Virus genome (UHGV): UHGV-0342645
Source: a virus
Reading direction: 5' to 3' (one strand)
DNA: 59,919 bases
In this document: one piece after another, positions 1-59,919 of the stretch
How the letters are laid out: the number at the start of each line of letters is the position of its first letter
Numbering within the stretch: position 1 is the first letter of the stretch
The notes under the pieces: generated by a model
What the model was told of the DNA's origin: nothing
The model's input: only the letters and a program-made list of their open reading frames with translations
Databases searched by the model: none
Program-made: the position numbers and the translations under genes

Positions 1-29
1 ACACTAATAGCTACAGAACTCTTTTTCAT
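1..29 (-). CDS. 5' end of head scaffolding gene, split by the window boundary (continues at 59919 if circular)
   Basis: ATG at 29-27 preceded by GGAG RBS; reading off the left edge and re-entering at 59919 is in frame, with no stop, with the scaffold ORF at 59876. Confidence 0.4.
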
Positions 30-124
30 TTCTTATCTCCGTTGTCACCCGTGTGACGTTTTTGGGGCTGAGCCGTCCCAGCCCCGTGTTCGTTAATATA
101 AACCAATCAATTTGGAAGTTGCAA

Positions 125-1621
125 CTATTCTTTATCGGAAGCGTCGTCTTCCTTAGGATCTTTGTTTACTTGCTGCTCTGCGTTTAAATCAGCTTTAGCA
201 TCATCGGGCAGAGGCCACTTCTTAAGCTCTTCTTCAAGAATTGCCATTTCTTCTTCAAAGCTTAGTGTGGTCAAGCCCTGATCAACAAGCCAGCCATGAA
301 TAGACTGCAAGCTGATCGGAGCCTTAAGGTTGCGTGCAGTAATAATTTGAACAAAGTCCTGACCGTTAAACATGCTCTTGGTAAATTCAAGATTAGGCTT
401 AACCACAACCTTCTCTGGATCAGCACCCATCCATTTAGCACAAACCTTCAGCAAGTTTTCCAAACCTGCCGCACCAGTATACGCAATTCGAATCAGGCTA
501 GCGGTACGCGCAGCAATACGCGTTTTCATAGCTTCGCCCGATTCCTGCGTGCTCTTGGTGTTGTTTACCATCTGCCCGGCTTTAATCTGAGCTTCTTGCT
601 TATCCGCTGCTAATGCGAGGCGTTGCTCGGACAAACCGTCACCGCTAACGCCTACATATTTAGCGTCACCACCAATAGCAACGTTAATGACCGCTCCAGG
701 ACCGATGCGCTGAGGGGCTTTATCTCCATTCTCCCCAGTACCGCCAACAACAACTAATGTGTCCTGCCCCTGCATATGCAGACTCTGACGGTAATCAGCA
801 TCACTTCGGTACATGCTTAGGCAGATGTTAGCTAGCCCCAATAATGGTGGCGCTTCCGGTGCTGGGGTAATATCTGTCGTATTAACAAACTGGAAAGGTA
901 TTTCGTCCAGCGTGTTACCTTTATAATAAGGAGCAATCATTTGCCCTTCATCATAATTGGTATTGTTGATAAACAAATGCTGGGAGTAGACCGCCCCACC
1001 TGCAACTTCATCTGTGTCCATCGGGCCTAATTGCAGGACGCGATAACGCTTCTCTTCTTTCCAGTCAAACTGATTGACACGTACAGGACCGCTTTCATCC
1101 AGAACAACCATGTTCAAGTTGATATTGCCTAATTCATCTTTACCATCATCCCAGTTGATAATGGATAAAGCATCATAAACGCTAATATAAGGTCTGTTAT
1201 TTACATCCTCACCTTTCGGCAAGTCCAGCAGCAGGCCCAAACGTCCATTTTTTAACTGCATTTCGTTGATGCGACGTAGCAGAGCAATAATGTCTTCACC
1301 GTCCGCAGTACACAGCTCCCGCATGTACTCCATTTCAGGAGGAAGCTGGATTGTAGGAGGCTTCTGGTGCAACAGACCTAAATTGTTTGTGACCGCACTT
1401 GAATAATCGTCAGGGAAGTTAGCACGCAGACGATAAGCAAGCCAACGTTGAAAGCCCAAATCATTAGGATTATTCATCCCATCAATAATCATGGAAGCTA
1501 AAGGTGGTAGATATTTAACACCTTCTTCCTTAATTTTATCTTCACCCTCATAGCAGTCGTTGCACTTAACCCATGCATCCTTCCACTTGTCATATAGCGG
1601 GTGAGTTGCATCAATACCCAT
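125..1621 (-). CDS. portal protein
   Basis: 498-aa ORF immediately downstream of the large terminase in a terS-terL-portal order; size typical of portals; no motif-level confirmation. Confidence 0.6.
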   Translation of the reverse strand: MGIDATHPLYDKWKDAWVKCNDCYEGEDKIKEEGVKYLPPLASMIIDGMNNPNDLGFQRWLAYRLRANFPDDYSSAVTNNLGLLHQKPPTIQLPPEMEYMRELCTADGEDIIALLRRINEMQLKNGRLGLLLDLPKGEDVNNRPYISVYDALSIINWDDGKDELGNINLNMVVLDESGPVRVNQFDWKEEKRYRVLQLGPMDTDEVAGGAVYSQHLFINNTNYDEGQMIAPYYKGNTLDEIPFQFVNTTDITPAPEAPPLLGLANICLSMYRSDADYRQSLHMQGQDTLVVVGGTGENGDKAPQRIGPGAVINVAIGGDAKYVGVSGDGLSEQRLALAADKQEAQIKAGQMVNNTKSTQESGEAMKTRIAARTASLIRIAYTGAAGLENLLKVCAKWMGADPEKVVVKPNLEFTKSMFNGQDFVQIITARNLKAPISLQSIHGWLVDQGLTTLSFEEEMAILEEELKKWPLPDDAKADLNAEQQVNKDPKEDDASDKE

Positions 1622-1632
1622 ATACCCTCCAG

Positions 1633-3192
1633 TTAAATACCGATAGTTTTACCAACACCTGTATAAACAGCTTGATCCAGAACCATATAACGTACTTCAT
1701 CCCCCATATGGTCTTCGCATTCCGTATCAACGTCGTCCTGATCTACTTCATCGCGCGGAAGACTTGGAACCAGCTCAAAGAAATAATTGCAATTATCGAA
1801 AACATACATTGCTGGATTTTCACGTGGTCCCGGCAAAGGTTTACCGTTTGCATCTTCCCGCAACGCGGCTTTAAGAAACTCACGCATTTTCTGCCATCCG
1901 CGTTTACGCGACCCAGCAGATTTATCACTTCTCTTCCAATGGATGCCGTTATACAGCTTGCCGTTGAGACGGATTTTCTTCGCCATTGTTGCAGCGGTGG
2001 AGTTATTGTTCTCCAGATCCCAAATAGAATTATCCGCAGGTCCAGGAACTACACGGTCGTGTATGCCCCAGGCCAATTCCCGCTCCAGTATACCGCTTGC
2101 AATCTCTGAGTCCAGCAAATGTAGACCTTCGTTTGTTTTACCGTTAGTGCCGTACCATTCGTTAATACGGAACAAGTCACCGCGTACAGTAGAGAATGTA
2201 GTACCGTCCTCACGTACAACATCCGAACCGTCACTAATAGCCCACCAGCCAACGGAGAATGGTTTTGAAGAACCCCAGTCGAAAGAACGTGTAATCTTCC
2301 AGCTTGATGGGATTGGGAATGGGCGTATTTTATGAACAGTGCTACGCCACAGATCATCGAACATACCGCCGGAGGTGATATCCCAGCTACCGCCTAACCA
2401 TGCAGCTCGTTTGTTCGGATCTGTGATGGACATAAGCTCTGCAATATATTTCGGGCTCAGGTTTTTGTTCTCGCGGTAAGATCCGAAGATATGGCATTGC
2501 GTCGTAACCACATCTTCCTCTTTCTGCGTCCGCGGGTTAAACACTCGCGTAGTTTTCCTGAGTATCTTACCCATCGGTGCAGCATCAATGAAGCGTTTCT
2601 TAACCCAGTTATGCCCCGCACCAAACGGGTTACTGGTAGCAAATACTTCCAGAGGAATGTCTGGTAAATATGTGACAGTACCGTCCGGATCGATAATTGG
2701 ATTATCTTCGGGTAGGAAGGATGAACGGTTACAGGACATCATTGCTTCAAACAAACGCCCGTCCGGATACTTTGTTAATTCGTTCCATCCGATAAACGGG
2801 TATTCGTGACCATGATAAGACCAATAATCCTTTTCTTTGCAAGCAACACGGAACAGCAATTCTTCCCCAGTGGGCCAAACCCATTTATAATCAGACTTCG
2901 AGCTAAGGAATTTAGCACCATCTTTAAATTCAGGGAACCAACGCTGTGATTTGGTTACAAGGTCATCAAGGTTTTTATATTCACGATCGAATATAATACC
3001 CTTCCAGAATTTACCGTACCCTACGCCAACATTCTTACGGAAACGCATAAGCTGGCAGTCCGTCTTTCCAGGACCGCGAGTACCGTGGTATAAAATGATA
3101 TCAGCAGGACAGGATAGAGCGAGTGTCTGTGAACCTGGATGTGGCTTCCAGACTACTCGCGGCATGTTATCAGGTTGTCGGTTTAGCTCCAT
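1633..3192 (-). CDS. terminase large subunit
   Basis: 519 aa; N-terminal P-loop-like GTRGPGKT; overlaps the small-subunit gene; followed by portal. Confidence 0.75.
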   Translation of the reverse strand: MELNRQPDNMPRVVWKPHPGSQTLALSCPADIILYHGTRGPGKTDCQLMRFRKNVGVGYGKFWKGIIFDREYKNLDDLVTKSQRWFPEFKDGAKFLSSKSDYKWVWPTGEELLFRVACKEKDYWSYHGHEYPFIGWNELTKYPDGRLFEAMMSCNRSSFLPEDNPIIDPDGTVTYLPDIPLEVFATSNPFGAGHNWVKKRFIDAAPMGKILRKTTRVFNPRTQKEEDVVTTQCHIFGSYRENKNLSPKYIAELMSITDPNKRAAWLGGSWDITSGGMFDDLWRSTVHKIRPFPIPSSWKITRSFDWGSSKPFSVGWWAISDGSDVVREDGTTFSTVRGDLFRINEWYGTNGKTNEGLHLLDSEIASGILERELAWGIHDRVVPGPADNSIWDLENNNSTAATMAKKIRLNGKLYNGIHWKRSDKSAGSRKRGWQKMREFLKAALREDANGKPLPGPRENPAMYVFDNCNYFFELVPSLPRDEVDQDDVDTECEDHMGDEVRYMVLDQAVYTGVGKTIGI

Positions 3193-3727
3193 CTTCAGTC
3201 TCTTTAACTAGTCGTTGTTGAGACTCGGATGCAGTTTTTTCCCATTCGTCAATATTTGCTACAGCAGGGACTATCATTACGCCGCCTCTGTTAGTAACAT
3301 CAATTTTAGCCTTCTTGGGAGCATCCAAATCATAAATTTGTGCAAGCTTGCCCAATGCGGCTACTCTAGCAGCTTGAGAAGATCCCGGTCCTGTATAATG
3401 AGCTTCACGTTTTAATGCTTCAATGATATGCTGACGCTCTAGGTCTGCTTCAATGTTAGCTTGCTCAGAAGTACGTTGAACACGGGATCTTTCAATCTCC
3501 TTGAGCTTCCATCGAACGTAACAGTCCGTGGCAAAGCGTTGGCCAAGCTCCTGTGCAAACATAGCATTGAACCCGCATCTCATGCAAGCGTTAGTCCAAT
3601 TGTAGTCGAACATATACTCAGCAACAACTTTGTCACGTATTGCCATCTCGTCAGCGGACAAGCTATTTGCATACTGGATATAGTTCGTCCAGTCACGATC
3701 ATATTGCTCTTGACTTGCCCCGTTCAT
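3170..3727 (-). CDS. terminase small subunit (putative)
   Basis: 185-aa ORF directly upstream of and overlapping terL; positional call. Confidence 0.45.
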   Translation of the reverse strand: MNGASQEQYDRDWTNYIQYANSLSADEMAIRDKVVAEYMFDYNWTNACMRCGFNAMFAQELGQRFATDCYVRWKLKEIERSRVQRTSEQANIEADLERQHIIEALKREAHYTGPGSSQAARVAALGKLAQIYDLDAPKKAKIDVTNRGGVMIVPAVANIDEWEKTASESQQRLVKETEDGAKPTT

Positions 3728-3747
3728 GGAAGCTCCCCTTCTTATTG

Positions 3748-4053
3748 CTATTTAGGCTGAATATAATTGCTTGATCCTACAAAATCAAGCGAAACATTTT
3801 CAGCTTCATAGCGTATGATTTCCTTAACCCTTAGCTTACATTCGGTCAGAGCAGTTTCTGTATCCTGTAAACGTCGGATAATATCTCTTGTGTAAACCAA
3901 AGGAATTTTCTCAACTTCCCGACATTCCACCAGTAGATGCGCGGGTAGTCTTACCTTCACTATCTGTGGAGCTGGGGGAGGTTGAGTCTGCGTCGAGCAA
4001 CCTGCGCAAATCATCAGGAATACGCTCGTTAAGATAAGCTTTGACGTCAGCAT
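3748..4053 (-). CDS. o-spanin (Rz1-like outer-membrane lipoprotein)
   Basis: Internal start MLTSKLILTSVFLMICAGCS gives signal peptide plus lipobox Cys; Pro-rich mature part; starts inside the i-spanin gene in another frame and extends past it. Confidence 0.55.
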   Translation of the reverse strand: MLTSKLILTSVFLMICAGCSTQTQPPPAPQIVKVRLPAHLLVECREVEKIPLVYTRDIIRRLQDTETALTECKLRVKEIIRYEAENVSLDFVGSSNYIQPK

Positions 4054-4387
4054 TGCTTTTCTCCAGTGTCTGCAACTTGTCCTGAAGCAACTTGTGGTTA
4101 TGTTGTTCATCTTGAATTGCAGAAGTTAGTTTCTTGAAAGAGTCCGTGTCCTTCTCCCTTTGTGCAGCAAGAAATACAACAGCCTCGCCCAGCTTTGCAT
4201 TGTCTTTCTCCACAACGGTTAAACGTTCTTCAGCCAAACTTAAATTTGATTTGTTAAGCTCGTTCTGTGACCACAGGTAGGCAGCCACCCCGCATAAAAA
4301 CACCACCGCGCCAATCATCAGGTACTCGATAAATAGACGCGGTTTAGCTTTTATAAAACTGAAGAAGTTATTTAGAATCATTTTCAT
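3911..4387 (-). CDS. i-spanin (Rz-like)
   Basis: 158 aa; N-terminal TM segment (LMIGAVVFLCGVAAYLW) then coiled-coil-like charged region; overlaps the embedded lipoprotein ORF; directly downstream of holin. Confidence 0.55.
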   Translation of the reverse strand: MKMILNNFFSFIKAKPRLFIEYLMIGAVVFLCGVAAYLWSQNELNKSNLSLAEERLTVVEKDNAKLGEAVVFLAAQREKDTDSFKKLTSAIQDEQHNHKLLQDKLQTLEKSNADVKAYLNERIPDDLRRLLDADSTSPSSTDSEGKTTRASTGGMSGS

Positions 4388-4712
4388 GTTTGCAGTCCTC
4401 TGAGTCGAGTTTGATCCCTGTCCGCGATGCTAGAAGCGACTTTAGAGCTTTTAGCGTAGCACGTGAACCCGCCCAAGCGAATAGGCCAGCAAGGCCAAAA
4501 GCGAACCAAAGGCTGATATTAAACTCCCTGTAGATCGCGTACATTATAACGCCGAAGAACGCGGCGGATAAGCCTTCAAGACATGCAATGCTTAACCGTA
4601 CTTTCTTACCAGCGTCAATTGTGCGCATGACGTAACCGAGAGCTCCCCCAATGAGGGAAATCAGAGCAAACCCCGCTAGAACTGCCCAATGTTCGTTTGA
4701 TGAGTTGAACAT
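4368..4712 (-). CDS. holin (putative)
   Basis: Internal start MFNSSNEHWAVLAGFALISLIGGALG with GGAGGG RBS; about 3 TM segments and charged C-terminus; sits between the putative endolysin and spanins. Confidence 0.5.
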   Translation of the reverse strand: MFNSSNEHWAVLAGFALISLIGGALGYVMRTIDAGKKVRLSIACLEGLSAAFFGVIMYAIYREFNISLWFAFGLAGLFAWAGSRATLKALKSLLASRTGIKLDSEDCKHENDSK

Positions 4713-4729
4713 GTTCCCTCCAATAAAAA

Positions 4730-4743
4730 GGGGCTGACGCCCC
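4730..4743 (-). terminator. short GC hairpin plus T-run between endolysin-like gene and holin RBS
   Basis: Minus strand GGGGC-GTCA-GCCCC followed by TTTTTATT, immediately upstream of the holin RBS; 5-bp stem only. Confidence 0.3.
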
Positions 4744-4748
4744 ATCAG

Positions 4749-5186
4749 TTAAATTACCATTGCAATAGCGCGGTCGATCACGTCATCAGTATAAGGCATC
4801 ATGCCATTTTCATGACGAATGATTGCTTTCACCAAACCTGACATTATCGTCTTGTCGAAGACATTAATTGGATCGTTGGGTTGAACACCAATTGCTTTGG
4901 CAACAGAACGAATATACGCTTCCGTATCGTTTTCATTAGGCGGAGCCCAGCGAGCGATAATTTCACGTACAGTGTCGATGTTTCTCTTACCCACATTGGG
5001 CAAGCCTTCACGTTTGGTGTAGTTTGTCAGGACTTTCGCCAGAGCGCGGATGCCGTAGATCGGTTGCGTAAATTGCGCAAAAGATTTGTCGGTCCGCTTA
5101 TCAACAGGGACCAATCCCTGCCAATTATCACCCCAGCGAATATTACCTGGATTGTTATTACGAATACCACGAGGTTGAAGCGCCAT
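4749..5186 (-). CDS. putative endolysin (fold unassigned)
   Basis: 146 aa from internal ATG with GGAGGAA RBS; conserved-looking RGIRNNNPGNIRWGDNWQG motif; positioned directly upstream of holin and spanins. Confidence 0.35.
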   Translation of the reverse strand: MALQPRGIRNNNPGNIRWGDNWQGLVPVDKRTDKSFAQFTQPIYGIRALAKVLTNYTKREGLPNVGKRNIDTVREIIARWAPPNENDTEAYIRSVAKAIGVQPNDPINVFDKTIMSGLVKAIIRHENGMMPYTDDVIDRAIAMVI

Positions 5187-5268
5187 ATCGAGTTCCTCCG
5201 CTTGACATGAACCACTCAAGGGTAACAGAGAAACTTGATACGGCGCAAGGAGAATTGATCTAAGAAGA

Positions 5269-5529
5269 TTACCCGTCAAACCACTCGCCAATGTACCAGC
5301 TAACAAGACCTTTTCCACCTTTATCGACCCCGTAGCTGGAGTAAAAAGTGAAGTTATCGGGTTCGTGTTGCAGGATAACCATAAAGTCATGCTGAGTGTT
5401 GTCAATAATTGCAATAGCGATTTCCTCGTTATCTGTGATAAAGATTTCGCCACCAATTACAACATGCGTCCCGTGGTCAACTACCTTACTATGATAAGCA
5501 GGTGGGATCAGGTGACTGAATGTAGTCAT
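5269..5529 (-). CDS. hypothetical protein
   Basis: 86-aa ORF tightly packed with neighbours on the early strand. Confidence 0.4.
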   Translation of the reverse strand: MTTFSHLIPPAYHSKVVDHGTHVVIGGEIFITDNEEIAIAIIDNTQHDFMVILQHEPDNFTFYSSYGVDKGGKGLVSWYIGEWFDG

Positions 5530-5994
5530 TTAAAAACCCTCAAATGATATTGTATCAACTCCCAGGAATGCGCATGTGGTGTGTTTAATTGCTAACTCAA
5601 TAGCTTCGCTCGCACTTGCACCAGCAGCTAACGCGCCAGCAGCAAACACACAACCGCTACCCTCAGATCCCCATCCATCCAGCATGGGTTTGCTCAAAGT
5701 ACCATCATTATAAATAAAATGGCAAGTACCTTCCGGAGTAACCGCAAGACCGCAAGTTTGCCCGTAATCATCATCTTTGCTGTAAAGTTTAATATCAGGG
5801 AACTTAACAGGTTCCGCGCTATTAAAATAACGCAACACCTGATCGGTAAATGCTGTAAGGCCGCACAATCCCAGTAAAAACCGTCCACGATGTCCATTTA
5901 CGCTATGAACTTTCTTATAAGCAGTCACAGCTTCCCCGCGCATAACTCCACGGTCCGCAGCTAATACTTTTCCATCAAACGCAATTGTGGTCAT
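5530..5994 (-). CDS. Ntn-hydrolase, HslV/proteasome beta-like protein
   Basis: N-terminus MTTIAFDGKVLAADRG (Thr right after Met, as in HslV TTIVSV) and C-terminal GSEGSGCVFAAGALAAGASASEAIELAIK resembling the HslV GSGG...A segment. Confidence 0.45.
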   Translation of the reverse strand: MTTIAFDGKVLAADRGVMRGEAVTAYKKVHSVNGHRGRFLLGLCGLTAFTDQVLRYFNSAEPVKFPDIKLYSKDDDYGQTCGLAVTPEGTCHFIYNDGTLSKPMLDGWGSEGSGCVFAAGALAAGASASEAIELAIKHTTCAFLGVDTISFEGF

Positions 5995-6176
5995 TTAATT
6001 TTCCTTTGGTCTTGGATAATAACAATGCATAAAACAAATAGAATAAGACAGATACAAAGCCCTGTACTTGCAAAGATTCGGATAACCGTGGAAGGTTGTT
6101 CGACTACTGTATAGGTATAAAGCCCAGCGAACATTAACGTCGCAAATAAAAACAATCCGGCGTATAGTTTGGTCAT
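5991..6176 (-). CDS. small membrane protein
   Basis: 61 aa with two hydrophobic segments. Confidence 0.3.
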   Translation of the reverse strand: MTKLYAGLFLFATLMFAGLYTYTVVEQPSTVIRIFASTGLCICLILFVLCIVIIQDQRKIK

Positions 6177-6238
6177 TGTGTACCCCTCTTATTCGATGGG
6201 TACACAATACAATGAAGGGTTATGTGATAGCAAGGTTT

Positions 6239-6661
6239 TTAATTAAGCACAATCTCAACGTCTTTAACCCAAGTATGAATGATAAATGCTCCTGGCTGTT
6301 CAGGATCTTGATCCGGGCCAACGTAGAACTTTTTACCTTCCCAACCTTTAATTGGGTCATGTACAATAAACTTGTGATTAGTTGTATCGATCACAACCTG
6401 ATGCAGTGCTCCAGGAACATTGAGACTTGGGACAGTGCACAAAAACAAACCACCCATGTATATAGTCTCACGCCCACCGCCTACAGAACAGATGTGGTCA
6501 ACATTGTTTTGTACTAAATATTCGGAAATTGTTATTTCCCAGTTGTTGTAATATCGATCATGAAATTCCGCAATTACTTCTTCTACAGGTCTATTAAGGA
6601 TCATTGCTAGACACGCAGAAACGCATGTATTTAAAGAAGGTTGCTTGACGTGTTTAATCAT
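6239..6661 (-). CDS. papain-like cysteine peptidase, C39-like domain protein
   Basis: QPSLNTCVSACLAMIL matches the C39 Q..(D/N)CG.ACL.MI catalytic-Cys motif; downstream His candidate in HQVVID. Confidence 0.45.
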   Translation of the reverse strand: MIKHVKQPSLNTCVSACLAMILNRPVEEVIAEFHDRYYNNWEITISEYLVQNNVDHICSVGGGRETIYMGGLFLCTVPSLNVPGALHQVVIDTTNHKFIVHDPIKGWEGKKFYVGPDQDPEQPGAFIIHTWVKDVEIVLN

Positions 6662-6662
6662 T

Positions 6663-7133
6663 TTACGCCTCGTATATGACTTCTGGCTCGTTATTATAAG
6701 GACGCAGCAGCAAACGCGCTACCAGCGACGTACGCTTGCTCAACCCTTGCGGATGCACAAACCCAACAAACTGGTAGTGACAACCGCGCAGGTGGTGCAA
6801 ACTCTTAGCACAATGACACGCTTCCAAACGAAGTGTCTCGCCCGACTGCCATTTAACCACAATAGTAGAGCCCGCGATCATGTTAATTTCTACGTCACCA
6901 ATATCTATTTGAAGACGTAAAAGATCTTCTACAACATTACGGACATAGACAAGGATCTGTGATGTGGGCATAACAATAAGCCCGTTCCAGTCTTTCCCGC
7001 GCCCCAAGCCGCAACGACGTGCGAATCTTGATATTAACTGAGTCTCTGTAACCTGTTTTACTTCAAACGACTTCTTCAGTTGGCAGTCTTTGGATTCGTC
7101 CATTGCATCAACAATAGTTTTAACGTCAGCCAT
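6663..7133 (-). CDS. hypothetical protein
   Basis: 156-aa ORF, no recognisable motif. Confidence 0.4.
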   Translation of the reverse strand: MADVKTIVDAMDESKDCQLKKSFEVKQVTETQLISRFARRCGLGRGKDWNGLIVMPTSQILVYVRNVVEDLLRLQIDIGDVEINMIAGSTIVVKWQSGETLRLEACHCAKSLHHLRGCHYQFVGFVHPQGLSKRTSLVARLLLRPYNNEPEVIYEA

Positions 7134-7136
7134 TAT

Positions 7137-7529
7137 TTACTCCGCTAATGTGTAAGGAATACCGGATGCTTTAATCTGTCTGTACATGTCCATAGTACCA
7201 GCTCCGCCCGGAAACACAATAGCGTGATCTGGTTTGGGATCAGTATCCAGCATTAATTGATTGCGGTAAGCGCCAGCTTGTGCATTATAAGCACCTCTGG
7301 CGTTATACCGTATCTTAGTATTCGGTAAGGAAAGATTGTCCCACGGCGCAGGAAACGCCTCCGTCTTAATACCGTTCCGCTCCGCCCAATGTGCGCAAAT
7401 GCGGTCAACACCGTCAGCGTCACCGTGGCGAAGTGTGGTTATCCTTCTTTGCATATGCAGCTTATCCAATTGAGCATAGATATACTCCACATTCTTAAAA
7501 TTACGACCTCCGGTAACAACTAATAGCAT
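7137..7529 (-). CDS. SLOG-superfamily protein (DUF2493/YpsA-like)
   Basis: LLVVTGGR N-terminus, HGDADGVD and FPGGAGT motifs typical of DUF2493-type Rossmann-like proteins. Confidence 0.4.
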   Translation of the reverse strand: MLLVVTGGRNFKNVEYIYAQLDKLHMQRRITTLRHGDADGVDRICAHWAERNGIKTEAFPAPWDNLSLPNTKIRYNARGAYNAQAGAYRNQLMLDTDPKPDHAIVFPGGAGTMDMYRQIKASGIPYTLAE

Positions 7530-7592
7530 TATTTCTTCTCCAATGGTTTCAACATTTCGTCAATAAAACCTTTCCAATATTTGATATTTTCT

Positions 7593-8066
7593 TCAATCAA
7601 CAATAATCTCCTTAAAACGGTTATACAAATCACGATAGAACAAAGGACCATTAGCATTGCGACGCAGGAAGTCCTTTGCTACAGCTTCCAGAGCTTCGCA
7701 GCGATCACGCAACTCTTGAGCCTTCTTCTCGGTATGCGCCCACACCTCTTCGCTGGTCACACCCGGCGGATTCATTGCACCAACAATTTGACGCAAACGA
7801 ATATAAGAATCGGATAAAGCGTGTTCAGCAGCACGCATGTCGACAAGGTTAGTTTCAGCATTTTCGGCACGTTCTTCCTGAGCTCGCCATTCTGCTTCTA
7901 GCTGGTCAATGCGCATATCACGATAACCCAGTTCCGCAGCAATATCACCTTTGCTGTGCAAACCTTCGGATGTCATTGCCATAACATGACGGGAGTAATA
8001 ACCTCCAGCTTGATCCAGTTCCCAAGCGTCGCGTTCTAAATCATAGCATTTATTTTTCTGTGACAT
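7593..8066 (-). CDS. hypothetical protein
   Basis: 157-aa ORF with coiled-coil-like charged stretches. Confidence 0.4.
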   Translation of the reverse strand: MSQKNKCYDLERDAWELDQAGGYYSRHVMAMTSEGLHSKGDIAAELGYRDMRIDQLEAEWRAQEERAENAETNLVDMRAAEHALSDSYIRLRQIVGAMNPPGVTSEEVWAHTEKKAQELRDRCEALEAVAKDFLRRNANGPLFYRDLYNRFKEIIVD

Positions 8067-8352
8067 ATGTAGTAATCTCCTTCAGCGTATCGCGCCAGTC
8101 CGCACCTTCAAGGTCAACTTCACCGCAGTAGCGACACTTATCACCATCATACAGCCATTCTTTAAGTTGTTCATATGCTTTAGGCTTACTATTATAACAG
8201 TGGACAACACCGTTAGCATCCACTGCAATGTGAGTAGCCCAAGGTGCCACAGGGATTTCCTGACCAAAAAACAGGACTTTGATTGCAGTTTTAGAATCGA
8301 CCGCAGGGATATCCGGTTTTTCTCGATTTAAATCCATTCCTAAATAAAGCAT
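8050..8352 (-). CDS. hypothetical protein (paralog of 29405..29659)
   Basis: C-terminal ...VDANGVVHCYNS...CGEVDLEGADWRDTLKEI resembles ...ADKDGKVCGYEV...YVDLEGLDWTQTLREV of the ORF at 29405. Confidence 0.45.
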   Translation of the reverse strand: MLYLGMDLNREKPDIPAVDSKTAIKVLFFGQEIPVAPWATHIAVDANGVVHCYNSKPKAYEQLKEWLYDGDKCRYCGEVDLEGADWRDTLKEITTYVTEK

Positions 8353-8403
8353 AACAACCTCCAGATAATTAAGGGCTCCGTAGAGCCCATTATAGATTGA
8401 TAA

Positions 8404-8682
8404 TTACACTTCCTCCAGGAAATTGGCGCCTACAAGACCAGTATAACTGATTTCGTAAGCATCCTCTTCTTCATCGTATTCATCGCTACCCTGGCTAACA
8501 ATTACAGTATGGTTCCACTGCCCGAAAAGGCTATGCAGATCAAACACCACCTTATTAACAGTAACAATAGAACCAGCTTTCAGTTCCCGGAACTCAACAC
8601 CATCGCCCGGAGCATACCCAACACCGCCAATATCAGTCAGTAAACGATACTCTTTACCTTCAACAATCTCTTCTACACGCAT
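8404..8682 (-). CDS. hypothetical acidic protein
   Basis: 92 aa, acidic C-terminal stretch DEYDEEEDAYE. Confidence 0.4.
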   Translation of the reverse strand: MRVEEIVEGKEYRLLTDIGGVGYAPGDGVEFRELKAGSIVTVNKVVFDLHSLFGQWNHTVIVSQGSDEYDEEEDAYEISYTGLVGANFLEEV

Positions 8683-8964
8683 TTAAGCCTCCGAACTAAC
8701 ATTAACTAAAGAATTTACCCAACGACCTTCTTCGAAAGGAAACTCGCCAATAAAGACGGATTTACCCGTATCCTCATACCATCTGTCGTAATCGTCGTAT
8801 CCGTCTATATAAGGCTCATTTTCATAAGCATAGAGCTCTTCACACTTATCAACCGCGAGCCAGTTAGCCCAGACAGGCACTACAACCCGAGTCCCGAAAT
8901 AGTTAACAACCTTTTCATCATATTCTACACGCATTCTTCTTTCCTCTATATATTTTTCTGCCAT
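8683..8964 (-). CDS. hypothetical acidic, aromatic-rich protein
   Basis: 93 aa, about 21 Asp/Glu versus about 9 Lys/Arg, many Tyr/Trp. Confidence 0.4.
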   Translation of the reverse strand: MAEKYIEERRMRVEYDEKVVNYFGTRVVVPVWANWLAVDKCEELYAYENEPYIDGYDDYDRWYEDTGKSVFIGEFPFEEGRWVNSLVNVSSEA

Positions 8965-9302
8965 TGACGAACAGTTTCTAACATAGATTTATAATCGTCA
9001 TCCCAATCATAATTCTCAACATCTTTTTGAAGTTTGGCGATCATTTCTTCAAGGCTGTTAGCTGGTAAGTAGCTTTCACCAAATGCAGCAAGACGTTTGT
9101 GATAATCGGGGCTTTGTTCATCCACCCAGCCAAATTCAGCTTCAAATGAATCACAACCCGAGCACGATCCATAAGAACCTTCACAAACCCCCAATACACC
9201 ATCTTTTCTTATCAGGGCAAGCCATTCACCCTGATAACAACCAAACTCAACAAAATCTAATACTTCGCATCCAGCAGCTTCTAATGCTAATTGATAAGAC
9301 AT
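8946..9302 (-). CDS. hypothetical protein
   Basis: 118 aa, Cys-containing, acidic. Confidence 0.4.
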   Translation of the reverse strand: MSYQLALEAAGCEVLDFVEFGCYQGEWLALIRKDGVLGVCEGSYGSCSGCDSFEAEFGWVDEQSPDYHKRLAAFGESYLPANSLEEMIAKLQKDVENYDWDDDYKSMLETVRQWQKNI

Positions 9303-9670
9303 TCTTCTTGCTCCTCTACATATTTAGTGACACATTTTTGAAAATTAAGAACGATATTTTTCTCTTTTACGGAGTGAAATTTAACACGTTCCGGGCAGAT
9401 AATCCAGCCTTCAAAACGTTGAGTAGCGTCATTCCATGCAGCACGACCATAATAGCCGCGATATGGACCTAATCGCATTGCATTTACCTCTGTAACCACA
9501 TTGCTGGAGGTGCTGGGTGTAGCGCTTACACTGGAGTCGCACATAATACCTCCTTGATGCTCTAAAAACAGGTGTGAATTGATAGAAATTGCTTGCATCC
9601 GCTTAAAGATGGTAGCTATGGAGCAGCTACAAGACGAATTATACGTTGACGACTCAGAATTTACTACCAA
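9287..9670 (-). CDS. hypothetical protein
   Basis: 127-aa ORF overlapping neighbours by a few codons. Confidence 0.35.
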   Translation of the reverse strand: MVVNSESSTYNSSCSCSIATIFKRMQAISINSHLFLEHQGGIMCDSSVSATPSTSSNVVTEVNAMRLGPYRGYYGRAAWNDATQRFEGWIICPERVKFHSVKEKNIVLNFQKCVTKYVEEQEECLIN

Positions 9671-9878
9671 AATCCATATATTTGACGGTTATAGTGAATA
9701 TGCCATGTTTAATATTGTCCGTGAGATACAAATTACTATCCAATTCCTCTTTAGTGTACAGATAAGCATTACTTACTTCATCTGTAAGTCCTTGCATCGG
9801 AGCAAGCAGCCACCAACCCCTCCAGTCAAACATAGGCGATTTATCAGACACTCTTAATATATAACGTTTATTATTCAA
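9654..9878 (-). CDS. hypothetical protein
   Basis: 74-aa ORF; track start is a TTG, true start uncertain. Confidence 0.3.
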   Translation of the reverse strand: MNNKRYILRVSDKSPMFDWRGWWLLAPMQGLTDEVSNAYLYTKEELDSNLYLTDNIKHGIFTITVKYMDFGSKF

Positions 9879-9898
9879 ACCAATACCTTGTCACCAGA

Positions 9899-9994
9899 CT
9901 AATTTCGCATTGCTAGTACAACAATTAGCACCATTAACATTGCTCCAGCTACCATACCGAGCACAAATACACTAGCTAATCCGATTAAACTCAT
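9899..9994 (-). CDS. small hydrophobic peptide (31 aa)
   Basis: GGAGAT RBS 6 nt before ATG; MSLIGLASVFVLGMVAGAMLMVLIVVLAMRN is a single TM helix; below the ORF-track size cutoff. Confidence 0.3.
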   Translation of the reverse strand: MSLIGLASVFVLGMVAGAMLMVLIVVLAMRN

Positions 9995-10199
9995 TTCAAT
10001 ATCTCCGATCAGTTTTATATCATCCATATTTTAACACTAAACCCAGTATATAGAAAGCGTGAAATACTCAAGGGTCCGTTTTTAAGGTAGGTGGGGTCAT
10101 GGATGTAGGTGGATAGTAAAGTGATGGGTGAGATTTAGACAAGGACTTACTATCAGGATGGACAGGGCACGCCCCAGCGCTCCAAGTACCTGGAAAAGG

Positions 10200-10320
10200 A
10201 TGGGTCGGGTTGCGCGGCTGGGCCTGCGTGGGTCGGTGTGCGCTGTGCGAGCTGTGCGCCACGCTGTGCGCCTGTTTCACCCGAGCTAATGCATTACCAT
10301 TGCCTATATGCATTAGCTCG
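10200..10320. repeat. GC-rich GCTGTGCG direct repeats followed by a 13-bp perfect palindrome
   Basis: gtgtgcgctgtgcgagctgtgcgccacgctgtgcg then CGAGCTAATGCAT-N13-ATGCATTAGCTCG (10282..10320) in a non-coding stretch. Confidence 0.6.
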
Positions 10321-10340
10321 CTAGCGTGGCGCTGTGTGTG

Positions 10341-10499
10341 TTATAGCGCCGCTCCTCCTTTGCGGGCTTTACGTGCTGCATAACGCTGTTCCCTTACTTC
10401 GTTGTATTGGCGATCCCATTTAGCATCCATTACTTCGGTTACGATCAGTGCTACCAGTGGACTTACTACTGCGATAACCATCATAATTAAAATTAACAT
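10341..10499 (-). CDS. small membrane protein (52 aa)
   Basis: GGAG RBS; MLILIMMVIAVVSPLVALIVTEV hydrophobic N-terminus and basic C-terminus; not in ORF track (<60 aa). Confidence 0.35.
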   Translation of the reverse strand: MLILIMMVIAVVSPLVALIVTEVMDAKWDRQYNEVREQRYAARKARKGGAAL

Positions 10500-10548
10500 T
10501 TTGTTTACTCCGTTATTTGGTTGATGTATGTAGTATCCACCAGACCGA

Positions 10549-10731
10549 TCACGATGTCCAGATGTTTTGGTCGATTAATTTTGCATAGAAGTCGCGCCCT
10601 GTCTGCATGGCTTGGGACCAGTTGGTTTCTTCCCATTCCATGCGCATAACCTGCAATAATAACGCGTGTTGTGCGCGGGTAAGTTTGTTTTTACTGGACA
10701 TAATATACCTCTGCATAGTTAAGTTAGCCAT
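10549..10731 (-). CDS. hypothetical small protein
   Basis: 60-aa ORF (or 50 aa from internal ATG with GAGG RBS); first gene downstream of the candidate leftward promoter. Confidence 0.35.
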   Translation of the reverse strand: MANLTMQRYIMSSKNKLTRAQHALLLQVMRMEWEETNWSQAMQTGRDFYAKLIDQNIWTS

Positions 10732-10782
10732 TTTGTGTACCCCTTTAAGTTAAGTTTTACTGTATTACCTTGCTATGTGTAT

Positions 10783-10811
10783 ATAGTAATGCTAGACCTA
10801 AAACTTGCCAA
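10783..10811 (-). promoter_or_regulatory. candidate sigma70-type promoter for the leftward early operon
   Basis: Minus strand TTGGCA-17 nt-TACTAT followed by an AT-rich leader to the ORF at 10731. Confidence 0.35.
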
Positions 10812-10948
10812 GTGTTTTTGCACTTTTTATAAAAATATTTTGGCACCTTTTATGCCTGCGTGTGCGTGCCCGCGCGTATAGTGCAATTCGTGTGATGTTA
10901 GTTAGGCCGTTTGTGCTAAACATGCAGGGCAAGCATAATTTTCACTAG

Positions 10949-11206
10949 ATGCAAAACAATATCAAAATAGCACTTTTGGCCTATTCAATATCACGATGCA
11001 AGGCTATTATTACTTCAACAAAGCAATACTGCTTAACCACATTAGGTAGCATCATGGAATTCAAATTAGTGGGACTCGAGTCCGGTAAAATAGCTGGTTA
11101 TGTATCTGCTCCAAGCTGGGAAGAGGCCGAAATCTTCTTAATGGGTCAGTTCGATATGTACATTAGCGAAATTTACAAAGAATACGATTTAGTCCAAATT
11201 AAGTGA
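10949..11206 (+). CDS. hypothetical protein
   Basis: 85-aa ORF; start uncertain (internal MEFKLVGLE possible). Confidence 0.25.
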   Translation: MQNNIKIALLAYSISRCKAIITSTKQYCLTTLGSIMEFKLVGLESGKIAGYVSAPSWEEAEIFLMGQFDMYISEIYKEYDLVQIK

Positions 11207-11274
11207 TTTATATCTTGCCTAGTTGATACGACTGGGCAATAATAAGTCAACTTAAACAAAACGAGGATTACATC

Positions 11275-11523
11275 ATGGCTACTTCTATCGTCACCAAATT
11301 TTTGGCACCAACTAACACCAAAGGCGCACGCATTGCAGTTAAAGGTTTTGGCAAGCGCAAAGTCTATAGCTGGGACTATGCACTCGACGTAACGCTTAAC
11401 CATAAAGCAGCGGTACAGCAGTTCCTCAAAGCGTTTAACGCCGAAAACGACACCGACTATGGCATCGTTGCTTTCGCAAGCATGGATATCGCAACCGCCG
11501 ATTTCGTAGCAATCGTGCAGTAA
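11275..11523 (+). CDS. hypothetical protein
   Basis: 82-aa ORF with GAGGA-like RBS. Confidence 0.4.
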   Translation: MATSIVTKFLAPTNTKGARIAVKGFGKRKVYSWDYALDVTLNHKAAVQQFLKAFNAENDTDYGIVAFASMDIATADFVAIVQ

Positions 11524-11596
11524 GTTTTCTTATACACTGCTCATCATTACGGTGGGCAGTAATAAGCAAACTAACATTAACGAAAGGAGATATACC

Positions 11597-12169
11597 ATGT
11601 CTAAAGTAACTCACCGCGAACAGGACAAAATGCGCTACACCATGAAAACGAATGCACGCCGCGCCCTTAAGACCCGTTGGGGCCAGGTTGCACGCGATGC
11701 ACACGAACAGTTAATCCATCAGGACGATATCGGTTTTTACATCGTCGAAAAGGAAGTCCTTCAGGTTCTGCGCGACCATGAAAAAGCTCAAAAGCCGGAG
11801 CAGAAAGTCCCAGCACCGACCGCCGCGCCAGCTGCCCGCGTCTCGGTACTGCGCCCGATGGTAAATCCGGAAATCGTCAAAAGCTGCCTCGAAGCTCTGG
11901 AGCAGGAGGAAGAGAAAGATATGAAACACGCAAAAGCTGCCGCACCAAAACAGGATGCAAAAGCTGCTCGCTGTGATTTCAAAAATGGCGCTCGCAAGCC
12001 GCTCAAAGGAAAAACTGCCGAAGTGTGGGCAATGGGTGACAAACTTCTGAAGGAACTGGGCCGCACGCCGGAGCTGAAAGAAATGAAAGCTGCAATGCCT
12101 TCTTACAACGGGACAACTGTTGCCATTCAGTTCTACGCCTGGCGCAAATATAACGACCTGGACGCATAA
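11597..12169 (+). CDS. hypothetical protein
   Basis: Internal ATG (MSKVTHREQ) preceded by AAGGAG RBS; 190 aa, basic, Ala/Lys-rich centre. Confidence 0.45.
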   Translation: MSKVTHREQDKMRYTMKTNARRALKTRWGQVARDAHEQLIHQDDIGFYIVEKEVLQVLRDHEKAQKPEQKVPAPTAAPAARVSVLRPMVNPEIVKSCLEALEQEEEKDMKHAKAAAPKQDAKAARCDFKNGARKPLKGKTAEVWAMGDKLLKELGRTPELKEMKAAMPSYNGTTVAIQFYAWRKYNDLDA

Positions 12170-12209
12170 TCTATAACCACACTGTTCACTGACGGCTTCT
12201 GCGGGAGCC

Positions 12210-12545
12210 CTATTTAAGATAAAGATTTTCAATCATATCGTTTTTCGGGTCGTTAATATACTTCCCGAAGACAGCTTTCTTACCCTGCGGCCCGTGGAAC
12301 ATTTCGTACACAATACGGGTCCGTAACACTTTACGGTTTTCCCCGCCACAAATTGGAGCAAGACTAATCCTAGCTTGCAGATGAGCAGCGCATATATCCT
12401 TAGCTTCGTCACCTTTAGTTATGCCATATTTTTTAAAAGACTTCTTCCAGAATAAATCCCCGTCGCGGTATTCAAAATATTTATTCCAATTAGGTTCCTT
12501 CTTCCACCAGTGCTTTTCATAATCCCATTCAAGGCTCATAGTCAC
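12210..12545 (-). CDS. HNH/NUMOD-like homing-endonuclease relic (degenerate)
   Basis: C-terminal RTRIVYEMFHGPQGKKAVFGKYINDPKNDMIENLYL follows the HNH_3 pattern (HRLV..F.GNP...VNHIDGNK.NN..NL) but lacks the catalytic His; opposite strand to flanking genes. Confidence 0.3.
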   Translation of the reverse strand: MTMSLEWDYEKHWWKKEPNWNKYFEYRDGDLFWKKSFKKYGITKGDEAKDICAAHLQARISLAPICGGENRKVLRTRIVYEMFHGPQGKKAVFGKYINDPKNDMIENLYLK

Positions 12546-12754
12546 TCCTCTTGATGATTTAATTTGCGCGCGCTACGTAAGACAGCCTCCTTAGACTTGT
12601 TATCGCGGCTGCGGCTACCCGTGTTACCGGACCGCTGCAATAACTCCTCTCTGCCTTAACGCAGATTATAGCTTGATATACCTTCCGATCACAATAGTTC
12701 AATAAATTTGCCTCAAAAGCACTTGACTTCTCGTTTTTGATCTGCATCCGTTCA

Positions 12755-13230
12755 GGTTTATGAAAGTTTATAGAGTTTATATTGTGAAGTATAAACAATC
12801 ACATAATACCAATAGGTACTATATACATTAATAATAAATCCTTATTTTATATATATTTATAGTTATTATTAATATTAGTTTAATTTGGTTTATTTTAGTT
12901 AGTTGACTGAAAGTTTATAAGTTTATAGGGGTATACTCCCAACTTTTTTCAGATAATTAATAGTATAGTAGTGATAGTGGTTTTTGCACGTTTTCACTAC
13001 TACTACTAATTATTTGTTTGAAAAGGGGGTAATAAGGGGAAACCGTAAACTTATAAACTTTGCTCTGTGTAAAAATAAAAAATTAGTGAATAGTGAGATA
13101 GTGGTTCATAGTGGCAAACTTTTACAAAGCGAGTAACGACGCACTATACACATTTTGCCCACTATGTACGCCACTAAGCACTATATTAAAACAATCCTTG
13201 CAAATAGCTAATGTCTGTTTTATAGTGGCT
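12755..13230. repeat. AT-rich iteron-like repeat region (GTTTATA and ATAGTG/CACTAT motifs)
   Basis: GTTTATA copies at ~12756, 12766, 12775, tandem AGTTTATAAGTTTATA at 12912-12927, inverted copy at 13047-13059; at least 8 ATAGTGG/CACTAT-type motifs between 12960 and 13230; no credible ORF. Confidence 0.6.
13198..13226 (+). promoter_or_regulatory. sigma70-type promoter for the rightward operon
   Basis: TTGCAA-17 nt-TATAGT, about 28 nt upstream of AGGAGG RBS and the ATG at 13254. Confidence 0.55.
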
Positions 13231-13253
13231 TCACCAGTTGACTAGGAGGATTT

Positions 13254-13982
13254 ATGAGCGAAGAAACTATTACGTCTAAAACTGTGGTTAAAGATTTGTG
13301 CTATGTTGCATGGGTTGCTCAAGCTTGCTCGCAGTTGCGCGGTGCACCAACCAAATCACAGGCGCTTGCTATGGTGGAGAATTACTTCAACGATGATTTG
13401 GAACAGCCAGTTAAAAAATCTGTAAGACCGAAAGCGGGAAAGCTGGATGCAGAACGGGCGACTTTTCTTGCATGGGTTAGCGATAAGCTGGGCCATGAAC
13501 TGGATGCCAAAGAGCTTCGCAGCTATACGGGCAAATTCAATTACCACACGGGCAAGGGTAACGACCCATATGAAGAAGCATTTAAGGTGAAAGAAGATAA
13601 GGGTAAGGTAGGGCGCAAGGAAAACGTCGAGCTTAAAGCATGGATAGAGCGCCAAGCTTTGCTCAAAGGGGATTCTCTGACAGATAAGGAAGCGGATAAA
13701 TTGACACATCGTTGGTACAGGATGCGCCGGAGCGGCGATATCCAGGACTGGGATAATCGCGGTCGCTGGCCTACCTGTTCCCTGCACCATTACGAAACCG
13801 CTACCGCTATCCGTGTCAAGCTTGGCGCTCATTGGGTAGACCTTGCAATATACAAGGATGCTGAGCAGGCTAAAAATATTCTTCCGAACATTGATAATTG
13901 GCTTATTAGCTTAAGACAGGGAAGGGAACCACAGGACGTTATGTTAGAAGTTGGTAACCATATTATCACAACTCCGCACTAA
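13254..13982 (+). CDS. hypothetical protein
   Basis: 242-aa ORF with AGGAGG RBS; first gene of the rightward arm. Confidence 0.55.
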   Translation: MSEETITSKTVVKDLCYVAWVAQACSQLRGAPTKSQALAMVENYFNDDLEQPVKKSVRPKAGKLDAERATFLAWVSDKLGHELDAKELRSYTGKFNYHTGKGNDPYEEAFKVKEDKGKVGRKENVELKAWIERQALLKGDSLTDKEADKLTHRWYRMRRSGDIQDWDNRGRWPTCSLHHYETATAIRVKLGAHWVDLAIYKDAEQAKNILPNIDNWLISLRQGREPQDVMLEVGNHIITTPH

Positions 13983-14047
13983 TGCAAAAATAGTTGCAAA
14001 GTAAGGCGTTACTGTGTATTGTGTGGACGGTTGTAACGGAGGGTATT

Positions 14048-14251
14048 ATGGATCACGAATCGGAATTTGATTTGAACTACATAACGGCGGCGGAAATCGA
14101 AGACCGTTATGGCATATCTAAGTTTAAGATGTCGCGCATACGTGATAGCATCCCGGGCGCTATCAGAATTGCTAACCAGTACATCTACAAACGTTCCTTA
14201 GCGGTGCCCGCCCTGGAAAAGATGCAAGGCGATAAGCGTCGGAGGTCATGA
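14048..14251 (+). CDS. small putative DNA-binding protein
   Basis: Internal ATG with GGAGGG RBS; ITAAEIEDRYGISKFKMSRIR is only loosely helix-turn-helix-like, so the DNA-binding call is tentative. Confidence 0.35.
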   Translation: MDHESEFDLNYITAAEIEDRYGISKFKMSRIRDSIPGAIRIANQYIYKRSLAVPALEKMQGDKRRRS

Positions 14252-14463
14252 TGGTACTTAGTGAAGTTGGACAAAATAAGCTTCGGGAGCAGGGTTGGTT
14301 TATTGGGCATTACATGCATTACCGCACAGCTTATATTATGGTTGCTGGGACTATTGTTTACCTTGGACATTATGAGAGCTATCTGGATGCAGAGAAAGTC
14401 ATCAACAAGACTAAGGAGCACTTATTAGTCGCCATCGGTTGCGCAATGGTTAGTTCTCAGTAA
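14248..14463 (+). CDS. hypothetical protein
   Basis: 71-aa ORF overlapping upstream stop (ATGA). Confidence 0.35.
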   Translation: MMVLSEVGQNKLREQGWFIGHYMHYRTAYIMVAGTIVYLGHYESYLDAEKVINKTKEHLLVAIGCAMVSSQ

Positions 14464-14474
14464 AAGGATAAATC

Positions 14475-16817
14475 ATGGAACTGTTTCCCGCTGAAATTAA
14501 AGCTTTCCCACAATGGGCGGTCGCTGATGCGGATAAAAAGCCGCTTGTATGGGACAACGATATCGGACGTTTGATGGCGGCGGACGTTACCGATCCGGAT
14601 ATGCTAATGACGTTTGAAGCTGCCAAAGGTTGCGCTGCTCATTTCAATAAACCTTATATTGGCTTCGTGCTTACTGCGCAAGACCCGTTCACCTGCATCG
14701 ACCTGGATGTAAAGAACGCAACCAATGAACCTGATCCCAAGAAGCACACGACGCCGGAACAGTTGCGCCGCTTCGAACAGATTATGACCGCGTTCGATAC
14801 TTACACCGAAGTAAGTCGCTCAGGATTGGGCGTCCACCTGTGGTTAAGAGGTAACATCGGTAAAGGTCGTCGGCGTGATGGTGTCGAGGTTTATAGTCAG
14901 GAGCGTTTTATTATCTGCACGGGTAATCCTGTCTATAACAAACCAGTTGCAGAACGTGATCATTATCTTACTATGCTTGTGAATGAAATTGATCTTCAGC
15001 GCAAGACATATGAAATTGAACTGGTAGAAAAAGATCCGGTAGAAGACGACGCAACTATTCACCAGCGTGCGCTTGAAGCAGACAACGGCGATAAGTATGC
15101 ACGCCTCTTCAATGGTGAATGGGTTGAAATGGGATTCCCTTCCCAGTCTGAAGCAGATCTTGCCCTTATTTCCATGTATGCATTCTACACAGAAAGTAAT
15201 GAGCAATGTCGTCGTCTCTTCCGTTACAGTGCACTGGGCAAACGTGAGAAGGCTAATAAGAACAATGTTCATATTGACCGTTGTTTACGCATGTGTCGTG
15301 GTCGCATGGAACGTGAGCGCATTGCTCAGGAAAACGTAGCGGCGCTGGCGCGGGATTACGCTGCCCGTATGCAAGCCGCACACAGTGCAATGCAGCAGGT
15401 AACAGAAATGCCTGTAACCGTCGAAACAACACAGGGGCAGACAGTAGTTGCAGAAAGCACATCCGTTGATGCAACAGCTATTGAATGGCCGCCGGGGCTT
15501 GCTGGTGAGCTTGCTAAATATATATACAAAGCATCCGTCAGACCAGTGAAAGAAATCTCTATTGTTACCTCGCTCGGATTTATGGCTGGGGTATGCGGGA
15601 AAGTATGGCAGATCCCGCAATCCGGTCTTAATGGATATTTTGTCTTAATTGCTCGTTCTGGTGTTGGTAAAGAGACGTTGAACAGTGGGCTGTCTAATAT
15701 AGTTAGCCAGATTCAGGACCAGTTTCCGCAGATTCATAGCTTTGTATCTTTTGATAGATGCGCTTCTGGATCTGCACTGCGTAAATCTTTTGCAGACAAA
15801 CAATCTTTTATCAACCTGAATGGTGAGTTCGGTAAGATTATCAAAGCAATGGCAACGGCTCCAGCAGGCTCGCCGATGCAAAGTTTCAAGAATGACCTTA
15901 CCGATGTTTATCAAAAGTCCGGTCAGATGTCTATCGTTGGTGGTATGTCTTATTCTGATAAGGCTAATAATACTGAAGCTCAACAAGGTGTGGCATATAG
16001 CATCATGGGCGAAACGACACCGGATACGTTCTTTGAAGCATTAACCCGTGAAATGATGGAGGATGGATTCTTATCCCGTTTCCATGTTGTACGCTATGAA
16101 GGTGATCGACCGCCTTTAAACAAAAATCAGCAGACTACAATGGATCAGCATTTGAAGGACATGGTGTGCCATCTTGTTAACCACACTTTAGTAACAATGG
16201 CAAAGCATCAGAGTATTGAAGTACAGTTTAGCCCGGATGCGGAAGCATTATGCGATCAGTTTAACGATGAATGTGATCGCAATATTAACGCAACCAAAGA
16301 CGAAGCAATCCGTCAGCCGTGGAACCGTGCTCACCTGAAGGTCTTGCGACTTTCTGCCTTGTTAGCCGTGGGTGAGAACTGGATCAATCCGGTGGTACAA
16401 ACCTATCATGTGCAATGGGCTTTGGACTTCGTGCGTCATGGGCAGGATATTATTATGAAGGAATGGCATAGCGGAGGCATTGGGACTAATGATGAAGCTC
16501 GTATCCGTACTATGTGTCAGGTCTGTGTGAATTATCTAACTAAAGACTGGGTGAAAGTTAAACGTGTAGATTTGCGCAAAGAAGGTATTATCACGCGAGG
16601 GGATATTACTACGCGTCTTGCAAGTAAGTCCGCGTTTAAAAACTATCATCACGGATTATCCGCTGCAATCGAGTCTACAATCAAGGAGATGGTTGCTATG
16701 GGTGCACTTGTTCCGGTAACACGGGAGGAGACTATTAAACTGGGATTTACTGGGGTAGCTTGGCGCATTACGCAAGATGTTGAAGGAATTATGGCAAACT
16801 TAGGTGAAGAGGAATAA
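14475..16817 (+). CDS. bifunctional primase-polymerase (AEP/Prim-Pol) with C-terminal NTPase-like domain
   Basis: Prim-Pol motifs CIDLDV (DxD), SRSGLGVHLW (sGxGxH) and VEVYSQERFIICTGN; C-terminal P-loop-like ARSGVGKET is non-canonical. Confidence 0.55.
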   Translation: MELFPAEIKAFPQWAVADADKKPLVWDNDIGRLMAADVTDPDMLMTFEAAKGCAAHFNKPYIGFVLTAQDPFTCIDLDVKNATNEPDPKKHTTPEQLRRFEQIMTAFDTYTEVSRSGLGVHLWLRGNIGKGRRRDGVEVYSQERFIICTGNPVYNKPVAERDHYLTMLVNEIDLQRKTYEIELVEKDPVEDDATIHQRALEADNGDKYARLFNGEWVEMGFPSQSEADLALISMYAFYTESNEQCRRLFRYSALGKREKANKNNVHIDRCLRMCRGRMERERIAQENVAALARDYAARMQAAHSAMQQVTEMPVTVETTQGQTVVAESTSVDATAIEWPPGLAGELAKYIYKASVRPVKEISIVTSLGFMAGVCGKVWQIPQSGLNGYFVLIARSGVGKETLNSGLSNIVSQIQDQFPQIHSFVSFDRCASGSALRKSFADKQSFINLNGEFGKIIKAMATAPAGSPMQSFKNDLTDVYQKSGQMSIVGGMSYSDKANNTEAQQGVAYSIMGETTPDTFFEALTREMMEDGFLSRFHVVRYEGDRPPLNKNQQTTMDQHLKDMVCHLVNHTLVTMAKHQSIEVQFSPDAEALCDQFNDECDRNINATKDEAIRQPWNRAHLKVLRLSALLAVGENWINPVVQTYHVQWALDFVRHGQDIIMKEWHSGGIGTNDEARIRTMCQVCVNYLTKDWVKVKRVDLRKEGIITRGDITTRLASKSAFKNYHHGLSAAIESTIKEMVAMGALVPVTREETIKLGFTGVAWRITQDVEGIMANLGEEE

Positions 16818-16818
16818 A

Positions 16819-16841
16819 TAAAGGGCCTTCCGGCCCTTTAT
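16819..16841. terminator. bidirectional rho-independent terminator
   Basis: AAGGGCC-TTCC-GGCCCTT flanked by A-run and T-run, between convergent genes ending at 16817 (+) and 16838 (-). Confidence 0.6.
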
Positions 16842-17068
16842 TGGTAGTTAAGATAGTAATCATGGATGTCGTACCTTGCCATAATTTCGGATGCTTCCGC
16901 CGCACTTTCCGCTTCTTCATAAGCTTGCTCAGCGTCGTCATAAGTACCGTAATACATCCAACCTTCACCCATTGGACGGATATATGCTTCAAATTTGCCA
17001 GTACGCGGGTGACGTACAACTTTATAATCTGCGCCCATTGTGCTATATACTTTATTCAGCATGACCAT
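16838..17068 (-). CDS. hypothetical acidic protein
   Basis: 76-aa ORF with GGAGGA RBS; lone minus-strand gene inside the plus arm. Confidence 0.45.
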   Translation of the reverse strand: MVMLNKVYSTMGADYKVVRHPRTGKFEAYIRPMGEGWMYYGTYDDAEQAYEEAESAAEASEIMARYDIHDYYLNYQ

Positions 17069-17171
17069 TTTGTAATCCTCCGTTTTGCTTATGAGTTAAT
17101 AGTACAGTTAGACTGATCAGATGTAAAGGCAAATCGTGCTATTTTATAGATGCATTTCAAGTCTAAAGTTG

Positions 17172-17199
17172 TTGCATACATCTCAAGTCCTGCTATACT
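17172..17199 (+). promoter_or_regulatory. sigma70-type promoter
   Basis: TTGCAT-16 nt-TATACT upstream of a GGAGGG RBS. Confidence 0.5.
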
Positions 17200-17226
17200 T
17201 ACAGCATAAAGTTAACGGAGGGAACA

Positions 17227-17301
17227 ATGTTCGAGCTTTTAAAATTATTTGCGGGTGCTATTTTCGTAGCTGGTTATTTCTGGTTTATGTATATATTATG
17301 A
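17227..17301 (+). CDS. small hydrophobic peptide (24 aa)
   Basis: GGAGGG RBS 5 nt before ATG; MFELLKLFAGAIFVAGYFWFMYIL; stop overlaps the RBS of the next gene. Confidence 0.3.
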   Translation: MFELLKLFAGAIFVAGYFWFMYIL

Positions 17302-17309
17302 GGTGTGAA

Positions 17310-17618
17310 ATGAAAAAGTTAACAACCGTATTAATGTTTACGACTGCTTTTATGTTTTCTGCTAGCTGCATTAGCGCAACTAAGGATTGCCAAAAAGCGG
17401 TCACTGAGTTTCAGTCAAAGTTGCAACTTAAACGAACTGAATTGCAGACTAGCAACGACATTGCATTTTGTACAACTATTCAGCGTAAAGCTCAGCACGC
17501 AACAGTTGATGAAATTATGGAACCATTGAAAAACTTTAAAAACCCGGAACGTAAGTACTATGTGTCTATTGCCACTTATGCTTTCGTAACACGGTCTTTA
17601 GCGGAGGATTTAAAATGA
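17310..17618 (+). CDS. secreted or periplasmic small protein
   Basis: MKKLTTVLMFTTAFMFSASCISA looks like a signal peptide; GAGGTG RBS; 102 aa. Confidence 0.45.
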   Translation: MKKLTTVLMFTTAFMFSASCISATKDCQKAVTEFQSKLQLKRTELQTSNDIAFCTTIQRKAQHATVDEIMEPLKNFKNPERKYYVSIATYAFVTRSLAEDLK

Positions 17619-17920
17619 GCATTGTAAATACTATCTGCGAAGCAATCTATGCAGAGCTTATCCGTGAAAACGTAAATAATGAGGACAATAACCAAATCCA
17701 AAAGATTTTGGTTGATCATAAAACTTATGCAGAGATTCGTCACGACAATGCTTTTCCTCATTGGTGTCATATTTATTATCCGCGTCGTGAGGATGAATCT
17801 ATTGTACTTACAATCATGGGCTATGCTATTGTTCCAACTTATGAAGTACAAGGTTTTGAAATACTTCTAAGAGGTGGTACTTTAGCACCAAAAGCGGCAA
17901 AGGGAACCGCGCAAAATTGA
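17615..17920 (+). CDS. hypothetical protein
   Basis: 101-aa ORF overlapping upstream stop (ATGA). Confidence 0.4.
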   Translation: MSIVNTICEAIYAELIRENVNNEDNNQIQKILVDHKTYAEIRHDNAFPHWCHIYYPRREDESIVLTIMGYAIVPTYEVQGFEILLRGGTLAPKAAKGTAQN

Positions 17921-18232
17921 AGCTTGCCATTCAAGACTGCATCCTTTAAGATAACCACAGTTAACGAGGTTTAACAATTTAACAACATTAACTTAGTGAA
18001 CGATGCTTAACTCAAGCCCTTGAAAGTGGTAGCTGTACCTCCTTACAGCAACTACTTTCGCTGGGCTTCCTGGAGCGGACAGGGTAAACCCGCAACTTAC
18101 TGAACGATGTGAACGATGTTTAACGCGACGGCGCCAGATGTACCAAACCGTCACCAGCCTTTGGCGAGGCTGTACAAGTAGGCCAGGATAGACGAAGACG
18201 GCAGTCAAAGTAAGCTATCCGACAATCAAGAG

Positions 18233-18264
18233 AGCCCAGGAATCCTTATGCCTGGGCTTTTTTG
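18233..18264 (+). terminator. rho-independent terminator
   Basis: GCCCAGG-loop-CCTGGGC followed by TTTTTTG. Confidence 0.6.
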
Positions 18265-18337
18265 TTCCTTGAGATCAACAGAACTTCAATATAAAATTCT
18301 TTATGAAGTGTTTTACATTAAAGTTATGGAGACAAAC

Positions 18338-18805
18338 ATGGCAGTAAATATTCGCGCTAAAGGTCAACGCGGTGAGCGGGAAGTATGCGATTTCTTTAAT
18401 GCAATTTATGCCGAAATCTACGCAGAGCTGGGGATGCAGTTACCGGAAAAACCTATTGCTCAGCGTAACCAGAATCAAAGTGCGGTCGGTGGTTGCGACA
18501 TTAGCAATACGTGTCACCATGCGGTTGAAGTAAAAAACCATGCTACGCCACAAGTAAACACATGGTGGAAGCAGACTGTTCAATCTGCTAAAGAACTTGG
18601 CAGATATCCAGTTCTCATGTATAAAATAGAACGGAAAGGATGGAAGGTTGTTCTACCGCTCAATCCAGTTGTCTTTAGCAATGGTGAGTGGCAGTGGTAC
18701 GAAGTTAAAGATTCCATCCGCGCGGAGATTAGTCTTGATGACTATCGCATTATTTTTAAAGCTCACGCGAAACAATGGTTAATTGATCGCGGTTCAATTC
18801 AATAA
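18338..18805 (+). CDS. PD-(D/E)xK-type nuclease (possible junction resolvase)
   Basis: GGAG RBS before MAVNIRAKGQRGEREV; GGCDIS...HAVEVKN fits a D...E.K nuclease core. Confidence 0.35.
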   Translation: MAVNIRAKGQRGEREVCDFFNAIYAEIYAELGMQLPEKPIAQRNQNQSAVGGCDISNTCHHAVEVKNHATPQVNTWWKQTVQSAKELGRYPVLMYKIERKGWKVVLPLNPVVFSNGEWQWYEVKDSIRAEISLDDYRIIFKAHAKQWLIDRGSIQ

Positions 18806-18814
18806 GGTGAAATT

Positions 18815-19417
18815 ATGACTGACGTATTAAATAACATGCACACTATTTCTATAACTGATTCTAGCGTAACTGATTCTAGCGTAACTGTTACACCCTTTGC
18901 GCCAACTCTTCTCGGGGTGAAGCGGTTAACTGATACGGCAATTCTACCAGCGTTCGCTACTGCTGGGGCAGCTTGCTTTGACCTGCACGCGGATCTCAAA
19001 AGTGAAGACGGTTGTGAACAAATCATTTTCTCTTACGAGCACATATTCCGCACAGGGTTGGCGTTTGATATCCCTAAAGGGTATGCGCTTATGGTCTATT
19101 CCCGTAGTGGACACGGATTCAAAAATGACGTGCGTTTGGCAAACTGCGTGGGCGTTATTGATAGCGATTACACTGGCGAAGTTAAAGTTAAGCTTACTAT
19201 TGATCATGATGGTAGTTTTACCGTTAGTCATGGTGATCGTATTGCGCAAGCTATGCTTATTAAGGTGCCTTGCGTGCAACTGGTAGAAGTAGACGAGCTT
19301 AAGACTACTGAGCGCGGTGCTAATGGCTTCGGGTCCACTGGTACGTCTGCCAATGTGGTTACAGCAGAGGAAGAAGCTGCTACGCATCCAATTATAACTT
19401 CCCGCTATTTGAAATAG
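18815..19417 (+). CDS. dut: dUTP diphosphatase
   Basis: dUTPase motifs RSGHGFK, VIDSDYTGEV and GDRIAQ; N-terminal tandem SSVTDSSVT from a 15-nt direct repeat. Confidence 0.8.
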   Translation: MTDVLNNMHTISITDSSVTDSSVTVTPFAPTLLGVKRLTDTAILPAFATAGAACFDLHADLKSEDGCEQIIFSYEHIFRTGLAFDIPKGYALMVYSRSGHGFKNDVRLANCVGVIDSDYTGEVKVKLTIDHDGSFTVSHGDRIAQAMLIKVPCVQLVEVDELKTTERGANGFGSTGTSANVVTAEEEAATHPIITSRYLK

Positions 19418-19658
19418 GTTATTTATGGGTAAACGGAAGAAAAAGTTATCAAAGCAAGTAATATCTGACATGGAACCCTATACACCTTGTCAGATACCTG
19501 AAGCGTATAAGCCTTCACCATTAATGGAGGATGCTGAATGGAGGAAGGTTGCTAGATTACTAATCCGTTTAAAAAGATTAATTGATACGAATTGAGTCTT
19601 GCCCTGCCACATGGATGTGCTATTATACATACATCGAAACACAACAGAGGACAGAAAA

Positions 19659-20069
19659 ATGTTCGACGCAGATAAAGCAGTACAAGCAACAGAAGCAGAT
19701 GTAATTGAGTGGTATAAAACTAAAGCGGAATTGCAGAAGCTGCAAGCTCGTGAGCGAGCACTCCGTGATAAGATTATTAAGTCCTATTTTCCAGCGCCGT
19801 CTGAGGGGACTAATAAAGTTGAAATTACTGGCGGGGTTATGAAGATGACCCACAAGATTGATCGTAAGATTGATCTTCCAAGCCTTAACGGAATCCTGGG
19901 CGATCTGATTAAAGTTGGTGTTAACGTTGATCAGCTTGTGGAAAATAAACCTGTATTGAAAGTTGCAGCTTGGCGTAAACTTACAGCGGAGCAAGCCGCA
20001 GTCTTCAACCAGTGTGTTGAATCTAAAGTTGGATCTGCGTCACTGGAAATTGTTCCAAATAAAGCTTAA
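19659..20069 (+). CDS. hypothetical protein
   Basis: Internal ATG MFDADKAVQ; 136 aa. Confidence 0.4.
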   Translation: MFDADKAVQATEADVIEWYKTKAELQKLQARERALRDKIIKSYFPAPSEGTNKVEITGGVMKMTHKIDRKIDLPSLNGILGDLIKVGVNVDQLVENKPVLKVAAWRKLTAEQAAVFNQCVESKVGSASLEIVPNKA

Positions 20070-20110
20070 CCACATTAACGGGCGGTTGATCCGCCCGAGA
20101 GGAAACTAAA

Positions 20111-20902
20111 ATGCGTAAAGAATCTCAGAAAGCTTATCATGCCCTGTTAAAAGGTGTTGTAACTGTCAAAGTTAAGTTTGAAGCAGGTGGTCGTCTTTAT
20201 ACCTACCGTGCTTTGGAAAGCGACGAATTACAGCCGGGCGATACTGTTGTAATTCAATATAACGGCAAGTTCTTTACTACGGAAGTAGTAGAAGTGGATC
20301 AGTATCCGGACTTCAGCAAGGATGTTGAATATAAATGGATTGTGTGCAAAGTGGACGAAGAACGCTATGCCCACTTCCTGGAACAGGAACACATGTTCGA
20401 ACAACAGATGTTGGCTTTGTCCGCAAACAAAGAAGCAGAAGCGACCAAGAAAGAACTGATCGAGTTGTACGGTGAAGAAAATGTCGGTTATTTAGCAGGT
20501 ATTGCTCAGGGTAAAGTAATGGTCCCGACATTGAATGACGTTATTGAAACTATGCTACACAACTTTGCGGATGGTACAGATCTTAACGGTAGTGTTGTTG
20601 AGTTTAAAACCGGACCTTATAATGACGAAGCTGTACAACGTCAGAAAGATTTATATGTACAGGTGCTTGGTCGCGGCTTACGCACAATGGAAGGTCCGCG
20701 TGTAGACTGGGAAAGCCGTTACAATAAACACATTGCAAACATGTATACTCTGAACGGTTTCACATGGCATGACTTTATGGCACCGGGCGCAAATAAGGAG
20801 AATAAAGAGGAGGTGAAAGCTGCTAAGATTTTGTTTGATCGTTTCAAACGCAAACAGTACCCGATTGAGAAATATATCGAAGAGTTCAAAGACAAATTAT
20901 AA
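20111..20902 (+). CDS. hypothetical protein
   Basis: 263-aa ORF followed by a strong terminator. Confidence 0.5.
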   Translation: MRKESQKAYHALLKGVVTVKVKFEAGGRLYTYRALESDELQPGDTVVIQYNGKFFTTEVVEVDQYPDFSKDVEYKWIVCKVDEERYAHFLEQEHMFEQQMLALSANKEAEATKKELIELYGEENVGYLAGIAQGKVMVPTLNDVIETMLHNFADGTDLNGSVVEFKTGPYNDEAVQRQKDLYVQVLGRGLRTMEGPRVDWESRYNKHIANMYTLNGFTWHDFMAPGANKENKEEVKAAKILFDRFKRKQYPIEKYIEEFKDKL

Positions 20903-20908
20903 TAAACT

Positions 20909-20932
20909 AAAGGGGGAGCAAGCCCCCTTTTT
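20909..20932 (+). terminator. rho-independent terminator
   Basis: AAAGGGGG-AGCAAG-CCCCCTTTTT. Confidence 0.65.
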
Positions 20933-20942
20933 AACAGGAGTT

Positions 20943-21590
20943 ATTATGAGAGTAACAATTATTTCTGATGCAAGTTTTTGTCCAAATACAAAAGCCGCAG
21001 GCTATGGTGGATGGGTAGTTTGCAACCGCGGAAGTAATGCTAATGGTGGTCCATTACGCGGCGCTCCGGATAACAATGCAGCCGAAACAATGGCAATTTG
21101 CAATGTTATTTGGGAAGGATTCAAAGCTAACTTAATTCATTCTGGTGATCATTTAGTTGTCCAGACAGATTGTTCAACTGCTATTAAAGTGTACAAGGAA
21201 GCAAGTTGGAAAAGCGAGCAAGAAGGTGTCGCTTTCAAGTGGTTGAACGATCAACTTCGTAAATATAACCTTACTATTGAGTTTCGTCATGTTAAAGGTC
21301 ATACGAGTAATCAGGACCAACGTAGCAAAGCTCAAAGATTCTGCGATGAACGTGCGCGTTCTGCTATGCGGCTGGAAAGAAGCAAAATTCGTTTGCAGGA
21401 ATGCAAAGAGCTTATTTCCGAAGCAAAGAAAAAGGAAAATAGACCTAAAAAGGGCAGCGGGCATTTACGTCGCAATACTCGCCTAAACCAGAAAGCAGAA
21501 ACCGTTTGGCGGCGTTCTATGGGTAAAGGTATGGGTGTAAATTCAATTACAACTCGCTCGGACTGGTCAGACTTTGACTATGAAATGTAA
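20943..21590 (+). CDS. ribonuclease H
   Basis: AGGAG RBS; IISDASF...AAGYGGWV, AETMAI, VQTDC and HVKGHT match the RNase H-like D-E-D-H/D arrangement. Confidence 0.6.
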   Translation: MMRVTIISDASFCPNTKAAGYGGWVVCNRGSNANGGPLRGAPDNNAAETMAICNVIWEGFKANLIHSGDHLVVQTDCSTAIKVYKEASWKSEQEGVAFKWLNDQLRKYNLTIEFRHVKGHTSNQDQRSKAQRFCDERARSAMRLERSKIRLQECKELISEAKKKENRPKKGSGHLRRNTRLNQKAETVWRRSMGKGMGVNSITTRSDWSDFDYEM

Positions 21591-21599
21591 GGAGGGGAT

Positions 21600-22514
21600 A
21601 TGGCATTCAAGCCACATTTAGCAACTGACGCGGTTGAAGAAAAGATTAAGTTTCCGTGCTGCATACTGCCTAAAATCGACGGTGTGCGCGGTTTAAATCC
21701 GGATGGGCAAATAGTAGGGCGCAGCTTAAAGCTGTTTAAAAACCGCCATACAAGCGCAATTTTCAGCGGTCCTCAATACATGGGCTATGACGGTGAGCTT
21801 GCAGCAGGAGTTGAAACGGACCCGGATCTGTGCCGTAAAACAACCAGTGCGGTAAATACAATTGAAGGTGAGCCATTCCTGAAATGGCACATCTTTGATC
21901 TGTGCGCGGAAAGTGTTGCAGAGCTGGGCTATGAAGCACGCTACAACATGATGAAAGACTTTATAACCACACAGCACGCGAAAGGTGAACTGCTCGATCT
22001 GCAAGTTGTGCCGATGTATGTGGTTAAGTCTTTGCAAGAGCTGCTCTACTGGGAAAACATCTGGCTTGATATGGGCTATGAAGGTATTATTATCCGCGAT
22101 CCTGAAAAGCCTTATAAGCATGGGCGCGGTACAGTTCGTGAAGGCGGATATCTTCGTATTAAACGCTTTATTCAGGAAGACGCTATTGTCCTCGATATTA
22201 TTGAGGGTGAAACTAATCTTAATGAAGTTACTGTTAACGAGCTGGGAAGGACTACACGATCTTCACATCAGGAAAATAAAGTTCCTAACGGTATGATCGG
22301 GACGCTTGTTTGTAAAGACGTCAAGACTGGCAATACAATCAACGTTAGTCCTGGTAAACTAACGCAAGAGGATAAGATTTATTATTGGAATAACCCTGAC
22401 AAGATTAAAGGTCGGACTATTTCATATAAACACTTTCCTCATGGCGTTAAAGATAAACCGCGTTTTGCTAACTTTATGCATTTCCGCGATGAAACTGATC
22501 AGGCTTTAGATTAA
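21600..22514 (+). CDS. ATP-dependent DNA ligase
   Basis: Adenylation motif I KIDGVRG (KxDG), EGIIIR motif and overall size of small phage ligases. Confidence 0.8.
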   Translation: MAFKPHLATDAVEEKIKFPCCILPKIDGVRGLNPDGQIVGRSLKLFKNRHTSAIFSGPQYMGYDGELAAGVETDPDLCRKTTSAVNTIEGEPFLKWHIFDLCAESVAELGYEARYNMMKDFITTQHAKGELLDLQVVPMYVVKSLQELLYWENIWLDMGYEGIIIRDPEKPYKHGRGTVREGGYLRIKRFIQEDAIVLDIIEGETNLNEVTVNELGRTTRSSHQENKVPNGMIGTLVCKDVKTGNTINVSPGKLTQEDKIYYWNNPDKIKGRTISYKHFPHGVKDKPRFANFMHFRDETDQALD

Positions 22515-22579
22515 AAAGTAATTGAGGGTTCAAAGTATATTACGTTACAATGAGCACGAACTTAAAAGAGAGGCGTTAA

Positions 22580-23308
22580 ATGGCCATTGAAATTAAAATG
22601 TCTTCACAAGTAGTGCAAGACACAGGCGTTAAAATTCTGGTTTACGGTGAAGCGGGTATGGGTAAAACCAGCCTTGTAGCGACGCTACCTAAACCAATTT
22701 TGATCAGCGCAGAGTCCGGTCTGTTATCTATTGCAGCGGAAAACCTTAATCGCGTTTATGGTAACATGGGATTGCCGATCGTTTATGATATCCCAGTTAT
22801 TGAAGTTAAATGTCTGGAGAACGTTGAAGCTGCTTATCAGTGGTGTGTAACTCCAGCTAACCAGCAGTATTTCGATTCTATTGCGCTTGACAGCTTGAGC
22901 GAAATTGCTGAACAATGTTTAAATAATGCGAAAAAAGGAACAAAAGATCCTCGTCAAGCTTATGGTACTTTGCTTGAAAAGATGCAAGATCTGATCCGTA
23001 AATTTCGCGATATTCCTGGCAAACATGTTTATATGTCTGCTAAAATGGGCAAAGACAAAGATGAAGTCTCCGGTGTTACCGCGTATGCTCCATCTATGCC
23101 TGGGTCCAAATTGGGGCAAATGCTCCCTTATTTCTTCGACGAAGTGTTTCGTCTGAATGTAAATAAGGATCAGCAAGGTAACTCGTATCGTTACTTGCAA
23201 ACTCAACCGGACTTTAATACAATCGCTAAGGATCGTTCGGGACGTTTAGATGCGGTTGAAGTCCCACACTTAGGTTCTGTTATCAACAAAATGAAAGGTA
23301 TCAACTAA
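22580..23308 (+). CDS. RecA-like ATPase (Sak4-like recombination protein)
   Basis: Walker A VYGEAGMGKTSL in a roughly 240-aa protein directly upstream of an SSB-like gene. Confidence 0.5.
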   Translation: MAIEIKMSSQVVQDTGVKILVYGEAGMGKTSLVATLPKPILISAESGLLSIAAENLNRVYGNMGLPIVYDIPVIEVKCLENVEAAYQWCVTPANQQYFDSIALDSLSEIAEQCLNNAKKGTKDPRQAYGTLLEKMQDLIRKFRDIPGKHVYMSAKMGKDKDEVSGVTAYAPSMPGSKLGQMLPYFFDEVFRLNVNKDQQGNSYRYLQTQPDFNTIAKDRSGRLDAVEVPHLGSVINKMKGIN

Positions 23309-24192
23309 TGACTATGCCAACTAATTTCCACTTTGACGCGAGCAGCTATCAAGCACCTTCTTACGGCGCATTGCCGAAAGGTTGGTATAAAGCAGTAATT
23401 GAAGCATCTGAATTTAAACCGACCAAAAATGGCGGTATGGCAATCCAGGTAACGTTTAGCATCATTGACGGTTTTGCTAAAGGTCGTAAAATCTTTGCTC
23501 GTTATAACGTCATTAACGACAACGAAGATACTGTACGCATCGCTTACGAGCAGTTGGGCGCTCTTTCCCACGCTGTAGGCGTAATTCGCTGGGATACTCC
23601 TGCTCAATTGCATAACATTCCGCTGAACCTGCGTCTGAAAGTTCGTTCTCAGGAAGGTTATGAAGACAGCAACGAGCCTAACGGTTACGCTAACATTAAC
23701 GATCCGGTTAAATATGCGGAAAAAGCAGCAGAGGCTCCATCAATGGGTGCTCCAGCAGTAGCTAACCCGTTTGGTGCAGGTGCGCCAGCACAGCAGCCAA
23801 CTTTCCCGGGCGCAGCGCCACAGCAGCCAGCAGCTAACCCGTTTGCTCAGCAACAGCAAGCACCTGTACAACAGCAAGCTCCGGTGCAGCAACAGCAGCC
23901 AGTTCAGCAGCCTGTGCAGCAGCAACCAGCACCGCAGCAGGGCACAGCAGCTCAACCGTGGCAGAATGCCGCACCGCAGCCGTGGGATAACCCTGCTCAA
24001 AACGCAGCGCTACAGCAGCCAGTTCAGCAAGCTCCGGTACAACAGCCAGTAGCGCCGGAAGCAGCTCAGCAACCGTGGGCGCAGCAGGTAGCGCAGCCGG
24101 GTCAGGCAGCGGCACCGCAGCAGCAAGCGCAGCCACAGCAGCAAGCTGAACCGCATCCGGCACAAGCCGCAGTCCCGCCGTGGCAGCAGTAA
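23308..24192 (+). CDS. ssDNA-binding-like protein with Gln/Pro/Ala-rich C-terminal tail
   Basis: About 130-aa globular N-domain followed by about 150 aa of PVQQQ/AAPQQ low-complexity repeats; start overlaps upstream stop. Confidence 0.4.
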   Translation: MTMPTNFHFDASSYQAPSYGALPKGWYKAVIEASEFKPTKNGGMAIQVTFSIIDGFAKGRKIFARYNVINDNEDTVRIAYEQLGALSHAVGVIRWDTPAQLHNIPLNLRLKVRSQEGYEDSNEPNGYANINDPVKYAEKAAEAPSMGAPAVANPFGAGAPAQQPTFPGAAPQQPAANPFAQQQQAPVQQQAPVQQQQPVQQPVQQQPAPQQGTAAQPWQNAAPQPWDNPAQNAALQQPVQQAPVQQPVAPEAAQQPWAQQVAQPGQAAAPQQQAQPQQQAEPHPAQAAVPPWQQ

Positions 24193-24218
24193 GTTAACCC
24201 TCCCTCTGTAGTGTCCCT

Positions 24219-24246
24219 AAGCCGTCGAAAGACGGCTTATTTTTCT
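24219..24246 (+). terminator. rho-independent terminator
   Basis: GCCGTC-GAAA-GACGGC followed by TTATTTTTCT. Confidence 0.6.
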
Positions 24247-24257
24247 AAGGTACTCCA

Positions 24258-25166
24258 ATGGCTATTTATATTGCAGAAAAAACACTTCAAGCAATCAATG
24301 ACGGTGTGCAAAAAGATCAGGGCGGGACTTACCGTAAATATCTCGGCGTAGTTATTCCTACAATTGAAGACGCATATCGTCCTGAAAGCGGAAACCGCAG
24401 CCACTTAGGCGCTTCCCTTATTGGACAACAATGTGCTCGCAAGCTGTTCTACGGATATCGCTGGGCTACGCGTAAAGAGTTTGATGGACGCCAGCTTCGA
24501 TTGTTTAACCGCGGACATCTGGAAGAAGCGCGCTTTATTGCTATGCTTCTTGCGGCAGGTATGCAGGTCTACCAGCAGGATGAAAACGGACACCAGTTCC
24601 GTATTAGCGAAGCTGGCGGACACTTTGGTGGTTCCTGTGATGGTGTGGTTATAGGTTGTCCGGATGTTCAGCCTGGGATGCCTGTGCTTACTGAAATGAA
24701 GACCCACAACGATAAGTCTTTCAAGAAACTGAAAGCTAAAGGTGTCAAAGAAGCTAAACCTGAGCACTATGTGCAGATGAACGTGTATATGCGAAAGCTT
24801 GGACTTGGTGCAGCGTTATATCTTGCTGTAAACAAGAACGATGATGAAGTTTACGCAGAAATTATTCCATTTGATCCGGTCACTGCGGACATGTATATTG
24901 ATCGTGGTGTGCAGATTGCTATTGCTACGGATATTCCTGACCGTGCATTCAAAGACTCTACCTTCTTCGAATGCAAATGGTGCGACCACTCCTCATTGTG
25001 CTGGCGTAAAACTATGCCGGAAGTAAACTGTCGTACATGTCAATTTCTTGAGCCAAAAGATGATGGAACATGGTATTGCAATTTCCATTCCGTTGCAGTA
25101 GATACGCAGGGTCAAAAAGTTGGTTGTCAAAACTATCAAGTAGCTAACTATTACGGGAAAGATTGA
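24258..25166 (+). CDS. Cas4/RecB-like PD-(D/E)xK exonuclease with C-terminal Cys cluster
   Basis: N-terminal GASLIGQQCARKLFYGYR, central D/E/K residues, C-terminal CKWCDHSSLC...CRTC...C cluster. Confidence 0.45.
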   Translation: MAIYIAEKTLQAINDGVQKDQGGTYRKYLGVVIPTIEDAYRPESGNRSHLGASLIGQQCARKLFYGYRWATRKEFDGRQLRLFNRGHLEEARFIAMLLAAGMQVYQQDENGHQFRISEAGGHFGGSCDGVVIGCPDVQPGMPVLTEMKTHNDKSFKKLKAKGVKEAKPEHYVQMNVYMRKLGLGAALYLAVNKNDDEVYAEIIPFDPVTADMYIDRGVQIAIATDIPDRAFKDSTFFECKWCDHSSLCWRKTMPEVNCRTCQFLEPKDDGTWYCNFHSVAVDTQGQKVGCQNYQVANYYGKD

Positions 25167-27145
25167 TTATGCATCTCCGCGATTATCAACAGGAAGCAGT
25201 TTATAGCGTATTCCGCTATTTTGATGCCGAAAAGGGTAACGCGGGGAACCCTTTGATCCTGTTACCAACAGGGACAGGAAAATCGCTCGTTATCGCGGGG
25301 TTCCTCGATCTGCTTTATAAATGGTATCCAAACCAGCGCGTAATGATGTTAACTCACGTCAAAGAGTTGATCGCGCAAAACTATGATAAATTAATGAAAG
25401 TCTGGCCTGAAGCGCCAGCAGGTATTTACAGCGCTGGTTTGAAGCGTAAAGAAGTTTATAATCTTATCACATTTGCGGGGGTTGCATCTGTTGCTAAGCA
25501 TCCTAAAAAGTTTGGCAAGGTTGATCTAATCTTTGTGGATGAAGCGCACCTTATTAGTCCTCGTGATGCAACAATGTATAAGAAGTTCTTTGCAGCATTG
25601 CGTGAAGTTAACCCGTATTTAAAAATTATCGGTCTTACCGCTACACCTTATCGACTGGGTTACGGCTCAATTGTTAAGGAAAACGAAGACGATGATGCTT
25701 TATTTGATAAAGTAACGTTTGATGCAACTACCCCTGAAGCCTTTAACTGGTTCCTGGAGCAAGGCTATTTGCTTCCGGTTGTGCCAAAGCGTACAAAGAT
25801 GGAACTGGACCTCAATGGTGTAGGGAAACGCGGCGGTGAGTTTATTCAGAGTGAGCTGCAAAGTGCGGTAAACCGCAACGACGCAACACTCCGCGCACTT
25901 GAGGAAGCCATTGAATGCGGTGAAGACCGTCAAAGCTGGCTTATATTTTGTTCTGGCATTGAACACGCTAAAGATGCGTGTGACATGCTGAACGATATGG
26001 GTATTAGTTGCGGATGTATTCACTCAAAGCTTGATGCAAAAGAGCGTGATGAAATTATTGAAAAGTTCAAGCGCGGGGAGTTTCGAGCATTAACGAACAA
26101 CAACGTCTTAACCACAGGTTTCGACCATCCGATGCTCGATCTAATTATTATGCTCCGCCCAACTGCCTCGGCGGTGCTATGGGTTCAGATGTTGGGTCGC
26201 GGTACGCGTCCGGTATACGCGGAAGGCTTTGATCTTTCCACGCAGGAAGGCCGCTTGCAAGCTATTGCAGCAAGCCCTAAGCAAAACTGTCTTGTACTGG
26301 ATTTCAGCGGTAATACGCGTCGTTTGGGCCCTATTAACGACCCTGTTAAACCCAAGCGCCCGGGCGAAAAAGGTGCTGGCACTGCTCCGGTTAAAGAATG
26401 CGATGTGTGCGGGTCGTATAATCATGCATCTGCTCGCTATTGCGGTGGCTTTGCACCAATTCCTATGGACAGCGTTACACAGGAACAAGTTCAACAATTA
26501 TATTTGAAGGGATTCAGACTACGTGGAACGGATTATGTTAAAGAAGGATTTTGCGGTCATGAGTTTAAGTTCCAGACCAAACTTAAAAAGGCAGCAAGTA
26601 CCGAAGCATTGATCAAGCAGGACATTCCTGTAGTTGAAGACTTTAAAGTTACGCATGTTACTTATGCGAAGCACACTAAACGCAATGACAGCTCTAAACC
26701 TCCAACAATGAAGGTGACTTATTATTGCGGTAGTAAAATATTCAGCGAATGGGTAGCTCTGCTTCATGGTGACTGGGCAGGTCGTAAAGCGGTTGCATGG
26801 TGGAAGAAAAGGACGCATCTACCTTTACCACAAACTATTGAAGAAGCTCTTGATGTTGCTGCAATGCTCAAAACGCCGAAATACATCAAAGTTCATACCA
26901 ATAAGAAATGGCCTGAGATATTGAACTATGATTATGATGGTACGTGTTTCGGTAAGTTTGAAGCACCACAGGAAGACGAAGCTATTCAAGTTAAAGTATA
27001 CGGGCAAGATGGAACAACCGAAGGTCCAAGCTATAACGATGATGTGAGCTGGGATGATATTGTTTCGCAGAATACGCAAGGTATAACAGTGAACAATGTG
27101 GTTAACCCTGTACAAGTAGATGATCCGGATTACGTTCCGTTCTAA
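25163..27145 (+). CDS. SF2 DEAD/DEAH-box DNA helicase
   Basis: Motif I LLPTGTGKS, motif II FVDEAHLIS, later GRGTR-type motif; C-terminal Cys/His-rich region. Confidence 0.7.
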   Translation: MIMHLRDYQQEAVYSVFRYFDAEKGNAGNPLILLPTGTGKSLVIAGFLDLLYKWYPNQRVMMLTHVKELIAQNYDKLMKVWPEAPAGIYSAGLKRKEVYNLITFAGVASVAKHPKKFGKVDLIFVDEAHLISPRDATMYKKFFAALREVNPYLKIIGLTATPYRLGYGSIVKENEDDDALFDKVTFDATTPEAFNWFLEQGYLLPVVPKRTKMELDLNGVGKRGGEFIQSELQSAVNRNDATLRALEEAIECGEDRQSWLIFCSGIEHAKDACDMLNDMGISCGCIHSKLDAKERDEIIEKFKRGEFRALTNNNVLTTGFDHPMLDLIIMLRPTASAVLWVQMLGRGTRPVYAEGFDLSTQEGRLQAIAASPKQNCLVLDFSGNTRRLGPINDPVKPKRPGEKGAGTAPVKECDVCGSYNHASARYCGGFAPIPMDSVTQEQVQQLYLKGFRLRGTDYVKEGFCGHEFKFQTKLKKAASTEALIKQDIPVVEDFKVTHVTYAKHTKRNDSSKPPTMKVTYYCGSKIFSEWVALLHGDWAGRKAVAWWKKRTHLPLPQTIEEALDVAAMLKTPKYIKVHTNKKWPEILNYDYDGTCFGKFEAPQEDEAIQVKVYGQDGTTEGPSYNDDVSWDDIVSQNTQGITVNNVVNPVQVDDPDYVPF

Positions 27146-27160
27146 TTGACTTCAACATCT

Positions 27161-27192
27161 AATGCCCCTACTATTGGGGCATTACTTATTTA
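27161..27192 (+). terminator. rho-independent terminator
   Basis: AATGCCCC-TACTATT-GGGGCATT followed by a T-rich tract. Confidence 0.5.
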
Positions 27193-27204
27193 TAGGGGAT
27201 TGCA

Positions 27205-27699
27205 ATGTACGTCCTGATTGATACAGATAAATTTGAACTCTTGGCAAAGCATCCCAATTGGCTGACACTACACCAACTTGGAATTATTTGTTGCCCTGAG
27301 TCAACACTGGTAACACCAGTAGACGATTTACACGATCTTGAAGATGTTGATCTTCAAATGCTTTATATTAACTTGACAGAAAACTTAGGAGCTGCACCTT
27401 ATGAACGGGAAATCGTTGAGCGCATTTTGTTTGATTACTTTACGCAACTTCCAGAAACAATCCTGGATCACGCCCAAATCAGCGCACAAGCCGAATTCTG
27501 TGTGGAATACGATATCCAAGGCTTTTGCTCACCTCAAATTGGGCAATACGTTCCGTCAATGGATGAAGGACTTTGGAAACCTGCCCGTGTCAAATACGAT
27601 GCTGAACGGGAGGGTGGTATTATTTCCGGTGCCAGGGTCGTTTGTGAGCAACCCGCATTGCAAGCTGCATGGACGCCGGGCAGAGGGGCAAAGAGCTAG
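27205..27699 (+). CDS. hypothetical protein
   Basis: 164-aa acidic ORF. Confidence 0.45.
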   Translation: MYVLIDTDKFELLAKHPNWLTLHQLGIICCPESTLVTPVDDLHDLEDVDLQMLYINLTENLGAAPYEREIVERILFDYFTQLPETILDHAQISAQAEFCVEYDIQGFCSPQIGQYVPSMDEGLWKPARVKYDAEREGGIISGARVVCEQPALQAAWTPGRGAKS

Positions 27700-27827
27700 T
27701 AAGTTCTAAGCTTGATCAAAAAATATTTTTAAAAATGTTCAGATAAGGGGTTGCGTGTCACAAAATCCTTTGGTACATTTAACCCCGTTGGTAACAAACG
27801 AACCCATAACAATTCGGAGTGAAGAGA

Positions 27828-28628
27828 ATGAGCAACATTGAAGACAAAAAAGCTGCCGCCGCAGCCGCCGCTGCCGCTGCAAAATCTGCTAAACCTGCAA
27901 AGAAAGAAGCTACTGTGAATGATGCAGAAGCTAAGAAAGCCGCTGCCGCTGAAGCTGCACGCGTAGCAAAAGAGAAAAAAGAAGCAGAGAAAAAAGCTGC
28001 CGCTGAAAAGAAACAAGCTGAAATCCGCACTGAAGCGGAAAACAAATTTACCGCTCTTTCCCAGGCAGTTGAAACCGTGAAGTTTGCTTTATCTGGTATT
28101 ACCGATGAAAGCACTGTTGAACAGATTACGGAAGCAGAATCTAAGGGTTCTGAACAGCTGAAGCATTTAAAGAATGCTCTGAAAGAGCTGAAAGCAGTTG
28201 TTAAAAAATCCAAAGGTGAAGATCTGTCCGGTGCAGTGACTGCTGCTCAGAGCATGGTAGACGAACTGGATTCGTCTATTAAAGGCTTCAAAGACAAGAT
28301 CCGTGCTGCAAAACAGGCAGAAAAAGAAGCGGAAAAAGCACGCGCTAAAGAGCTCCGCGAGAAAGAAAAAGAAGCTAATCGTATGCCGGAACAGAACGGT
28401 GTTCGTCGTCCGCAACCGGAAACTTCCTGCGGTCGTGCCTGGGCTCTGATGGACCAGATTAGCGCTACGCTGGGTCAGCCTGCTCCGATCTCTTATGTTC
28501 TGAATCTGGCTGGTCGCCAGGGGCTGAACGAAGATACCGTTAAAACCCAGTATGCACGCTGGAAGAAATTTAATGGTGTAACTGGTCGCGTACCTGTACC
28601 AGTACCGGAAGCCCTGAACGGCTTGTAA
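27828..28628 (+). CDS. Ala/Lys-rich histone-H1-like protein
   Basis: GGAG RBS; N-terminal KKAAAAAAAAAAKSAKPAKK and KEKKEAEKKAAAEKK tracts; globular C-terminal region. Confidence 0.5.
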   Translation: MSNIEDKKAAAAAAAAAAKSAKPAKKEATVNDAEAKKAAAAEAARVAKEKKEAEKKAAAEKKQAEIRTEAENKFTALSQAVETVKFALSGITDESTVEQITEAESKGSEQLKHLKNALKELKAVVKKSKGEDLSGAVTAAQSMVDELDSSIKGFKDKIRAAKQAEKEAEKARAKELREKEKEANRMPEQNGVRRPQPETSCGRAWALMDQISATLGQPAPISYVLNLAGRQGLNEDTVKTQYARWKKFNGVTGRVPVPVPEALNGL

Positions 28629-28655
28629 TATCAAAACATATCACGTTATAATGAA

Positions 28656-28682
28656 GGCGCCCAATGAGGCGCTTTCTTTTTC
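28656..28682 (+). terminator. rho-independent terminator
   Basis: GGCGCC-CAATGA-GGCGC followed by TTTCTTTTT. Confidence 0.55.
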
Positions 28683-28697
28683 ACTAGAGGATTTAAG

Positions 28698-29405
28698 ATG
28701 AATATTAATCAACAAGCTCCCGAGTCTCGTTCTAAAGAAAACGATATGTATTTAGACGTGCATTCGGTATTCTCTACCATTCAGGGTGAAGGTCCGTTCT
28801 GCGGCCAGCCTGCTGTATTTGTGCGCCTTGCTGGATGTAACCTGCAATGCCCAGGCTGCGACACGGATTATACTGTTGGTCGTTCTCTTTACCACATTGT
28901 TGATATCATGCGTTTAATCGAAAGCCGTAAGCTGGAATCAGGCAATAGCACCTCACTTGTGGTTATTACTGGGGGTGAACCGTTCCGTCAGCAAATTAAC
29001 CCGCTTATTGAACAACTGTTATCGCGGGGCTATTTGGTGCAAATCGAAACTAATGGGTCTATGCCTTTACCTAAGAACTTTTCCCAGTTGCCTGTGATTG
29101 TATGTAGCCCCAAGACCTCAAAGATTCATCCTTCTGTGCTTTACCGCGCTAATGCATTTAAATATGTACTTAAAGCGTGCTGTGTAAACGTGGAAGATGG
29201 TTTACCCCTTCAAGCATTAGATCATCAAGCTACGCCATTTATCGCTAGACCTCCGAAGGGGTTCAAGGGTAAGATATATTTACAGCCAATGGACGAGCAG
29301 GATGAAGACCTTAACCACAGTAACATCCAAGCGGTTGTCCAAAGCTGTATGAAACACGGATACACGTTGCAGCTTCAGGTTCACAAATATATCGGGGTGG
29401 AATAA
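28698..29405 (+). CDS. queE: 7-carboxy-7-deazaguanine synthase (radical SAM)
   Basis: GEGPFCGQPAVFVRLAGCNLQCPGCDTDY matches the QueE Cx14CxxC radical-SAM region; GAGGA RBS. Confidence 0.8.
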   Translation: MNINQQAPESRSKENDMYLDVHSVFSTIQGEGPFCGQPAVFVRLAGCNLQCPGCDTDYTVGRSLYHIVDIMRLIESRKLESGNSTSLVVITGGEPFRQQINPLIEQLLSRGYLVQIETNGSMPLPKNFSQLPVIVCSPKTSKIHPSVLYRANAFKYVLKACCVNVEDGLPLQALDHQATPFIARPPKGFKGKIYLQPMDEQDEDLNHSNIQAVVQSCMKHGYTLQLQVHKYIGVE

Positions 29406-29659
29406 TGCGTGTGTTAAGTCGGGTTGTGCATACTAAAGATGTTAATTTTTATGGTGTCACTTTAACCGTTCCAAGTCGAGTTGATTATCTGGCAGCTGAC
29501 AAGGATGGAAAGGTTTGTGGGTATGAAGTAGCTCCTCCAGAACTCAGTCATCGATTTGATAGATGGCTGCCAGCAGATCCGGGAGCTTACGAGTACGATG
29601 AAATAGCTTATGTAGACCTTGAAGGCTTAGACTGGACTCAAACATTAAGGGAGGTTTAA
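29405..29659 (+). CDS. hypothetical protein (paralog of 8050..8352)
   Basis: 84 aa; shares a DxDGxVxGY...VDLEGxDWxxTLxE signature with the early-arm ORF. Confidence 0.45.
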   Translation: MRVLSRVVHTKDVNFYGVTLTVPSRVDYLAADKDGKVCGYEVAPPELSHRFDRWLPADPGAYEYDEIAYVDLEGLDWTQTLREV

Positions 29660-29872
29660 ATGATCACTTTAGAAGAAGCGAAACAGCATCAGGAAATGAT
29701 CACTGAGATTGTAGAAAAACTTAATTCTGCAATTGCTCACGCTACTATGCAGGGTGTACATGTTGAATTAGATATTAACCACGTTAGCACAATCGGAGCA
29801 CGCAATCATCCGATTGTGCTGTCAAATGTAACAATTAATCCTTGTGATATTAAAGGTGTAGAAGATGAATGA
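29660..29872 (+). CDS. hypothetical small protein (tandem paralog A)
   Basis: 70 aa; AIAHATMQGVHVELDINHV resembles AICRAASKNIHSELEIHQR of the next ORF. Confidence 0.4.
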   Translation: MITLEEAKQHQEMITEIVEKLNSAIAHATMQGVHVELDINHVSTIGARNHPIVLSNVTINPCDIKGVEDE

Positions 29873-30053
29873 AGAAACTGTAATTCTTATGCAGAAAATT
29901 CAACGTTTACAGGACGAGTTGAATGACGCTATTTGCCGCGCTGCATCCAAGAACATACATTCGGAGCTTGAAATACACCAGCGTAAGGTAACATCTGAAG
30001 CGGTGGTGGAACAAGTAGTCATTAACCTCAATATTAGTCTTAAAGGTTTCTAA
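29865..30053 (+). CDS. hypothetical small protein (tandem paralog B)
   Basis: 62 aa; similar to the preceding ORF; overlaps it by 8 nt. Confidence 0.4.
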   Translation: MNEETVILMQKIQRLQDELNDAICRAASKNIHSELEIHQRKVTSEAVVEQVVINLNISLKGF

Positions 30054-30054
30054 A

Positions 30055-30762
30055 ATGAATAAATTAGATAAACTGGTATTCCCTGTAAAAAATCATAACT
30101 CCGCCGTTGTAGTCCTGTCTGGCGGCCAGGACAGTGTGACCTGTTTAGGTCTTGCACTTAATAACTATGATAAGGTTTACGCTATTGGTTTTGCATACGG
30201 TCAACGTCATAACATTGAGCTGGCTTGTGCTAATCAAATTTGTAAAGAGCACGATGTCCCATTTGTTGTCTTTGAATTACCTGCTTTGAAACAGATTGGG
30301 AATAGCGCTTTAATCGGGGATGAAGGTGATGTTAACGAACATCACGAACAGCACAACAACCTTCCGGCAAGCTTTGTGCCAAACCGTAATGCTCTTTTCC
30401 TCACTACCGCGCACGCTTACGCACAGAAAGTTGGCGCTCGATATGTGGTTACGGGCGTTTGTGAAACAGACTATAGCGGTTATCCGGATTGCCGCCAGCA
30501 GTTTGTAAACTTGCTTGAAGCTACATTAAACGTTGGATATGAAACTGATATCCATTTTGTTACACCGCTTATGCGTTTAAATAAAGCGGAAACGTTTGAA
30601 CTGGCGGATAAGGTTGGTTTCTTAACCACAGTAATTGAACAGTCCCATACTTGCTATAACGGTGTCCGTCGCACTCTGCATGACTGGGGCTATGGTTGCG
30701 GTGAATGCCCTGCGTGCAAACTGCGTGCTAAAGGGTACAGCGAATTTATTAGCAAAGCTTAA
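30055..30762 (+). CDS. queC: 7-cyano-7-deazaguanine synthase
   Basis: PP-loop VVLSGGQDSVTC, GVCETDYSGYPDCR and C-terminal CYNG...GCGECPAC zinc-binding motif; 235 aa with no fused amidotransferase domain. Confidence 0.85.
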   Translation: MNKLDKLVFPVKNHNSAVVVLSGGQDSVTCLGLALNNYDKVYAIGFAYGQRHNIELACANQICKEHDVPFVVFELPALKQIGNSALIGDEGDVNEHHEQHNNLPASFVPNRNALFLTTAHAYAQKVGARYVVTGVCETDYSGYPDCRQQFVNLLEATLNVGYETDIHFVTPLMRLNKAETFELADKVGFLTTVIEQSHTCYNGVRRTLHDWGYGCGECPACKLRAKGYSEFISKA

Positions 30763-30882
30763 TCTTACCGCGAAAACCGCACCGCTAGCGCATTGTTTAG
30801 GGTGCGGGAACCCAACTATACTACTAAAGCTTTTAAACCCAACAACCAGCGAATACCGCTGTTAAAACTGGAGAACAAAAGT

Positions 30883-31362
30883 ATGAAATTTATCGTCGCT
30901 TATTTGGCTGCAATTACATTCGTAAATCTGGGCTTTTCCTACCTCCCAATGCTTAACACGCCTCTTGGCGTAGTCCCCATGATGGCTTTCTTTGTAGGTA
31001 TTATCTTTGTGTTGCGTGACTACGCACAGCGTAACGCTGGCAAAGGCGTTATCCCTGCAATGATTGTGGGTTGCATCCTTAGCTGGGTATTTGGGGACCC
31101 TGCTGTTGTAGTTGCATCCGTTGCATCCTTTGCTCTTAGCGAGTTTGCGGACTATGCGGTATACACGATTACTAAGAAGCCGTTTCATCAACGTGTATTT
31201 ATCAGCTCTTTGGTAGCTGTACCAATTGACTCCATTGTGTTCTTAAGTATTATAGGTATTGTTAATCCGGGATCAATGGTAGCAATGAGCTTAAGTAAGT
31301 TCACAGCATCTGCCATCCTTTGGGTTGTTTACGAAGTTCATTCACGTACAGCGAGAGCGTAA
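30883..31362 (+). CDS. yhhQ: queuosine-precursor transporter-like membrane protein (YhhQ family, putative)
   Basis: 159-aa polytopic membrane protein with VLRDYAQRN and SEFADYAVY motifs reminiscent of YhhQ; located between queC and queD. Confidence 0.45.
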   Translation: MKFIVAYLAAITFVNLGFSYLPMLNTPLGVVPMMAFFVGIIFVLRDYAQRNAGKGVIPAMIVGCILSWVFGDPAVVVASVASFALSEFADYAVYTITKKPFHQRVFISSLVAVPIDSIVFLSIIGIVNPGSMVAMSLSKFTASAILWVVYEVHSRTARA

Positions 31363-31363
31363 A

Positions 31364-31954
31364 ATGAAAGATAATTTGAATAAAATTTGGCATCAACACG
31401 ACGGTAAAGGAATGCCTATTTTTCTTCGTAATGAGAAGTTTGAAGTTCGTTTGCGCAACGGCACACACGTTAAGAATCTATTACATGGATGGGATTGGGC
31501 TATGGAAGGGCGTTCAGCTATGGATGAGAATAGCCCTTATAAAGTTCAAGATATTATAGCCTGGCGATATATTGTTGCGGATGATTACGTCAAACAAGCC
31601 GGCGAAAACACTCGCTCCGGAGTGTGCCATCAATCTTCTTCTGGAATAAGCATAAGTAATACATTTAATGGTGCAGTTTTTACGAAATATGAACCATCTA
31701 AAATTCCCATGAATAAATATCAGAAAATTATTTATGGTAAAGATCAAAACGGCAATGTTGTAAAATGCATCGTGGACGTGTATGATGTCTTGGAAGCTTG
31801 GAAAACGACTAACCCAGCTTTACAACATTTGATTAAAAAGGCGTTGCAGCCTGGCGAACGCGGTCATAAAAGTCTGGTAGAAGACTTGAAAGATATTATT
31901 GCATCTGCACAGCGTGCGTTAGAAATTGAACAGTCTAAAGAGGTGTTAAAATGA
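31364..31954 (+). CDS. uncharacterised protein inside the 7-deazaguanine cluster
   Basis: 196-aa soluble ORF between the yhhQ-like gene and queD; start 1 nt after upstream stop, stop overlaps the queD start; no motif recognised. Confidence 0.5.
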   Translation: MKDNLNKIWHQHDGKGMPIFLRNEKFEVRLRNGTHVKNLLHGWDWAMEGRSAMDENSPYKVQDIIAWRYIVADDYVKQAGENTRSGVCHQSSSGISISNTFNGAVFTKYEPSKIPMNKYQKIIYGKDQNGNVVKCIVDVYDVLEAWKTTNPALQHLIKKALQPGERGHKSLVEDLKDIIASAQRALEIEQSKEVLK

Positions 31955-32484
31955 GCTATACAGTAATTCGTTCACATGAAATTTGTGCTGGACATCGTGT
32001 TGTAGGACATGAAAGCAAGTGTCGTCATCTTCACGGTCACAACTATAAGTTTCACTTTAAGGTTGCACCGAAGCGCGTAGAAAGCGAAAACTACATCCCG
32101 GGCGCGAAAGGTTTCTCCGTTGAAGGTAAACTGGACGATGTCGGGCGCGTTATTGATTTTAGTGTGGTTAAGACTACGCTCTGTCAGTGGCTGGAAGACA
32201 ACTGGGATCACAAGTTCCTGCACTGGGAAAATGATCCTCTCATTAAAGGCCTCGATGCTCTTTTACGTCACGACGCTGCTATAGGGTATGACGTGGTAGA
32301 GCAAGAGGACGGATCCCATTTCTTTGACTCACTGGTAGCGCTACCGTTCAACCCAACTGCGGAGAACTTAGCTGCATATATGGTTAACGTAATTGGACCG
32401 CAACTACTTGACGGACATGGTGTTCAACTTGTAGAATGCACCATCGAAGAAACTTCGAAATGCCACGTAAATTATAGCCTGTAA
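31951..32484 (+). CDS. queD: 6-carboxy-5,6,7,8-tetrahydropterin synthase
   Basis: EICAGHRVVGHESKCRHLHGHNYKFHF matches the QueD/PTPS Cys and HGH zinc-binding motif. Confidence 0.75.
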   Translation: MSYTVIRSHEICAGHRVVGHESKCRHLHGHNYKFHFKVAPKRVESENYIPGAKGFSVEGKLDDVGRVIDFSVVKTTLCQWLEDNWDHKFLHWENDPLIKGLDALLRHDAAIGYDVVEQEDGSHFFDSLVALPFNPTAENLAAYMVNVIGPQLLDGHGVQLVECTIEETSKCHVNYSL

Positions 32485-32519
32485 TATGACCACATTAACA
32501 AACAAGGAAACTGCAAACC

Positions 32520-33101
32520 ATGCGTAAAGATACTGTAAAAATTGCTATTAGTTCATTACTTTTAAATATTGAAGGTTCAACAGAACTCCGTCCTGGGTTG
32601 GAAGAGACTCCTGAACGTGTCGCTAAAGCATACCAGACGTGGTTCGGCGGTTACGATGTAGATATCGCTGGATTGTTTAAAACCTTTGAGGATGGGGCTG
32701 AAAACACCAATGAAATGGTCATTGCCCGTGATATTCCTGTATACAGTCATTGTGAGCATCACATGGCTCCTATTATCGGTCATGCTGTTGTGGGTTATGT
32801 TCCCAATGGGAAGATCGTTGGGCTCAGTAAACTGTCTCGCGTAGTTGATGCTTTTAGCCGTCGCTTGCAAGTCCAAGAGCGTCTAACTAACCAGATTGCA
32901 GACGCTATCCAGGAGCATTTAAACCCGAAAGCTGTATGCGTTTATATTGACGCCAAACATATGTGCATGGAGTCGCGCGGTGTTAAGCAGGTATGCGGCA
33001 GCTCTACCATTACCAAAGCGTTCCGGGGCGCTACAGAACTGGAGCATGGTAGCGATATTGGTAAAGAATGGCGCCGGGAGTTCCTTGAAGCTTGTAAATA
33101 A
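32520..33101 (+). CDS. folE: GTP cyclohydrolase I
   Basis: CEHHMAPIIGHAVVGYVPNGKIVGLSKLSRVVDAFSRRLQVQERLTNQIA is nearly collinear with the FolE active-site region. Confidence 0.85.
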   Translation: MRKDTVKIAISSLLLNIEGSTELRPGLEETPERVAKAYQTWFGGYDVDIAGLFKTFEDGAENTNEMVIARDIPVYSHCEHHMAPIIGHAVVGYVPNGKIVGLSKLSRVVDAFSRRLQVQERLTNQIADAIQEHLNPKAVCVYIDAKHMCMESRGVKQVCGSSTITKAFRGATELEHGSDIGKEWRREFLEACK

Positions 33102-33171
33102 TAGATAGCTTTACAGATCAAGCCCATATCGGTCATAATACTGGTATGGGCTTTTTAGTTGGTATAAGACA

Positions 33172-33729
33172 ATGGAAATTATCACAAGAGCTGAAGCAAA
33201 AGAAAGAGGTTTGAAATATTATTTTACTGGTAAGCCTTGTGCGAAAGGTCATCTTTCTGAAAGAAAGACTGTAGATGGCTATTGCATTACTTGTGACAGA
33301 GAAGCACGAAAGAAAAGAATGCGTATTTACAATAAAACAGAAGCTGCAAGGAATGCTATTAAGAGATATCATAAGTCACAGAAAGGAAAAGAAGCCCTTC
33401 AACGTTCAAAAGCTGCTTATAATTCTACTGAGAAAGGTAAAGAACAAAATAAAGAAAGGCTGAAACGCTGGGCTAAGACAGATTACGGTAAAGCTAGATC
33501 AAGATTACATTCCCTTGAAGTGCATAAGAAAAGGTCTTTAAGAATCCCTGCGTGGTCTGAAAAAGAACAAATTGAATTGTTCTACGCTAACTGCCCGGAT
33601 GGGATGGAGGTTGATCATATTATACCTCTTTGCGGTAAAAGAGTTAGTGGACTTCACGTCCTTAGTAACCTACAATACTTATCTATTGAAGAAAACAGAT
33701 CTAAGCGTAATAAATTTGAGGTGGAATAA
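33172..33729 (+). CDS. HNH homing endonuclease
   Basis: C-terminal MEVDHIIPLCGKRVSGLHVLSNLQYLSIEENRSKRNK HNH motif; N-terminal Cys/His cluster; AT-rich with AGA/AGG Arg codons unlike the flanking genes. Confidence 0.7.
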   Translation: MEIITRAEAKERGLKYYFTGKPCAKGHLSERKTVDGYCITCDREARKKRMRIYNKTEAARNAIKRYHKSQKGKEALQRSKAAYNSTEKGKEQNKERLKRWAKTDYGKARSRLHSLEVHKKRSLRIPAWSEKEQIELFYANCPDGMEVDHIIPLCGKRVSGLHVLSNLQYLSIEENRSKRNKFEVE

Positions 33730-34649
33730 TGCATCTGTTTGTTGCTGCGGTATATACCAACGGCTATAAAGCTGGTCAACAACGATATGAAAAGTTAAAC
33801 GATCGGGAAAAGGACATCGTTAATAGCCTACCAAATATTTTGGAATCATACCACTACGTTGGACGTCAGAAGTATGTTGATCAAATGCGTGCGGACGGGG
33901 CTAAAGTGTTTCTCGACTCCGGAGCATTCTCCGCGCACTCGTTAGGTGCTCACATTGATATTGTCGAATATTGCGAATACATCAAACGCAATAAAGATAT
34001 CCTGCGCGTAGAAGATGGTGCTGTAATGGCGTCAGTGCTTGATGGTATCGGTGATCCACTGCAAACCTACCGTAACCAGCTTGAAATGGAAGCACGCGGT
34101 GCTAAACCGTTACCTTGCTTTCACTTTGGGGAGGACTTCCGCTATCTCGAATATTACATGAAGAACTACGAATATATCACCATCGGGGGCATGGTAGGGC
34201 GTTCCACGGACACGCTTAAAACTTGGCTTGACCGCATGTGGGATAAATATATTTGCGATGGTAGCGGTCGCCCTAAGATTAAGCTTCATGCATTTGGTAT
34301 TACGTCCACTACCATTATGGAACGTTACCCGTGGTATAGCTGTGACTCATCCTCCTGGATTCAAGCGGCAGCGTTTGGAAGTGTGGTTACTCCTCCGTGG
34401 GGCCCGATGCGCGTATCTGACAAGTCACCGGACCGACACCATTTCGGTAAGCACGTTTCAACGCTAACTGAAATTGAACAAGACGCTGTCCTTAAATACC
34501 TTGAGCAAAACGGTTTCACTTACGAACGTTTATCAACAATCTATGAATCACGTGCTGCCTTCAACTTATGGGCGTATGGTGTAATTGCTGCAAACATTAA
34601 CGCTACCCATGACGGCACATTCCGTGATCGTGTAATGGAGTTGTTCTGA
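33729..34649 (+). CDS. dpdA: DpdA-like DNA-guanine transglycosylase (TGT family)
   Basis: KVFLDSGAFS and ITIGGMVGRS segments typical of DpdA/TGT TIM-barrel proteins; 306 aa; embedded in the que cluster. Confidence 0.65.
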   Translation: MHLFVAAVYTNGYKAGQQRYEKLNDREKDIVNSLPNILESYHYVGRQKYVDQMRADGAKVFLDSGAFSAHSLGAHIDIVEYCEYIKRNKDILRVEDGAVMASVLDGIGDPLQTYRNQLEMEARGAKPLPCFHFGEDFRYLEYYMKNYEYITIGGMVGRSTDTLKTWLDRMWDKYICDGSGRPKIKLHAFGITSTTIMERYPWYSCDSSSWIQAAAFGSVVTPPWGPMRVSDKSPDRHHFGKHVSTLTEIEQDAVLKYLEQNGFTYERLSTIYESRAAFNLWAYGVIAANINATHDGTFRDRVMELF

Positions 34650-34876
34650 TGGCTAACTTAAGAAGACCAAAAGGTAAACGTAAATATACTCACACAGGCG
34701 TAAGAATTAATTACTACGGTGAAAACAGAGTAGTATTCCTCCACAAGACACCTAAGCAGTGGCAGGATCCGTCAGGCACATGGTTTAATGCACAAGGGAA
34801 ACAAATGGGACTTTATGGATACCCTCCAACCTGTGAATTAGATTTAACCACAATTAGAGCAATCGAGGATCGCTAA
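34649..34876 (+). CDS. hypothetical basic protein
   Basis: 75-aa ORF translationally coupled to dpdA (ATGA overlap). Confidence 0.4.
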   Translation: MANLRRPKGKRKYTHTGVRINYYGENRVVFLHKTPKQWQDPSGTWFNAQGKQMGLYGYPPTCELDLTTIRAIEDR

Positions 34877-35829
34877 TGTTAGACGCTCTTAAATTTGTTC
34901 AAGGCTCCGTTGCTAAAAAGGAACTGGTAGAAGGGCTTACCAGTTTTCTTATTCGTGACGGCCAAGTACAGGGCTTTAACGGTGTTATCGCACTGGGTAG
35001 CCCTATTGAGTTGGATATTGATTGCAAGCCCGAAGCTGGACCTATGATCAAAGCTATTTCAAACTGTGATGAAACAGTGCAGTTAACAATGATGGCTAAC
35101 GGTAAGCTGAATATCAAGTCAGGTCCGTTTCGTGTTGCTATACGCTGCATTGATAAAGAAACGCCGCACGTATTCCCTGAAGGCGATTTGTACGAAATAG
35201 ACGGTGCTCGCTTTGTTCATGGTGTGAAGTCCGTTGCTCCATTTGTAGGCTCCGATGCTTCCCGTCCGTGGGCTTGCGGTATCCTGATTAATAACGGTAG
35301 CCTGTTTGCTACAAATAACGTCACTATTGCGGAATACTGGTTTGGTAATCAATTCCCTATCGATTGCATAATACCTTCCGTTGCAATTAAAGAAATACTG
35401 CGTATTAAAGCTAACCCGACGCATATTCAGGTCAGTAAAAATAACGTAACGTTTCATTATTCGGAAGGTCGCTGGTTGCGCACACAGCTTATTGATGCAG
35501 AGTGGCCCGATATACGTCGTATTTTAAATGTTCAATGCAATGCACATCCTGTTGATCCAGGTCTTTTTGAAGGCTTGCATAAAATTAAACCGTTCGCAGA
35601 AGACCGACCGCGTGTATATATTGAAAACGGTCTAGCCCGTACTCACTATGATGATGCGGAAGGTGCAAGCTTTGTATTACAGGACCGCACAATAACGGGA
35701 GTGTACAATATTGACATCCTGCTATTGCTTGAAAATGTGGTTAAGACTGCGGACTTTAGTTTATATCCGCAACCTTGCGCATTCTTTGGGGAAAATCTTC
35801 GCGGTGTATTAATTGGAGAACGTGTCTAA
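34876..35829 (+). CDS. DNA polymerase sliding clamp, beta-clamp-like (putative)
   Basis: N-terminus MLDALKFVQGS and LNIKSGPFRVAIRCIDKETPHVFPE resemble the DnaN segment around SGRSRF...DFP; directly upstream of the polymerase. Confidence 0.4.
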   Translation: MLDALKFVQGSVAKKELVEGLTSFLIRDGQVQGFNGVIALGSPIELDIDCKPEAGPMIKAISNCDETVQLTMMANGKLNIKSGPFRVAIRCIDKETPHVFPEGDLYEIDGARFVHGVKSVAPFVGSDASRPWACGILINNGSLFATNNVTIAEYWFGNQFPIDCIIPSVAIKEILRIKANPTHIQVSKNNVTFHYSEGRWLRTQLIDAEWPDIRRILNVQCNAHPVDPGLFEGLHKIKPFAEDRPRVYIENGLARTHYDDAEGASFVLQDRTITGVYNIDILLLLENVVKTADFSLYPQPCAFFGENLRGVLIGERV

Positions 35830-37814
35830 TGCGGACAGATGCTATTGGTTTCTTTTGGCAGGACTTACCGCCTGAGCCAAAAGCAAAGAAAGAAAAAGTT
35901 AAACGTTTACCGCCGGAGCGCACTTGGGAGCGCCCGGATTATTTGCCCAATCTTGAGGAAGCGCGGAACTTCCAATACAACCTGTATACGCAGGACGAAC
36001 TTATTCAAGCATGGATTAACCGCGAACCGCTTGTATACGATATTGAATGTTATCCAAATTATTTCTTAATCGCGTTTCGCGGAGTACGGACTAAGAAAGT
36101 CGTCTACTTCGAAATGTATCACGGTTGTAGTTTGAATTGCTTGTTACTTAACTGGGTAATGACAAACTTCCTTATCGTAAGCTTTAACGGTAACGGGTAC
36201 GATATGCCCATTGCTACGCTTGCGCTTAACGGCTGCTCTAATGCTCAGCTTAAAGATGCAACCGATAAAATAATCGTGGAAGACTGGCGACCTTCCGATG
36301 TGTTGAAGAGTTACCGGCTTAAGCGTATGCAGAATGTTAACCACATTGATATTATGGAAGTTCTGCCTGGGTCCGGTGGTTTGAAACAATATGGCGGACG
36401 TGTACATACTCGCCGTATGCAGGATTTACCATTTAAGCCAAATACAATGTTGACGCAGGACCAGATGTTGATTGTACGCTGGTACTGTATTAACGACCTT
36501 GTACAGACAGAAGAATGTTTTATCGCATTACAAGAACCTTTGCACCTTCGTGAAATTATGTCGCAAGAATACGGTGTGGATCTGCGTTCACGTTCCGATG
36601 CACAGATCGCAGAAGACGTAATTAAGCACGAAATCCAAGCGTTAACTGGTGTGCGTCCGCAGCGCCCCCAAGTTTATCCTGGAACAAAGTATGCATACAA
36701 CATACCGGACTTCATTCGTTTTCAAACACCTCTAATGAATAGTGTTTTGGATATTGTTCGGGACTGTCGTTTTATTGTTAGCGATAACGGTGGTGTTAGC
36801 CTACCCCCAGCGTTAACAGGGCTTGAGATTAAGATCGCGGACGGTGTCTACCGTATGGGTATTGGCGGTTTGCACAGCTCTGAAGAATGTGCTGGTCACG
36901 GTAAAGAGCCAGGTATTAAGAAGCGGGACATTGACGTAACGTCCTATTACCCTTCTATTATTCTTAATCAGGGCTTGTATCCTGAGCAGTTGGGGCCAGC
37001 GTTTCTTCGTGTTTATAAAAGCATTGTAGACCGACGTATTGCAGCTAAGCACTCAGGGGACAAGAACACAGCCAATACGCTGAAGATCGTAATCAACGGA
37101 TCGTTCGGTAAATTGGGCTCAATGTGGTCCGTACTGTACGCTCCGCAATTATTGATACAAGTTACATTAACTGGACAGTTATCACTGTTGATGCTTATTG
37201 AAGCGTTTGAACTGAACGGCGTTAAAGTAATTTCAGCTAACACGGATGGTATTGTGGTTAAGTACCCTGACCACATGCAGGACTTCGTTGATAACATGAT
37301 CAAGTGGTGGGAGTCCGTGACAGGCTTTGAAATGGAATCCAACTACTATGACAAGCTGTACAGTGCTAACGTCAATAACTATGTTGCAGTAAAAGAACCT
37401 GATGAGGAAGGAAATGTTGAAATCAAACGTAAAGGCTGGTTCGCAAAAACAGGGCTTCAAAAGAACTGTACTGGTGAAATTATTATGGAAGCTGTATGTG
37501 AATGTTTGGCCCACGGTACGCCTGTTTCTCGTACTATACGCAATTGCAACGATATTAGAAAATTCATTATCCTACGTGCGGTGAAAGGCGGCGCAGTATG
37601 GAATGGCGAATTTTTGGGTAAGGTTGTACGCTGGTACTTAAGCACTAATGAAGAAACACCTGAAATAATCTATGCTAACTCGGGCAACCGTGTAGCTGGT
37701 AGTGCTGGAGGCGTACCGATCATGACGTTACCGGATAAAGTGCCGGACGATATAGATTATGACGCTTACATAGCTAAGGCTGAAAAGTATCTCGAAGACA
37801 TGGGATACGCCTAA
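35829..37814 (+). CDS. family B DNA polymerase
   Basis: Exonuclease motifs YDIECYP, NGYDMPIA, YCINDL; polymerase motifs DVTSYYPSIIL (motif A), KIVINGSFGKLG (motif B), ISANTDGIVV (motif C). Confidence 0.75.
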   Translation: MRTDAIGFFWQDLPPEPKAKKEKVKRLPPERTWERPDYLPNLEEARNFQYNLYTQDELIQAWINREPLVYDIECYPNYFLIAFRGVRTKKVVYFEMYHGCSLNCLLLNWVMTNFLIVSFNGNGYDMPIATLALNGCSNAQLKDATDKIIVEDWRPSDVLKSYRLKRMQNVNHIDIMEVLPGSGGLKQYGGRVHTRRMQDLPFKPNTMLTQDQMLIVRWYCINDLVQTEECFIALQEPLHLREIMSQEYGVDLRSRSDAQIAEDVIKHEIQALTGVRPQRPQVYPGTKYAYNIPDFIRFQTPLMNSVLDIVRDCRFIVSDNGGVSLPPALTGLEIKIADGVYRMGIGGLHSSEECAGHGKEPGIKKRDIDVTSYYPSIILNQGLYPEQLGPAFLRVYKSIVDRRIAAKHSGDKNTANTLKIVINGSFGKLGSMWSVLYAPQLLIQVTLTGQLSLLMLIEAFELNGVKVISANTDGIVVKYPDHMQDFVDNMIKWWESVTGFEMESNYYDKLYSANVNNYVAVKEPDEEGNVEIKRKGWFAKTGLQKNCTGEIIMEAVCECLAHGTPVSRTIRNCNDIRKFIILRAVKGGAVWNGEFLGKVVRWYLSTNEETPEIIYANSGNRVAGSAGGVPIMTLPDKVPDDIDYDAYIAKAEKYLEDMGYA

Positions 37815-37824
37815 ATTCTACTTG

Positions 37825-37850
37825 CAGACCCTTCGCGGGTCTGTTTTAAT
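37825..37850 (+). terminator. rho-independent terminator
   Basis: CAGACCC-TTCGC-GGGTCTG followed by TTTTAAT. Confidence 0.6.
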
Positions 37851-37878
37851 ATATGCATACAACAAGAGGAGATACAAA

Positions 37879-38163
37879 ATGAGCTTAGTAGACGATTACA
37901 ATAAAGGTAAAATTGATGCTGTGGAACTTAACCGTCAGCTTAATAAACAAAATGAAGAACGCAAACAAGGTAAATACCTTACAATGATTGTTGCGCTTAT
38001 CTTCACTGTTATTGGTGGATGTGTTTACGGCTACATTAACCACACTGTTGAAGTCGGCAACGAATGTCGCGCTAAATATCCAATTCACGTTGGTGTAACT
38101 CCACAGGAAGACATTGATGCGCTTCTTGAACTTCAAGCCTTATGTCGTAAAGGAAAAGCATAA
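37879..38163 (+). CDS. small membrane protein
   Basis: GGAG RBS; internal ATG MSLVDDY; one TM segment LTMIVALIFTVIGGCVYGYI. Confidence 0.4.
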   Translation: MSLVDDYNKGKIDAVELNRQLNKQNEERKQGKYLTMIVALIFTVIGGCVYGYINHTVEVGNECRAKYPIHVGVTPQEDIDALLELQALCRKGKA

Positions 38164-38456
38164 TGAAACGTTTATTACTCGTAACTTTGATGATAGCGCC
38201 TACGGTCCAAGCTGTAGACTTAAAGGAAGCAACAAAGAAATTATGCCAAGACCATCCTATTAGGGTACAATGTGAACAACTTGTATCCAGTATGTTGACG
38301 CATTCTTACGTGATGGGTCAAACTCAAATTGGATGTGAGTTAGGTATTATTGATGCGTGCAAAGCGGCGCGTACCAATAAACATTTTGAAAAGAACGCAC
38401 GTTGGCTGGAGCAGCGCATTAGAGCCCTTGATCATAGGGGTACTTTTGGGGGTTAG
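38163..38456 (+). CDS. secreted protein
   Basis: N-terminal signal peptide MKRLLLVTLMIAPTVQA; four Cys in the mature part. Confidence 0.45.
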   Translation: MKRLLLVTLMIAPTVQAVDLKEATKKLCQDHPIRVQCEQLVSSMLTHSYVMGQTQIGCELGIIDACKAARTNKHFEKNARWLEQRIRALDHRGTFGG

Positions 38457-38488
38457 CCGCGTGTAAAACCTTAAAGGGGTACATTAGC

Positions 38489-38695
38489 ATGGCTGGTAAA
38501 GAAAAGAGCGTAGCAAGCGATTTAGGTGCGGATGTAGTAGGTCGCGAACCGTGGCAACATGGTGACAAACCAGTAGTTTACATTCACGTCTATTACTGGA
38601 ATAATATGACCGCGGAGCAACAAGAAGCGTTAAAGGTTTTAGCCGACGTTATTGTTGTTCCAGATGAGGTATCACCGGAAACACCGGAAGCGTAA
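38489..38695 (+). CDS. hypothetical protein
   Basis: 68-aa acidic ORF. Confidence 0.35.
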   Translation: MAGKEKSVASDLGADVVGREPWQHGDKPVVYIHVYYWNNMTAEQQEALKVLADVIVVPDEVSPETPEA

Positions 38696-38702
38696 TAAAA
38701 TA

Positions 38703-38724
38703 ATACCCGCGTTCGCGCGGGTAT
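38703..38724 (+). terminator. weak rho-independent terminator
   Basis: ACCCGCG-TTCG-CGCGGGT followed by a short ATTT tract. Confidence 0.35.
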
Positions 38725-38737
38725 TTAAGGAGTGAAT

Positions 38738-38926
38738 ATGGCTAGAGCAGCAAAAGGTTACAGACAGACTTTTAAGCTAATTGGTGGACCGTGGGACGGG
38801 CAAAAGGTGCAACTATATAGCGCCGGAACGCTGGAGTTCTCAGTGAAAAGCTTCGATCCACGTCCAGGGCGCTATGTATCCGCGGGTAATGCTTATAATC
38901 TAATTTGGGAGTTTACCGATGAGTGA
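38738..38926 (+). CDS. hypothetical protein
   Basis: AAGGAG RBS 8 nt before ATG (MARAAKGY); 62 aa. Confidence 0.4.
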   Translation: MARAAKGYRQTFKLIGGPWDGQKVQLYSAGTLEFSVKSFDPRPGRYVSAGNAYNLIWEFTDE

Positions 38927-39125
38927 GTATGTGGTTATGTATTTTGTAATTGGCGCAATTGTTGCAGCAATGACTTATTGCTTCTGTTGGGATAACTATG
39001 ATTATGCAATAGCTCATAAGAAACGTTGGGAGAAGATTGTAAGTCTTCTATGTATACTCGCTTGCTGGCCGGTCACTATTATTGCGACTGCTTATGATCA
39101 ATACATGTACAGGAGACGCAAATGA
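38919..39125 (+). CDS. small membrane protein (2 TM)
   Basis: MSEYVVMYFVIGAIVAAMTYCF and LLCILACWPVTIIATAY hydrophobic segments. Confidence 0.4.
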   Translation: MSEYVVMYFVIGAIVAAMTYCFCWDNYDYAIAHKKRWEKIVSLLCILACWPVTIIATAYDQYMYRRRK

Positions 39126-39403
39126 TGGAATATCTATTAGTTGTCGTTGCGCTATTTCTAATCATTGTTGTTATAATGACCGGAGATAGTAATGAGAAGG
39201 GCTTTACAGCAATGAGCAGGGCGTTATTACGCGCCCTTGCTGTTGCACTGCTTGGGACAAGTTTTGCTATGGCGTTTGGGGTTGTGGAGATCCCTAGCAC
39301 CTATTACGGTTTTGTTAAAGTTCAACATCAACTCACTTATGCTACCGTCGTCGGATTGGGTGCTGTAACACTTGCAATCCTGTCAGCTTTTCATAAGCGT
39401 TAA
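39122..39403 (+). CDS. membrane protein
   Basis: 93 aa with three hydrophobic segments; last gene of the plus arm. Confidence 0.4.
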   Translation: MMEYLLVVVALFLIIVVIMTGDSNEKGFTAMSRALLRALAVALLGTSFAMAFGVVEIPSTYYGFVKVQHQLTYATVVGLGAVTLAILSAFHKR

Positions 39404-39404
39404 A

Positions 39405-39428
39405 GAAAGGGCGTTTGCCCCTTTTCTC
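39405..39428. terminator. weak bidirectional terminator at the convergence point of both arms
   Basis: GGGC-GTTT-GCCC flanked by A-rich and T-rich tracts, between the last plus gene (39403) and the last minus gene (39432). Confidence 0.35.
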
Positions 39429-39431
39429 TTC

Positions 39432-39635
39432 TTAGAATATACGAAAGAAAGAACCGTATGGGTATACGCCAAAAGTATTGAAAACAGGCGGTGCAAAAGC
39501 ATTCACAAACACAGGAGTTGGCGCTACTGGTTGAAAAGTTTTGCAATTACACGCCGCTTGAGCCAATTGTCCCTGAAGTATACCTGCTTGTGTTGCAGGA
39601 CTGCCTAGACAGCAACGGTTAGTATTACCACACAT
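39432..39635 (-). CDS. small Cys-rich protein
   Basis: AGGAGG RBS 7 nt upstream overlapping the upstream stop; MCGNTNRCCLGSP...CNC; Pro/Phe-rich C-terminus. Confidence 0.35.
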   Translation of the reverse strand: MCGNTNRCCLGSPATQAGILQGQLAQAACNCKTFQPVAPTPVFVNAFAPPVFNTFGVYPYGSFFRIF

Positions 39636-39646
39636 AGTAGACCTCC

Positions 39647-39931
39647 TTAAAGGTCGCTTTCGTTATCCTGCTTGGAACTGGGCTTTTCAGATTCAATCAT
39701 TCCAAGTACCGCAATAACTTTAACAGCAATACGCTGAGCCAGACTGATTTGCTGCTGGGTTAATTTTCCGGTCGACACCACAGTCATTAACCCGCTCAAG
39801 TTTCCAAGAGACTTGAAATCGCTGAATGCTGATTTCATAATACTAAGTTGATCATGACCTTCATCAGCTATAACATGAGCACGAATAGAAAGTCCTTCAA
39901 CAACTTTATCAATACCTTCATTCTTCGTCAT
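39647..39931 (-). CDS. hypothetical protein
   Basis: 94-aa ORF. Confidence 0.4.
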   Translation of the reverse strand: MTKNEGIDKVVEGLSIRAHVIADEGHDQLSIMKSAFSDFKSLGNLSGLMTVVSTGKLTQQQISLAQRIAVKVIAVLGMIESEKPSSKQDNESDL

Positions 39932-40448
39932 TTGGTTTTACCTTCTGCTCCGGTTTCTGAGGGACCGTTTGAGCGGTCTTTGGCTGCAACACTTCCTGAT
40001 CAATCATTGGTGGCCACGGACTAATATGTTCCCGGGCTTCTACAGGTTGCTCCGGTTGCACGCCAAGAAACTTATTAATAAAATCACCTGCAAAGTCTGT
40101 ACCATCGCTGACATAAACGTGCATACGATCAAGATCAGACTGACTAATGGAGTTTGGAGCGATCGTGATTTTAAACTGGTGGAAGCCGACATACATCACA
40201 TTCACGGGTCGTTCGATAGTGCCCGGCGTAGGCGGTATCACTCCCATAATCCAACAGTAATGAACCCTTCCATCACCCATAGGTTCACAGCCAGCATTAA
40301 GCCAGCTAACCTTCTGGTGTGGGAACATGGTAGTTGAATCGGTAGCGTCCCGACGTAACGTCCAATCAACACCGCCCATGTTGATGGAGTTTTTCGGTTT
40401 CATCCCGTTGAACTGGGTTACGCCCATTCCTGCGTTTACGTTTTGCAT
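39918..40448 (-). CDS. hypothetical protein
   Basis: 176-aa ORF. Confidence 0.4.
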   Translation of the reverse strand: MQNVNAGMGVTQFNGMKPKNSINMGGVDWTLRRDATDSTTMFPHQKVSWLNAGCEPMGDGRVHYCWIMGVIPPTPGTIERPVNVMYVGFHQFKITIAPNSISQSDLDRMHVYVSDGTDFAGDFINKFLGVQPEQPVEAREHISPWPPMIDQEVLQPKTAQTVPQKPEQKVKPNDEE

Positions 40449-40463
40449 GTCGGCTTCCTATTA

Positions 40464-40832
40464 TTACATATCTTTCATTTTTTGAAGAGCGCAAGTACAA
40501 GCTGCGGCAAGATCAGTCAACTCTTTCATGATCCCTGCGCGGTCGCCTTCTTTCTTACACTCCATTAATTCGCGGTATTCCATTTCAACAATGGACATCA
40601 TACCGCCGGGCTTGTCGTGGTACGCCGCCCACGTATGCGGAGGTTCTTCCATCCGGTCAAGAACATTTGACATAGCTGCCATATGTTCATGATCTCGAGC
40701 ATAAGAGTGAGCATGTTTATATTCCTCTTTCTCATGTTCATGGTGGTGCTCACCTACGCTAATTCGAGGTAAAGCAACCTTAGGCAATTTGACCCGTGGC
40801 ATTCCCATCGTTGCAATTTTAATGTGGCTCAT
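40464..40832 (-). CDS. His-rich protein, possible MazG-like nucleotide pyrophosphohydrolase
   Basis: N-terminal HHHEHEKEEYKHAHSYARDHEH; C-terminal EMEYRELMECKKEGDRAGIMKELTDLAAA loosely resembles the all-alpha NTP-PPase EExxE...DL pattern. Confidence 0.25.
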   Translation of the reverse strand: MSHIKIATMGMPRVKLPKVALPRISVGEHHHEHEKEEYKHAHSYARDHEHMAAMSNVLDRMEEPPHTWAAYHDKPGGMMSIVEMEYRELMECKKEGDRAGIMKELTDLAAACTCALQKMKDM

Positions 40833-40903
40833 GATAGTACCTCTGTTAAAAGCGCCCCAAGCGGAGGAGCGAAAGGCGCTTTAGTTTAACCACACTTCAA
40901 CGA

Positions 40904-41611
40904 TTAGCAGCAGCCAGTCGGAGGAGTCGGAGGGGTTGGCAGCTTAAAATTGACCAGATCATAAACCTGATCAATTTCGCAGCGAAGCTTAGCGGTCTGT
41001 GCCAGCTGGGAGTTCTGGAAGCGCGATTCCTGCAACTGAGACTTCAGGTCGCAGATAAGAACTGCTTGCGCCTGTGCGTGCTGGTCACGGATCAGCGCAC
41101 GGGTAGCTTCAGCTTGACGCTCGATGTTCAGGTTGGTTTCGCAGCAACACTTCTGAGCTTCTAACTGTGCTTGGAAAGAACGGGTGATGTTAGCCGCTTC
41201 GTTGCTACACAGAGCCGCGAGCACTTGGCTGGTGCCACCCTGAATCTGAGTGTTCAGACCGGCAAAGCCCTGAACGGAAGCCAGCAGGTTCTGAGTGTTC
41301 TGCTGAGTGATGCCATTATAGGTAGAAGCAGCGGAGCGCTCAACAGTCAGGTTAGTACCGTTCTGCCCCTGAATGGTCTGAAGAATGCCGTTGTTGATAG
41401 CTTGCAGAATTGCGTTGGTGTCAACAGAAGCTTGCACTTCTACCGGACCAGCGAAGTTACCGCGACCACCCCAACCACCATTGCCACCCCAACCATTACC
41501 GATCCAGGAACCAATTAAGCCACCGATGGCGCCACCGATACCAGCCGCACCAGCTTCACCGCCGAAGCCATCGCCACCGAGATTAGTAGGTAAAAGAGTC
41601 ATGTCAGACAT
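40904..41611 (-). CDS. glycine-rich protein with Cys-rich C-terminus
   Basis: GGAGAT RBS before MSDMTLLP; GGDGFGGEAGAAGIGGAIGGLIGSWIGNGWGGNGGWGGRGNF then Gln/Asn-rich region with CCC and terminal GCC. Confidence 0.45.
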   Translation of the reverse strand: MSDMTLLPTNLGGDGFGGEAGAAGIGGAIGGLIGSWIGNGWGGNGGWGGRGNFAGPVEVQASVDTNAILQAINNGILQTIQGQNGTNLTVERSAASTYNGITQQNTQNLLASVQGFAGLNTQIQGGTSQVLAALCSNEAANITRSFQAQLEAQKCCCETNLNIERQAEATRALIRDQHAQAQAVLICDLKSQLQESRFQNSQLAQTAKLRCEIDQVYDLVNFKLPTPPTPPTGCC

Positions 41612-41746
41612 AGGAAAATCTCCATATATGGATTTGTTAAGCGGATGTAACCAACTGGTTACGAAGTAAAGCATACCCCTTAACATGCTTTTTACAATGA
41701 TCCATATGTAAAGATTTTGTAAATTAGGATTGACAGCCAATAAAAA

Positions 41747-41775
41747 GCGCGCCCGAAGACGCGCTGTTGAAGTCA
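41747..41775 (-). terminator. rho-independent terminator
   Basis: Minus strand AGCGCG-TCTTCGGG-CGCGCT followed by TTTTTATT, just downstream of the fibre gene stop at 41783. Confidence 0.55.
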
Positions 41776-41782
41776 GATGTGG

Positions 41783-42763
41783 TTATGGGAGAAGTTGCTC
41801 CGGTTGCTTGTTAATGAGCGTTGCTACTAGTTTTTTAAGATCTTCAACTTCTGTCTCAAGCTTAGTAATGCGATCGTCAGTTTCACGACATACCTGAACA
41901 AGCAGACCAACAATACCAGAATAGTTAACGGTAAGATAACGCGTCCCTATTTCCTTATCTTCTTCAGTGTAAACTGTCATCCCACCAACTGCTTCCGGCA
42001 ATGCTTCCATAACCTCTTGTGCGATCACACCAGAATAAGGCATTCTATCAGATTTAAGGGTATATGTGTATCCGTACATCTTGCGCAGCTTTTCGGTGGC
42101 ATTAGCGATGATTTCAATATCGGTTTTCAAGTCTCGGTCAGATCCCGCACTTACGTTATTTGCTATAATATTTCCATTTACATGAAACTCTCTTGAATTA
42201 TCACTATTACGCTGCATATAGAAGCCATAACCATTACTCCAGCTGTATTCAAATACGTCCGCACGTGTCCCGGAACCCCACATATTCAAACGACCATCCA
42301 TTGACGCTGTGCCATCATTTGCAATACGAAAACGTCTTGTGCTAAGATTTTGTTTCGGCGGAATTACAATTTCGCCATTATCATTAAAATCGTAATATAT
42401 TGAGTCACCGGCAGCGTTAACAACATTAATACGCGCGTTTATAACTCCGTCAGATCTAACCCGCACCATTTCCAGTGACGAAGCATATGTTTTTCCATCA
42501 ATATCTATACCTTGAGAGATTAATTTATAACCTGTCCCGAAGTTGCTAGATGAATCGGTCTGCTGATTCTGCGGTCGCTGTGCTGTCCAATCAGTATTCA
42601 CAATCTCCCGTGTTTCCAAGTTACCAACTTCGGACTTTAGAGTTGACACATCGGACTTCAACGTGGAGGTATCTTGCGTTAATGTTGATACTTCTCCGTT
42701 TATTGCTTCAACGTCAGTTTTAAGTTTGGTTATATCTGTTGGTATAACGGTCTTAGTCACCAT
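41783..42763 (-). CDS. tail fibre/spike protein with C-terminal intramolecular chaperone (peptidase S74-like) domain
   Basis: C-terminal SDRDLKTDIEII...YGYTY...GVIAQEVMEALPEAV...coiled-coil end matches the self-cleaving chaperone domain pattern. Confidence 0.55.
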   Translation of the reverse strand: MVTKTVIPTDITKLKTDVEAINGEVSTLTQDTSTLKSDVSTLKSEVGNLETREIVNTDWTAQRPQNQQTDSSSNFGTGYKLISQGIDIDGKTYASSLEMVRVRSDGVINARINVVNAAGDSIYYDFNDNGEIVIPPKQNLSTRRFRIANDGTASMDGRLNMWGSGTRADVFEYSWSNGYGFYMQRNSDNSREFHVNGNIIANNVSAGSDRDLKTDIEIIANATEKLRKMYGYTYTLKSDRMPYSGVIAQEVMEALPEAVGGMTVYTEEDKEIGTRYLTVNYSGIVGLLVQVCRETDDRITKLETEVEDLKKLVATLINKQPEQLLP

Positions 42764-42772
42764 AACTACTCC

Positions 42773-43048
42773 TTAAGCCCATTCTCTTAGAGGTTGATCA
42801 AGAATAACACTGTGGTTACTGTACTGGGTAAAATCAAATGAGTCATCAATAACTCTTACGTTTACATAATATCCTTCATTTTGAATATATGTTGGTTCGT
42901 CTGATAGACTTTCAACTTCTGTATAGGTGTAGCCTATTACGTCAAGTAAAATCTGGTTTTGCAAAGTTTCATTGTATTCCCAATCAATAACCACAAGGAA
43001 ATCTTCAAATGCTTTCTTATCCTTAAATTTCATCGTTAAGTCTTTCAT
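42773..43048 (-). CDS. hypothetical protein
   Basis: 91-aa acidic ORF between the two fibre genes. Confidence 0.4.
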   Translation of the reverse strand: MKDLTMKFKDKKAFEDFLVVIDWEYNETLQNQILLDVIGYTYTEVESLSDEPTYIQNEGYYVNVRVIDDSFDFTQYSNHSVILDQPLREWA

Positions 43049-45183
43049 ACAGACTCCTTCATTTGACGATCTGTTAATTCTTTATGCCAGATTCTAAAGT
43101 TACGAATGTGACCGAAAAGATGACGTAGGCCGCTATTATTCTGCCCGCCAATCCTGAAGAAATAACCAGATTTAACACCGACATGATCCGTGGTTTTAGG
43201 AGTCCCATGCTGGGCATTGCTAACGAAATGCACATTACCAGATTCATTTAAAACAAATCCAAGAACAGATTTTTGTTCAAATAATACTGGCGATACGGCA
43301 ACTACTGTACTACCGTCTTTATTGTACATCGTAACACTAGGAAATAATGTTGAACTAATAGCAACACTTATATATTGACCCGGAGTTGTGCTCCCACCAC
43401 TGGTATCAAAAATTCGTGGTGCTGCATTTGGCGTTTCGTTCCAGTTTGTATGAACTTCAGCTAGAAATGTTAAAGGTGGTGTACCGATATTGTTATTTGT
43501 TGGTATATTCACCATATCACTGGCTCTTGTGACTGGCGTTTCCTCAGTAATAATAAACGAAGAAGCGCACGAACCGCCTTCGAGCTGAGGAGTTGCAACA
43601 TAAATATAATCATCTGCGCCAGTGCTTCCCCCTTTTGGTGGTGCATATTGCACCATCGCACCGATCATATTTTCTGTATCAAGTGCCTTAATTGTTGCCT
43701 CAAAGAAAATCCATTTGCTTGCTTCATTTTTAACAGCCCTTGCAGTAATACGACTTGCATCGCCGCCAGTTTTATCAATCGATAAATCTGTCATATTTAA
43801 GAAAGCATCACCCACGAATTTGTGGGTAGATCCATCATATTCTTCAAATCGTAATCGACATCTTAAATTTGGAGTCCCACTTTGTACCCTGCATGAGATA
43901 GTTACATACTTTTCATCGCCGGTAACATCATATCCTTTGCTTCCAGATACTGTGACAATAGAAAGGGATGAGGTTTGCCCCACCATTTCTGGTTTTAATG
44001 TGAATTTTGCGTACTGGAAACCAAAATCATCTACACCTGATGTATTTAAAATCATATTTGATGACTTGTTCCACTTTGATGGATTTGTGCTATTTATTAA
44101 CAGGTTTGTACGCTGCCCTTCAATCAGCAATCCATACTTTTCAAAGCGAGGTTCATCGATTGCAGCCTCTGTCAGCACACCAGATTTATTAATGTAAGTT
44201 GCTTTTGATGCACGTTTAAACTTAACAATCTTGTCACCAGGCATTGTAATTTCATCGTCATCAATTACAATCTTTTTATATGAAGGCGAAAAGCCCGTAA
44301 TCATATCTAGAGAATCGTTAAACGGTATCCACACATCAGGTAACGGCTGAATTTCTGGTGCATTGTTGGCAGCAGATTCCGCACGGTCAGCTTCCGTCTT
44401 TGCACGGTCCGCGTCGTTTTTAGCTGCGGTTGCGCTTGTGCTTGCGTTACCTGCTTGTTTTCCGGCTTCGGTAGCACTATTACCCGCTTCCGTAGCAGAA
44501 GCAGCGGCAGCGTCTTTTAAAGCGGTAGTTTCGGACACAGCGGCATCTTTAATTGCTTGCGTCTCACTTACTGCATTGTTCTTAATAGTCTGTGTATTGG
44601 ACTTTAACTTTTCAACATCCTTTTTGAGATTTGTTATTGTGGTTACAGCTTGTGTTGCAGTGTTGGCGGAACCAGCAGCACCTGCTTGTGCTTGTTTAGC
44701 TGCATCCGCGTTGGCCTTAGAATCATTCTTGTAAGTTAATGCTTGACTTGCTGAGGTTGCAGCCGCCGCTTTACTGTTACGTGCGTCCGTAGCGTCTGCG
44801 TTTGCTGCCGCAGCAGAACGTCCAGCTTGTAACGCATATTCCTCAGAGTTAGCCACAAGTCGCTGGACTTGCTTAATAACGTCCGGTGTCAACTGTTCCG
44901 GAGCCCAGTTAATCAAATAGCCGTTGAGCGAACCTTCAGGACTATCGCCATAAATAACAATTTCACCCGCTTTATAAGGCTCAATACCCTGCGGACCAAT
45001 GATCACCTTATAATGGCCTGTTTGTACGGTTACATTGTACGCACCTTCCCCGTCTGTGCGGAATATTGCTTCACTTCCGTTCAATACCGTAATTGTATTT
45101 CCTTTTGCAATAAGCGCAACCGTAGCGTTGATAATTGGCTTATTCAAACCATCCAGCAAGATACCGTGCAAGCGCGTAGCCAT
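43045..45183 (-). CDS. tail fibre protein
   Basis: ATG with GGGAGA RBS (track start is GTG at 45195); about 712 aa; Ala-rich coiled-coil region (AKQAQAGAAGSANTATQ...) and beta-rich C-terminal domain. Confidence 0.55.
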   Translation of the reverse strand: MATRLHGILLDGLNKPIINATVALIAKGNTITVLNGSEAIFRTDGEGAYNVTVQTGHYKVIIGPQGIEPYKAGEIVIYGDSPEGSLNGYLINWAPEQLTPDVIKQVQRLVANSEEYALQAGRSAAAANADATDARNSKAAAATSASQALTYKNDSKANADAAKQAQAGAAGSANTATQAVTTITNLKKDVEKLKSNTQTIKNNAVSETQAIKDAAVSETTALKDAAAASATEAGNSATEAGKQAGNASTSATAAKNDADRAKTEADRAESAANNAPEIQPLPDVWIPFNDSLDMITGFSPSYKKIVIDDDEITMPGDKIVKFKRASKATYINKSGVLTEAAIDEPRFEKYGLLIEGQRTNLLINSTNPSKWNKSSNMILNTSGVDDFGFQYAKFTLKPEMVGQTSSLSIVTVSGSKGYDVTGDEKYVTISCRVQSGTPNLRCRLRFEEYDGSTHKFVGDAFLNMTDLSIDKTGGDASRITARAVKNEASKWIFFEATIKALDTENMIGAMVQYAPPKGGSTGADDYIYVATPQLEGGSCASSFIITEETPVTRASDMVNIPTNNNIGTPPLTFLAEVHTNWNETPNAAPRIFDTSGGSTTPGQYISVAISSTLFPSVTMYNKDGSTVVAVSPVLFEQKSVLGFVLNESGNVHFVSNAQHGTPKTTDHVGVKSGYFFRIGGQNNSGLRHLFGHIRNFRIWHKELTDRQMKESV

Positions 45184-45201
45184 AATTTCTCCCACATTTA
45201 A

Positions 45202-45229
45202 TTGACTTACTCAACCTAACAAGTATATT
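45202..45229 (+). promoter_or_regulatory. sigma70-type promoter of the lipoprotein moron
   Basis: TTGACT-16 nt-TATATT about 38 nt upstream of the lipoprotein ATG. Confidence 0.5.
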
Positions 45230-45266
45230 AAACTTGAACCTTGACAACAACCTAAAAGGAGTCCCG

Positions 45267-45500
45267 ATGAAACGTTCTATTGTAATTTTAGCATTAACAT
45301 TTCTGTTAGCTGCTTGCGGTACTGGTCTGGACACAGGAAAGCCTAATTCCGGTGTTATTCCAAAACCTTTAGACCGTGACGGTAACGGTTCTTTAATCTA
45401 TGATACCGAAAAACTTCCAATGACTGGGCAATGGTGTCATGAGATTGATCACGAGTACCGACGAATTGGTAGTCCTTCCAACTGTGTTATAGATTACTAA
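45267..45500 (+). CDS. cor/llp-like lipoprotein (candidate superinfection-exclusion protein)
   Basis: AAGGAG RBS; MKRSIVILALTFLLAACGTG is a signal peptide with lipobox LAAC; 77 aa; plus strand between minus-strand fibre and tail-tip genes. Confidence 0.55.
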   Translation: MKRSIVILALTFLLAACGTGLDTGKPNSGVIPKPLDRDGNGSLIYDTEKLPMTGQWCHEIDHEYRRIGSPSNCVIDY

Positions 45501-45506
45501 AAATTA

Positions 45507-45530
45507 CCCCGCATTAGCGGGGTTTTGTTT
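45507..45530 (+). terminator. rho-independent terminator of the lipoprotein moron
   Basis: CCCCGC-ATTA-GCGGGG followed by TTTTGTTT. Confidence 0.6.
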
Positions 45531-48492
45531 AACCAGTGAATGAACCGGATCCGTGCGAAACAATAATAGTAGGCGAGGCTATATACGCCCCTCTATTGTT
45601 CTGAGCGGAAATTGTAATTCTTACCGTAACGTTTGGACCAGTTACAACAGCAGAATGCATAATAAGTCGTTCTATATCCTGTACTCTGGAAGAGCCCTCA
45701 GATCCGTTAATATTTATCGTACCTGCACCATTCCCACTCACGTTTGCTATAACACAGACGTGTCTTGCGTGACCTGAGGAGGATGAATCTGTGTATGTCA
45801 TTACCTTTTCCAGTACACCGTTATTCGTTCGACTTACATTCGTCCCAGTATGCATGTTTGCAATATCGCCAATAAAGCTTTGAGCTTCAACAGTTCCGGT
45901 AAACTTACCATTAGTTGCATACACGGTCCCTCTAAACTCACCGTTGGTTGCGTAAATAGTCCCTCTTGCAATTATGTTGTTAACGTGGAAATAACCGTCT
46001 TTAGTAATTGCCCAACCTTGATCGTCACCGTTCCAGTTATAGGATTGAATAATATTACCAATTTTTGCGTTATTGATAGAACCGTCTTCAATGAAGCCTT
46101 CACGAATAAAGGTTTGACCGTTCTTAATAACAAACGCTAAGCTTGCAGCCCCCGCTACCGGATTATAAACAGCAAAGTTGTCCGCACTTACCATCCAGTA
46201 TGATTGATATTGCCCACCCTGCCCTTCCACGCCCATCTGCATACCAGCAACGTATTTATTTCCGTTGTTGTCAATCTGAACCTTCTGCCCCCATTGTGCG
46301 GATAATTTACCGTTTAAATCAGCAAACGCGGAAGCTTGTTGTTGTACAGTAGCGCTAACATTGCCCACACTGCTCTGGACTGAGTTGATCTGCTCCGTAT
46401 ATTTAGTGTCATTTTCCTCTATAGTTGTTTGAAGGGATGTCACACCATCTTCAACTTCTTTAACCGTTGCAACAAGATTTTTATATGATTCAGTTTGCGA
46501 TAACGTGTCTTCTACAAAGTCAATCAGCTGTCCAGTTTCTGCATGAACTACAGCCGCAACTTCCACGAATGCGGACGAACCAAATGCGTTTATCGAACGG
46601 ACGTACCAGTAATAAGTGTGGTCATTCTTAAGGTTTTGGTCGGTCCATGTTGTACCCATCCCTTTTCTTGTTGCTTGCGCTTCAACAATTTCGGTTGCAT
46701 AAGATGGTAATTTTGTTTCACCGGATGTCCAGAAATCAAATTGCGTACTAACGCTAGTCAAATCTTTAATACGCGGAATTAACGTTATAGCAAAATACCC
46801 ATTTTGGACTTCTACATTGGACGGAGGTGGCGGTGCCTGAATGTTAAATTCCAAATAGGCTTCAGGCGACACAGCACCATTATAGCCAACAGCTTGCACA
46901 TGAGCGGTATAACCGCCGCGCAATAGCCCAGTTACACGCACGTTCTGCCCAGGAACCTGTGCGGTCCATATCGTTTGCCCGTTCTGCTTAATTGCAACAC
47001 GGTTATATGAAAAAGATCCTATATTGCTCCACGTTAATACACCTTGTACAACGTCGCTAATCTGCAACACCTGATACTGCAAATTCTGAGGTTGGGGGAT
47101 TCCACCAGTAGGAAGATCGACAAGATCCGGACGCTCTATTGGTTTACCGATAGCATCATCCCACATCTCAAGGAAGTCCTGACGTAATGTAAGGTTAACA
47201 CCTCCTTTAGGATCAAAAGACCATTTAGTTACACGCATTTCAACATCGCGCATACCAATCTGTGGGATTGATACTTTTAAGTACATGCCTGGGCGGAATT
47301 TATACCCCTTCATATTACAAGGAATTTCAAGCGTTCTGCCTACACGTTTACGACGTAAAATAATATTTGCAAGACGCTGGGCTTGGTATGGACTTACAAC
47401 GAAGCGGTATTCCATATCCTGCGTGATTTCCCCTCCATCTTTCTCCACCCATTCCTTAACCACAACTGAGGGGAAGTCTGCTTCTGTATAGTTTTGTTCC
47501 GGATCGATGAATGTACCTGTGATGGTGTTAGTACGGTCTTTATATGATGTCTCCGGTACTATTTTAATATCACCAGCAATACAACTTTCGTCCAACGTCA
47601 TTGTTGCAGGGCCGTAATAAGCGCCAACAAGCAAGCCGTGTTTACCCCCAATATATGTTAGTTCACCGCCGCAAGCTTCCAGCATTGCATCGAGTATTTT
47701 GGACGGGGCCTCTTCAACCTCAAACTCGCCATTAATGCGATAGCGGCGTTCAGATGTACCATCTGCGTTATTTATGATTTCATCACAAATATTGGCAGCT
47801 TCAATAAACTGATCCCAGTTTATGCTGGAGTCTTTACGATTTAAGTACACACGAAAATAATCCAATATCACTAACGCAGCGTTATCGCTAAAGACTTCTG
47901 TCCCTGAACGCGGGTCGTACACCCTTCTACCTTTCTTTAAAACTTTAACGTTAGGTAAACCAGAAGGGAACTTTTCAGCATCAAACTTATAGGTCAGTCT
48001 TAGCCATGCTAAACCTTTACCAATCATGTCCTCCTTCCACGAAGGACAATTATTCAACATATAGGGGTCAACTGTTTGACGGTCGTTATGAAACTCCCAC
48101 GATACCAAATCCCCAAAAGTTTCAATAGCATCGTCGCCAAGCCATATTGGTCCTATCCCTTCTAGCCTATGGGATGCAAGGACAAGCACCATATTTAGAA
48201 TTTCTTTATCATCCTGATCACCAGCTTGTTCCTCTGCAAAGGATAATAGACCGGATGAAACAGTTGTACCGTAGACAACAACTCTTGAAGAGGCAGCGGA
48301 CCGCAAAACTTGTTTACGTTCTTGCTGACCTTTAAAGGCGTTGAAATCAAATTTAGGCGTTTTGGTAAGCAAAGCACCCGCTGCGGTTGCAGCCATGCCT
48401 ATCACTAAAGCGGTTGTAACGGAAATAATACTAGCAGCCGCGGCAGCGGACGCGCCTAGTGCAATTGCTGCTCCAATTATTGCTGGTGGCAT
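45529..48492 (-). CDS. tail tip / host-specificity protein (J-like central fibre)
   Basis: 987-aa ORF directly after the K/L-like minor tail genes; size and order as in the lambda tail module. Confidence 0.6.
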   Translation of the reverse strand: MPPAIIGAAIALGASAAAAASIISVTTALVIGMAATAAGALLTKTPKFDFNAFKGQQERKQVLRSAASSRVVVYGTTVSSGLLSFAEEQAGDQDDKEILNMVLVLASHRLEGIGPIWLGDDAIETFGDLVSWEFHNDRQTVDPYMLNNCPSWKEDMIGKGLAWLRLTYKFDAEKFPSGLPNVKVLKKGRRVYDPRSGTEVFSDNAALVILDYFRVYLNRKDSSINWDQFIEAANICDEIINNADGTSERRYRINGEFEVEEAPSKILDAMLEACGGELTYIGGKHGLLVGAYYGPATMTLDESCIAGDIKIVPETSYKDRTNTITGTFIDPEQNYTEADFPSVVVKEWVEKDGGEITQDMEYRFVVSPYQAQRLANIILRRKRVGRTLEIPCNMKGYKFRPGMYLKVSIPQIGMRDVEMRVTKWSFDPKGGVNLTLRQDFLEMWDDAIGKPIERPDLVDLPTGGIPQPQNLQYQVLQISDVVQGVLTWSNIGSFSYNRVAIKQNGQTIWTAQVPGQNVRVTGLLRGGYTAHVQAVGYNGAVSPEAYLEFNIQAPPPPSNVEVQNGYFAITLIPRIKDLTSVSTQFDFWTSGETKLPSYATEIVEAQATRKGMGTTWTDQNLKNDHTYYWYVRSINAFGSSAFVEVAAVVHAETGQLIDFVEDTLSQTESYKNLVATVKEVEDGVTSLQTTIEENDTKYTEQINSVQSSVGNVSATVQQQASAFADLNGKLSAQWGQKVQIDNNGNKYVAGMQMGVEGQGGQYQSYWMVSADNFAVYNPVAGAASLAFVIKNGQTFIREGFIEDGSINNAKIGNIIQSYNWNGDDQGWAITKDGYFHVNNIIARGTIYATNGEFRGTVYATNGKFTGTVEAQSFIGDIANMHTGTNVSRTNNGVLEKVMTYTDSSSSGHARHVCVIANVSGNGAGTININGSEGSSRVQDIERLIMHSAVVTGPNVTVRITISAQNNRGAYIASPTIIVSHGSGSFTG

Positions 48493-48909
48493 TTACATCC
48501 TCCAAATGTCGGTAATTTCAATCTTACTTAATGGAAAAGTTTCAACACCGTTTGGACCCATAGCCCAAACAACACCCGACCATAATACGCCAGCGGTTAA
48601 ACCTAAGTCACCATTAAATGTAACCACATCTCCGCGCTGCGCATATTTCTTATCGACACGCTGCGTGATGTATACATCCAACATTGTAGGCAAATACGTG
48701 CTCTTGGCTTTTTCCAGCATAAATCTCTTGCTTCCAAGCTCTGTGCTGTACTGACCAATTATCCCGTCTGCAATACTAGTCCCGTATTGTGCGTCTAAAC
48801 ATTTAGCGACAAATATACAGCAATCATTTTGCCCCCAAACAAAAGGGACTTCCTTTAGCTCGTTTACTGTGGTTAATAGGCGTGTCTGCCACCCTGCGGT
48901 TTTATTCAT
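48493..48909 (-). CDS. minor tail protein (K-like, NlpC/P60-like Cys)
   Basis: Internal start MNKTAGW overlapping the upstream stop; WGQNDCCIF...motif; position before the J-like gene. Confidence 0.4.
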   Translation of the reverse strand: MNKTAGWQTRLLTTVNELKEVPFVWGQNDCCIFVAKCLDAQYGTSIADGIIGQYSTELGSKRFMLEKAKSTYLPTMLDVYITQRVDKKYAQRGDVVTFNGDLGLTAGVLWSGVVWAMGPNGVETFPLSKIEITDIWRM

Positions 48910-49486
48910 AGTAGAATCCCGGCGCATCTTTCTTACTTCCCCAAAAGATTGAACGTTCTGCCATTTGTGCAACATATCTAAAAAAGCGGTCCCCTGGATG
49001 TAACCGCTGTTGACTTTCATCCGTGTAGCGGTCAGGCAATCCCTGCGACCATCTTTCAAATACGTTAGCAACAACATAACTTAATGCGTTCTGTTGACCC
49101 GCTTGCATTGCAGTATCTGTAATAAAACCTTCAAAGAGAACGTTAGCACCAGTTACAACACCTTGACTATTTAATACCGCAATGTAGCATATAACTGTAC
49201 ATCCGATTACTTCTTCGTTCAACGTCTCACCAACAAGACTCATATCAAGTCCGTTAAGTGTCATAGACATGGTACTTGAACTTGTGCTGTTTTCTTCAGT
49301 AACCGAGCCAACGTCCCCTAACGTTCCAACTCCAAGAAACGTTTGACCGTCAATAACAACAACTCCGGTCCCTGTATGGACTCTAGTTATACCAGAAGGG
49401 AAATGTATTTCCGCAGCAAGGACAAGCTTAACATCCGGTTGATCCATGGCAGTTAAAACACTATTGCTAAAAGGGCTGAACAGCAT
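48902..49486 (-). CDS. minor tail protein (L-like)
   Basis: 194-aa ORF in the TMP to J interval; TAATG overlap with the upstream gene. Confidence 0.45.
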   Translation of the reverse strand: MLFSPFSNSVLTAMDQPDVKLVLAAEIHFPSGITRVHTGTGVVVIDGQTFLGVGTLGDVGSVTEENSTSSSTMSMTLNGLDMSLVGETLNEEVIGCTVICYIAVLNSQGVVTGANVLFEGFITDTAMQAGQQNALSYVVANVFERWSQGLPDRYTDESQQRLHPGDRFFRYVAQMAERSIFWGSKKDAPGFYYE

Positions 49487-50070
49487 TAGAAAGCCTCCGA
49501 AAACTTTAAAGTAAATGAGTTGTTGAAAGCTGGTTGACGTTTGACGCCGTTGGTATTGTCGGATAAGCGAAAGGCGCCTTGTGGTTTCTGCGTTTCAACT
49601 TTAGCACCATTGGGGGGAATAGTTCTCAGCATTGGCGCAATATTTAAGATAACGTTACCAGCACCATCGCTCCATGCGTCCTCAGTGACCATCTTTAACT
49701 CACCGTTCACGGTAATATAGTCCCCTTCCCATAAGACTTTTCTGTTAGGTGTCCAACCTTTAGTCGCCAATGTAGTTCCTGTGTTGCTTGCACCATTAAC
49801 CACAGGTGTTCCCATAGGAGGTCTGCCCCAACGTCCAAAATCTTGAAGCATAATACGACCAGATTTACCATCCAGCTTAACTAGAGTGGATTCTAATTTT
49901 CTAGATTGCCAATCGTTTAAATTGTTAAAAGATAAAGTTGCCTCCCATCTAGACCCAGGATAGGAGACAGTTTGTGTAGCCCCATTGAAGGGGCTAGTGA
50001 ATTCCACGGAGTTAGATACCAGATACCACTCCATCGAAGATGGTCTAAGTTCCTCAGGCCAGTCAAGCAT
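49486..50070 (-). CDS. minor tail protein (M-like)
   Basis: 194-aa ORF immediately downstream of the tape measure gene. Confidence 0.45.
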   Translation of the reverse strand: MLDWPEELRPSSMEWYLVSNSVEFTSPFNGATQTVSYPGSRWEATLSFNNLNDWQSRKLESTLVKLDGKSGRIMLQDFGRWGRPPMGTPVVNGASNTGTTLATKGWTPNRKVLWEGDYITVNGELKMVTEDAWSDGAGNVILNIAPMLRTIPPNGAKVETQKPQGAFRLSDNTNGVKRQPAFNNSFTLKFSEAF

Positions 50071-50073
50071 ATG

Positions 50074-53000
50074 TTACCCCATTGCAGTTCTACGAATTGT
50101 TCCTCGGGAAGCAAAGTCTGCAAGAACCTTGTTATATCCCTGCTCTGCACCATCACGAGCGGCTTGCTGCATTGCTTGCTTGAGCGCTGCATCGCCGTTC
50201 CCTTGTACAGTAATATTCTGAATAATGGTAACACCGCCTGACATATTCACGCCACCTTGTTGCGAAGCTTGGCTATCCAGGAAGCGATTTAACTTGTCAT
50301 TAGACGGAGCATTAAGCACACGTTCACCTTTATCCAATAACCATGTACCTTCGCGCGGAACATTATCAATACCGTCATGTGCCATACCAGCGATTGCTAA
50401 GCCACCCACGGTAGCGGCTGACGCATAACCCATAGCTTTCACTATACCCGCCATAGCTGCGCCCATTGTAGCACCGCCTTGCTGTGTACCCCACGCAAGC
50501 GCTGCTGATGCCGCTGTCTCCGTGTTAGCAAGGATTGATGGGATCTGCATTGCTTTCTGTGCTGCAAACATTGCCTTATAAATAAAGTTCTGTTTACTAA
50601 CACCTTCTTCCAGCCCTGACAAGATAATACCCAATGATTCCTGAGAAAAGGATATCATTCGGTTCATAAGAACTTTATCCAGGTTTTCCCTTTCCATGCT
50701 TGCTTTCTTCAGAACTTGAGTTTTGGCATCCTCATAAAGTTGATAATAAGCTAGGTCATCCGCTCGCTGTTTTGCATTAAGCTCTGTAATCTTTGTATTT
50801 TGCTCGTACGCGATTTTTTCATAGTCTGTCATACCTTCATCTAACAGACCCTCAGCAAACTTACGATTCTTCTTACGCTCGTCCAGTTTCTTTTGAGCTT
50901 CTTCTGCATCGTAAATTGCAGCAGCAAGACTAACGACTTCTGCTTTTTCCGCAGCAGTTGCAGACGCATTGAGCTTATTGAGGGCGGCAGCTTGGGCTTT
51001 CGCTTTGGCGTTTTCCTTAACCCCTGTGGTTACTTCGTTAAGCTTGTTTCGTAAATTGTCAATAACCTTAGCGTTTTGTTGATCCGCCCTAATAGCGTCT
51101 TTTGTAGCTTTGGTTCGGTTTCTCTCCGCTTCCTCAAGATCGTAGTTCTTGCCAAGAGCTTGGGCTAAATCTTGAGCATATTTAACAAGCTCTTTAGCGG
51201 ATTCGCTTGTTGCCTCTGAGCTAACGTCCTGACCCATAGCTACTTTGCGAATTAGACTTCCGTAGGTGTCCGCATCCTTACCTAAAGTTTGATACAACCC
51301 TTTAAGTATTTCAGCTTGACGCGCATTACCCGCACCTTTAACAGTATTAACATCAATTTCACGGTTAACGTCACCTAACTGGCCTTTAAAACGATCAAGG
51401 ACATTTTTGTCAATAATTGGTCCGGTGTTAACGTTAAGCACAGCCTTCATATCGGCAGCAAGCTGACGAGCTAACGGAATTATCTTCTCGATAGCGGGGC
51501 TTGTCATTTCCAATACGTTATTGTAACGACGTTGCGCTTCTTCCGCACGCTCAGCAGCAAGCTTGACATTATCCGTAGCAATTTGTAAGTTCTTCTCAGC
51601 ACTAGCAGTATCTCGACCGGATGCAGCTCGACGCTTCAATTGTGCTTCATAGAACTTCTGCGTTTCCGTTGCAGATTTAAGAGCGGTTTGCTCGCGCTTC
51701 ATTTGCTCTTCAAGTTCCGGAAGTATTGCTCTAGCTTTAACAGCATTAGCCGCAAGCTGAGCTTCCGTCATTTGCATCAATTTATCGCGTACTGTGTCAA
51801 CGCTATCTGCAAATTGATTATTTTCAGCACGACCCGCTTCCAGCGACGCTTTATAAGAGTAAATTGCACCCGCTGCCAGCATTGCTACACCAACAGGACC
51901 GCCAATTAACCCCATAGCACCGCGCAGCACGCTCATTGCTGTAGCTGCTCGGCTTGCGGCTGGTACAGTTGCGTTAAGCGCAGCATTGAGCGCTTGCCGC
52001 GCTTGCACGTCCGCCACAATTGCCGCAGAATGCGCACGGGTAGCATTGATAAGCGCAAGACGAGCACCTGCTTCCGCTGCCGTACCCTTAGCAACCGCTA
52101 AGGACCCTCGAGCAACCTGTAACGCTGCAAGCGAAGCCGCACGATCCGCAGCCGCTTTCTGTGCGGTAACGCCAATAGAGCTTCGCATCACCGCCGTAGT
52201 TGCCGCAGTTTGTGCAGCCTCCATCTGAGATGCTTTTGCAGCAGCTATAGACGCTTTAGTCTTAGCAAGCATTGCCGTAATGATACGGGCGGTGATTACT
52301 GTGGCTAAAGCTGAACTAACCGTTACAACCGTTCCTAAGTTTTCGGATAATGCAACAAACGTCTGCCCCAATGCAGCGACCGCACCTTGAGTCTTTTGGG
52401 ATTCGCCCATAAACTTAGTCAGGTTGTTTGTTGCGATCGTCCATTGCTGTTTGAACGTTGGCATAGTGCGGCTAAATTCTTTATCAATTGTATCCGCAGC
52501 AGCAGACAACGATTTGATAACCACATCGGCTGTTAACTTGCCGCTGTACGCCAGCTCACGCAATTGTCCAATGGTAACGCCTAAAGAATCGGACATGATT
52601 TGAGTTAAGCGCGGAGCTTGTTCTGCAACAGAGCGGAATTCATCCCCGCGCAAAACACCGGATGCCATCGCTTGCGAAAACTGAATAAGAGCAGCACTTG
52701 CTTCGTTGGACGTTGCACCAGAAACGATCATTGCTTTGTTAATTGTTTCCGTGATGCGCCCGAGCTCCATAGCTGTCATACCAGTATTCTTCATTACACG
52801 CTGGAGGCGGGAGTACAGAGTTGCAGTCGCTTCTAAGCTTGTACGTGACCGCTGGGCAATATCAAACACGCGTTGCTGCGCATCCGCAACGGTTTCATTA
52901 CCCGTACGAGCCAGTTCAAGTTTGTTGGTGAGGATAGTCCAGGAGTCCGATAGCGAAATAACACGGTTAATGGTGTCGACGCTAATCATTCCTACAATTG

Positions 53001-53190
53001 CAGCATCTAAACGACTTGTGACAGTTGCAAGTTCGTTAGATGTGTTAGACAATGTTTTATAGCTGGAGGTAACACGTTGAGCAGACCGCTCCGCTGTGTC
53101 ACCTGTACGCGCTAAGTTCCGCAACATAGAGTCCGCGGTACTAATCCCTCTCGCGTCAACTCTGATTACTAGCGAAGCGGTTTCGGCCAT
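50074..53190 (-). CDS. tail tape measure protein
   Basis: 1038 aa, Ala-rich coiled-coil, preceded by a frameshifted chaperone pair; AAGGAG RBS. Confidence 0.8.
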   Translation of the reverse strand: MAETASLVIRVDARGISTADSMLRNLARTGDTAERSAQRVTSSYKTLSNTSNELATVTSRLDAAIVGMISVDTINRVISLSDSWTILTNKLELARTGNETVADAQQRVFDIAQRSRTSLEATATLYSRLQRVMKNTGMTAMELGRITETINKAMIVSGATSNEASAALIQFSQAMASGVLRGDEFRSVAEQAPRLTQIMSDSLGVTIGQLRELAYSGKLTADVVIKSLSAAADTIDKEFSRTMPTFKQQWTIATNNLTKFMGESQKTQGAVAALGQTFVALSENLGTVVTVSSALATVITARIITAMLAKTKASIAAAKASQMEAAQTAATTAVMRSSIGVTAQKAAADRAASLAALQVARGSLAVAKGTAAEAGARLALINATRAHSAAIVADVQARQALNAALNATVPAASRAATAMSVLRGAMGLIGGPVGVAMLAAGAIYSYKASLEAGRAENNQFADSVDTVRDKLMQMTEAQLAANAVKARAILPELEEQMKREQTALKSATETQKFYEAQLKRRAASGRDTASAEKNLQIATDNVKLAAERAEEAQRRYNNVLEMTSPAIEKIIPLARQLAADMKAVLNVNTGPIIDKNVLDRFKGQLGDVNREIDVNTVKGAGNARQAEILKGLYQTLGKDADTYGSLIRKVAMGQDVSSEATSESAKELVKYAQDLAQALGKNYDLEEAERNRTKATKDAIRADQQNAKVIDNLRNKLNEVTTGVKENAKAKAQAAALNKLNASATAAEKAEVVSLAAAIYDAEEAQKKLDERKKNRKFAEGLLDEGMTDYEKIAYEQNTKITELNAKQRADDLAYYQLYEDAKTQVLKKASMERENLDKVLMNRMISFSQESLGIILSGLEEGVSKQNFIYKAMFAAQKAMQIPSILANTETAASAALAWGTQQGGATMGAAMAGIVKAMGYASAATVGGLAIAGMAHDGIDNVPREGTWLLDKGERVLNAPSNDKLNRFLDSQASQQGGVNMSGGVTIIQNITVQGNGDAALKQAMQQAARDGAEQGYNKVLADFASRGTIRRTAMG

Positions 53191-53597
53191 TATCTTCTCC
53201 TTTTTCTTCTACCTTTATTTTGATTTTGCATTTGACTTTCCATGAGTTTAGCATTTTGTTCAGCTTCTGACACGCGCTTTTCAAGCCATAGCTGCCGCAG
53301 TATTTCGCATTCGTACGGTTGAAGATGTAAGCCCATTGTCACTTGATAGCTGTGCAATTCTGTATAACTAAAATCTCCTCCAGTGTAGATATCATCAAAT
53401 AAAGTAGATAGATATTCGAAGCAAAGCGGTATTTCCTTTTCCCGATATTCTTTAAGCTTAGGTGGCGTCTTACCAGACTGTTCCTCAACCTTTTGCAGTT
53501 GCGATAATAAAGAAGATCCCCCGCCGGGGACTTTACTATTTAGTTCCCATTGGAGGATCTTCTTATCAATTAACTGTCTGCGCGCTTTTAGAAAAAA
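53190..53597 (-). CDS. -1 frame extension (T-like part) of the tail assembly chaperone
   Basis: Slippery T_TTT_TTC heptamer at 53597..53591 just before the chaperone stop; the -1 frame stays open for about 133 codons and ends at TAA overlapping the tape-measure ATG (TAATG). Confidence 0.6.
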   Translation of the reverse strand, partial: FFLKARRQLIDKKILQWELNSKVPGGGSSLLSQLQKVEEQSGKTPPKLKEYREKEIPLCFEYLSTLFDDIYTGGDFSYTELHSYQVTMGLHLQPYECEILRQLWLEKRVSEAEQNAKLMESQMQNQNKGRRKRRR

Positions 53598-53995
53598 TTA
53601 CTATCTTTAGCGGCAAATACGTTAAGGTCTTCTCGGACAGTTGGGTTCTCCGTTAAGAACTCAAACACGTTGTCAACGGTTGGAGGCTCGTCAAACGTCC
53701 AACCTGCTACAAGATTACACAGTGAACGGGTAAGGATGTCTTCCTTCATAGCATCCGTTACTTCCCCGTCTTTACCCTGCATAAGTGCCAACAGTTGACG
53801 TTGTGCTTTCAATTCTGCGTCACGATACTCTGTGCAGTAACGGCTACGAATGTAGAGTTTTTCGCCAGTGTCGCCTACACCAGGAATAACCACATTCATA
53901 GGCTTAGTGTTTGCCGGATCATTTGCCCGGCTCACAGTTTTAAAATCACGGAAGCTTTTAGCTACTGCAACTTTGGCTTTTTTGGTGTCGGTCAT
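53588..53995 (-). CDS. tail assembly chaperone (G-like)
   Basis: 135-aa acidic ORF between the major tail protein and tape measure, ending in the slippery site. Confidence 0.6.
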   Translation of the reverse strand: MTDTKKAKVAVAKSFRDFKTVSRANDPANTKPMNVVIPGVGDTGEKLYIRSRYCTEYRDAELKAQRQLLALMQGKDGEVTDAMKEDILTRSLCNLVAGWTFDEPPTVDNVFEFLTENPTVREDLNVFAAKDSNFF

Positions 53996-54004
53996 TTCTT
54001 ATCC

Positions 54005-54928
54005 TTATGCTCCCGCTAAAACGCGGGTAATTTTGATAGAACTTGCGCTTGTTGGGTCCAGCAATCCGCGGTAGCCCATATTAAGCATGATATCGCCTTC
54101 ACCGTCAATAGGACGCGGAGCCTCAGTGAATTTCACGCGAGGGATTTCCACAGTGTATTTTTGTTGCGGATTGCTTGGGTCAATCAGATCAAACTTGATT
54201 GAAGTTTCCACTTCATCCAGATACTTCTTACGCAGTTTGTTATCCAGGAAGTAAACGTTAGCTGTACCAGTTACAGCACGGCGACCAGCAGACGGTTCAA
54301 TGGAGAACTTCGAGCCAACAACGAAGCGCGGAGTGATATCGTTTTCAACGGTAAGACCGATTTCCGTAATAACGCTAATTTCCTGACCGCCTTCCAGCAA
54401 GCGACCGGAGAAGCCGTCCATCGGTGAAGAAGTTGTACGAGCTTTGATGGAAGCACCAGCAGGAAGTGATTCAGCAATTTCCATCGAGCGACCAACAATG
54501 CCGAACTCTACTGTGGTCATGTTTTCAGCAGACAATGAGAAAGTCATGCTGTTAACTTCACAACCGCGATAGATTGTGTATTTACCTGATGGCAGATCTG
54601 CGTTATAGTCTACAAAAGTAAATGACTGGCGAACAATACCACCTTTAAGGACGTTGTCCTGCCATTCACCGCGCAGTGCTGCCGCAATGAGGTCGTCAAA
54701 CGTACCGAAGGACATTTCGCCTGTTACCGTACCTTCAACGCTTCGAGCGCCAAGACGGAAGTCTGCGGTTTCTGCGTCATCACGCAGTTCTTCAGACTCC
54801 AGCGTCGCAATGTTAATATCCAGACCGGAACTCGTTACACGAAACGGGGTAAACTTCGCGCTTGCTGGAGTTGTGTTGCTCACATCTTCTTTGACGTAAT
54901 AACACGAATAACGTGAACCTGTAGCCAT
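54005..54928 (-). CDS. major tail protein
   Basis: 307-aa ORF directly upstream of chaperone and tape measure; Thr/Ser-rich. Confidence 0.55.
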   Translation of the reverse strand: MATGSRYSCYYVKEDVSNTTPASAKFTPFRVTSSGLDINIATLESEELRDDAETADFRLGARSVEGTVTGEMSFGTFDDLIAAALRGEWQDNVLKGGIVRQSFTFVDYNADLPSGKYTIYRGCEVNSMTFSLSAENMTTVEFGIVGRSMEIAESLPAGASIKARTTSSPMDGFSGRLLEGGQEISVITEIGLTVENDITPRFVVGSKFSIEPSAGRRAVTGTANVYFLDNKLRKKYLDEVETSIKFDLIDPSNPQQKYTVEIPRVKFTEAPRPIDGEGDIMLNMGYRGLLDPTSASSIKITRVLAGA

Positions 54929-54942
54929 ATTTAGATCCTCTC

Positions 54943-55392
54943 TTACCTCGGCTCACGAGCCGACCAATAGATTGTAATAAAGTTAACGTCCCAGTTGTCT
55001 TCAACCCCGCCTCTGGTAAAATCATTCAGCGAAGTTTGTCCACCCTGCGAAAAGTCTAAGCTGACAATTCGTATCGTGTGGTCATCCGGGCACGGGATAC
55101 GCAAGCCCAGTTTAAACTTTTTCCGAATGGAATCCAAGATTTGATTCTGTTTAGACGTTCCAGTGTTTAACGGACTGTACACTGTAACTTGATAGAATCC
55201 TGGAATTTCATTCAGACCGTTGTCACCTAACGTTGCCGCGTATGTAGATGCAGGTGCATTGATTGCCTTTAACCACATCTGATTCGCTTTAGGTGTAAAC
55301 TTCTTGTTCTTCCACGCTATACCTATATCCGGTCCAACGGCTTCGCGTAGCATCTTATTAAATGCGTCATTGATAAAATCGTATCCCAGCAT
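54943..55392 (-). CDS. tail terminator / tail completion protein (putative)
   Basis: 149-aa ORF directly upstream of the major tail gene; positional call. Confidence 0.4.
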   Translation of the reverse strand: MLGYDFINDAFNKMLREAVGPDIGIAWKNKKFTPKANQMWLKAINAPASTYAATLGDNGLNEIPGFYQVTVYSPLNTGTSKQNQILDSIRKKFKLGLRIPCPDDHTIRIVSLDFSQGGQTSLNDFTRGGVEDNWDVNFITIYWSAREPR

Positions 55393-55799
55393 TATAGTTT
55401 TCCTTCTACAATAGCTTGGCGTATCAACATTGGAAGCTTCGCTACGTTAATACGCACCATGCCATTTGGCGCTTGCTGCGACCAACCAAGATATTCAAGT
55501 TTCGGAGCATACGGGGTTAAATTGCTAAAGTAGAAAGTCCAGTCTTTATCATCTGGCAACTGTCTTATAATAACCCTAGCTTCCGCTTTAGCTAACTCCC
55601 CAGTAGGATCGAGGCGGATAGTTTCCGTCGCATATGGTGTACCAATGGATGAACGCCAACCGCCTTTTGTACGTCCGGTCTTAACAGGAGTATCCTGAAT
55701 TACATTCTCCGTGAACTTGACAACAACCTTTTTGGCTTGCTCCCCAGTCTGGACAAGCACCTTTTGACTTGCACGCCGTATATCCGCCCCGAATCCCAT
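55392..55799 (-). CDS. head-tail joining protein (putative)
   Basis: 135-aa ORF with ATGA overlap to neighbours. Confidence 0.4.
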   Translation of the reverse strand: MGFGADIRRASQKVLVQTGEQAKKVVVKFTENVIQDTPVKTGRTKGGWRSSIGTPYATETIRLDPTGELAKAEARVIIRQLPDDKDWTFYFSNLTPYAPKLEYLGWSQQAPNGMVRINVAKLPMLIRQAIVEGKL

Positions 55800-56179
55800 T
55801 ATCGCGTCACCTTGAAAGTATAAAGAACAGAAACATTAGCAGGTCTTGTATCAACAAACTCATTTATGGTCCACACTTCCAACTCACCATCAGGAGACAT
55901 ACGCTCAATGCGTGCAGTCATTGCTTTATCTCGTGTCAATGGTGGAGTCATTGGATAGGTTAAGACTTTCAATTCGCCAGTAGCAACAAGGCTCCCACCG
56001 ATCATTTTTTCCTTCGGGGAAAGAAAAGCTCCGATAAATGGGTAGCGTTTTTCAACACTAGGATCGTCCCACTCATCTTGACCTTCTCCTTTTTCCATGA
56101 CCACAAGGGTACAGTTCACGCCAGCGTCGTTGATCATTTGCTTTGCAGCTTCAACTAACTGCTCATAAGGAAAGCTCAT
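55799..56179 (-). CDS. head closure / head-tail adaptor protein (putative)
   Basis: 126-aa ORF in the connector gene block. Confidence 0.4.
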   Translation of the reverse strand: MSFPYEQLVEAAKQMINDAGVNCTLVVMEKGEGQDEWDDPSVEKRYPFIGAFLSPKEKMIGGSLVATGELKVLTYPMTPPLTRDKAMTARIERMSPDGELEVWTINEFVDTRPANVSVLYTFKVTR

Positions 56180-56182
56180 AAC

Positions 56183-56689
56183 TCACCGTATTAATCTGTT
56201 ACCCATTTGATAACCCAGCAAAGGTGATAAAAACGTCATAGCTTTATCATATGTTTTTGCTGGACCTGACTGTGCTGTGCTACCAGTTGCATATTCAATC
56301 TCAAGACCTTCTACTTTAGTTCTTTTGACTGCATATGCAGTAGTTTTCCCATTAAGAGGACCGCCAGTAGCTGAGTCCGCTGTAAGCTGGCAAACAGCGT
56401 TTATAAGCGCCTTTGGCAAAGGGCTTTGGGGTAGCTCGAACCCATCCACAAACACCCCGTAGCGTGGCCAATTTAGGGGTTGCTGTGGGTCCATTTTATA
56501 ACCCTTAAACCGTTGGCCGTATCCTTCCACAAAATCCATAGCGTCGAAGATCTTTGTCTTTAGATCTTCATCTTCACTTGGAAGTACAATACCTCGCATT
56601 GCGGCATACATCCGGACTTGTTCAATGGTCACATAACTGTTGGCGTCCGGTACACCAGTACCATCTTCAACTATCAGTGGAATCTCCAT
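56183..56689 (-). CDS. head-tail connector protein (putative)
   Basis: 168-aa ORF, first of the small connector genes after the head genes. Confidence 0.4.
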   Translation of the reverse strand: MEIPLIVEDGTGVPDANSYVTIEQVRMYAAMRGIVLPSEDEDLKTKIFDAMDFVEGYGQRFKGYKMDPQQPLNWPRYGVFVDGFELPQSPLPKALINAVCQLTADSATGGPLNGKTTAYAVKRTKVEGLEIEYATGSTAQSGPAKTYDKAMTFLSPLLGYQMGNRLIR

Positions 56690-56827
56690 CTTTCTTCCTC
56701 ATTGCGATGGTTGTAGGGATAAGTGGCGGGAGCTCTTCTTCAGGAACAGAAACGGCGTCTTCTTGACGCCGTTTTCTATTACGTCGGAGGAGCCACAACA
56801 CATATTGTCTATGGCTCATTTCCATGA

Positions 56828-57481
56828 TTAACCTCGACGCATCATATTACGTGCAACCATACGGGCAACCGGATCGTCAATAGGGTTCTGGAAGCGATGG
56901 TCAGAAAGCATGTCTTCCGGTTTACGTTTTTTCTGCGCTTCAAGATACATCTGAGTTGCAGTAAGACCGGACTTAGGACGACGACTTTCCTGCTCAACAA
57001 TAATCTTATCCAGATCCGCTTGAACGTCTGCAATAGCAAGCTCCAGCGCGTGCTTAGTGTCAGCAATCTCTTTAACCACATTGCTAAGCTTTTCACGCTT
57101 CGCTTTCAGTTCTTCATCGGTTAAGCTGGAAGTGTCACCGATTTTTTCCGGCTCCAGAAGAGCACGCAGTGCTTCGCTAATCTTAACTTCGATTTGCATC
57201 GTTGCAACCGCGACTTTCTTTTGTTCTTCATGAGCTTTCTCCTGTTTGACAGCTTCATGTAAAACTGGATCAGCAGATTTAACAGGTTCCACTGGCTCTG
57301 GCTCTTCCAGCACGCGGTTATCGCGGGTAAACAGCGGAGCAGCAGTTGTAATATCGTCGCGGGTTAAAGACGGGTTAGCGGTAGCGAAACGCAGAGCGTC
57401 AACTTTAGGTAAGCCATCGCTGGTCCAATGATTCGGGTTATCCGGATCAAGTTCTAACAATGCTTCAATTAATGTCTTCAT
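56828..57481 (-). CDS. hypothetical structural-module protein
   Basis: 217-aa acidic, coiled-coil-like ORF between the Ig-like and connector genes. Confidence 0.4.
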   Translation of the reverse strand: MKTLIEALLELDPDNPNHWTSDGLPKVDALRFATANPSLTRDDITTAAPLFTRDNRVLEEPEPVEPVKSADPVLHEAVKQEKAHEEQKKVAVATMQIEVKISEALRALLEPEKIGDTSSLTDEELKAKREKLSNVVKEIADTKHALELAIADVQADLDKIIVEQESRRPKSGLTATQMYLEAQKKRKPEDMLSDHRFQNPIDDPVARMVARNMMRRG

Positions 57482-57498
57482 TGTTTAATCCTTATTTT

Positions 57499-57822
57499 TT
57501 AGGTCACATTAATAACACATGTACCAGTAACACTATCCTTTGCCTTGGACGTTACTGTCAAGTTTGAAGTACCACTGCTTGCGGTTGTGGTCACGGTAAT
57601 TGTACCGTCCCCGTTGTCTTTAATTGTAGCAGAGGAACCGTCAACTGACGCGCTATACGCTTTGTTTGTAGTTCCGCCTGGGACAAAGTTTATTTTAACA
57701 GTAACCGTCTTTACTTCTGAAGTTGTGGTGTCAATCTTAGCAGGATCGAGAGTAATCGAAATTGGCTCCACCTGCAACGATTTTTCCATCAAGTCATGTC
57801 GTTCATAACGTTGATAACGCAT
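57499..57822 (-). CDS. Ig-like (Big_2-type) domain protein, probable capsid decoration
   Basis: 107 aa; TVKINFVPGGTTNKAYSASVDGSSATIKDNGDGTITVTTTASSGTSNLTVTSKAKDSVTGTCVINVT beta-strand Ig-like pattern; AGGAGA RBS; follows the capsid gene. Confidence 0.5.
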   Translation of the reverse strand: MRYQRYERHDLMEKSLQVEPISITLDPAKIDTTTSEVKTVTVKINFVPGGTTNKAYSASVDGSSATIKDNGDGTITVTTTASSGTSNLTVTSKAKDSVTGTCVINVT

Positions 57823-57834
57823 GGTTGTTCTCCT

Positions 57835-57860
57835 AAAAAAGAGGGGACATAAATGTCCCC
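57835..57860 (-). terminator. rho-independent terminator after the major capsid gene
   Basis: Minus strand GGGGACA-TTTA-TGTCCCC followed by TCTTTTTT, then the RBS of the Ig-like gene. Confidence 0.65.
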
Positions 57861-57891
57861 AAAATACTACAGCGCGGCGTTGAGTGAAGCC

Positions 57892-58953
57892 TTAGGAACC
57901 CTGATACTCACGAGTGATCAGGCGTGCGACTTTAAGCTGCTTGCGCTCAAGGAACGCACGACGCCAGGAATCTTCATGGGCCAGGTTGTTAGTGGTAGCA
58001 GCGTTAGACGGACCACCTTTAGCAGTTTGGGCAGCAGCCCAAGCATGACCGACCGGATGCAGAATCCATTCAACACGGTTGTGAAGAACTTCTTCACCAG
58101 CACCATTGTTAGCAGCTTCGTCACGAACCACAGCGGTCGGAACTTTTGGTGAACCAGCACCCATTGCAGTCGCGCCCGGGCCGAACAGCCAGCTTTCAAA
58201 GATACCAGTAGACGGATCGTGCGGCATGGAGTCGTCTTCAATAATACGCAAACCCTGATAATACTCGAACTGAGTTTCACCGCGAGCATCCGGAATGAAG
58301 TCGATCAGGTTCAGCTGACGCATACGATTACGAACGGTAGAGTGTACCATAATCATGGTCAGACCACGAGCAGCATCACCCATCGTTGCAGTTGCGTTGA
58401 TGAAGTTAGACGCGGTAAAGTTGGTCTGGTTGTTTACAAATGAAGAACCGGAAATATCGAACGTCAGATCGTCCGAATGGGATTTCTTGGCATTAGCAAA
58501 TACACCTTTCCAGGTTGCAATGTATGCAGCTTGCAGACGGCGAACCCACCACGCAGACACGCGATTACCGATAGCGGTCATTGGGTCGTTACCAATCAAA
58601 GCAGATACCAGATCCGCAGAACCCCAGGATTTTGAGCGACTCATACGAACCTGAACTTCAGATCCGGTAGTGATGTTTGACGGTTTGGACGGAGCACCTT
58701 TATCGATCGCAATATCTTCGTCTTCGTCTTTCAGGTCATTATAGAACGGCTCGTTAAAAGTCAAACCTGCACCAGCAAGGTTAGCAGATAAACGCTCGTC
58801 CATTACAACTGCACCGGATTGAATCAGAGCAGAAAGTTCAGCGGTCTGCGTCTGCACATAACCAGTGAAGATTTCAGGGACGATCACGTCAGCCAAACGA
58901 GTCAGGTCACTGTCACCACGACCAAATGGCAGAATAATTTTAGATTTAGACAT
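57892..58953 (-). CDS. major capsid protein
   Basis: 353-aa ORF between scaffold and the capsid-proximal terminator; followed by decoration and connector genes. Confidence 0.65.
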   Translation of the reverse strand: MSKSKIILPFGRGDSDLTRLADVIVPEIFTGYVQTQTAELSALIQSGAVVMDERLSANLAGAGLTFNEPFYNDLKDEDEDIAIDKGAPSKPSNITTGSEVQVRMSRSKSWGSADLVSALIGNDPMTAIGNRVSAWWVRRLQAAYIATWKGVFANAKKSHSDDLTFDISGSSFVNNQTNFTASNFINATATMGDAARGLTMIMVHSTVRNRMRQLNLIDFIPDARGETQFEYYQGLRIIEDDSMPHDPSTGIFESWLFGPGATAMGAGSPKVPTAVVRDEAANNGAGEEVLHNRVEWILHPVGHAWAAAQTAKGGPSNAATTNNLAHEDSWRRAFLERKQLKVARLITREYQGS

Positions 58954-59075
58954 ACTTGTCTCCAGGAAAAGGATTGATTTGTTTACTGTTGGTAGCCTTT
59001 CCCCGTGGAAGGCTGTTTAGGAACCCGTGTCCCTGATGTGTTGAAACTTAACATCAGGGACGTCGGGATGTCAAC

Positions 59076-59876
59076 TTATTTCTTAGCAGGACGTACAGGC
59101 TTCAGTGGGTCTACGCCATTCTTTTCAGCTAAACGTTTAGCTAAAGATTGGTTAGTTTTCCAGAGATTCATCTGCTTAGAGATGTTCCAACCGTCGTGAC
59201 TGTATGGATCTTCACCGTGATGGCCACCCGCGCCCGGACCAGATGCACCACCACCAGCAGATCCTTCAACCCAGTGCGGACGTTTCGGAAGGATTTCGTT
59301 CAGCCAGTCCGCCGGAGTTAGGTAAGGAGTTACACCAGCCCCATCTTTCGTAACCACATTACCGTTCTCGTCGACAGTCATTTGCAACTGCGCATAAGTT
59401 ACAGCGTCTTCGATAGCAGATGGACGCAATTTAGCACCAGAAGCAGCGGCAATAACTGCATCTTTAATCTTCGCTTTAGTTTCGCGAGTGCGGTAGCCTT
59501 CAATTTCCTGCTTAACCGTGTCACGCTCGGCGATAACAGTTTGCAATTGACGCTCGAGCGGCGCAAGACGGGCTTTGACCATCTTCTCAATGTCTTCCGG
59601 ATTGCCTTTACCGTTAGCAGCAGCTTCCAGCTCAGGGATACGATCCAAATCCGCCAGGACTTCTTCAACTGGACGCCCCAGTGCGCTAATTTGTTGTTTC
59701 ACCTGACGATGATCGTTACGCTCTTTTGCTAACGCACTTTCCAGACGACGAACGCTATCAGCAGGTGCTACACCTTTGACTTTTGCAAGAACGTATTTAC
59801 CGCCCTGCTCTGCGTAAAGAGTTGCAAATTCCGCTGGGATTTCTTCCGCAGATGCGTACTCGTATTGTAATTCCAC
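59076..59876 (-). CDS. head scaffolding protein (5' end lies across the window junction at 29..1)
   Basis: Acidic coiled-coil-rich ORF directly upstream of the capsid gene; track start is a GTG, in frame with ATG at 29. Confidence 0.5.
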   Translation of the reverse strand: MELQYEYASAEEIPAEFATLYAEQGGKYVLAKVKGVAPADSVRRLESALAKERNDHRQVKQQISALGRPVEEVLADLDRIPELEAAANGKGNPEDIEKMVKARLAPLERQLQTVIAERDTVKQEIEGYRTRETKAKIKDAVIAAASGAKLRPSAIEDAVTYAQLQMTVDENGNVVTKDGAGVTPYLTPADWLNEILPKRPHWVEGSAGGGASGPGAGGHHGEDPYSHDGWNISKQMNLWKTNQSLAKRLAEKNGVDPLKPVRPAKK

Positions 59877-59919
59877 ATCACCTTCACCGCGAGCGCGTGG
59901 ATTAATTAAAGCAAAACCA

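Follow-up and report, generated by a model that had tools for sequence, protein, structure and literature searches.

The stretch of DNA considered here, a phage sequence of 59,919 bp that we will call the window, begins and ends inside what appears to be one and the same gene. Do its two ends adjoin one another in the phage, and, if they do, what does this say about the DNA that is packaged in the virion? On the minus strand, a GGAG (40-37) is followed after 7 nt by an ATG (29-27) and the codons AAA AAG AGT TCT GTA GCT ATT AGT GT, at which point the frame runs off position 1. Continuing from 59919 downward completes codon 10 (GT/t) and proceeds through MKKSSVAISVGFALINPRARGEGDVELQYEYASAEE to a stop at 59078-59076, which yields a joined minus-strand ORF of 290 aa. 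The remaining two frames over the junction are full of stops. The initial annotation had described both the ATG with its GGAG, reading off the left edge, and the stop-free continuation into a scaffold ORF, and direct reading bears out the two statements. Taken by itself, such an in-frame join proves little, since its chance prior is about one in three.

Homology across 59919/1 is what makes the junction more than chance. The last 1000 nt and the first 1000 nt, once joined, match 34-35 Seuratvirus records in a single piece (query 1-2000) at 93-97.5% identity. The alignment of these 2000 nt to phiG7 has 51 mismatches and that to Seurat has 135, neither with a gap, so no base has been lost or doubled at the junction. 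A metagenomic contig of IMG/VR, UViG_3300029643_000005, also spans the junction, at locus positions 2846/2847. The coordinates of the joined ORF are those of the annotated 873-nt gene found between portal and capsid in both phiG7 and Seurat, to whose products its own product is 99% and 98% identical, respectively, with no indel. Negative GC skew is unbroken at both window ends, and the order terS-terL-portal on one side and scaffold-capsid on the other, which had been read as continuous over the junction, is upheld by PHROG matches, all on the minus strand (Table 1). A search for a terminal direct repeat within the window found none. From these comparisons, we conclude that position 59919 is truly followed by position 1 in real DNA.

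Table 1. Features of the window that bear on the junction, the packaging genes and the predicted DNA terminus. A slash marks the predicted cut.
Feature	Position	Strand	Basis or remark
Head-scaffolding gene, 5' end	1..29	-	ATG 29-27; codons 1-9 and two bases of codon 10; record cut here
GGAG ribosome-binding site	37..40	-	7 nt upstream of ATG; Seurat RefSeq ribosome-binding site at homologous position (L002 5037-5040)
Portal protein	125..1621	-	phrog_145, E 7e-119; Pfam DUF4055; 98.8% identical to ECP2304 portal
Terminase large subunit (TerL)	1633..3192	-	phrog_2, E 1e-34; PF03237 Terminase_6N
Terminase small subunit (TerS)	3170..3727	-	phrog_5334, E 1e-59; 99.5% identical to ECP2304 TerS
Predicted physical terminus	10146..10178	-	reads GCTGGGGCGTGCCCT(10164)/G(10163)TCCATCCTGATAGTAAG; cut predicted between 10164 and 10163
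DTR-equivalent region	10164..12973		ECP2304 DTR (1-3695) mapped onto the window; left limit uncertain by at least 50 nt
Radical-activating enzyme counterpart	28698-29405		synteny with phiG7 gene
7-cyano-7-deazaguanine synthase counterpart	30055-30762		synteny with phiG7 gene
7-deazaguanosine-inserting enzyme counterpart	33729-34649		synteny with phiG7 gene
Major head protein	57892..58953	-	phrog_247, E 7e-104
Scaffolding gene, remainder	59076..59919	-	third base of codon 10 to stop 59078-59076

The joined product matches phrog_206, head scaffolding protein (E 4e-44), with residues 26-276 aligned to profile positions 3-262 of 263. Coverage of most of the protein by this profile, together with a site flanked by the portal gene and that of the major head protein, identifies it as a head scaffolding protein. 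Its N-terminal 24 aa are kept in EC151, 9g, K9PH25C2 and Vibrio AQKL99, with M1, R20 and G21 invariant. Because these first 24 residues are conserved across the Queuovirinae, the record must be cut in codon 10, and the scaffolding gene that is split in the window is intact in the phage itself. Were translation to start instead at the GTG at 59876 (266 aa), the ATG at 29 would be spurious and the cut would fall in an untranslated leader. Such a start is in keeping with the PHROG profile match, which, in the 290-aa product, opens only at residue 26, with several distant homologues (Pseudomonas, Stenotrophomonas) that align only from residues 21-37, and with the ORF listing, which gives a GTG ORF at 59076-59876. 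We nevertheless consider it very improbable. The ATG is preceded by GGAG at a spacing of 7 nt, whereas upstream of the GTG there is only AAGGTG at 2 nt; the annotated relatives all begin at ATG; tblastn alignments to EC151, K9PH25C2 and Vibrio phages begin at residue 1; and the N-terminal segment is constant in length, keeping its three invariant residues at 38-51% overall identity. A further alternative holds that the in-frame join is coincidental, the contig being incomplete or mis-joined with sequence missing between its ends. The one-in-three prior would allow this, but single-piece, gapless homology over the junction to 35 genomes of isolates and to one contig from metagenomic data, a gene length equal to that of the relatives, and a window that is as a whole a rotation of phiG7 leave it next to no chance of being correct.

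Judged by such comparisons, the window is an ordinary E. coli phage of the genus Seuratvirus (Queuovirinae), represented by one complete unit-length genome. It is collinear with phiG7 but rotated, such that 1-22580 corresponds to phiG7 37376-60274 and 22454-59919 to phiG7 1-37375, with 51.6 of the 59.9 kb covered by blastn. Megablast of 25-kb window segments against Seuratvirus gives 79-95% coverage at 90-95% identity, which amounts to high nucleotide identity to members of the genus over most of the genome. The unit lengths of ECP2304 and yong3 are 59,895 and 59,399 bp. The rotation of phiG7, the match to the ECP2304 unit length and the IMG/VR contig across the junction together indicate one complete unit, and the proposal of the initial annotation that a full genome had been linearised within a gene is sustained. 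Strand blocks and GC skew reveal a bidirectional layout, in which late and early genes occupy opposite strands; both the strand switch and the minimum of the cumulative GC skew lie near 10 kb. A 7-deazaguanine gene cluster, assigned purely from synteny with phiG7, adjoins the polymerase. Gene order is that of ECP2304 (OR880647.1) and of other Seuratvirus genomes (Seurat, CAjan, phiG7 and the BASEL isolates), from which the window differs in its left repeat boundary, in its tail-fibre module and in the stretch immediately inside the repeat boundary.

That the ends join does not establish headful circular permutation, since collapsed direct terminal repeats (DTRs) equally give a circular assembly. 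The initial annotation had called the genome circularly permuted; this stands for the record only, and for virion DNA the records of relatives show instead fixed ends with exact DTRs. The ECP2304 record, for which a literature search found no paper, carries an exact terminal repeat of 3,695 bp (1-3695 = 59896-63590, 100%). It runs from end to end with both copies, whereas the window, which opens within the scaffold gene, carries one. Hafnia phage yong3 (OM868075.1, Seuratvirus) likewise carries an exact repeat, of 3,424 bp (1-3424 = 59400-62823, 100%), although it has a different host from that of the window, a scaffold protein only 54% identical and a record flagged 'circular'. When aligned, the two repeats have right boundaries that coincide to the nucleotide, immediately ahead of (A/G)TCCATCCTGATAGTA. 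The left boundary is not conserved among ECP2304, yong3 and the window.

Comparable ends occur further afield. Nonagvirus phages 9g, HdK1 and HdSG1 belong to the same subfamily as the window and have the same bidirectional layout. The HdK1 and HdSG1 records have DTRs of 3,367 and 3,363 bp, which take in the first early genes and stop within the early/late control region. In both records the DTR terminates at ...GCGGGGCGGCTC/, precisely where the published reads of 9g pile up (28,243) in a single one-sided peak that defines this end from reads. In the work of Korf et al., the genomes were linearised at ends defined from reads. The Nonagvirus phages differ from the window in having a control region without detectable similarity at the nucleotide level and a TerS 46% identical; their TerL is about two thirds identical to that of the window, as judged from a 60-80% band and one record taken as a nonagvirus. 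BLAST of the 9g control region, with its read-defined end, against the window returned just 11-14 nt chance words, so the 9g end is not transferable by similarity. Pseudomonas phage iggy (Iggyvirus), whose genome is of the same bidirectional type and whose record opens in the divergent region, has DTRs determined experimentally by Nanopore mapping, but these measure only 1,091 bp, and iggy has a different host and a GC content of 56%.

The sequence found at the Seuratvirus boundary is present in the window. The TCCATCCTGATAGTA block, which is common to ECP2304 and also conserved in SLUR75 and phiG7, occurs in one minus-strand copy (10146-10162), the sole site of this 17-mer even when up to three mismatches are allowed. 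The boundary shared by ECP2304 and yong3, and the single block in the window, point to a conserved, sequence-specific terminus among these relatives. By analogy with them, this phage would cut at 10164 and bear a repeat of about 2.8 kb (3.4-3.7 kb in the relatives). The DTR-equivalent region is single copy in the window and holds the divergent early/late intergenic region (approximately 10732-11053) together with the first early ORFs and small ORFs of the late strand; its left boundary is not precisely placeable, owing to the lack of conservation among ECP2304, yong3 and the window at that point. Just before the predicted cut, a GC-rich motif, GCKGGGGCGK, occurs in one window copy (10169-10178) and resembles the Nonagvirus terminus. 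This pattern was picked after the data had been seen, and the likeness is suggestive only; between 40-nt segments of the Seuratvirus and Nonagvirus cut sites it was not significant, with 261 of 2000 shuffles reaching the observed score. Scans of 9900-13300 for promoters and terminators gave chance-level results, and a repeat search of the same interval gave nothing outstanding. An exact 15-mer scan of IMG/VR returned mostly chance matches along with three Seuratvirus contigs, none of which begins or ends at the terminus. The start of the SLUR75 record, some 230 nt from the predicted terminus, was considered as a physical end and rejected, since the record is opened arbitrarily and its ends share an assembler overlap of about 113 nt. 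Related records are often opened at the terS start by convention.

Given the conserved boundary of the relatives' DTRs and the presence of its sequence in the window at 10164/10163, packaged DNA with fixed ends and a long DTR is most likely, the window then being an assembler-closed circle cut arbitrarily in codon 10 of the scaffold gene. The terminase would cut concatemers at the conserved site, which would place one end at 10164, immediately ahead of TCCATCCTGATAGTA as read on the minus strand, and the second end near 12.97 kb; the repeat would take in the first early genes along with the divergent early/late control region. Short-read assembly would collapse one repeat copy, and it is for this reason that the window ends would join. 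The assembler would have closed the genome into a circle, a property of the assembly and not of the virion, and the sequence would have been written out from an arbitrary point. As the window holds one repeat copy only, the packaged DNA probably exceeds it in length by about 2.8 kb. The initial annotation had held that its reading would be overturned by fixed physical ends elsewhere with extra sequence between 59919 and 1. Although fixed ends elsewhere are indeed likely, those two positions have no extra sequence between them.

The chief alternative to fixed ends is headful (pac) packaging, whereby virion DNA would be terminally redundant and permuted and the circular assembly would reflect that permutation. 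Headful packaging was inferred in the Seurat genome paper from a TerL comparison, the contig having been closed by PCR, and assemblies of OddieOddie and of the BASEL Seuratvirus isolates circularised; circular closure, as stated in the literature, nevertheless fits either model. For Vid5, circular permutation has been reported, though the data were not shown; the papers on BME3 and EC151 contain nothing that bears on the question. Acinetobacter phage Loki, a pac-headful siphophage with a DUF4055 portal and a circular assembly, falls in the broad TerL group of the window, and its DNA is permuted according to BAL-31 digestion, whereas the closest relatives of the window show fixed ends. In TerL, moreover, relatives with DTRs are closer to the window (ECP2304, 99.4%; yong3, 89%; iggy, 63.8%) than is IME_AB3, a close relative of Loki (49.7%). 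Pfam puts the window TerL in Terminase_6N, its sole match (26.6 bits), a placement in keeping with headful packaging, but the relatives of this TerL include both permuted phages (the Loki group) and DTR phages. A PDB sequence search with TerL gave no match at E up to 1, nor did an NCBIfam search with TerS, TerL and portal give any, so named families assign no packaging class. The single one-sided read peak of 9g would, on its own, also fit a pac site, but headful packaging would not be expected to place that peak and the DTR ends of HdK1 and HdSG1 at one nucleotide. Nor would it be expected to produce exact repeats of 3.4-3.7 kb with the same boundary nucleotide in two phages of different hosts. 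On this evidence, we regard headful packaging as unlikely.

For annotation, 1-29 and 59076-59919 should be merged into a single scaffolding gene and another opening point chosen for the record, or a gene caller will lose the true start. An assembly that circularises should not be read as evidence of a headful, permuted and likely generalised transducer; database records for this group point to fixed ends and a long repeat. With fixed ends, the virion genome would measure about 62.7 kb and not 59.9 kb, and such ends bear on which genes enter the cell first and on transduction risk in phage therapy candidates. Nothing here is new in kind, the finding being an ordinary one.

We lean, on balance, towards extending the arrangement to every Seuratvirus, including the type species, which was published as pac-headful. 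All members would then share a conserved cut before TCCATCCTGATAGTA, fixed ends and a repeat of about 3 kb that carries the early promoters and first early genes, and the end would be a recombination hot spot. Homology to the window starts at the predicted terminus in 7 of 36 Seuratvirus records; under this genus-wide extension, the switching of alleles exactly at the terminus, in about one fifth of genomes, would result from the DNA end acting as such a hot spot.

The ends of the window are established to be adjacent and to split the head-scaffolding gene. A query made by joining the last 1000 nt to the first 1000 nt of the window matches 35 phage genomes in one piece (1-2000, 93-97.5% identity), all 35 being Seuratvirus by classification or by behaviour. 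These 2000 nt align without gaps to phiG7 (51 mismatches) and to Seurat (135 mismatches), with the 40 nt on each side of the join near-identical to both. In both phages an annotated 873-nt gene lies between the portal and major head genes and coincides exactly with the joined ORF in its coordinates, and the joined protein is 99% identical to that of phiG7 and 98% to that of Seurat, with no indel. A metagenome-derived IMG/VR contig (UViG_3300029643_000005) also passes uninterrupted through the join, at 2846/2847 of the piece L024. The gene order by PHROGs is terS, terL, portal, scaffold, major head, and Pfam matches in this block are Terminase_6N and DUF4055. The proposals of the initial annotation that 59919 adjoins 1, and that gene order continues over the join, are thus borne out. 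No direct repeat common to both window ends was found.

Codon 10 is completed when reading continues downward from 59919, and the product is then 290 aa long (MKKSSVAISVGFALINPRARGEGDVELQYEY...); the remaining two frames are closed over the join. The in-frame reading from a minus-strand ATG preceded by GGAG had been described accurately. Since the chance prior for an in-frame join by itself is ~1/3, homology is the decisive test. A start at GTG 59876, which would place the record cut in the leader, has to be considered because the PHROGs scaffold profile match begins only at residue 26, the position of that GTG. Such a start is at odds with tblastn alignments to the distantly related EC151, K9PH25C2 and Vibrio phages, which begin at residue 1, and with the N-terminal segment found in all six aligned proteins (38-82% identity), which is of similar length and has M1, R20 and G21 invariant. 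The GGAG is moreover well spaced before the ATG, and the Seurat record has an annotated RBS at the same place. We conclude that the record cut falls in codon 10 of the scaffold gene. Its conserved N-terminal segment looks like a putative signal or membrane anchor; neither the PHROGs profile nor the homologues from Pseudomonas and Stenotrophomonas contain it. The 9g record carries the comment 'putative porin; GP20 family'.

Features in the window and in related records (a slash marks a boundary or cut)
Feature	Position	Strand	Remarks
RBS GGAG	40-37	minus	seven bases before ATG
Scaffold start codon ATG	29-27	minus	then 9 2/3 codons up to position 1
Scaffold residues 1-24	29-1 + 59919-59877	minus	MKK, hydrophobic stretch, R-G
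Scaffold stop codon	59078-59076	minus	end of joined 290-aa ORF
Predicted terminus	10164/10163	minus	reads ...GCTGGGGCGTGCCCT(10164)/G(10163)TCCATCCTGATAGTAAG
ECP2304 repeat right boundary			...CCCTT/ATCCATCCTGATAGTA
yong3 repeat right boundary			...GGGAT/GTCCATCCTGATAGTA
Onset of similarity in seven genomes	10163-10170		Skure, Dru_SM1, GottfriedDienst, SA126VB, SLUR25, SLUR63, ECP2304
GC-rich stretch	10220-10330	minus	reiterated GCGCACAGC-like words
Perfect 13-bp inverted repeat	10282-10320		CGAGCTAATGCAT / ATGCATTAGCTCG, arms 13 nt apart
AT-rich stretch, ~1.1 kb	12170-13253		between early genes, without ORF >50 aa
Perfect 16-bp inverted repeat	12910-12925, 13046-13061		in AT-rich stretch
7-deazaguanine DNA-modification cluster	28698-34649	plus	phiG7 counterparts by synteny: radical-activating enzyme, 7-cyano-7-deazaguanine synthase, 6-carboxytetrahydropterin synthase, GTP cyclohydrolase I, 7-deazaguanosine-inserting enzyme
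Tail-fibre/receptor-binding region	39624-45959		one 74% block with phiG7

The window is established as a complete unit genome. Window 1-22580 corresponds to phiG7 37376-60274 and window 22454-59919 to phiG7 1-37375, without change of strand or order, so the two records are mutual rotations, each with its ends falling in the interior of the other. ECP2304 has a unit length of 63,590 - 3,695 = 59,895, which is equated with the 59,919 of the window. Together with the cut in codon 10, this upholds the reading of a full genome linearised within a gene. Both window ends have negative GC skew, and the skew turns near 10 kb and near 40 kb, a pattern that fits a single late block wrapping round the join. 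Seuratvirus record openings vary: a stated convention puts the opening of many at terS, and others were opened arbitrarily. The finding is an ordinary one, a phage assembly circularised in the routine way and then cut open arbitrarily.

The phiG7 record has an annotated 127-bp 'repeat_region' at both ends (L003 1-127 and L004 17773-17899, copies identical), which maps once in the window, internally at 22454-22580, inside the ligase and ATPase genes. Because 127 is a usual maximum assembler k-mer, this looks like an untrimmed circular-contig overlap, not a real terminal repeat. SLUR75 (LR025197.1) is another untrimmed circular assembly: its ends overlap by ~113 nt (L018 1-120 versus the last 120 nt of L019), and its deposited length is too long by ~113 nt. 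In contrast to the ECP2304 and yong3 repeats described below, the positions of these two overlaps bear no relation to each other, and both have the look of k-mer overlaps.

A circular assembly can stem from permutation or from non-permuted terminal repeats, as has been pointed out in papers on related genomes, and the literature for this phage group is mixed. Pac-headful packaging was inferred for Seurat from TerL comparison; Vid5 was called permuted (data not shown), and Loki was found permuted by BAL-31 digestion, the TerL of its close relative IME_AB3 being 49.7% identical to that of the window. The TerL of iggy is 63.8% identical to that of the window, and Nanopore mapping gave direct terminal repeats of 1,091 bp for this phage; in 9g, reads pile up sharply at a single position, 28,243, which lies in the early/late control region. 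The records of HdK1 and HdSG1, the two nonagviruses of Korf et al., who linearised genomes where reads ended abruptly, end at ...CGCCGCGGGGCGGCTC, the nucleotide of the 9g pile-up, giving three phages from two laboratories with one end in common. Both have exact terminal repeats (HdK1, 1-3367 = 60693-64059; HdSG1, 3,363 bp). Within Seuratvirus, ECP2304 and the Hafnia phage yong3 have exact terminal repeats of 3,695 bp and 3,424 bp, respectively, whose right boundaries align at one same nucleotide; assembler overshoot was rejected as their origin, since it would not halt at an identical base in both phages. No documentation of how these two records' ends were defined was found in the literature covered, and the resemblance between Seuratvirus and Nonagvirus cut sites is without statistical support. 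Fixed ends with a long terminal repeat are probably the mode for virion DNA and the better-supported model, and pac-headful packaging appears unlikely. The term 'circularly permuted' stands for the record and probably fails for the virion, given the ECP2304 and yong3 repeats and the boundary sequence in the window. The one mildly interesting aspect is that the packaging mode inferred in print for the type species conflicts with the records of close relatives. The yong3 record (OM868075.1) is flagged circular yet holds its 3,424-bp region twice, one copy per end, so that as a circle it would contain a tandem duplication; flag and sequence are inconsistent.

Transferred to the window, the repeat boundary gives the predicted terminus. 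The window has a single copy of the 17-mer that follows the cut, even at <=3 mismatches, and conservation of the block extends to SLUR75, phiG7 and ECP2304. With ECP2304 the window shares 99.5% identity in TerS and 99.4% in TerL, so its terminase is expected to cut with the same specificity. In 7 of 36 Seuratvirus records, the part similar to the window starts only a few bases away from the terminus (query 195-203; terminus at 201/202), which makes the terminus a mosaic boundary as well. At least two unrelated alleles exist for the sequence immediately inside the repeat, which would fit recombination at DNA ends. The ECP2304 repeat maps to 10164 to ~12973 (~2.8 kb), over the divergent control region together with the first early ORFs; lack of conservation at its left boundary makes the left limit uncertain. 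This region is single copy in the window, so packaged DNA would be ~62.7 kb. The GC-rich stretch close to the predicted terminus on its inner side, which SLUR75 and phiG7 have in conserved form, may serve for binding of the terminase or a regulator. The left ECP2304 boundary maps into the AT-rich stretch, which could contain the left terminus, a replication origin, or both.

Elsewhere in the window, the 7-deazaguanine cluster, assigned by synteny with phiG7, is the expected subfamily signature. Between flanks that are 90-95% identical to phiG7, the tail-fibre/receptor-binding region otherwise shows nucleotide similarity to it that is slight or absent, and by this comparison is a probable host-range module swap, typical of the group.

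Follow-up and report, generated by a model that had tools for sequence, protein, structure and literature searches.

Three predicted accessory enzymes of known families encoded upstream of the lysis genes in a Seuratvirus-type phage

What do three neighboring genes with enzyme-like signatures encode in an E. coli phage, and do they act early, late, or together? The genes are found in UHGV virus genome UHGV-0342645, a stretch of 59,919 nucleotides hereafter called the window, which derives from a Seuratvirus-type (Queuovirinae) E. coli phage with 92–97% nucleotide identity to Seuratvirus genomes. A sequence-only reading of positions 5269–7529 had recognized an HslV-like hydrolase, a C39-like peptidase, and a SLOG protein, and described them as an unusual set of early genes. 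Our analysis upholds the family identities of the three enzymes, but not the early timing. The ORF list places six tightly packed minus-strand genes in this interval (Table 1), with intergenic gaps of 3, 1, 62, and 0 nt and one 4-nt overlap. Co-oriented and almost gap-free, these six genes are probably co-transcribed. The cluster ends 82 nt upstream of the endolysin gene, and the calls made for the lysis and terminase context (3170–5186) agree with the annotations of KS_W4, CSP1C, and CAjan.

Table 1. Genes of the six-gene cluster and of the downstream lysis and terminase context in the window.
Feature	Position	Strand	Basis
SLOG-superfamily protein, YAcAr family, 130 aa	7137-7529	-	Pfam PF10686, phrog_289
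156-aa protein, function unassigned	6663-7133	-	phrog_25149
Stand-alone C39-like papain-fold cysteine peptidase, predicted, 140 aa	6239-6661	-	phrog_4049, fold, conserved residues
61-aa protein, two hydrophobic helices	5991-6176	-	ORF, phrog_22841
Orphan proteasome-beta/HslV-fold N-terminal-threonine hydrolase, predicted, 154 aa	5530-5994	-	AF2, Foldseek, hhalign, phrog_1040
86-aa ORF, last gene before endolysin	5269-5529	-	phrog_23528
Endolysin	4749-5186	-	phrog_873, E 4e-63
Holin	4368-4745	-	phrog_785, E 4e-24
Spanin-like genes	3911-4387 and 3748-4110	-	Downstream lysis context
Small terminase (TerS)	3170-3727	-	Downstream context

Every motif string quoted in the sequence-only reading is present in the minus-strand ORF translations. 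The string MTTIAFDG forms the N-terminus of the HslV-like protein. The AF2 model of this protein has a pLDDT of 95.3 and adopts the alpha-beta-beta-alpha sandwich of the Ntn fold. A Foldseek comparison of the model with the PDB gave 158 matches at E <= 1e-3; HslV, BPH, and 20S beta subunits rank at the top (probability 1.0, TM 0.6–0.7). The family profile reaches PDB HslV chains (E 3e-8 to 3e-5) and aligns with E. coli HslV in hhalign with 93.9% probability (E 1.6e-7). In this alignment, phage residues T2, D14, K28, G42/G45, and Gly112-Ser113-Gly114 correspond to Thr1, Asp17, Lys33, Gly45/48, and the GSG of E. coli HslV; the equivalence of the catalytic residues is based on such alignments. 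M1, T2, D14, G45, G112, and G114 show no variation among 18 relatives with identities of 30–73%, and the protein is matched by phrog_1040 (‘peptidase HslV family’, E 1e-31). The model and alignments support the prediction of a proteasome-beta/HslV-fold hydrolase with aligned catalytic residues, in agreement with the family first guessed.

The phage protein shares its Ntn fold with HslV (ClpQ), which is grouped in MEROPS T1 with the proteasome beta subunits and beta-proteobacterial BPH, and no solved family comes closer to it than HslV in sequence-profile searches. Like E. coli HslV, the phage chain begins with Met-Thr-Thr and carries no propeptide. The two proteins nevertheless differ in several respects. 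Their identity is just 16–20%, and the phage protein is approximately 20 residues shorter, with one long helix (47–58) followed by a loop in a region where HslV is more helical. It also belongs to a separate phage family, phrog_1040, and its HslU partner is not encoded in the window or near the fetched relatives. A tblastn search of the window with E. coli HslU gave a best E of 1.1, and phmmer recovered only E. coli’s own gene among all ORFs of about 160 fetched loci. As no HslU homologue was found in the window or these loci, we refer to the gene as an orphan.

The C39-type motif, QPSLNTCVSACLAMIL, spans residues 7–22 of the C39-like protein, for which the key residues are Gln7, Cys13 (plus Cys17), His87, and Asp102. 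Among 98 sequences, H87 and D102 are invariant, while Q7 and C13 are kept in at least 90%. The four residues align with the Q/C/H/D of 6mpz. The structural model is of high confidence and has a papain-like fold nearest to C39 domains, and phrog_4049 matches the protein with an E of 4e-55. A C39-type papain fold with conserved Gln/Cys/His/Asp, as originally suspected, is supported as a prediction from this model and the alignments. The known comparators are the C39 domains of bacteriocin/peptide ABC exporters (PCAT1, ComA, AMS/PCAT double-glycine protease) and the cytosolic C39 toxin StbD-CT. In contrast to these, the phage protein is free-standing rather than fused to a transporter or toxin-delivery domain, and its relatives are likewise stand-alone proteins of 125–184 aa. 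It is a member of a separate family, phrog_4049, and is only 13–18% identical to its structural matches. Across 33 non-redundant loci, no partner or substrate gene family recurs beside the C39-like genes in more than four, nor does any transporter or double-glycine leader peptide.

One could also propose that the C39-like protein is a cell-wall endopeptidase that helps in lysis or entry, in the manner of the PeiR/PeiW pseudomurein endoisopeptidases or of C39-like wall hydrolases. We regard this as very improbable. The 140-aa sequence contains neither an N-terminal hydrophobic segment nor an extra wall-binding domain, a separate endolysin is already encoded, and in other phages the gene is not located beside lysis genes. 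Furthermore, both the best sequence and structure matches and the Q-x5-C...H...DP motif point to double-glycine peptidase domains.

The strings VTGGR, HGDADGVD, and FPGGAGT all occur in the SLOG ORF, where they make up the motifs GGR (7–9), G36-x-A38-x-G40-x-D42, and PGGxGT (107–112). The protein scores 65.8 bits against Pfam YAcAr (PF10686; gathering score 28.2, E 3e-18), and all 70 of its aligned relatives also match this model. It is additionally matched by phrog_289 (E 7e-23). Membership of the DUF2493/YAcAr family, which had been proposed before, is therefore supported at the level of sequence. Residues G7, R9, G36, D42, Y81, G86, R89, N90, and G111 are invariant in the 70 sequences, with Y81, G86, R89, and N90 being specific to the family; G8, A38, G40, G108, and T112 are kept in at least 90%. 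YAcAr (DUF2493) is related within the SLOG superfamily to YpsA, DprA, LOG, and the SLOG domain of Thoeris ThsA. The phage protein resembles YAcAr in passing the gathering score and possessing Gly-rich loops, but it is not fused to a Macro, NADAR, or Nudix domain. No solved SLOG/YAcAr-family homologue was retrieved by sequence search of the PDB, the best match being the molybdenum-carrier-like protein 3imk (E 0.058). The phage protein falls within the population of viral SLOG domains for which sensing or degradation of ADPR-type immune signals has been predicted (PMC9503650). The suggestion of a nucleotide-signal role is hence not new, but a published prediction for viral SLOG domains (PMC9503650).

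Standard domain models recover the two proteases poorly, as would be expected if their signatures were chance motifs or decayed remnants that lack enzymatic function. The HslV-like protein scores 15.4 bits against Pfam Proteasome (PF00227; cut-off 22.4) and the C39-like protein 14.5 bits against Pfam C39 (PF03412; cut-off 22), the latter over residues 3–24 only. Neither is matched by NCBIfam, which includes an HslV model, and single-sequence searches of the PDB returned nothing meaningful for these two or for the SLOG protein; profile and fold comparisons alone were productive. The Pfam C39 model is reached at E <= 0.01 by eight of the 98 C39-like relatives. Set against this are the high-confidence models, in which both proteases show the expected folds with the catalytic residues aligned, and the invariance of those residues among relatives with identities of about 30%. 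The three enzyme genes are also under strong purifying selection, with dN/dS values of 0.04–0.11 relative to phage CAjan (0.04 for the HslV-like gene, 0.075 for the SLOG gene). Structure, conservation, and dN/dS effectively refute the chance or decay explanation, which we consider extremely improbable.

The annotation is thus correct, but it is largely already catalogued and concerns known families. Two of the three genes are already so labelled in RefSeq and Pharokka-style annotations. To call the enzymes unusual was an overstatement: the C39-like family is present in 191 phage records, including Ackermannviridae, Vibrio, and Pseudomonas phages, and the SLOG family comprises 5793 clusters at 50% identity. 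PADLOC, which covers known defence systems, gave no match for the three enzymes. Our literature searches turned up no study on the function of these phage genes, no paper linking Seuratvirus with HslV, and none on ‘HslV-like’ with phage; the few mentions of phage HslV or DUF2493 are in annotation lists.

The cluster had been assigned to an early arm, a label that is not supported. The replication genes (primase, helicase, ligase, polymerase, and DpdA-like transglycosylase) form the plus-strand arm at 11.5–39 kb, and the six genes lie on the opposite arm. From the cluster, that arm continues through endolysin, holin, spanins, TerS, TerL, and portal, with the head genes across the window ends. 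In the related phage 9g, the corresponding arm is described as a late morphogenesis and lysis region (PMC4276943). Between 2500 and 12500, 20 promoter-like sites were detected against 20.2 expected, as were 11 terminator-like sites against 8.7 expected. As these scans are at chance level, timing is unreadable from the sequence. The claim of early timing is accordingly wrong or unproven.

This location invites the opposite proposal, that at least one of the two proteases works in the late programme, either by processing virion or scaffolding proteins where a classical prohead protease is lacking or by processing or regulating lysis proteins. Consistent with this, the cluster immediately precedes the endolysin, holin, spanin, and terminase genes, and HslV-like genes of unrelated phages are found immediately upstream of TerS, TerL, or portal genes. 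Among 68 non-redundant HslV-like loci, the most frequent same-strand neighbor families are two TerL families (17 and nine loci), TerS (11), and portal (11), and in one unrelated lambdoid-like contig the gene is between holins and TerS. A Pfam scan of 107 ORFs downstream of HslV-like genes identified many of the portals as P22-like or SU10-like, and prohead-protease families are absent from the 25 most frequent of the 39 matched Pfam families. The window itself encodes portal, scaffolding protein, and major head protein in succession with no protease gene between them. Nonetheless, P22-like systems that use a scaffold require no protease, and cargo genes are commonly located immediately before the terminase. 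Isolate 9g is viable with its HslV-like gene broken into two ORFs, though the gene is intact in JenP1 and HdK1, and the C39-like gene is found in settings that are nin-like or otherwise non-structural. The trio also diverges much faster than TerL, which is atypical of core morphogenetic enzymes. On balance, we judge a late-programme function to be unlikely. A role for the cluster in the lysis suppression of CSP1/CSP1C was considered and rejected, given that published mapping assigns this trait to genes of the tail-fibre region.

Distribution bears on whether the three enzymes form a single functional module, in which, for example, the SLOG protein would sense or remove a nucleotide signal while the proteases target a common host pathway or each other. 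One variant of this idea is a counter-defence set that is effective only in combination. The three genes are adjacent, in differing orders, in Seuratvirus, Craquatrovirus, and one uncultured relative. In locus L130 the order is C39-SLOG-HslV with 4-nt overlaps, and in Providencia phage PSTCR7 it is SLOG-C39-HslV; translational coupling in both, and the persistence of adjacency through three gene orders (Seuratvirus, L130, Craquatrovirus), argue for a module. The same is true of about six further C39-like loci from an unrelated lambdoid-like lineage, where an HslV-like gene is present 3.5–5.6 kb downstream, far above the viral-contig base rate. However, all adjacent cases come from one related clade and are explained by shared ancestry for that reason. 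The trio proteins of L130 and PSTCR7 are 28–40% identical to those of the window, compared with 67% for TerL; the trio is inherited together, yet is evolving fast.

Beyond this clade, the genes mostly occur alone, which makes an obligate three-gene module unlikely. Within 8 kb, 78 HslV-like loci lack a C39-like gene and 61 C39-like loci lack an HslV-like gene, so that the partner is absent from most loci of either kind. A SLOG gene is near either protease in only two loci outside the Seuratvirus-related clade, and in Nonagvirus the C39-like and HslV-like genes are retained but a neighboring SLOG gene is absent. The two proteases of the lambdoid-like contig belong to separate modules, the C39-like gene being in a nin-like region and the HslV-like gene in a late operon. 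No fusions among SLOG, C39-like, and HslV-like domains were observed in the 292 collected proteins. We therefore consider a single functional module, including its combination-dependent variant, to be rather unlikely. The long SLOG proteins in this set of 292 consist of tandem SLOGs or have extensions of other kinds.

The explanation that we prefer, to which we assign about an even chance of being right, is that these are three separately acting accessory enzymes directed against host proteins, metabolites, or defences, which are co-inherited but do not constitute one obligate machine. The folds, catalytic residues, selection, layout, and distribution are shown by the results above, and what we say of substrates, targets, timing, and any cooperation is inferred. 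The trio are predicted to be genuine cytoplasmic enzymes; they are maintained by purifying selection and co-inherited in a variable region just upstream of the lysis cassette of Queuovirinae-like phages. As in HslV, host methionine aminopeptidase would expose Thr1 of the HslV-like protein, a minimal hydrolase of its fold, and the active site would comprise Thr1, Asp, and Lys together with the Gly and GSG loops. Since no ATPase partner is encoded, this protein may work alone on peptides or unfolded proteins, or may borrow host HslU. For the C39-like peptidase, a Cys-His-Asp triad and an oxyanion Gln make up the predicted active site; if it behaves as C39 enzymes do, it may cleave behind a Gly-Gly-type motif, with one or a few particular proteins of the cytoplasm as targets. 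Through its GGR, GxAxGxD, and PGGxGT loops, the SLOG protein would bind and possibly cleave a ligand that is a nucleotide or derives from ADP-ribose.

Several observations sit less comfortably with this preferred explanation. Placement beside lysis and packaging genes, along with the recurrent location of HslV-like genes just upstream of terminase or portal genes in unrelated phages, also fits a late role in morphogenesis or lysis. In addition, adjacency despite changed order in three genera could mean functional coupling, counter to separate action. The lack of PADLOC matches and the shortfall of about 20 residues in the HslV-like protein relative to HslV also count against it. A more specific proposal, which we consider quite improbable, is that the trio is a counter-defence island. 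In this case, the orphan HslV-like ring would dock onto the host HslU unfoldase and retarget it. The C39-like protein would serve as a Gly-Gly deconjugase or clipper, with ubiquitin-like conjugation defences (type II CBASS Cap2, Bil) or a host enzyme such as GyrB as possible targets. The SLOG protein would sequester or cleave cyclic-ADPR-type signals (Thoeris).

If the enzymes are host-directed, two of them would be new phage tools: a proteasome-type threonine protease that has no ATPase of its own or borrows that of the host, and a minimal C39 peptidase that cuts a protein instead of a leader peptide. The HslV-like and C39-like families are widespread in phages. As a result, a single experiment in an E. 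coli phage (CAjan, BASEL Seuratviruses) would help to annotate hundreds of genes. The SLOG gene likewise provides a simple test case for the published prediction that viral proteins interfere with ADPR signals (PMC9503650).

The remaining three ORFs of the interval were left unnamed in the sequence-only reading. None of the five ORFs neighboring the SLOG gene has a Pfam match above threshold, and the sole PADLOC match among the six proteins is a non-significant one to the 86-aa ORF (E 0.039). The 156-aa protein is matched by phrog_25149 (E 9e-105), to which no function is attached, and gave no matches in Pfam, NCBIfam, PADLOC, or PDB sequence searches. It is confined to Seuratvirus-like phages (dN/dS 0.09 relative to CAjan), and L130 and PSTCR7 have no such gene between the enzyme genes. 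The 86-aa ORF is matched by phrog_23528 (E 8e-49) and is annotated as gp87 in CAjan and unannotated in KS_W4. Its gene status is the weakest of the six, because its dN/dS is 0.76 on few substitutions. The 61-aa gene, which matches phrog_22841 (no known function), occurs solely in Seuratvirus loci, and its stop overlaps the start of the HslV-like gene by 4 nt.

The HslV-like, C39-like and SLOG genes are carried by what appears to be a complete genome, about 60 kb long and circularly permuted. The 2261-bp stretch that contains them matches more than 30 genomes of Seuratvirus (Queuovirinae) at 92–97% identity, those of KS_W4, CAjan, Seurat, slur01, CSP1 and several BASEL phages among them. All motifs quoted for the three genes in the sequence-only reading were found in minus-strand ORFs within 5269–7529, a stretch that holds six ORFs rather than three. 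The catalytic signatures also held up: profiles and structure models confirm both proteases structurally, with their catalytic sets intact. The spacings between the six ORFs (3, 1, 62, -4 and 0 nt) fit one transcription unit. From its start near 10.9 kb, the minus-strand arm passes through a series of small genes to the cluster. Past the endolysin and holin lie two spanin-like ORFs, then TerS, TerL and portal, and across the window ends the scaffolding, major head and tail genes.

Features of the window, with the product names that the counterparts of the cluster ORFs carry in phage CSP1C
Feature	Position	Strand	Details	Name in CSP1C
Replication arm	~11.5–39 kb	plus	primase, helicase, ligase, SSB-like protein, exonuclease, DpdA-like transglycosylase, clamp, DNA polymerase	
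SLOG ORF	7137–7529	minus		threonine-tRNA ligase
156-aa ORF	6663–7133	minus		DprA
C39-like ORF	6239–6661	minus		T3SS chaperone
61-aa ORF	5991–6176	minus	hydrophobic, two helices (membrane ORF)	cysteine protease
HslV-like ORF	5530–5994	minus		
86-aa ORF	5269–5529	minus		ATP-dependent protease subunit HslV
Endolysin	4749–5186	minus	downstream of cluster	
Holin	4368–4745	minus	downstream of endolysin	
Portal	125–1621	minus		
Scaffolding protein	59076–59876	minus	across window ends	
Major head protein	57892–58953	minus	across window ends	

The dN/dS values relative to CAjan (SLOG 0.075, C39-like 0.108, HslV-like 0.041) indicate that all three are working genes. Within Seuratvirus, the C39-like gene is a mosaic allele, as its dS relative to CAjan is 0.98, compared with 0.05–0.40 in neighbouring genes and 0.07 in the adjacent HslV-like gene. 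Protein identities agree with this: of the 40 phage records holding the HslV-like protein, 34 have it at 95% identity or more, the C39-like protein is just 80–90% identical in 28 records, and the allele of the window recurs at 99% identity or more in only five. The coding status of the 86-aa ORF is uncertain given its dN/dS of 0.76.

The HslV-like protein is matched weakly by Pfam Proteasome (15.4 bits, below threshold) and by PHROG 1040 (‘peptidase HslV family’) with an E-value of 1e-31. Its 18 relatives, down to 30% identity, all start with Met-Thr and keep D14, G45, G112 and G114; nearly all have Lys at position 28. AlphaFold2 models the protein with confidence (pLDDT 95.3, pTM 0.90). The model's top Foldseek matches in the PDB (probability 1.0, TM 0.6–0.7) are to HslV of several bacteria, to BPH, the proteasome homologue of beta-proteobacteria, and to beta subunits from archaea and eukaryotes. 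The family profile finds HslV chains in the PDB at E-values of 3e-8 to 3e-5. Using hhalign, it aligns with E. coli HslV (93.9% probability, E 1.6e-7), pairing Thr2 with Thr1, Asp14 with Asp17, Lys28 with Lys33, Gly42/45 with Gly45/48, and Gly-Ser-Gly 112–114 with the GSG loop. In contrast to HslV, the phage protein is about 20 residues shorter, in the helical layer, and HslU was found neither in the window nor in any of about 160 collected loci. On the basis of these fold and profile matches, the shorter chain and the absence of HslU, the protein is filed as a predicted proteasome-fold Thr-Ntn hydrolase nearest to HslV, not as HslV proper. In phage 9g (locus L157, NC_024146), the gene is split into two ORFs (5774–5989 and 6016–6267), of which only the second, of 83 aa, has a RefSeq label; in JenP1 (gp82) and HdK1 the gene is unbroken. 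The split reflects either an error in sequencing or a true disruption in a phage that is viable.

Pfam C39 matches the C39-like protein over residues 3–24 only (E 0.032), and its PHROG family (PHROG 4049) has no functional label. Profile searching recovered a family of 128 proteins, mostly of 130–180 aa and on phage-sized contigs. In an alignment of 98 members, H87, D102 and P103 are invariant, and Q7, C13 and C17 occur in at least 90%. The structure model is confident (pLDDT 97.1), and in the profile alignment the family's Q, C, H and DP line up with their counterparts in the double-glycine protease 6mpz. Unlike classical C39 domains, the phage protein has no transporter fusion, and no conserved neighbour that could serve as a leader-peptide substrate was found beside the C39-like genes. 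A recent preprint provides a precedent, a C39 domain that is cytosolic and has a protein as its target; the phage family shares the pattern described there. The family occurs in 191 very diverse isolated phage genomes, among them Seuratvirus, Nonagvirus, Ackermannviridae, and phages of Vibrio, Pseudomonas, Klebsiella and Erwinia.

The SLOG protein exceeds the threshold of Pfam YAcAr (PF10686) at 65.8 bits, as do all 70 of 70 relatives. This family is very large (5793 clusters at 50% identity, E ≤ 1e-3), with conserved Gly-rich loops and invariant family-specific Y81, G86, R89 and N90; sequence searches detected no solved structure. Iyer and colleagues found SLOG domains in 7% of small, 19% of medium and 31% of jumbo phages, and predicted that they serve to sense or degrade immune signals of the cyclic-ADPR type by cleavage (PMC9503650). 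The earlier suggestion that the protein binds nucleotide signals thus restates a published prediction. At one collected locus (L152), a minus-strand ORF of more than 870 aa (2–2620), which runs off the locus end, holds a YAcAr SLOG domain at a distance of about 5 kb from the C39-like gene there and may encode a large multidomain (polyvalent-type) protein.

The three genes are linked within one related clade, and the link fades outside it. In an uncultured 61-kb contig (L130), C39-like, SLOG and HslV-like genes with 4-nt overlaps precede endolysin, holin and spanins; in Providencia phage PSTCR7 (Craquatrovirus), overlapping SLOG, C39-like and HslV-like genes precede lysis-like genes and TerL. 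The Nonagvirus order (9g, JenP1, HdK1) is C39-like, one or two unrelated small genes, HslV-like and lysis genes, with no SLOG gene at the locus. TerL identity between the window and PSTCR7 is 67%, which marks the clade phages as relatives; the three proteins are only 28–40% identical. The neighbourhood is an inherited one with fast-evolving proteins. Outside the clade, C39-like genes are missing within 8 kb at 78 HslV-like loci and HslV-like genes are missing at 61 C39-like loci; a SLOG gene lies near either protease at only two loci. About six contigs carry both proteases 3.5–5.6 kb apart. One of these (L125), from a lambdoid-like phage, has a TerL without detectable similarity to that of the window and keeps them in separate modules: C39-like in a nin-like region, HslV-like (12442–12876) between holins and TerS. 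No domain fusions among the three were found. We conclude that they are co-inherited accessory genes; that they form an obligate three-part machine, as their overlaps within the clade might suggest, is unlikely.

All three proteins fall into known superfamilies and into phage families that are already catalogued, and public records already label two of the genes ‘peptidase HslV family’ and ‘GTP-binding domain’; the paper searches found no functional study of these phage genes. On present evidence, the trio is not a new kind of system. What is new is the structural confirmation of the two proteases, the finding that the HslV-like gene is an orphan, the size of the stand-alone C39-like family and how widely it is spread, and a neighbourhood beside the lysis cassette that is conserved yet reshuffled. 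The trio is of moderate interest, as its functions are easy to test.

The cluster had been read as early, a timing for which we found no sequence sign. The published account of phage 9g places the arm with these genes under late functions, morphogenesis and lysis, and has it transcribed from one of two promoters that diverge (PMC4276943). The typical place of the HslV-like gene in unrelated phages is just upstream of packaging genes: at 68 non-redundant loci, the gene families found most often on the same strand within 3 kb are two TerL families (17 and 9 loci), TerS (11) and portal (11), and the portals are often P22-like or SU10-like. No prohead-protease family ranks in the top 25 by frequency of 39 Pfam families in the ORFs downstream, and no such gene is recognisable between the portal, scaffolding and major head genes of the window. 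This proximity, these portal types and this absence keep alive the possibility that one or both proteases serve late morphogenesis or lysis, in line with the 9g assignment; however, 9g, a viable isolate, has a split HslV-like gene, the proteins are quick to diverge, and we consider such a role unlikely. At the IMG/VR HslV-like loci (L005–L082), the gene usually directly precedes TerS, TerL or portal.

Scans for sigma-70 promoters and intrinsic terminators were at chance level as a whole. The best promoter-like match in the 10-kb region (5405–5378, minus; TTGACA, 16 nt, TATGGT, 10/12) is within the 86-aa ORF and precedes the endolysin start by about 190 nt. A GC-rich hairpin with a T-run (GGGGCGTCAGCCCC TTTTTATTGG; 4743–4730, minus) at the endolysin-holin junction falls within the first codons of the holin ORF.

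Some public records merit care. In CSP1C (locus L002, PQ202980, 2221–4481), product names are apparently shifted by one gene. KS_W4 (locus L001) is annotated with a 213-aa endolysin (1010–1651; compare 4749–5186 and 5269–5529 in the window), whose N-terminal extension overlaps part of the 86-aa ORF, itself not annotated there; CAjan is annotated with a 145-aa endolysin and the 86-aa ORF. ‘Aeromonas phage SD04’ (MH230177) is 96.5% identical to E. coli phages over the whole of 5269–7529, and its host label, Aeromonas schubertii, is odd for a Seuratvirus.

Follow-up and report, generated by a model that had tools for sequence, protein, structure and literature searches.

A candidate terminase cleavage site at the inner boundary of a predicted long terminal repeat in Seuratvirus phages

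Introduction

The virion DNA of some phages carries a direct terminal repeat (DTR). T7-like phages process their concatemer junctions and terminal repeat, which is 160 bp long in T7, with the short repeat arrays SRL and SRR and by way of a hairpin intermediate. In T5, the terminal repeat of ~10 kb holds the pre-early genes, and a region rich in repeats and palindromes, the "injection stop," lies at its inner edge. To our knowledge, two-step DNA entry has never been reported in Queuovirinae.

Within this subfamily, run-off sequencing of virion DNA has placed the major terminase cut of the Nonagvirus phage 9g at nt 28243 (Tsai et al., 2017; PMC5567051). The same study reported read pile-ups at nt 28243, 33–50% cut templates and two GC-rich direct repeats of 21 bp just before the cut, and inferred a terminal repeat of ~3.0–3.2 kb (PMC5567051). 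These data were taken by Tsai et al. as a pac site followed by headful packaging, and not as a fixed terminal repeat (PMC5567051).

Here we analyzed the 59,919-bp genome of a Seuratvirus (Queuovirinae) coliphage, a complete genome that has been arbitrarily opened and that we refer to as the window (the whole stretch of DNA analyzed). Its nearest relatives are SD04, phiG7, Seurat, and CAjan. The initial annotation of the window, made from its letters and open reading frames, singled out a non-coding block with direct repeats and a perfect palindrome, and listed a packaging signal, an origin signal, an RNA processing site and a small RNA among its possible roles. Through bioinformatic and comparative genomic analyses we find it likely that this block is the terminase recognition and cleavage region at the inner boundary of a long DTR. 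Such a terminus site would be a known kind of element that is newly proposed for Seuratvirus, a genus for which our literature search found no paper on termini, transcription or origin.

Results

The block and its genomic context

The window has two divergent gene arms and no terminal duplication. The leftward (minus-strand) operon starts at ~10731, behind a sigma-70-like promoter (TTGGCA-17-TACTAT, 10811–10783) with an A/T-rich upstream element, and contains, in this order, small early genes, the holin and endolysin genes, those of the small (TerS) and large (TerL) terminase subunits, the portal gene and then the structural genes. The replication genes lie on the rightward arm (10949–38163), and the phage encodes a primase-polymerase/helicase with an NrS-1-like HBD domain and a DUF3987 domain. 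The block is located ~400 nt into the leftward operon and, in agreement with its earlier placement downstream of a small minus-strand membrane-protein ORF, begins directly past the stop codon (10341–10343) of a 52 amino acid membrane protein. In the relatives, varied and unrelated upstream genes terminate at the right edge of the block or at most 6 nt from it.

Our analysis showed that the features read from the sequence by the initial annotation are real. The block (10084–10347) has a GC content of 56%, versus 44% (0.444) for the whole window, with 93 G and 56 C, and GC reaches 0.58–0.60 across 10100–10399. As the initial annotation stated, the stretch is unlike the rest of the genome. The octamer GCTGTGCG occurs exactly at 10242, 10251 and 10263, with just two further copies in the other 59.9 kb (both strands searched), and one-mismatch copies are found at 10235 (GGTGTGCG) and 10331 (GCTGTGTG), so that the count of four or more such repeats is fair when understood as three exact and two degenerate copies. 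The palindrome is likewise exact, with CGAGCTAATGCAT at 10282–10294 and ATGCATTAGCTCG at 10308–10320 separated by 13 nt. It is the sole inverted repeat of at least 13 bp with a spacer of at most 30 nt in the window, and when the genome was shuffled locally 100 times, an inverted repeat of such size arose in 3 cases. The module on the left of the block, described below, has an extreme excess of C over G that a packaging role leaves unexplained.

Several simple candidates for this sequence were rejected. On neither strand is the 13-bp hairpin followed by a run of T/U, as previously pointed out, and the block is not a canonical intrinsic (Rho-independent) terminator; a terminator scan found just a weak 5-bp stem at 10322–10334 with a GT-rich tail. 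A G-quadruplex was discarded because the four GGG tracts are not retained in VogelGryff or STP-SP5, and a Chi-like site because none of the three true Chi octamers of the genome falls in the block.

Distribution and allelic variation of the block

Conservation in relatives, which had been proposed as a check on the locus, proved to be general: the block is present in every Seuratvirus examined, at one and the same position in all of the ~36 records found, with sharp edges and mosaic flanking genes. The conserved unit extends from ~10041 to 10347 and is therefore wider than the repeats and the palindrome. Scans of IMG/VR and metagenomes with conserved words returned ~200 loci, four of them real and all from close Seuratvirus relatives. 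A host or plasmid origin was rejected, as blastn gave no hit to 5,426 E. coli genomes or to the plasmids of PLSDB.

Two alleles of the block were identified. Type A (~264 nt) is found, among others, in the window, CAjan and Seurat, and Type B (~400 nt) in phages that include SHIN8, Skure, GottfriedDienst, ECP2304, and Dru_SM1. The alleles have in common a left module (window 10084–10168) and a right module (10287–10344) and differ in the middle, which in Type B contains many hairpins and no GCTGTGCG array. Diverged copies of Type A are present in Salmonella phage STP-SP5 and Hafnia phage yong3, where identity is concentrated in the islands GGTRGGTGGGG, TACTATCAGRATGGACA, AAGTACC, GGGTCGGGT, and GCTGTGC. 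The octamer array is invariant in the aligned Type A relatives, partly retained in STP-SP5 and yong3, and replaced in Type B.

A search for the palindrome in related phages showed that most relatives keep 10 perfectly paired bp and that the full 13-bp pairing is private to the window genome. The hairpin loop CATTACCATTACC is conserved among relatives. Compensatory change within the block is limited to this hairpin. In STP-SP5, the hairpin GAGCTAGCCC...GGGCTAGCTC differs by two compensatory double changes by count and a third by eye, and in yong3 its place is taken by a different hairpin. The repeats and the palindrome are not the best-conserved parts of the locus; the invariant 16-mer TACTATCAGGATGGAC lies outside the core on which the initial annotation had focused. 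This 16-mer occurs once in the window and shows R/Y changes only across Type A, Type B, STP-SP5, and yong3.

In close relatives, nucleotide diversity (pi) is 0.043 in the block core versus 0.059 at the third codon positions of the neighboring 88 amino acid gene, and the stretch 10084–10147 is highly variable (pi of 0.175, with indels). Because the core is barely less diverse than these third codon positions, strong purifying selection is not demonstrable for most of the block, and the idea that the block is ultra-conserved was rejected.

The terminase is more uniform than the block. TerS is at least 98.9% identical across the E. coli-type Seuratvirus records, among them SD04 and CSP1, in Type A and Type B phages alike, and 91 and 78% identical in STP-SP5 and yong3, respectively. 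TerS alleles do not correlate with block type, since TerS is nearly identical in all. Taking into account that Type B phages have the same TerS and no GCTGTGCG array, the array is not essential for recognition. For the same reason, the sequence read by TerS must lie in the shared modules that flank the cut proposed below.

Terminal repeats of relatives end within the block

A few Queuovirinae records are 3–4 kb longer than the others, and we compared the ends of these records. The Type B Seuratvirus phage ECP2304 has an exact DTR of 3,695 bp (positions 1–3695 match 59896–63590 at 100%), and yong3 has an exact DTR of 3,424 bp (positions 1–3424 match 59400–62823 at 100%). Both repeats stop at one homologous nucleotide in the block, which reads ...GAGGGCCCTT/ATCCATCCTGATAGTA (CCCTT/) in ECP2304 and ...GGGTTGGGAT/GTCCATCCTGATAGTA (GGGAT/) in yong3, where the slash marks the end of the repeat. 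This shared inner end is located immediately 5' of (G/A)TCCATCCTGATAGTA and adjoins the invariant motif TACTATCAGGATGGA(C/T); in ECP2304 it falls two bases from the start of the conserved left module. The outer ends of the two repeats are also at a homologous spot, within ~3–10 nt. ECP2304 and yong3 are distinct phages, with distinct hosts and submitters, and their repeats differ in length by 271 bp. That two different phages have matching inner and outer ends argues for sequence-specific ends and against an assembly overlap. The records that retain repeats are 62.8–64.1 kb long, and both copies are kept in 2 of the 33 Seuratvirus records. Our literature search found no paper on the ends of the ECP2304 and yong3 records (OR880647 and OM868075).

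The Nonagvirus phage HdK1 provides a link between such records and physical ends. It has an exact DTR of 3,367 bp ending in ...CGCCGCGGGGCGGCTC, which corresponds exactly to nt 28243 of 9g. Since the end of the HdK1 repeat is the mapped 9g cut, the repeat boundaries in records of this type reproduce an experimentally mapped physical end. A boundary of this physical-end type is present at the homologous nucleotide in two relatives of the window, inside the block. In ECP2304, yong3, and HdK1 alike, the sequence that lies to one side of the site recurs at the opposite end of the chromosome.

The 9g cut is syntenic with the window at ~10–11 kb. In tblastn comparisons, gp36/37 of 9g match window 11275–12169, and on the opposite side gp42, the endolysin, the holin, and TerS keep the same order. 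A search for homology between the block and the 9g cut region by nhmmer and Smith-Waterman gave scores within the shuffle null, and a 13-mer common to both (AGGTGGATAGTAA) was not significant.

Predicted terminus in the window genome

The terminus was transferred to the window by homology from one Type B phage (ECP2304) and one distant relative (yong3). At the homologous site the window reads, in the sense of the operon (minus strand), ...GGGGCGTGCCCT/GTCCATCCTGATAGTAAG (GTGCCCT/), and we infer a cut at the corresponding position in this phage (Table 1). The outer boundary of the predicted DTR, 12989/12990, is derived from the yong3 end AAC/GTGCAA; the ECP2304 start maps to ~12977. This predicted boundary falls in a very AT-rich zone (12700–13000). 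With a repeat of ~2.8 kb, the virion DNA is predicted to be ~62.7 kb long. A terminus at 10163/10164 would place the repeats and palindrome of the initial annotation 78–157 bp inside the end of the virion DNA.

Table 1. Coordinates of features of the predicted terminus region and terminase genes in the 59,919-bp window.
Feature	Coordinates	Strand	Basis or position
TerL, presumed nuclease	1633–3192	-	Pfam Terminase_6N, E = 5.7e-6
TerS, presumed site reader	3170–3727	-	45% identity to 9g TerS
Unique-side module with GGTAGGTGGGGTC (10086–10098) and GTAGGTGGATAG (10105–10116)	10041–10147	+	C/G of 3.8 in leftward-operon sense
Invariant 16-nt TACTATCAGGATGGAC, candidate terminase cleavage/recognition determinant	10148–10163	+	Adjoins predicted cut, unique side
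Predicted terminus, inner boundary of DTR (unique DNA up to 10163, repeat from 10164)	10163/10164	.	Homology to ECP2304 and yong3 ends
Predicted DTR of ~2.8 kb: rest of block, first small early genes, divergent early promoter region (~10740–10950), first rightward genes	10164–12989	.	Homology
DTR-side motifs: AAGTACC (10184–10190) and direct repeats GGATGGGTC (10198) and GCGTGGGTC (10226), 28 bp apart	10184–10234	+	Repeat search
Octamer array: GGTGTGCG, then three GCTGTGCG, spaced by 9–12 bp	10235–10270	+	72–107 bp inside predicted DNA end
Palindrome/hairpin with 13-bp arms and 13-nt loop	10282–10320	.	119–157 bp inside predicted DNA end
Right edge of block: CGCTGTGTG, then TTA stop (TAA on minus strand, 10341–10343) of the 52 amino acid membrane ORF (10341–10499)	10330–10343	+	

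The motif adjacent to the predicted cut, TACTATCAGRATRGA(Y), is universal in the genus and shared by Type A, Type B, STP-SP5, and yong3. In operon sense, GACCC(C)AYC is found at −42 to −49 from the cut, inside the repeat, in all 11 genomes compared. Most relatives have a second copy, GACCCCACC, outside the repeat at +63 to +78, and of the seven Type A-lineage genomes compared, five have a third at about −71. GC-rich direct repeats lie before the cut on its packaged side, a feature shared with 9g. Finally, the 85–95% homology between Type A and Type B ends at window 10162–10170, which coincides with the predicted cut; an allele homology that stops at the cut is expected if DNA ends act as recombination breakpoints.

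Alternative explanations for the block

Part of the evidence could also be accommodated by a regulatory role in transcription. The block may act as a Rho-dependent terminator or attenuator of the leftward immediate-early transcript, with ~300 nt of untranslated RNA after the stop codon at 10341 that would contain a 3'-end-protecting hairpin, regular YC-rich repeats (CGCACAGC) and a C-rich tract for Rho loading; the downstream genes would then rely on a second promoter or on read-through. In operon sense, 10041–10170 is the most C-rich and G-poor 100-nt stretch of the genome (C/G of 3.3–3.8, where the genome median is 0.84 and the 99th percentile 1.72), and C/G above 1.4 continues to 10280. An untranslated C-rich, G-poor tract of at least ~80 nt, as expected of a rut site, is therefore present; the bias is retained where the sequence is most variable, the block begins right at a stop codon in every relative, and its hairpin has no U-tract. 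In addition, homing-endonuclease and other genes insert just downstream of the block, ahead of a conserved promoter-like region (9646–9673). However, a rut site leaves unexplained both the invariant 16-mer and the two terminal repeats that end exactly there, the 9g cut occurs without a comparable C-rich tract, and the CGCACAGC array is replaced by hairpins in Type B. Our literature search found no Seuratvirus transcriptome. As the main account of the block we regard Rho-dependent termination as unlikely; as a function that coexists with a packaging role it is plausible. A replication origin, one of the options listed by the initial annotation, would consist of a rightward promoter (TTGACG-N16-CAAAAT) leading through an AT-rich stretch into a G-rich, R-loop-prone region with iteron-like repeats, at the divergence point of the two gene arms and of the cumulative GC skew. 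The skew minimum does lie at ~10–13 kb, the promoter-like element is kept even in yong3 and STP-SP5, short direct repeats and an AT-rich flank exist, and the phage codes for its own primase-polymerase/helicase. Nevertheless, 0.4–0.6 kb of genes separate this sole promoter-like element from the block in the window, SD04, phiG7, WildeMaa, SA80RD, Skure, and Dru_SM1, and the tolerance of such insertions in seven genomes makes a single origin unit unlikely. Moreover, the skew minimum is confounded by transcription direction, and the repeats, spaced by 9–12 bp, are not helically phased and are absent from Type B. Taken together, we consider an origin at this position very unlikely.

The evidence for a product encoded by the block itself, whether RNA or protein, was also weighed. 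A structured non-coding RNA or an RNA processing site on either strand would agree with the compensatory changes that maintain the hairpin in STP-SP5 and its replacement by a different hairpin in yong3, and Type B folds better than shuffled sequence (z of −2.6 and −4.1 for the plus and minus strand, respectively). In Type A, on the other hand, the folding z-scores are weak (−0.6 and −1.4), and the RNAalifold covariation term is positive, that is, unfavorable, on both strands, with STP-SP5 and yong3 breaking most of the predicted pairs. Among the Type B hairpins, SHIN8 and Dru_SM1 carry one in opposite orientations and several phages have a broken version of another. A plus-strand RNA would have no terminator. 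Searches with Rfam 15 found no match at gathering score in the window and none within 10040–10350 at E ≤ 10 (9800–10700 scanned), and ARAGORN found no tRNA or tmRNA. Two Rfam matches at chance level flank the block, at 9963–10032 and 10677–10695. The small RNA and RNA processing options of the initial annotation are thus very improbable readings of the locus. Even less probable, and to us hardly credible, is a small protein gene of the kind that the annotations of CAjan, Seurat, WildeMaa, VogelGryff, and SeppeHuegi place over the block. Both strands do have stop-free frames of 46–100 codons, and a hypothetical protein is called in several GenBank records, but long open frames are expected in GC-rich sequence and the called ORFs vary in length and frame between records. 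The 39 variable columns among 15 relatives are split 14/13/12 by phase, no three-base periodicity is detected in any frame, and the frame is shifted between relatives by 1-nt indels and a 31-nt insertion, all of which supports the earlier description of the block as non-coding.

Discussion

Of the roles suggested by the initial annotation, the packaging signal is the one that our analysis favors, since an inner DTR boundary maps inside the block in two relatives; the origin, small RNA, and RNA processing options received little support. According to this packaging-site explanation, the terminase would recognize and cut concatemeric DNA at the block, generating one end of the virion chromosome. 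The cut would fall between 10163 and 10164, with TACTATCAGGATGGAC directly on the unique side, and the last ~160 bp of the packaged end would carry GGATGGGTC, GCGTGGGTC, the three copies of GCTGTGCG and the palindrome. The direct repeats that flank the cut are candidate TerS binding sites, and the palindrome may have a role in end processing. With regard to the packaging mode, the homologous outer ends of yong3 and ECP2304 lead us tentatively to favor two specific cuts (T7- or T5-like) over a precise first cut followed by headful packaging.

A cleavage site at this position would locate the true chromosome ends of the Seuratvirus phages, a group that includes several phages of the BASEL collection and the deazaguanine model phage CAjan, and nearly all of whose GenBank records are arbitrarily opened at terS with the repeat collapsed. 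It would also mean that the earliest genes are present in two copies per virion, that several "hypothetical proteins" annotated over the block are spurious calls, and that the sharp mosaic breakpoint between the block alleles is explained. In addition, it would offer a defined cis-acting site for genome engineering, packaging, and transduction assays, and would extend the single experimentally mapped Queuovirinae terminus, that of 9g, to a second genus with a non-homologous site.

A broader and more speculative scenario, which we consider quite unlikely in its entirety, would assign several functions to the region. The DTR would be a T5-like, self-contained "first-in" module, the first DNA to enter the cell, with divergent early promoters and mosaic immediate-early genes that are probably involved in anti-defense. 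The block at its inner edge would then act as the terminase cut site, as a stop that, by loading Rho, keeps immediate-early transcription within the repeat, and as a hotspot of DNA-end recombination that drives the swapping of Type A and Type B at the cut.

Comparison with known systems

The closest described system is that of 9g and HdK1, which belong to the same subfamily and have homologous TerS (45% identity) and TerL proteins. In both genera the site, mapped or predicted, occupies a syntenic position where the operon leading to the lysis and terminase genes starts, and a terminal repeat has its cut at the inner edge, with a repeat length of 3.4–3.7 kb in two Seuratvirus records and of ~2.8 kb predicted in the window. 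GC-rich direct repeats are located just inside the packaged end, and a homing-endonuclease gene lies beside the cut in some members. However, the 9g/HdK1 site has no detectable sequence similarity to the block, and it was mapped experimentally in 9g, whereas the site described here is predicted by homology. The 9g/HdK1 cut is placed upstream of the first gene of the operon; in Seuratvirus, by contrast, the promoter and the predicted cut are separated by one to three small early genes, which hence fall inside the repeat. The repeats also differ, being 21-mers within ~35 bp of the cut in 9g and lying 35–107 bp away, together with a palindrome, in the window.

Similarities with better-studied coliphages are of a more general kind. 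Like nutR/tR1 of lambda, the block is placed after the first early gene or genes and combines a hairpin that has no U-tract with flanking RNA rich in C and poor in G; in contrast to that system, neither a boxA- or boxB-like sequence nor an N-like protein was identified here, and a likeness to nutR/tR1 would leave the genome end unaccounted for. With T7, the locus would share an exact DTR with sequence-specific ends, and short direct-repeat arrays and a palindrome near the repeat boundary, although the T7 repeat is 160 bp long versus ~3 kb, the terminase and repeat sequences are unrelated, and the palindrome lies outside the repeat in T7 and inside it here. With respect to T5, whose repeat is longer (~10 kb) and has no sequence relationship to the block, the resemblance would lie in a kilobase-scale repeat that carries the earliest genes and in a non-coding inner boundary that is rich in repeats and palindromes.

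Variation and ORF Calls in the Conserved Block

Relatives differ within the GC-rich block in several ways. One 28-nt hairpin of the Type B block, CAGGCCGTACGAGTTAACGTACAGCCTG in SHIN8, is exactly reverse-complemented in Dru_SM1, as though inverted by a palindrome-mediated template switch. In WildeMaa, a run of ~14 G replaces ~36 nt of the unique-side module seen in other phages, SLUR75 carries GGTGGGGGGT with two additional G, and SD04 and OddieOddie show 1-nt homopolymer indels; these differences reflect either real slippage or sequencing errors. In addition, five GenBank records annotate "hypothetical proteins" over the block, whose length and frame vary between records. These ORF calls are probably spurious and lie in GC-rich non-coding DNA.

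Coordinates of features in the window and in records of related phages (L-numbers).
Feature	Record	Coordinates	Remark
Type B hairpin	SHIN8 (L015)	~1761-1788	
Type B hairpin	Dru_SM1 (L023)	~1770-1797	
G run	WildeMaa (L005)	~1550-1570	
Block-spanning ORF	CAjan (L001)	2452-2730	
Block-spanning ORF	Seurat (L003)	2350-2730	
Block-spanning ORF	WildeMaa (L005)	1543-1758	
Block-spanning ORF	VogelGryff (L010)	1441-1731	
Block-spanning ORF	SeppeHuegi (L014)	1585-1761	
HNH gene	WildeMaa (L005)	982-1455	
HNH gene	L002	2022-2504	
HNH gene	L008	747-1220	
HNH gene	L020	982-1455	
HNH gene	Dru_SM1 (L023)	941-1414	
HNH gene	HdK1 (L224), Nonagvirus	3536-4015	169 nt past terminus
TTGACG-N16-CAAAAT, promoter-like	Window	9646-9673	plus, rightward
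Perfect TATAAT, promoter-like	Window	~9651-9656	minus, leftward
Iteron array	CAjan (L001)	3650-3760	
Iteron array	GottfriedDienst (L021)	2930-3040	
Iteron array	9g (L024)	3451-3524	
C-rich stretch	Window	16871-16990	
C-rich stretch	Window	39100-39290	

Features Near the Predicted Genome Ends

HNH homing-endonuclease genes were located within ~0.1-0.3 kb of the predicted terminus, on its unique side, in five Seuratvirus genomes, and one is also found in HdK1 of the sister genus. Such genes may insert preferentially at DNA ends. At the other end of the predicted terminal repeat, window positions 12700-13000 are extremely AT-rich (GC 0.23); the predicted outer boundary (12989|12990) falls within this zone, as does an inverted repeat of 11 bp at 12827/12863. 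The ECP2304 record (OR880647.1) has no annotated features in its first 2.8 kb (1-2781) and last 1.3 kb (62287-63590), both of which are portions of the two terminal-repeat copies, and the yong3 record (OM868075.1) is labelled "circular" despite a 3,424-bp terminal duplication.

Candidate Terminators, Promoters and Iterons

The two other stretches that are C-rich and G-poor in the transcript sense (C/G about 2.0-2.3), one after the primase-helicase gene and one where the two gene arms converge, may be additional terminator regions.

Upstream of the 88-aa gene (9287-9553) there are conserved back-to-back promoter-like elements, still recognisable in STP-SP5 and yong3. The pair lies ~45 nt from the block in most relatives; in the window, two inserted ORFs (9654-9878 and 9899-10027) stand between the pair and the block.

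Within the genus, the leftward early promoter region (window 10715-10960, alignment A4) occurs in no fewer than two unrelated allelic forms, one shared by the window, CAjan and yong3 and another by Seurat, WildeMaa, VogelGryff and SHIN8. Only the former contains the motif CGCGCGGGC(G/A)C(A)CAC, which precedes the first gene by ~130 nt. The GTGCCGGAAATACCAGG-type iteron (~21 bp) is missing from the window, Seurat, WildeMaa, SA80RD, STP-SP5 and yong3. CAjan, GottfriedDienst and 9g each have 3-4 copies of it in their divergent early-promoter region. It is common to both genera and could serve as a regulator or origin array.

Follow-up and report, generated by a model that had tools for sequence, protein, structure and literature searches.

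At the papillomavirus origin, sites for the E1 helicase lie beside an AT-rich segment and are interleaved with E2 sites that also regulate the adjacent promoter. In lambdoid phages, the iterons of the origin and the DNA-binding part of the initiator O change together while the rest of O is conserved; the lambda origin lies inside the O gene and contains four 19-bp iterons. The O/ori pair of Stx phages is an example of this lambdoid arrangement (PMC7466680). In P4 alpha, a primase is fused to an SF3-type helicase with a C-terminal winged helix, and pRN1 ORF904 combines a prim-pol with an SF3 helicase and has a C-terminal winged helix that was proposed to function in origin recognition (PMC2777425). 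In PICI, two sets of iterons flank an AT-rich segment beside the gene, and the Pri-Rep proteins occur as allelic variants (PMC6092414, Fig. 2 legend). The NrS-1 polymerase has an SF3 helicase core plus Head and Tail domains of unassigned fold, and the Tail was reported to be required for hexamer assembly, not to be an origin binder (PMC7102993). For this enzyme, an 8-nt priming site that the N-terminal 300 aa recognize has been proposed as the origin (PMC7102993, PMC8718748). Priming by its prim-pol is most efficient at 5'-GTGA-3' and 5'-GTGG-3', and 5'-TTTGGTTA-3' is used as well (PMC8718748).

The window considered here is the whole stretch of DNA that was analyzed (59,919 nucleotides; UHGV virus genome UHGV-0342645). 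By match to related phages it is the genome of a Seuratvirus (Queuovirinae, siphophages of E. coli), and its closest relatives are KurtStettler, KS_A3 and SLUR75 (~94% identity). Queuovirinae are E. coli siphophages with 7-deazaguanine-modified DNA, several of which are in the BASEL collection. In a limited literature search, we found no description of an origin or replication control region for Seuratvirus or Queuovirinae.

Genes of the window are arranged in a leftward block (125 to ~10731, plus 59876 down to 39918) and a rightward block (~10949 to 38163). The strand switch at the level of the genome is near 10.8 kb, where a 220-bp non-coding stretch (10731-10949) separates the two blocks. 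The repeat region that is the subject of this analysis lies ~2 kb inside the rightward block, directly upstream of an operon encoding gpA, gpB, gpC and a primase-helicase. A preliminary description placed it between divergent arms. This is correct locally but not genome-wide, as the rightward arm starts near 10.95 kb and the left neighbor is a lone HNH endonuclease insert, which gives the region its divergent look. The insert is on the opposite strand and separates the phrog_22313 gene from the control region. It is also present in SLUR76, Dru_SM1 and contig L014, and is missing in KurtStettler and CAjan, where a 327-bp plus-strand gene is followed by a terminator. No tRNAs were identified in the window. 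The features of the locus are listed below, where F1 and F2 are the two families of short repeats (GTTTATA and ATAGTG, respectively, in the window).

12210-12545, minus strand: HNH endonuclease gene (phrog_99), a lone insert and left neighbor of the repeat region
12665-12694, minus strand: putative leftward promoter, sigma-70-like, TTGTGA-18-TATAAT, matching the consensus at 10 of 12 positions
12756-12797: F1 cluster A, three direct sites (GTTTATG, GTTTATA, GTTTATA) and one inverted site (TATAAAC)
12798-12900: AT-rich core, a candidate DNA-unwinding element
12911-12928, plus strand: F1 cluster B, tandem AAGTTTATA AAGTTTATA
12946-13024: central imperfect palindrome, converging F2-type sites TAGTATAGTAGTGATAGTGG ... 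CACTACTACTACTA
13046-13061, minus strand: F1 cluster B', inverted copy of cluster B, TAAACTTATAAACTTT
13083-13116, plus strand: F2 direct array, adjacent sites TTAGTGA, ATAGTGA, GATAGTGG and CATAGTGG at spacings of 7, 8 and 10 bp
13141-13186, minus strand: F2 inverted array of four sites, GCACTATA, CCACTATG, CCACTAAG and CACTATAT
13198-13226, plus strand: candidate operon promoter, TTGCAA (13198-13203), 17-bp spacer, TATAGT (13221-13226)
13222-13228, plus strand: ninth F2 site, ATAGTGG, overlapping the -10 of the candidate promoter
13254-13982, plus strand: gpA, 242 aa, an orphan protein (phrog_27223) without a Pfam domain
14048-14251, plus strand: gpB, 67 aa (phrog_11967)
14248-14463, plus strand: gpC, the operon gene between gpB and the primase-helicase
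14475-16817, plus strand: prim-pol/SF3-type helicase, 780 aa, with NrS-1-like HBD and DUF3987

The primase and the SF3-type helicase are encoded in one polypeptide (Pfam NrS1-1_pol-like_HBD and DUF3987; PHROG DNA primase/helicase families). The Pfam matches and the domain order are those of the NrS-1 polymerase, from which the SF3 assignment was taken (PMC7102993). A winged helix was identified at the C-terminus (approximately aa 700-766; nt 16572-16772). P4 and PICI likewise have a primase and an SF3-type helicase with a C-terminal winged helix, fused in P4 and paired in the PICI Pri-Rep proteins, and their short repeats also occur in direct and inverted orientation. Unlike P4 alpha, however, the window encodes an NrS-1-like AEP prim-pol rather than a primase of the DnaG/Toprim kind. 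Thus, the protein falls outside the P4 alpha family and the similarity is one of layout. The locus also differs from P4 and PICI in that the putative origin is upstream of the operon rather than downstream, and in that a second, independent repeat family and the orphan gpA are interleaved.

The repeats reported in the preliminary description are all present. Six copies of GTTTATA were identified in 12766-13058 (four on the plus strand, two on the minus strand), compared with 20 in the whole window, and a GTTTATG variant of F1 occurs at 12756. The F1 consensus, AAGTTTATA, has four of its five window copies inside 12756-13228. The tandem AGTTTATAAGTTTATA is at 12912-12927 and its inverted copy is at 13046-13061, 120 nt away, with 16-nt arms that are 100% complementary. 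Also present in 12974-13227 are eight ATAGTG/CACTAT motifs in both orientations (five on the plus strand, three on the minus strand), which represent 8 of the 24 ATAGTG copies in the 59.9-kb window. All five window copies of ATAGTGG are within 12974-13228, and there are 12 copies of the TAGTG core in the region. Counts were compared with those in 5,000 simulated sequences (first-order Markov, with the local dinucleotide composition of 12740-13260). The observed values were reached in none of the simulations, for GTTTATA, AGTTTATA, ATAGTG, ATAGTGG and TAGTG alike. Short repeats are thus clustered beyond chance in a non-coding stretch, as at iteron origins. Outside the region, AGTTTATA occurs three times in the window, about the number expected by chance; two of these copies (25198 and 25453) are 255 bp apart, at the start of an SF2 helicase gene (25163-27145). 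An 8-mer, AGTTGACT, occurs twice. One copy (12901-12908) immediately precedes F1 cluster B and is part of a block conserved in most relatives, and the other (13236-13243) immediately precedes the gpA ribosome-binding site.

The region was described as about 470 bp without credible ORFs. No ORF is conserved across the relatives, and the ORF-free stretch is longer than claimed (12546-13253). A hidden small gene was considered, and the two candidates, a 44-aa ORF (13111-13245) and a 50-aa ORF (12984-13136), are conserved in the closest relatives only. The 44-aa plus-strand ORF, which overlaps both the promoter and the F2 inverted array, is annotated as a hypothetical protein in two BASEL relatives, KurtStettler and SeppeHuegi; the annotation is probably spurious.

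The most conserved part of the region is a 44-bp block (12665-12708) that contains the putative leftward promoter. It alone is common to all 34 related phage records, some of which share nothing else here. In relatives without the HNH gene, the leftward promoter would fire antisense into the terminator of the upstream gene. The sequence of the AT-rich core is highly conserved across every F1 and F2 type, and its GC content is 20% and then 10% in successive 50-bp intervals (12800-12899). F1 clusters A and B flank this segment, an arrangement expected of an iteron origin. The cumulative G-C curve of the whole window has its minimum at 12800, a position that is confounded by gene orientation, notably that of the minus-strand HNH insert. 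A search for DnaA-box and IHF consensus sites in the region returned one relaxed DnaA-box match, at 13066, and nothing else.

On the right, the candidate promoter TTGCAA-17-TATAGT is present at 13198-13226 and is followed by a ribosome-binding site and the gpA start. The term near-consensus, which had been applied to it, is an overstatement, as it matches 9 of 12 consensus positions. A promoter scan returned four promoter-like sites, compared with 4.0 expected from shuffled sequence, so the case for an operon promoter is based on position and conservation. The -35 is kept in the window, KurtStettler, SeppeHuegi, CAjan, SLUR76 and L014, and six phages, including both F2 types, have an F2 site of their own type at -31 to -33 relative to the gpA start codon. 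This site would cover the -10 of the candidate promoter, a 9/12 match from a scan at chance level.

The segment 12900-13070 has a strong predicted fold as single-stranded DNA (-26.2 kcal/mol, z = -5.5), and in CAjan-type phages both arms of the palindrome are arrays of TAGGG/CCCTA. Given this hairpin and the retention of the inverted arrangement in relatives, the 150-nt imperfect palindrome (12910-13061) could be a structured RNA or a packaging (cos/pac) site. We consider this scarcely credible. The arms consist of the same short motif at differing spacings and are not strictly complementary, and the motif also occurs in direct arrays that are not palindromic. An Rfam scan of 12000-13600 returned only a chance miRNA match (E 0.55), the terminase and portal genes (125-3192) are ~10 kb from the repeat region, and the repeats co-vary with proteins of the replication operon, as described below.

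The locus was compared with its homologues in 11 GenBank phages and three metagenomic contigs. All share the same architecture, and the repeats are replaced as whole families, in register. F1 is of type I (GTTTATA) in the window, KurtStettler, SeppeHuegi, CAjan, slur01, SLUR76 and L014. It is of type II (GTTTTNG, inverted form CCAAAAAC) in SA80RD, SA126VB, Dru_SM1, GottfriedDienst and Skure, and of type III (ATTTTAT(G/A)) in L009 and L011. Cluster A is swapped in register to GTTTTGTG/GTTTTGCG/CTTTTTGT...CCAAAAAC in type II phages and to ATTTTATG/ATTTTATG...TATAAAAT in type III phages. In type II phages, cluster B becomes AGTTTTAGGTTTTTGG and cluster B' becomes CCAAAAACCCAAAACTTT.

The F1 partition, which changes at every cluster, is the same as the partition of the primase-helicase C-terminal part into types I, II and III. 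Identity of this part within types is 97-100%. Between types, identity falls to 67-79% for aa 280-680 and to 26-62% for aa 640-780, whereas the N-terminal 280 aa differ little from type to type (92-100% identity; type I vs. type II mostly 100%). At the nucleotide level, the window and SA80RD are 89-94% identical in the flanks and 77-81% identical in the module. In the 34 GenBank records, a type I tail (identity of 98.9% or more) and a retained type I left half of the region always occur together, in 16 records; the remaining 18 all have a type II tail. A search for homologues with the primase tail alone returned no match.

Simple linkage does not explain this correspondence, as F1 is separated from the primase C-terminal part by the primase N-terminus, which is nearly invariant, and by the gpA/F2 module, which assorts independently. 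CAjan and KurtStettler have the same F1 and primase but different gpA and F2, as do L009 and L011, and SA80RD and GottfriedDienst have the same F1 and primase although gpA is present in the former and absent in the latter. The relation of F1 to the tail is not one-to-one, however. Hafnia phage yong3, which is without gpA, has a fourth C-terminal type with a different predicted recognition helix, and yet carries five copies of GTTTATA, some fused to CCCC (CCCCTATAAAC; L019 2674-3383). Co-variation of iterons and initiator, as seen at iteron origins, was thus found in the 14 phages and in the 16/18 split, with few switches and with yong3 as an exception. At the loci that were fetched, F1 switched independently about twice and F2 once, in addition to the presence or absence of gpA, and genes elsewhere could partition likewise. 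The primase-helicase tail is the candidate F1-binding segment suggested by this pattern. In NrS-1, by comparison, the proposed origin is read by the N-terminal part, whereas the repeat type in the window follows the C-terminal part and the N-terminus is nearly invariant. We count the reported role of the NrS-1 Tail in hexamer assembly (PMC7102993) against a model in which the tail reads F1.

The first 40 aa of the primase differ (75% identity) only in L002 (7171-7290) and L014 (5599-5720). In both, an HNH gene is inserted immediately upstream of the primase, and the altered start looks like a homing co-conversion tract. Providencia phage PSTCR4, Pantoea phage Vid5 and the Nonagvirus FritzHoffmann have no clearly equivalent region at the same place and were left out of the evidence. 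In FritzHoffmann, an AT-rich stretch without annotation (L018 330-520), ~3 kb upstream of the primase gene, contains CTTTATAAA repeats and may be the Nonagvirus counterpart of the region.

F2 occurs in two forms. ATAGTG(G) is present in 6-10 copies in seven phages that share one type of gpA residues 51-115 (nt 13404-13598), and five phages of the other type at these residues have 5-12 copies of ATAGGG(T). The ATAGGG(T/A) sites of CAjan, slur01, SLUR76 and L011 are at equivalent distances from the gpA start codon. Identity over residues 51-115 is 70% and 64% within the two F2 groups and 37% (maximum 43%) between them. Whole-protein gpA identity does not cleanly separate the groups, and the other three gpA segments show no split by F2 type. 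Three phages without gpA (GottfriedDienst, Skure and yong3) also lack the F2 array. Thus, we infer that gpA is the candidate F2-binding protein, acting through residues 51-115. The gpA family is small (10 clusters in a large protein collection). Its structure was predicted with medium confidence (pLDDT 73.5), with helices at 8-46, 61-108 and 125-160 and a beta-beta-beta-alpha C-terminus. We found no significant structural or sequence match to gpA and no recognizable DNA-binding fold.

A third repeat family, GGAATAAT/ATTATTCC, is present in seven to eight copies in GottfriedDienst (L015 3540-3590, 3825-3900 and 4200-4215) and Skure (L016), and in four copies at the left edge of Dru_SM1 (L006 1880-1925). 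In GottfriedDienst and Skure, two small proteins replace gpA, one of which has a weak AP2 match.

The protein encoded at 14048, gpB, had been suggested as a binder of the repeats, and its counterpart in yong3 is annotated as 'regulatory protein cox'. We find no support for this candidacy, as gpB type tracks neither F1 nor F2. L011 has a gpB that is 70% identical to that of the window, yet its F2 is of the GGG type; the gpB of CAjan differs from that of the window, yet F1 is the same.

F2 copies read TAGTGA or TAGTGG on both strands, and the NrS-1 prim-pol prefers GTGA and GTGG (PMC8718748). It is therefore conceivable that F2 sites are templates for de novo priming by the prim-pol on both strands, with synthesis in both directions. 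This seems very improbable. The primases of CAjan, slur01 and SLUR76 are 98-100% identical to that of KurtStettler (650 aa, including the whole prim-pol/HBD part), but these phages carry ATAGGGT rather than ATAGTGG at all sites, and such near-identical primases with different motifs lead us to reject F2 as priming sites. In addition, F2 type follows gpA rather than the primase, and likeness to a GTG motif over 3-4 nt is expected by chance.

The in-register replacement of each family, matched to a specific protein segment, indicates co-evolving protein-DNA recognition and is strong evidence, from comparison of sequences, that both repeat families are functional protein-binding sites. The original suggestion of a replication origin or clustered regulator operators is thus upheld insofar as the arrays appear to bind proteins. 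Of its two parts an origin is favored, and the operator reading fits as well, given the F2 site that overlaps the -10 of the candidate operon promoter. Each family changes with a different protein of the neighboring replication operon, and on balance we consider that 12.66-13.25 kb probably combines a replication origin with an autoregulated promoter for the gpA-gpB-gpC-primase operon. An origin is favored because F1 sets flank the core and F1 tracks the winged-helix end of the primase-helicase, and because of the position upstream of the replication operon and the cumulative G-C minimum at 12800, the last being confounded by orientation.

If transcriptional control were the only function, F2 sites would be operators for gpA, F1 sites would be operators for another regulator, and replication would have another starting point, such as a recombination event or a site within a gene. 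The F2 site over the candidate operon -10 in six phages, the arrays immediately upstream of the promoter, the two promoter-like elements that face outward, and the extra F1 copies beside the gpA start in type II phages are all consistent with such control. However, F1 tracks the winged-helix end of the primase-helicase rather than a dedicated regulator. Most F1 and F2 sites are 150-500 bp upstream of the promoter, around a core of 10-20% GC, which exceeds what operators need, and the layout matches the iteron sets that flank the AT-rich segment of PICI origins (PMC6092414). We therefore view purely transcriptional control as a serious but unlikely explanation.

For the fused origin and promoter, the following mechanism can be proposed. 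The C-terminal winged helix of the primase-helicase would bind F1, with one set to the left and two to the right of the core, so that helicase would be positioned on either flank of the most easily melted segment. This would parallel what has been proposed for P4 alpha and the PICI/SaPI Pri-Rep proteins. F2 sites form converging arrays in the palindrome and four direct and four inverted sites upstream of the promoter, with one more over the -10. Through residues 51-115, gpA would bind these sites and could have two roles, as an accessory factor at the origin and as a repressor of its own operon. More speculatively, transcription from the two putative outward promoters (12694-12665 leftward, 13198-13226 rightward) may leave negative supercoils between them that aid opening.

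In layout, gpA would correspond to papillomavirus E2 and the primase-helicase to E1. The analogy is limited to layout, as gpA is not homologous to E2 and the DNA-binding domain of the helicase is C-terminal in the window. The locus differs from lambda in that its sites are 7-9 bp in length, of two kinds and non-coding, and gpA is unrelated to O.

Iterons that are matched to an initiator beside an AT-rich segment are a well-known kind of element, and as the iteron-initiator principle is well established, the gain here is local rather than conceptual. Less ordinary are the two interleaved specificity modules that are exchanged independently, and the orphan gpA family. The comparison provides a testable map of the probable start of replication and of the 7-9 bp sites that are relevant. 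It also predicts the segments that read them (primase aa 700-766 and gpA aa 51-115), for which natural swaps are potential specificity mutants. A likely role can be assigned to the orphan gpA family, as can one for the C-terminal tail of NrS-1-type prim-pol helicases, the function of which is poorly understood. More tentatively, and with rather low confidence, the origin may require two keys: a new, unclassified DNA-binding module of gpA that reads the heptad arrays and a winged-helix tail that reads F1, both needed and swapped independently among co-infecting phages. If so, each phage would have a private replication identity, which could limit cross-replication and exploitation between relatives.
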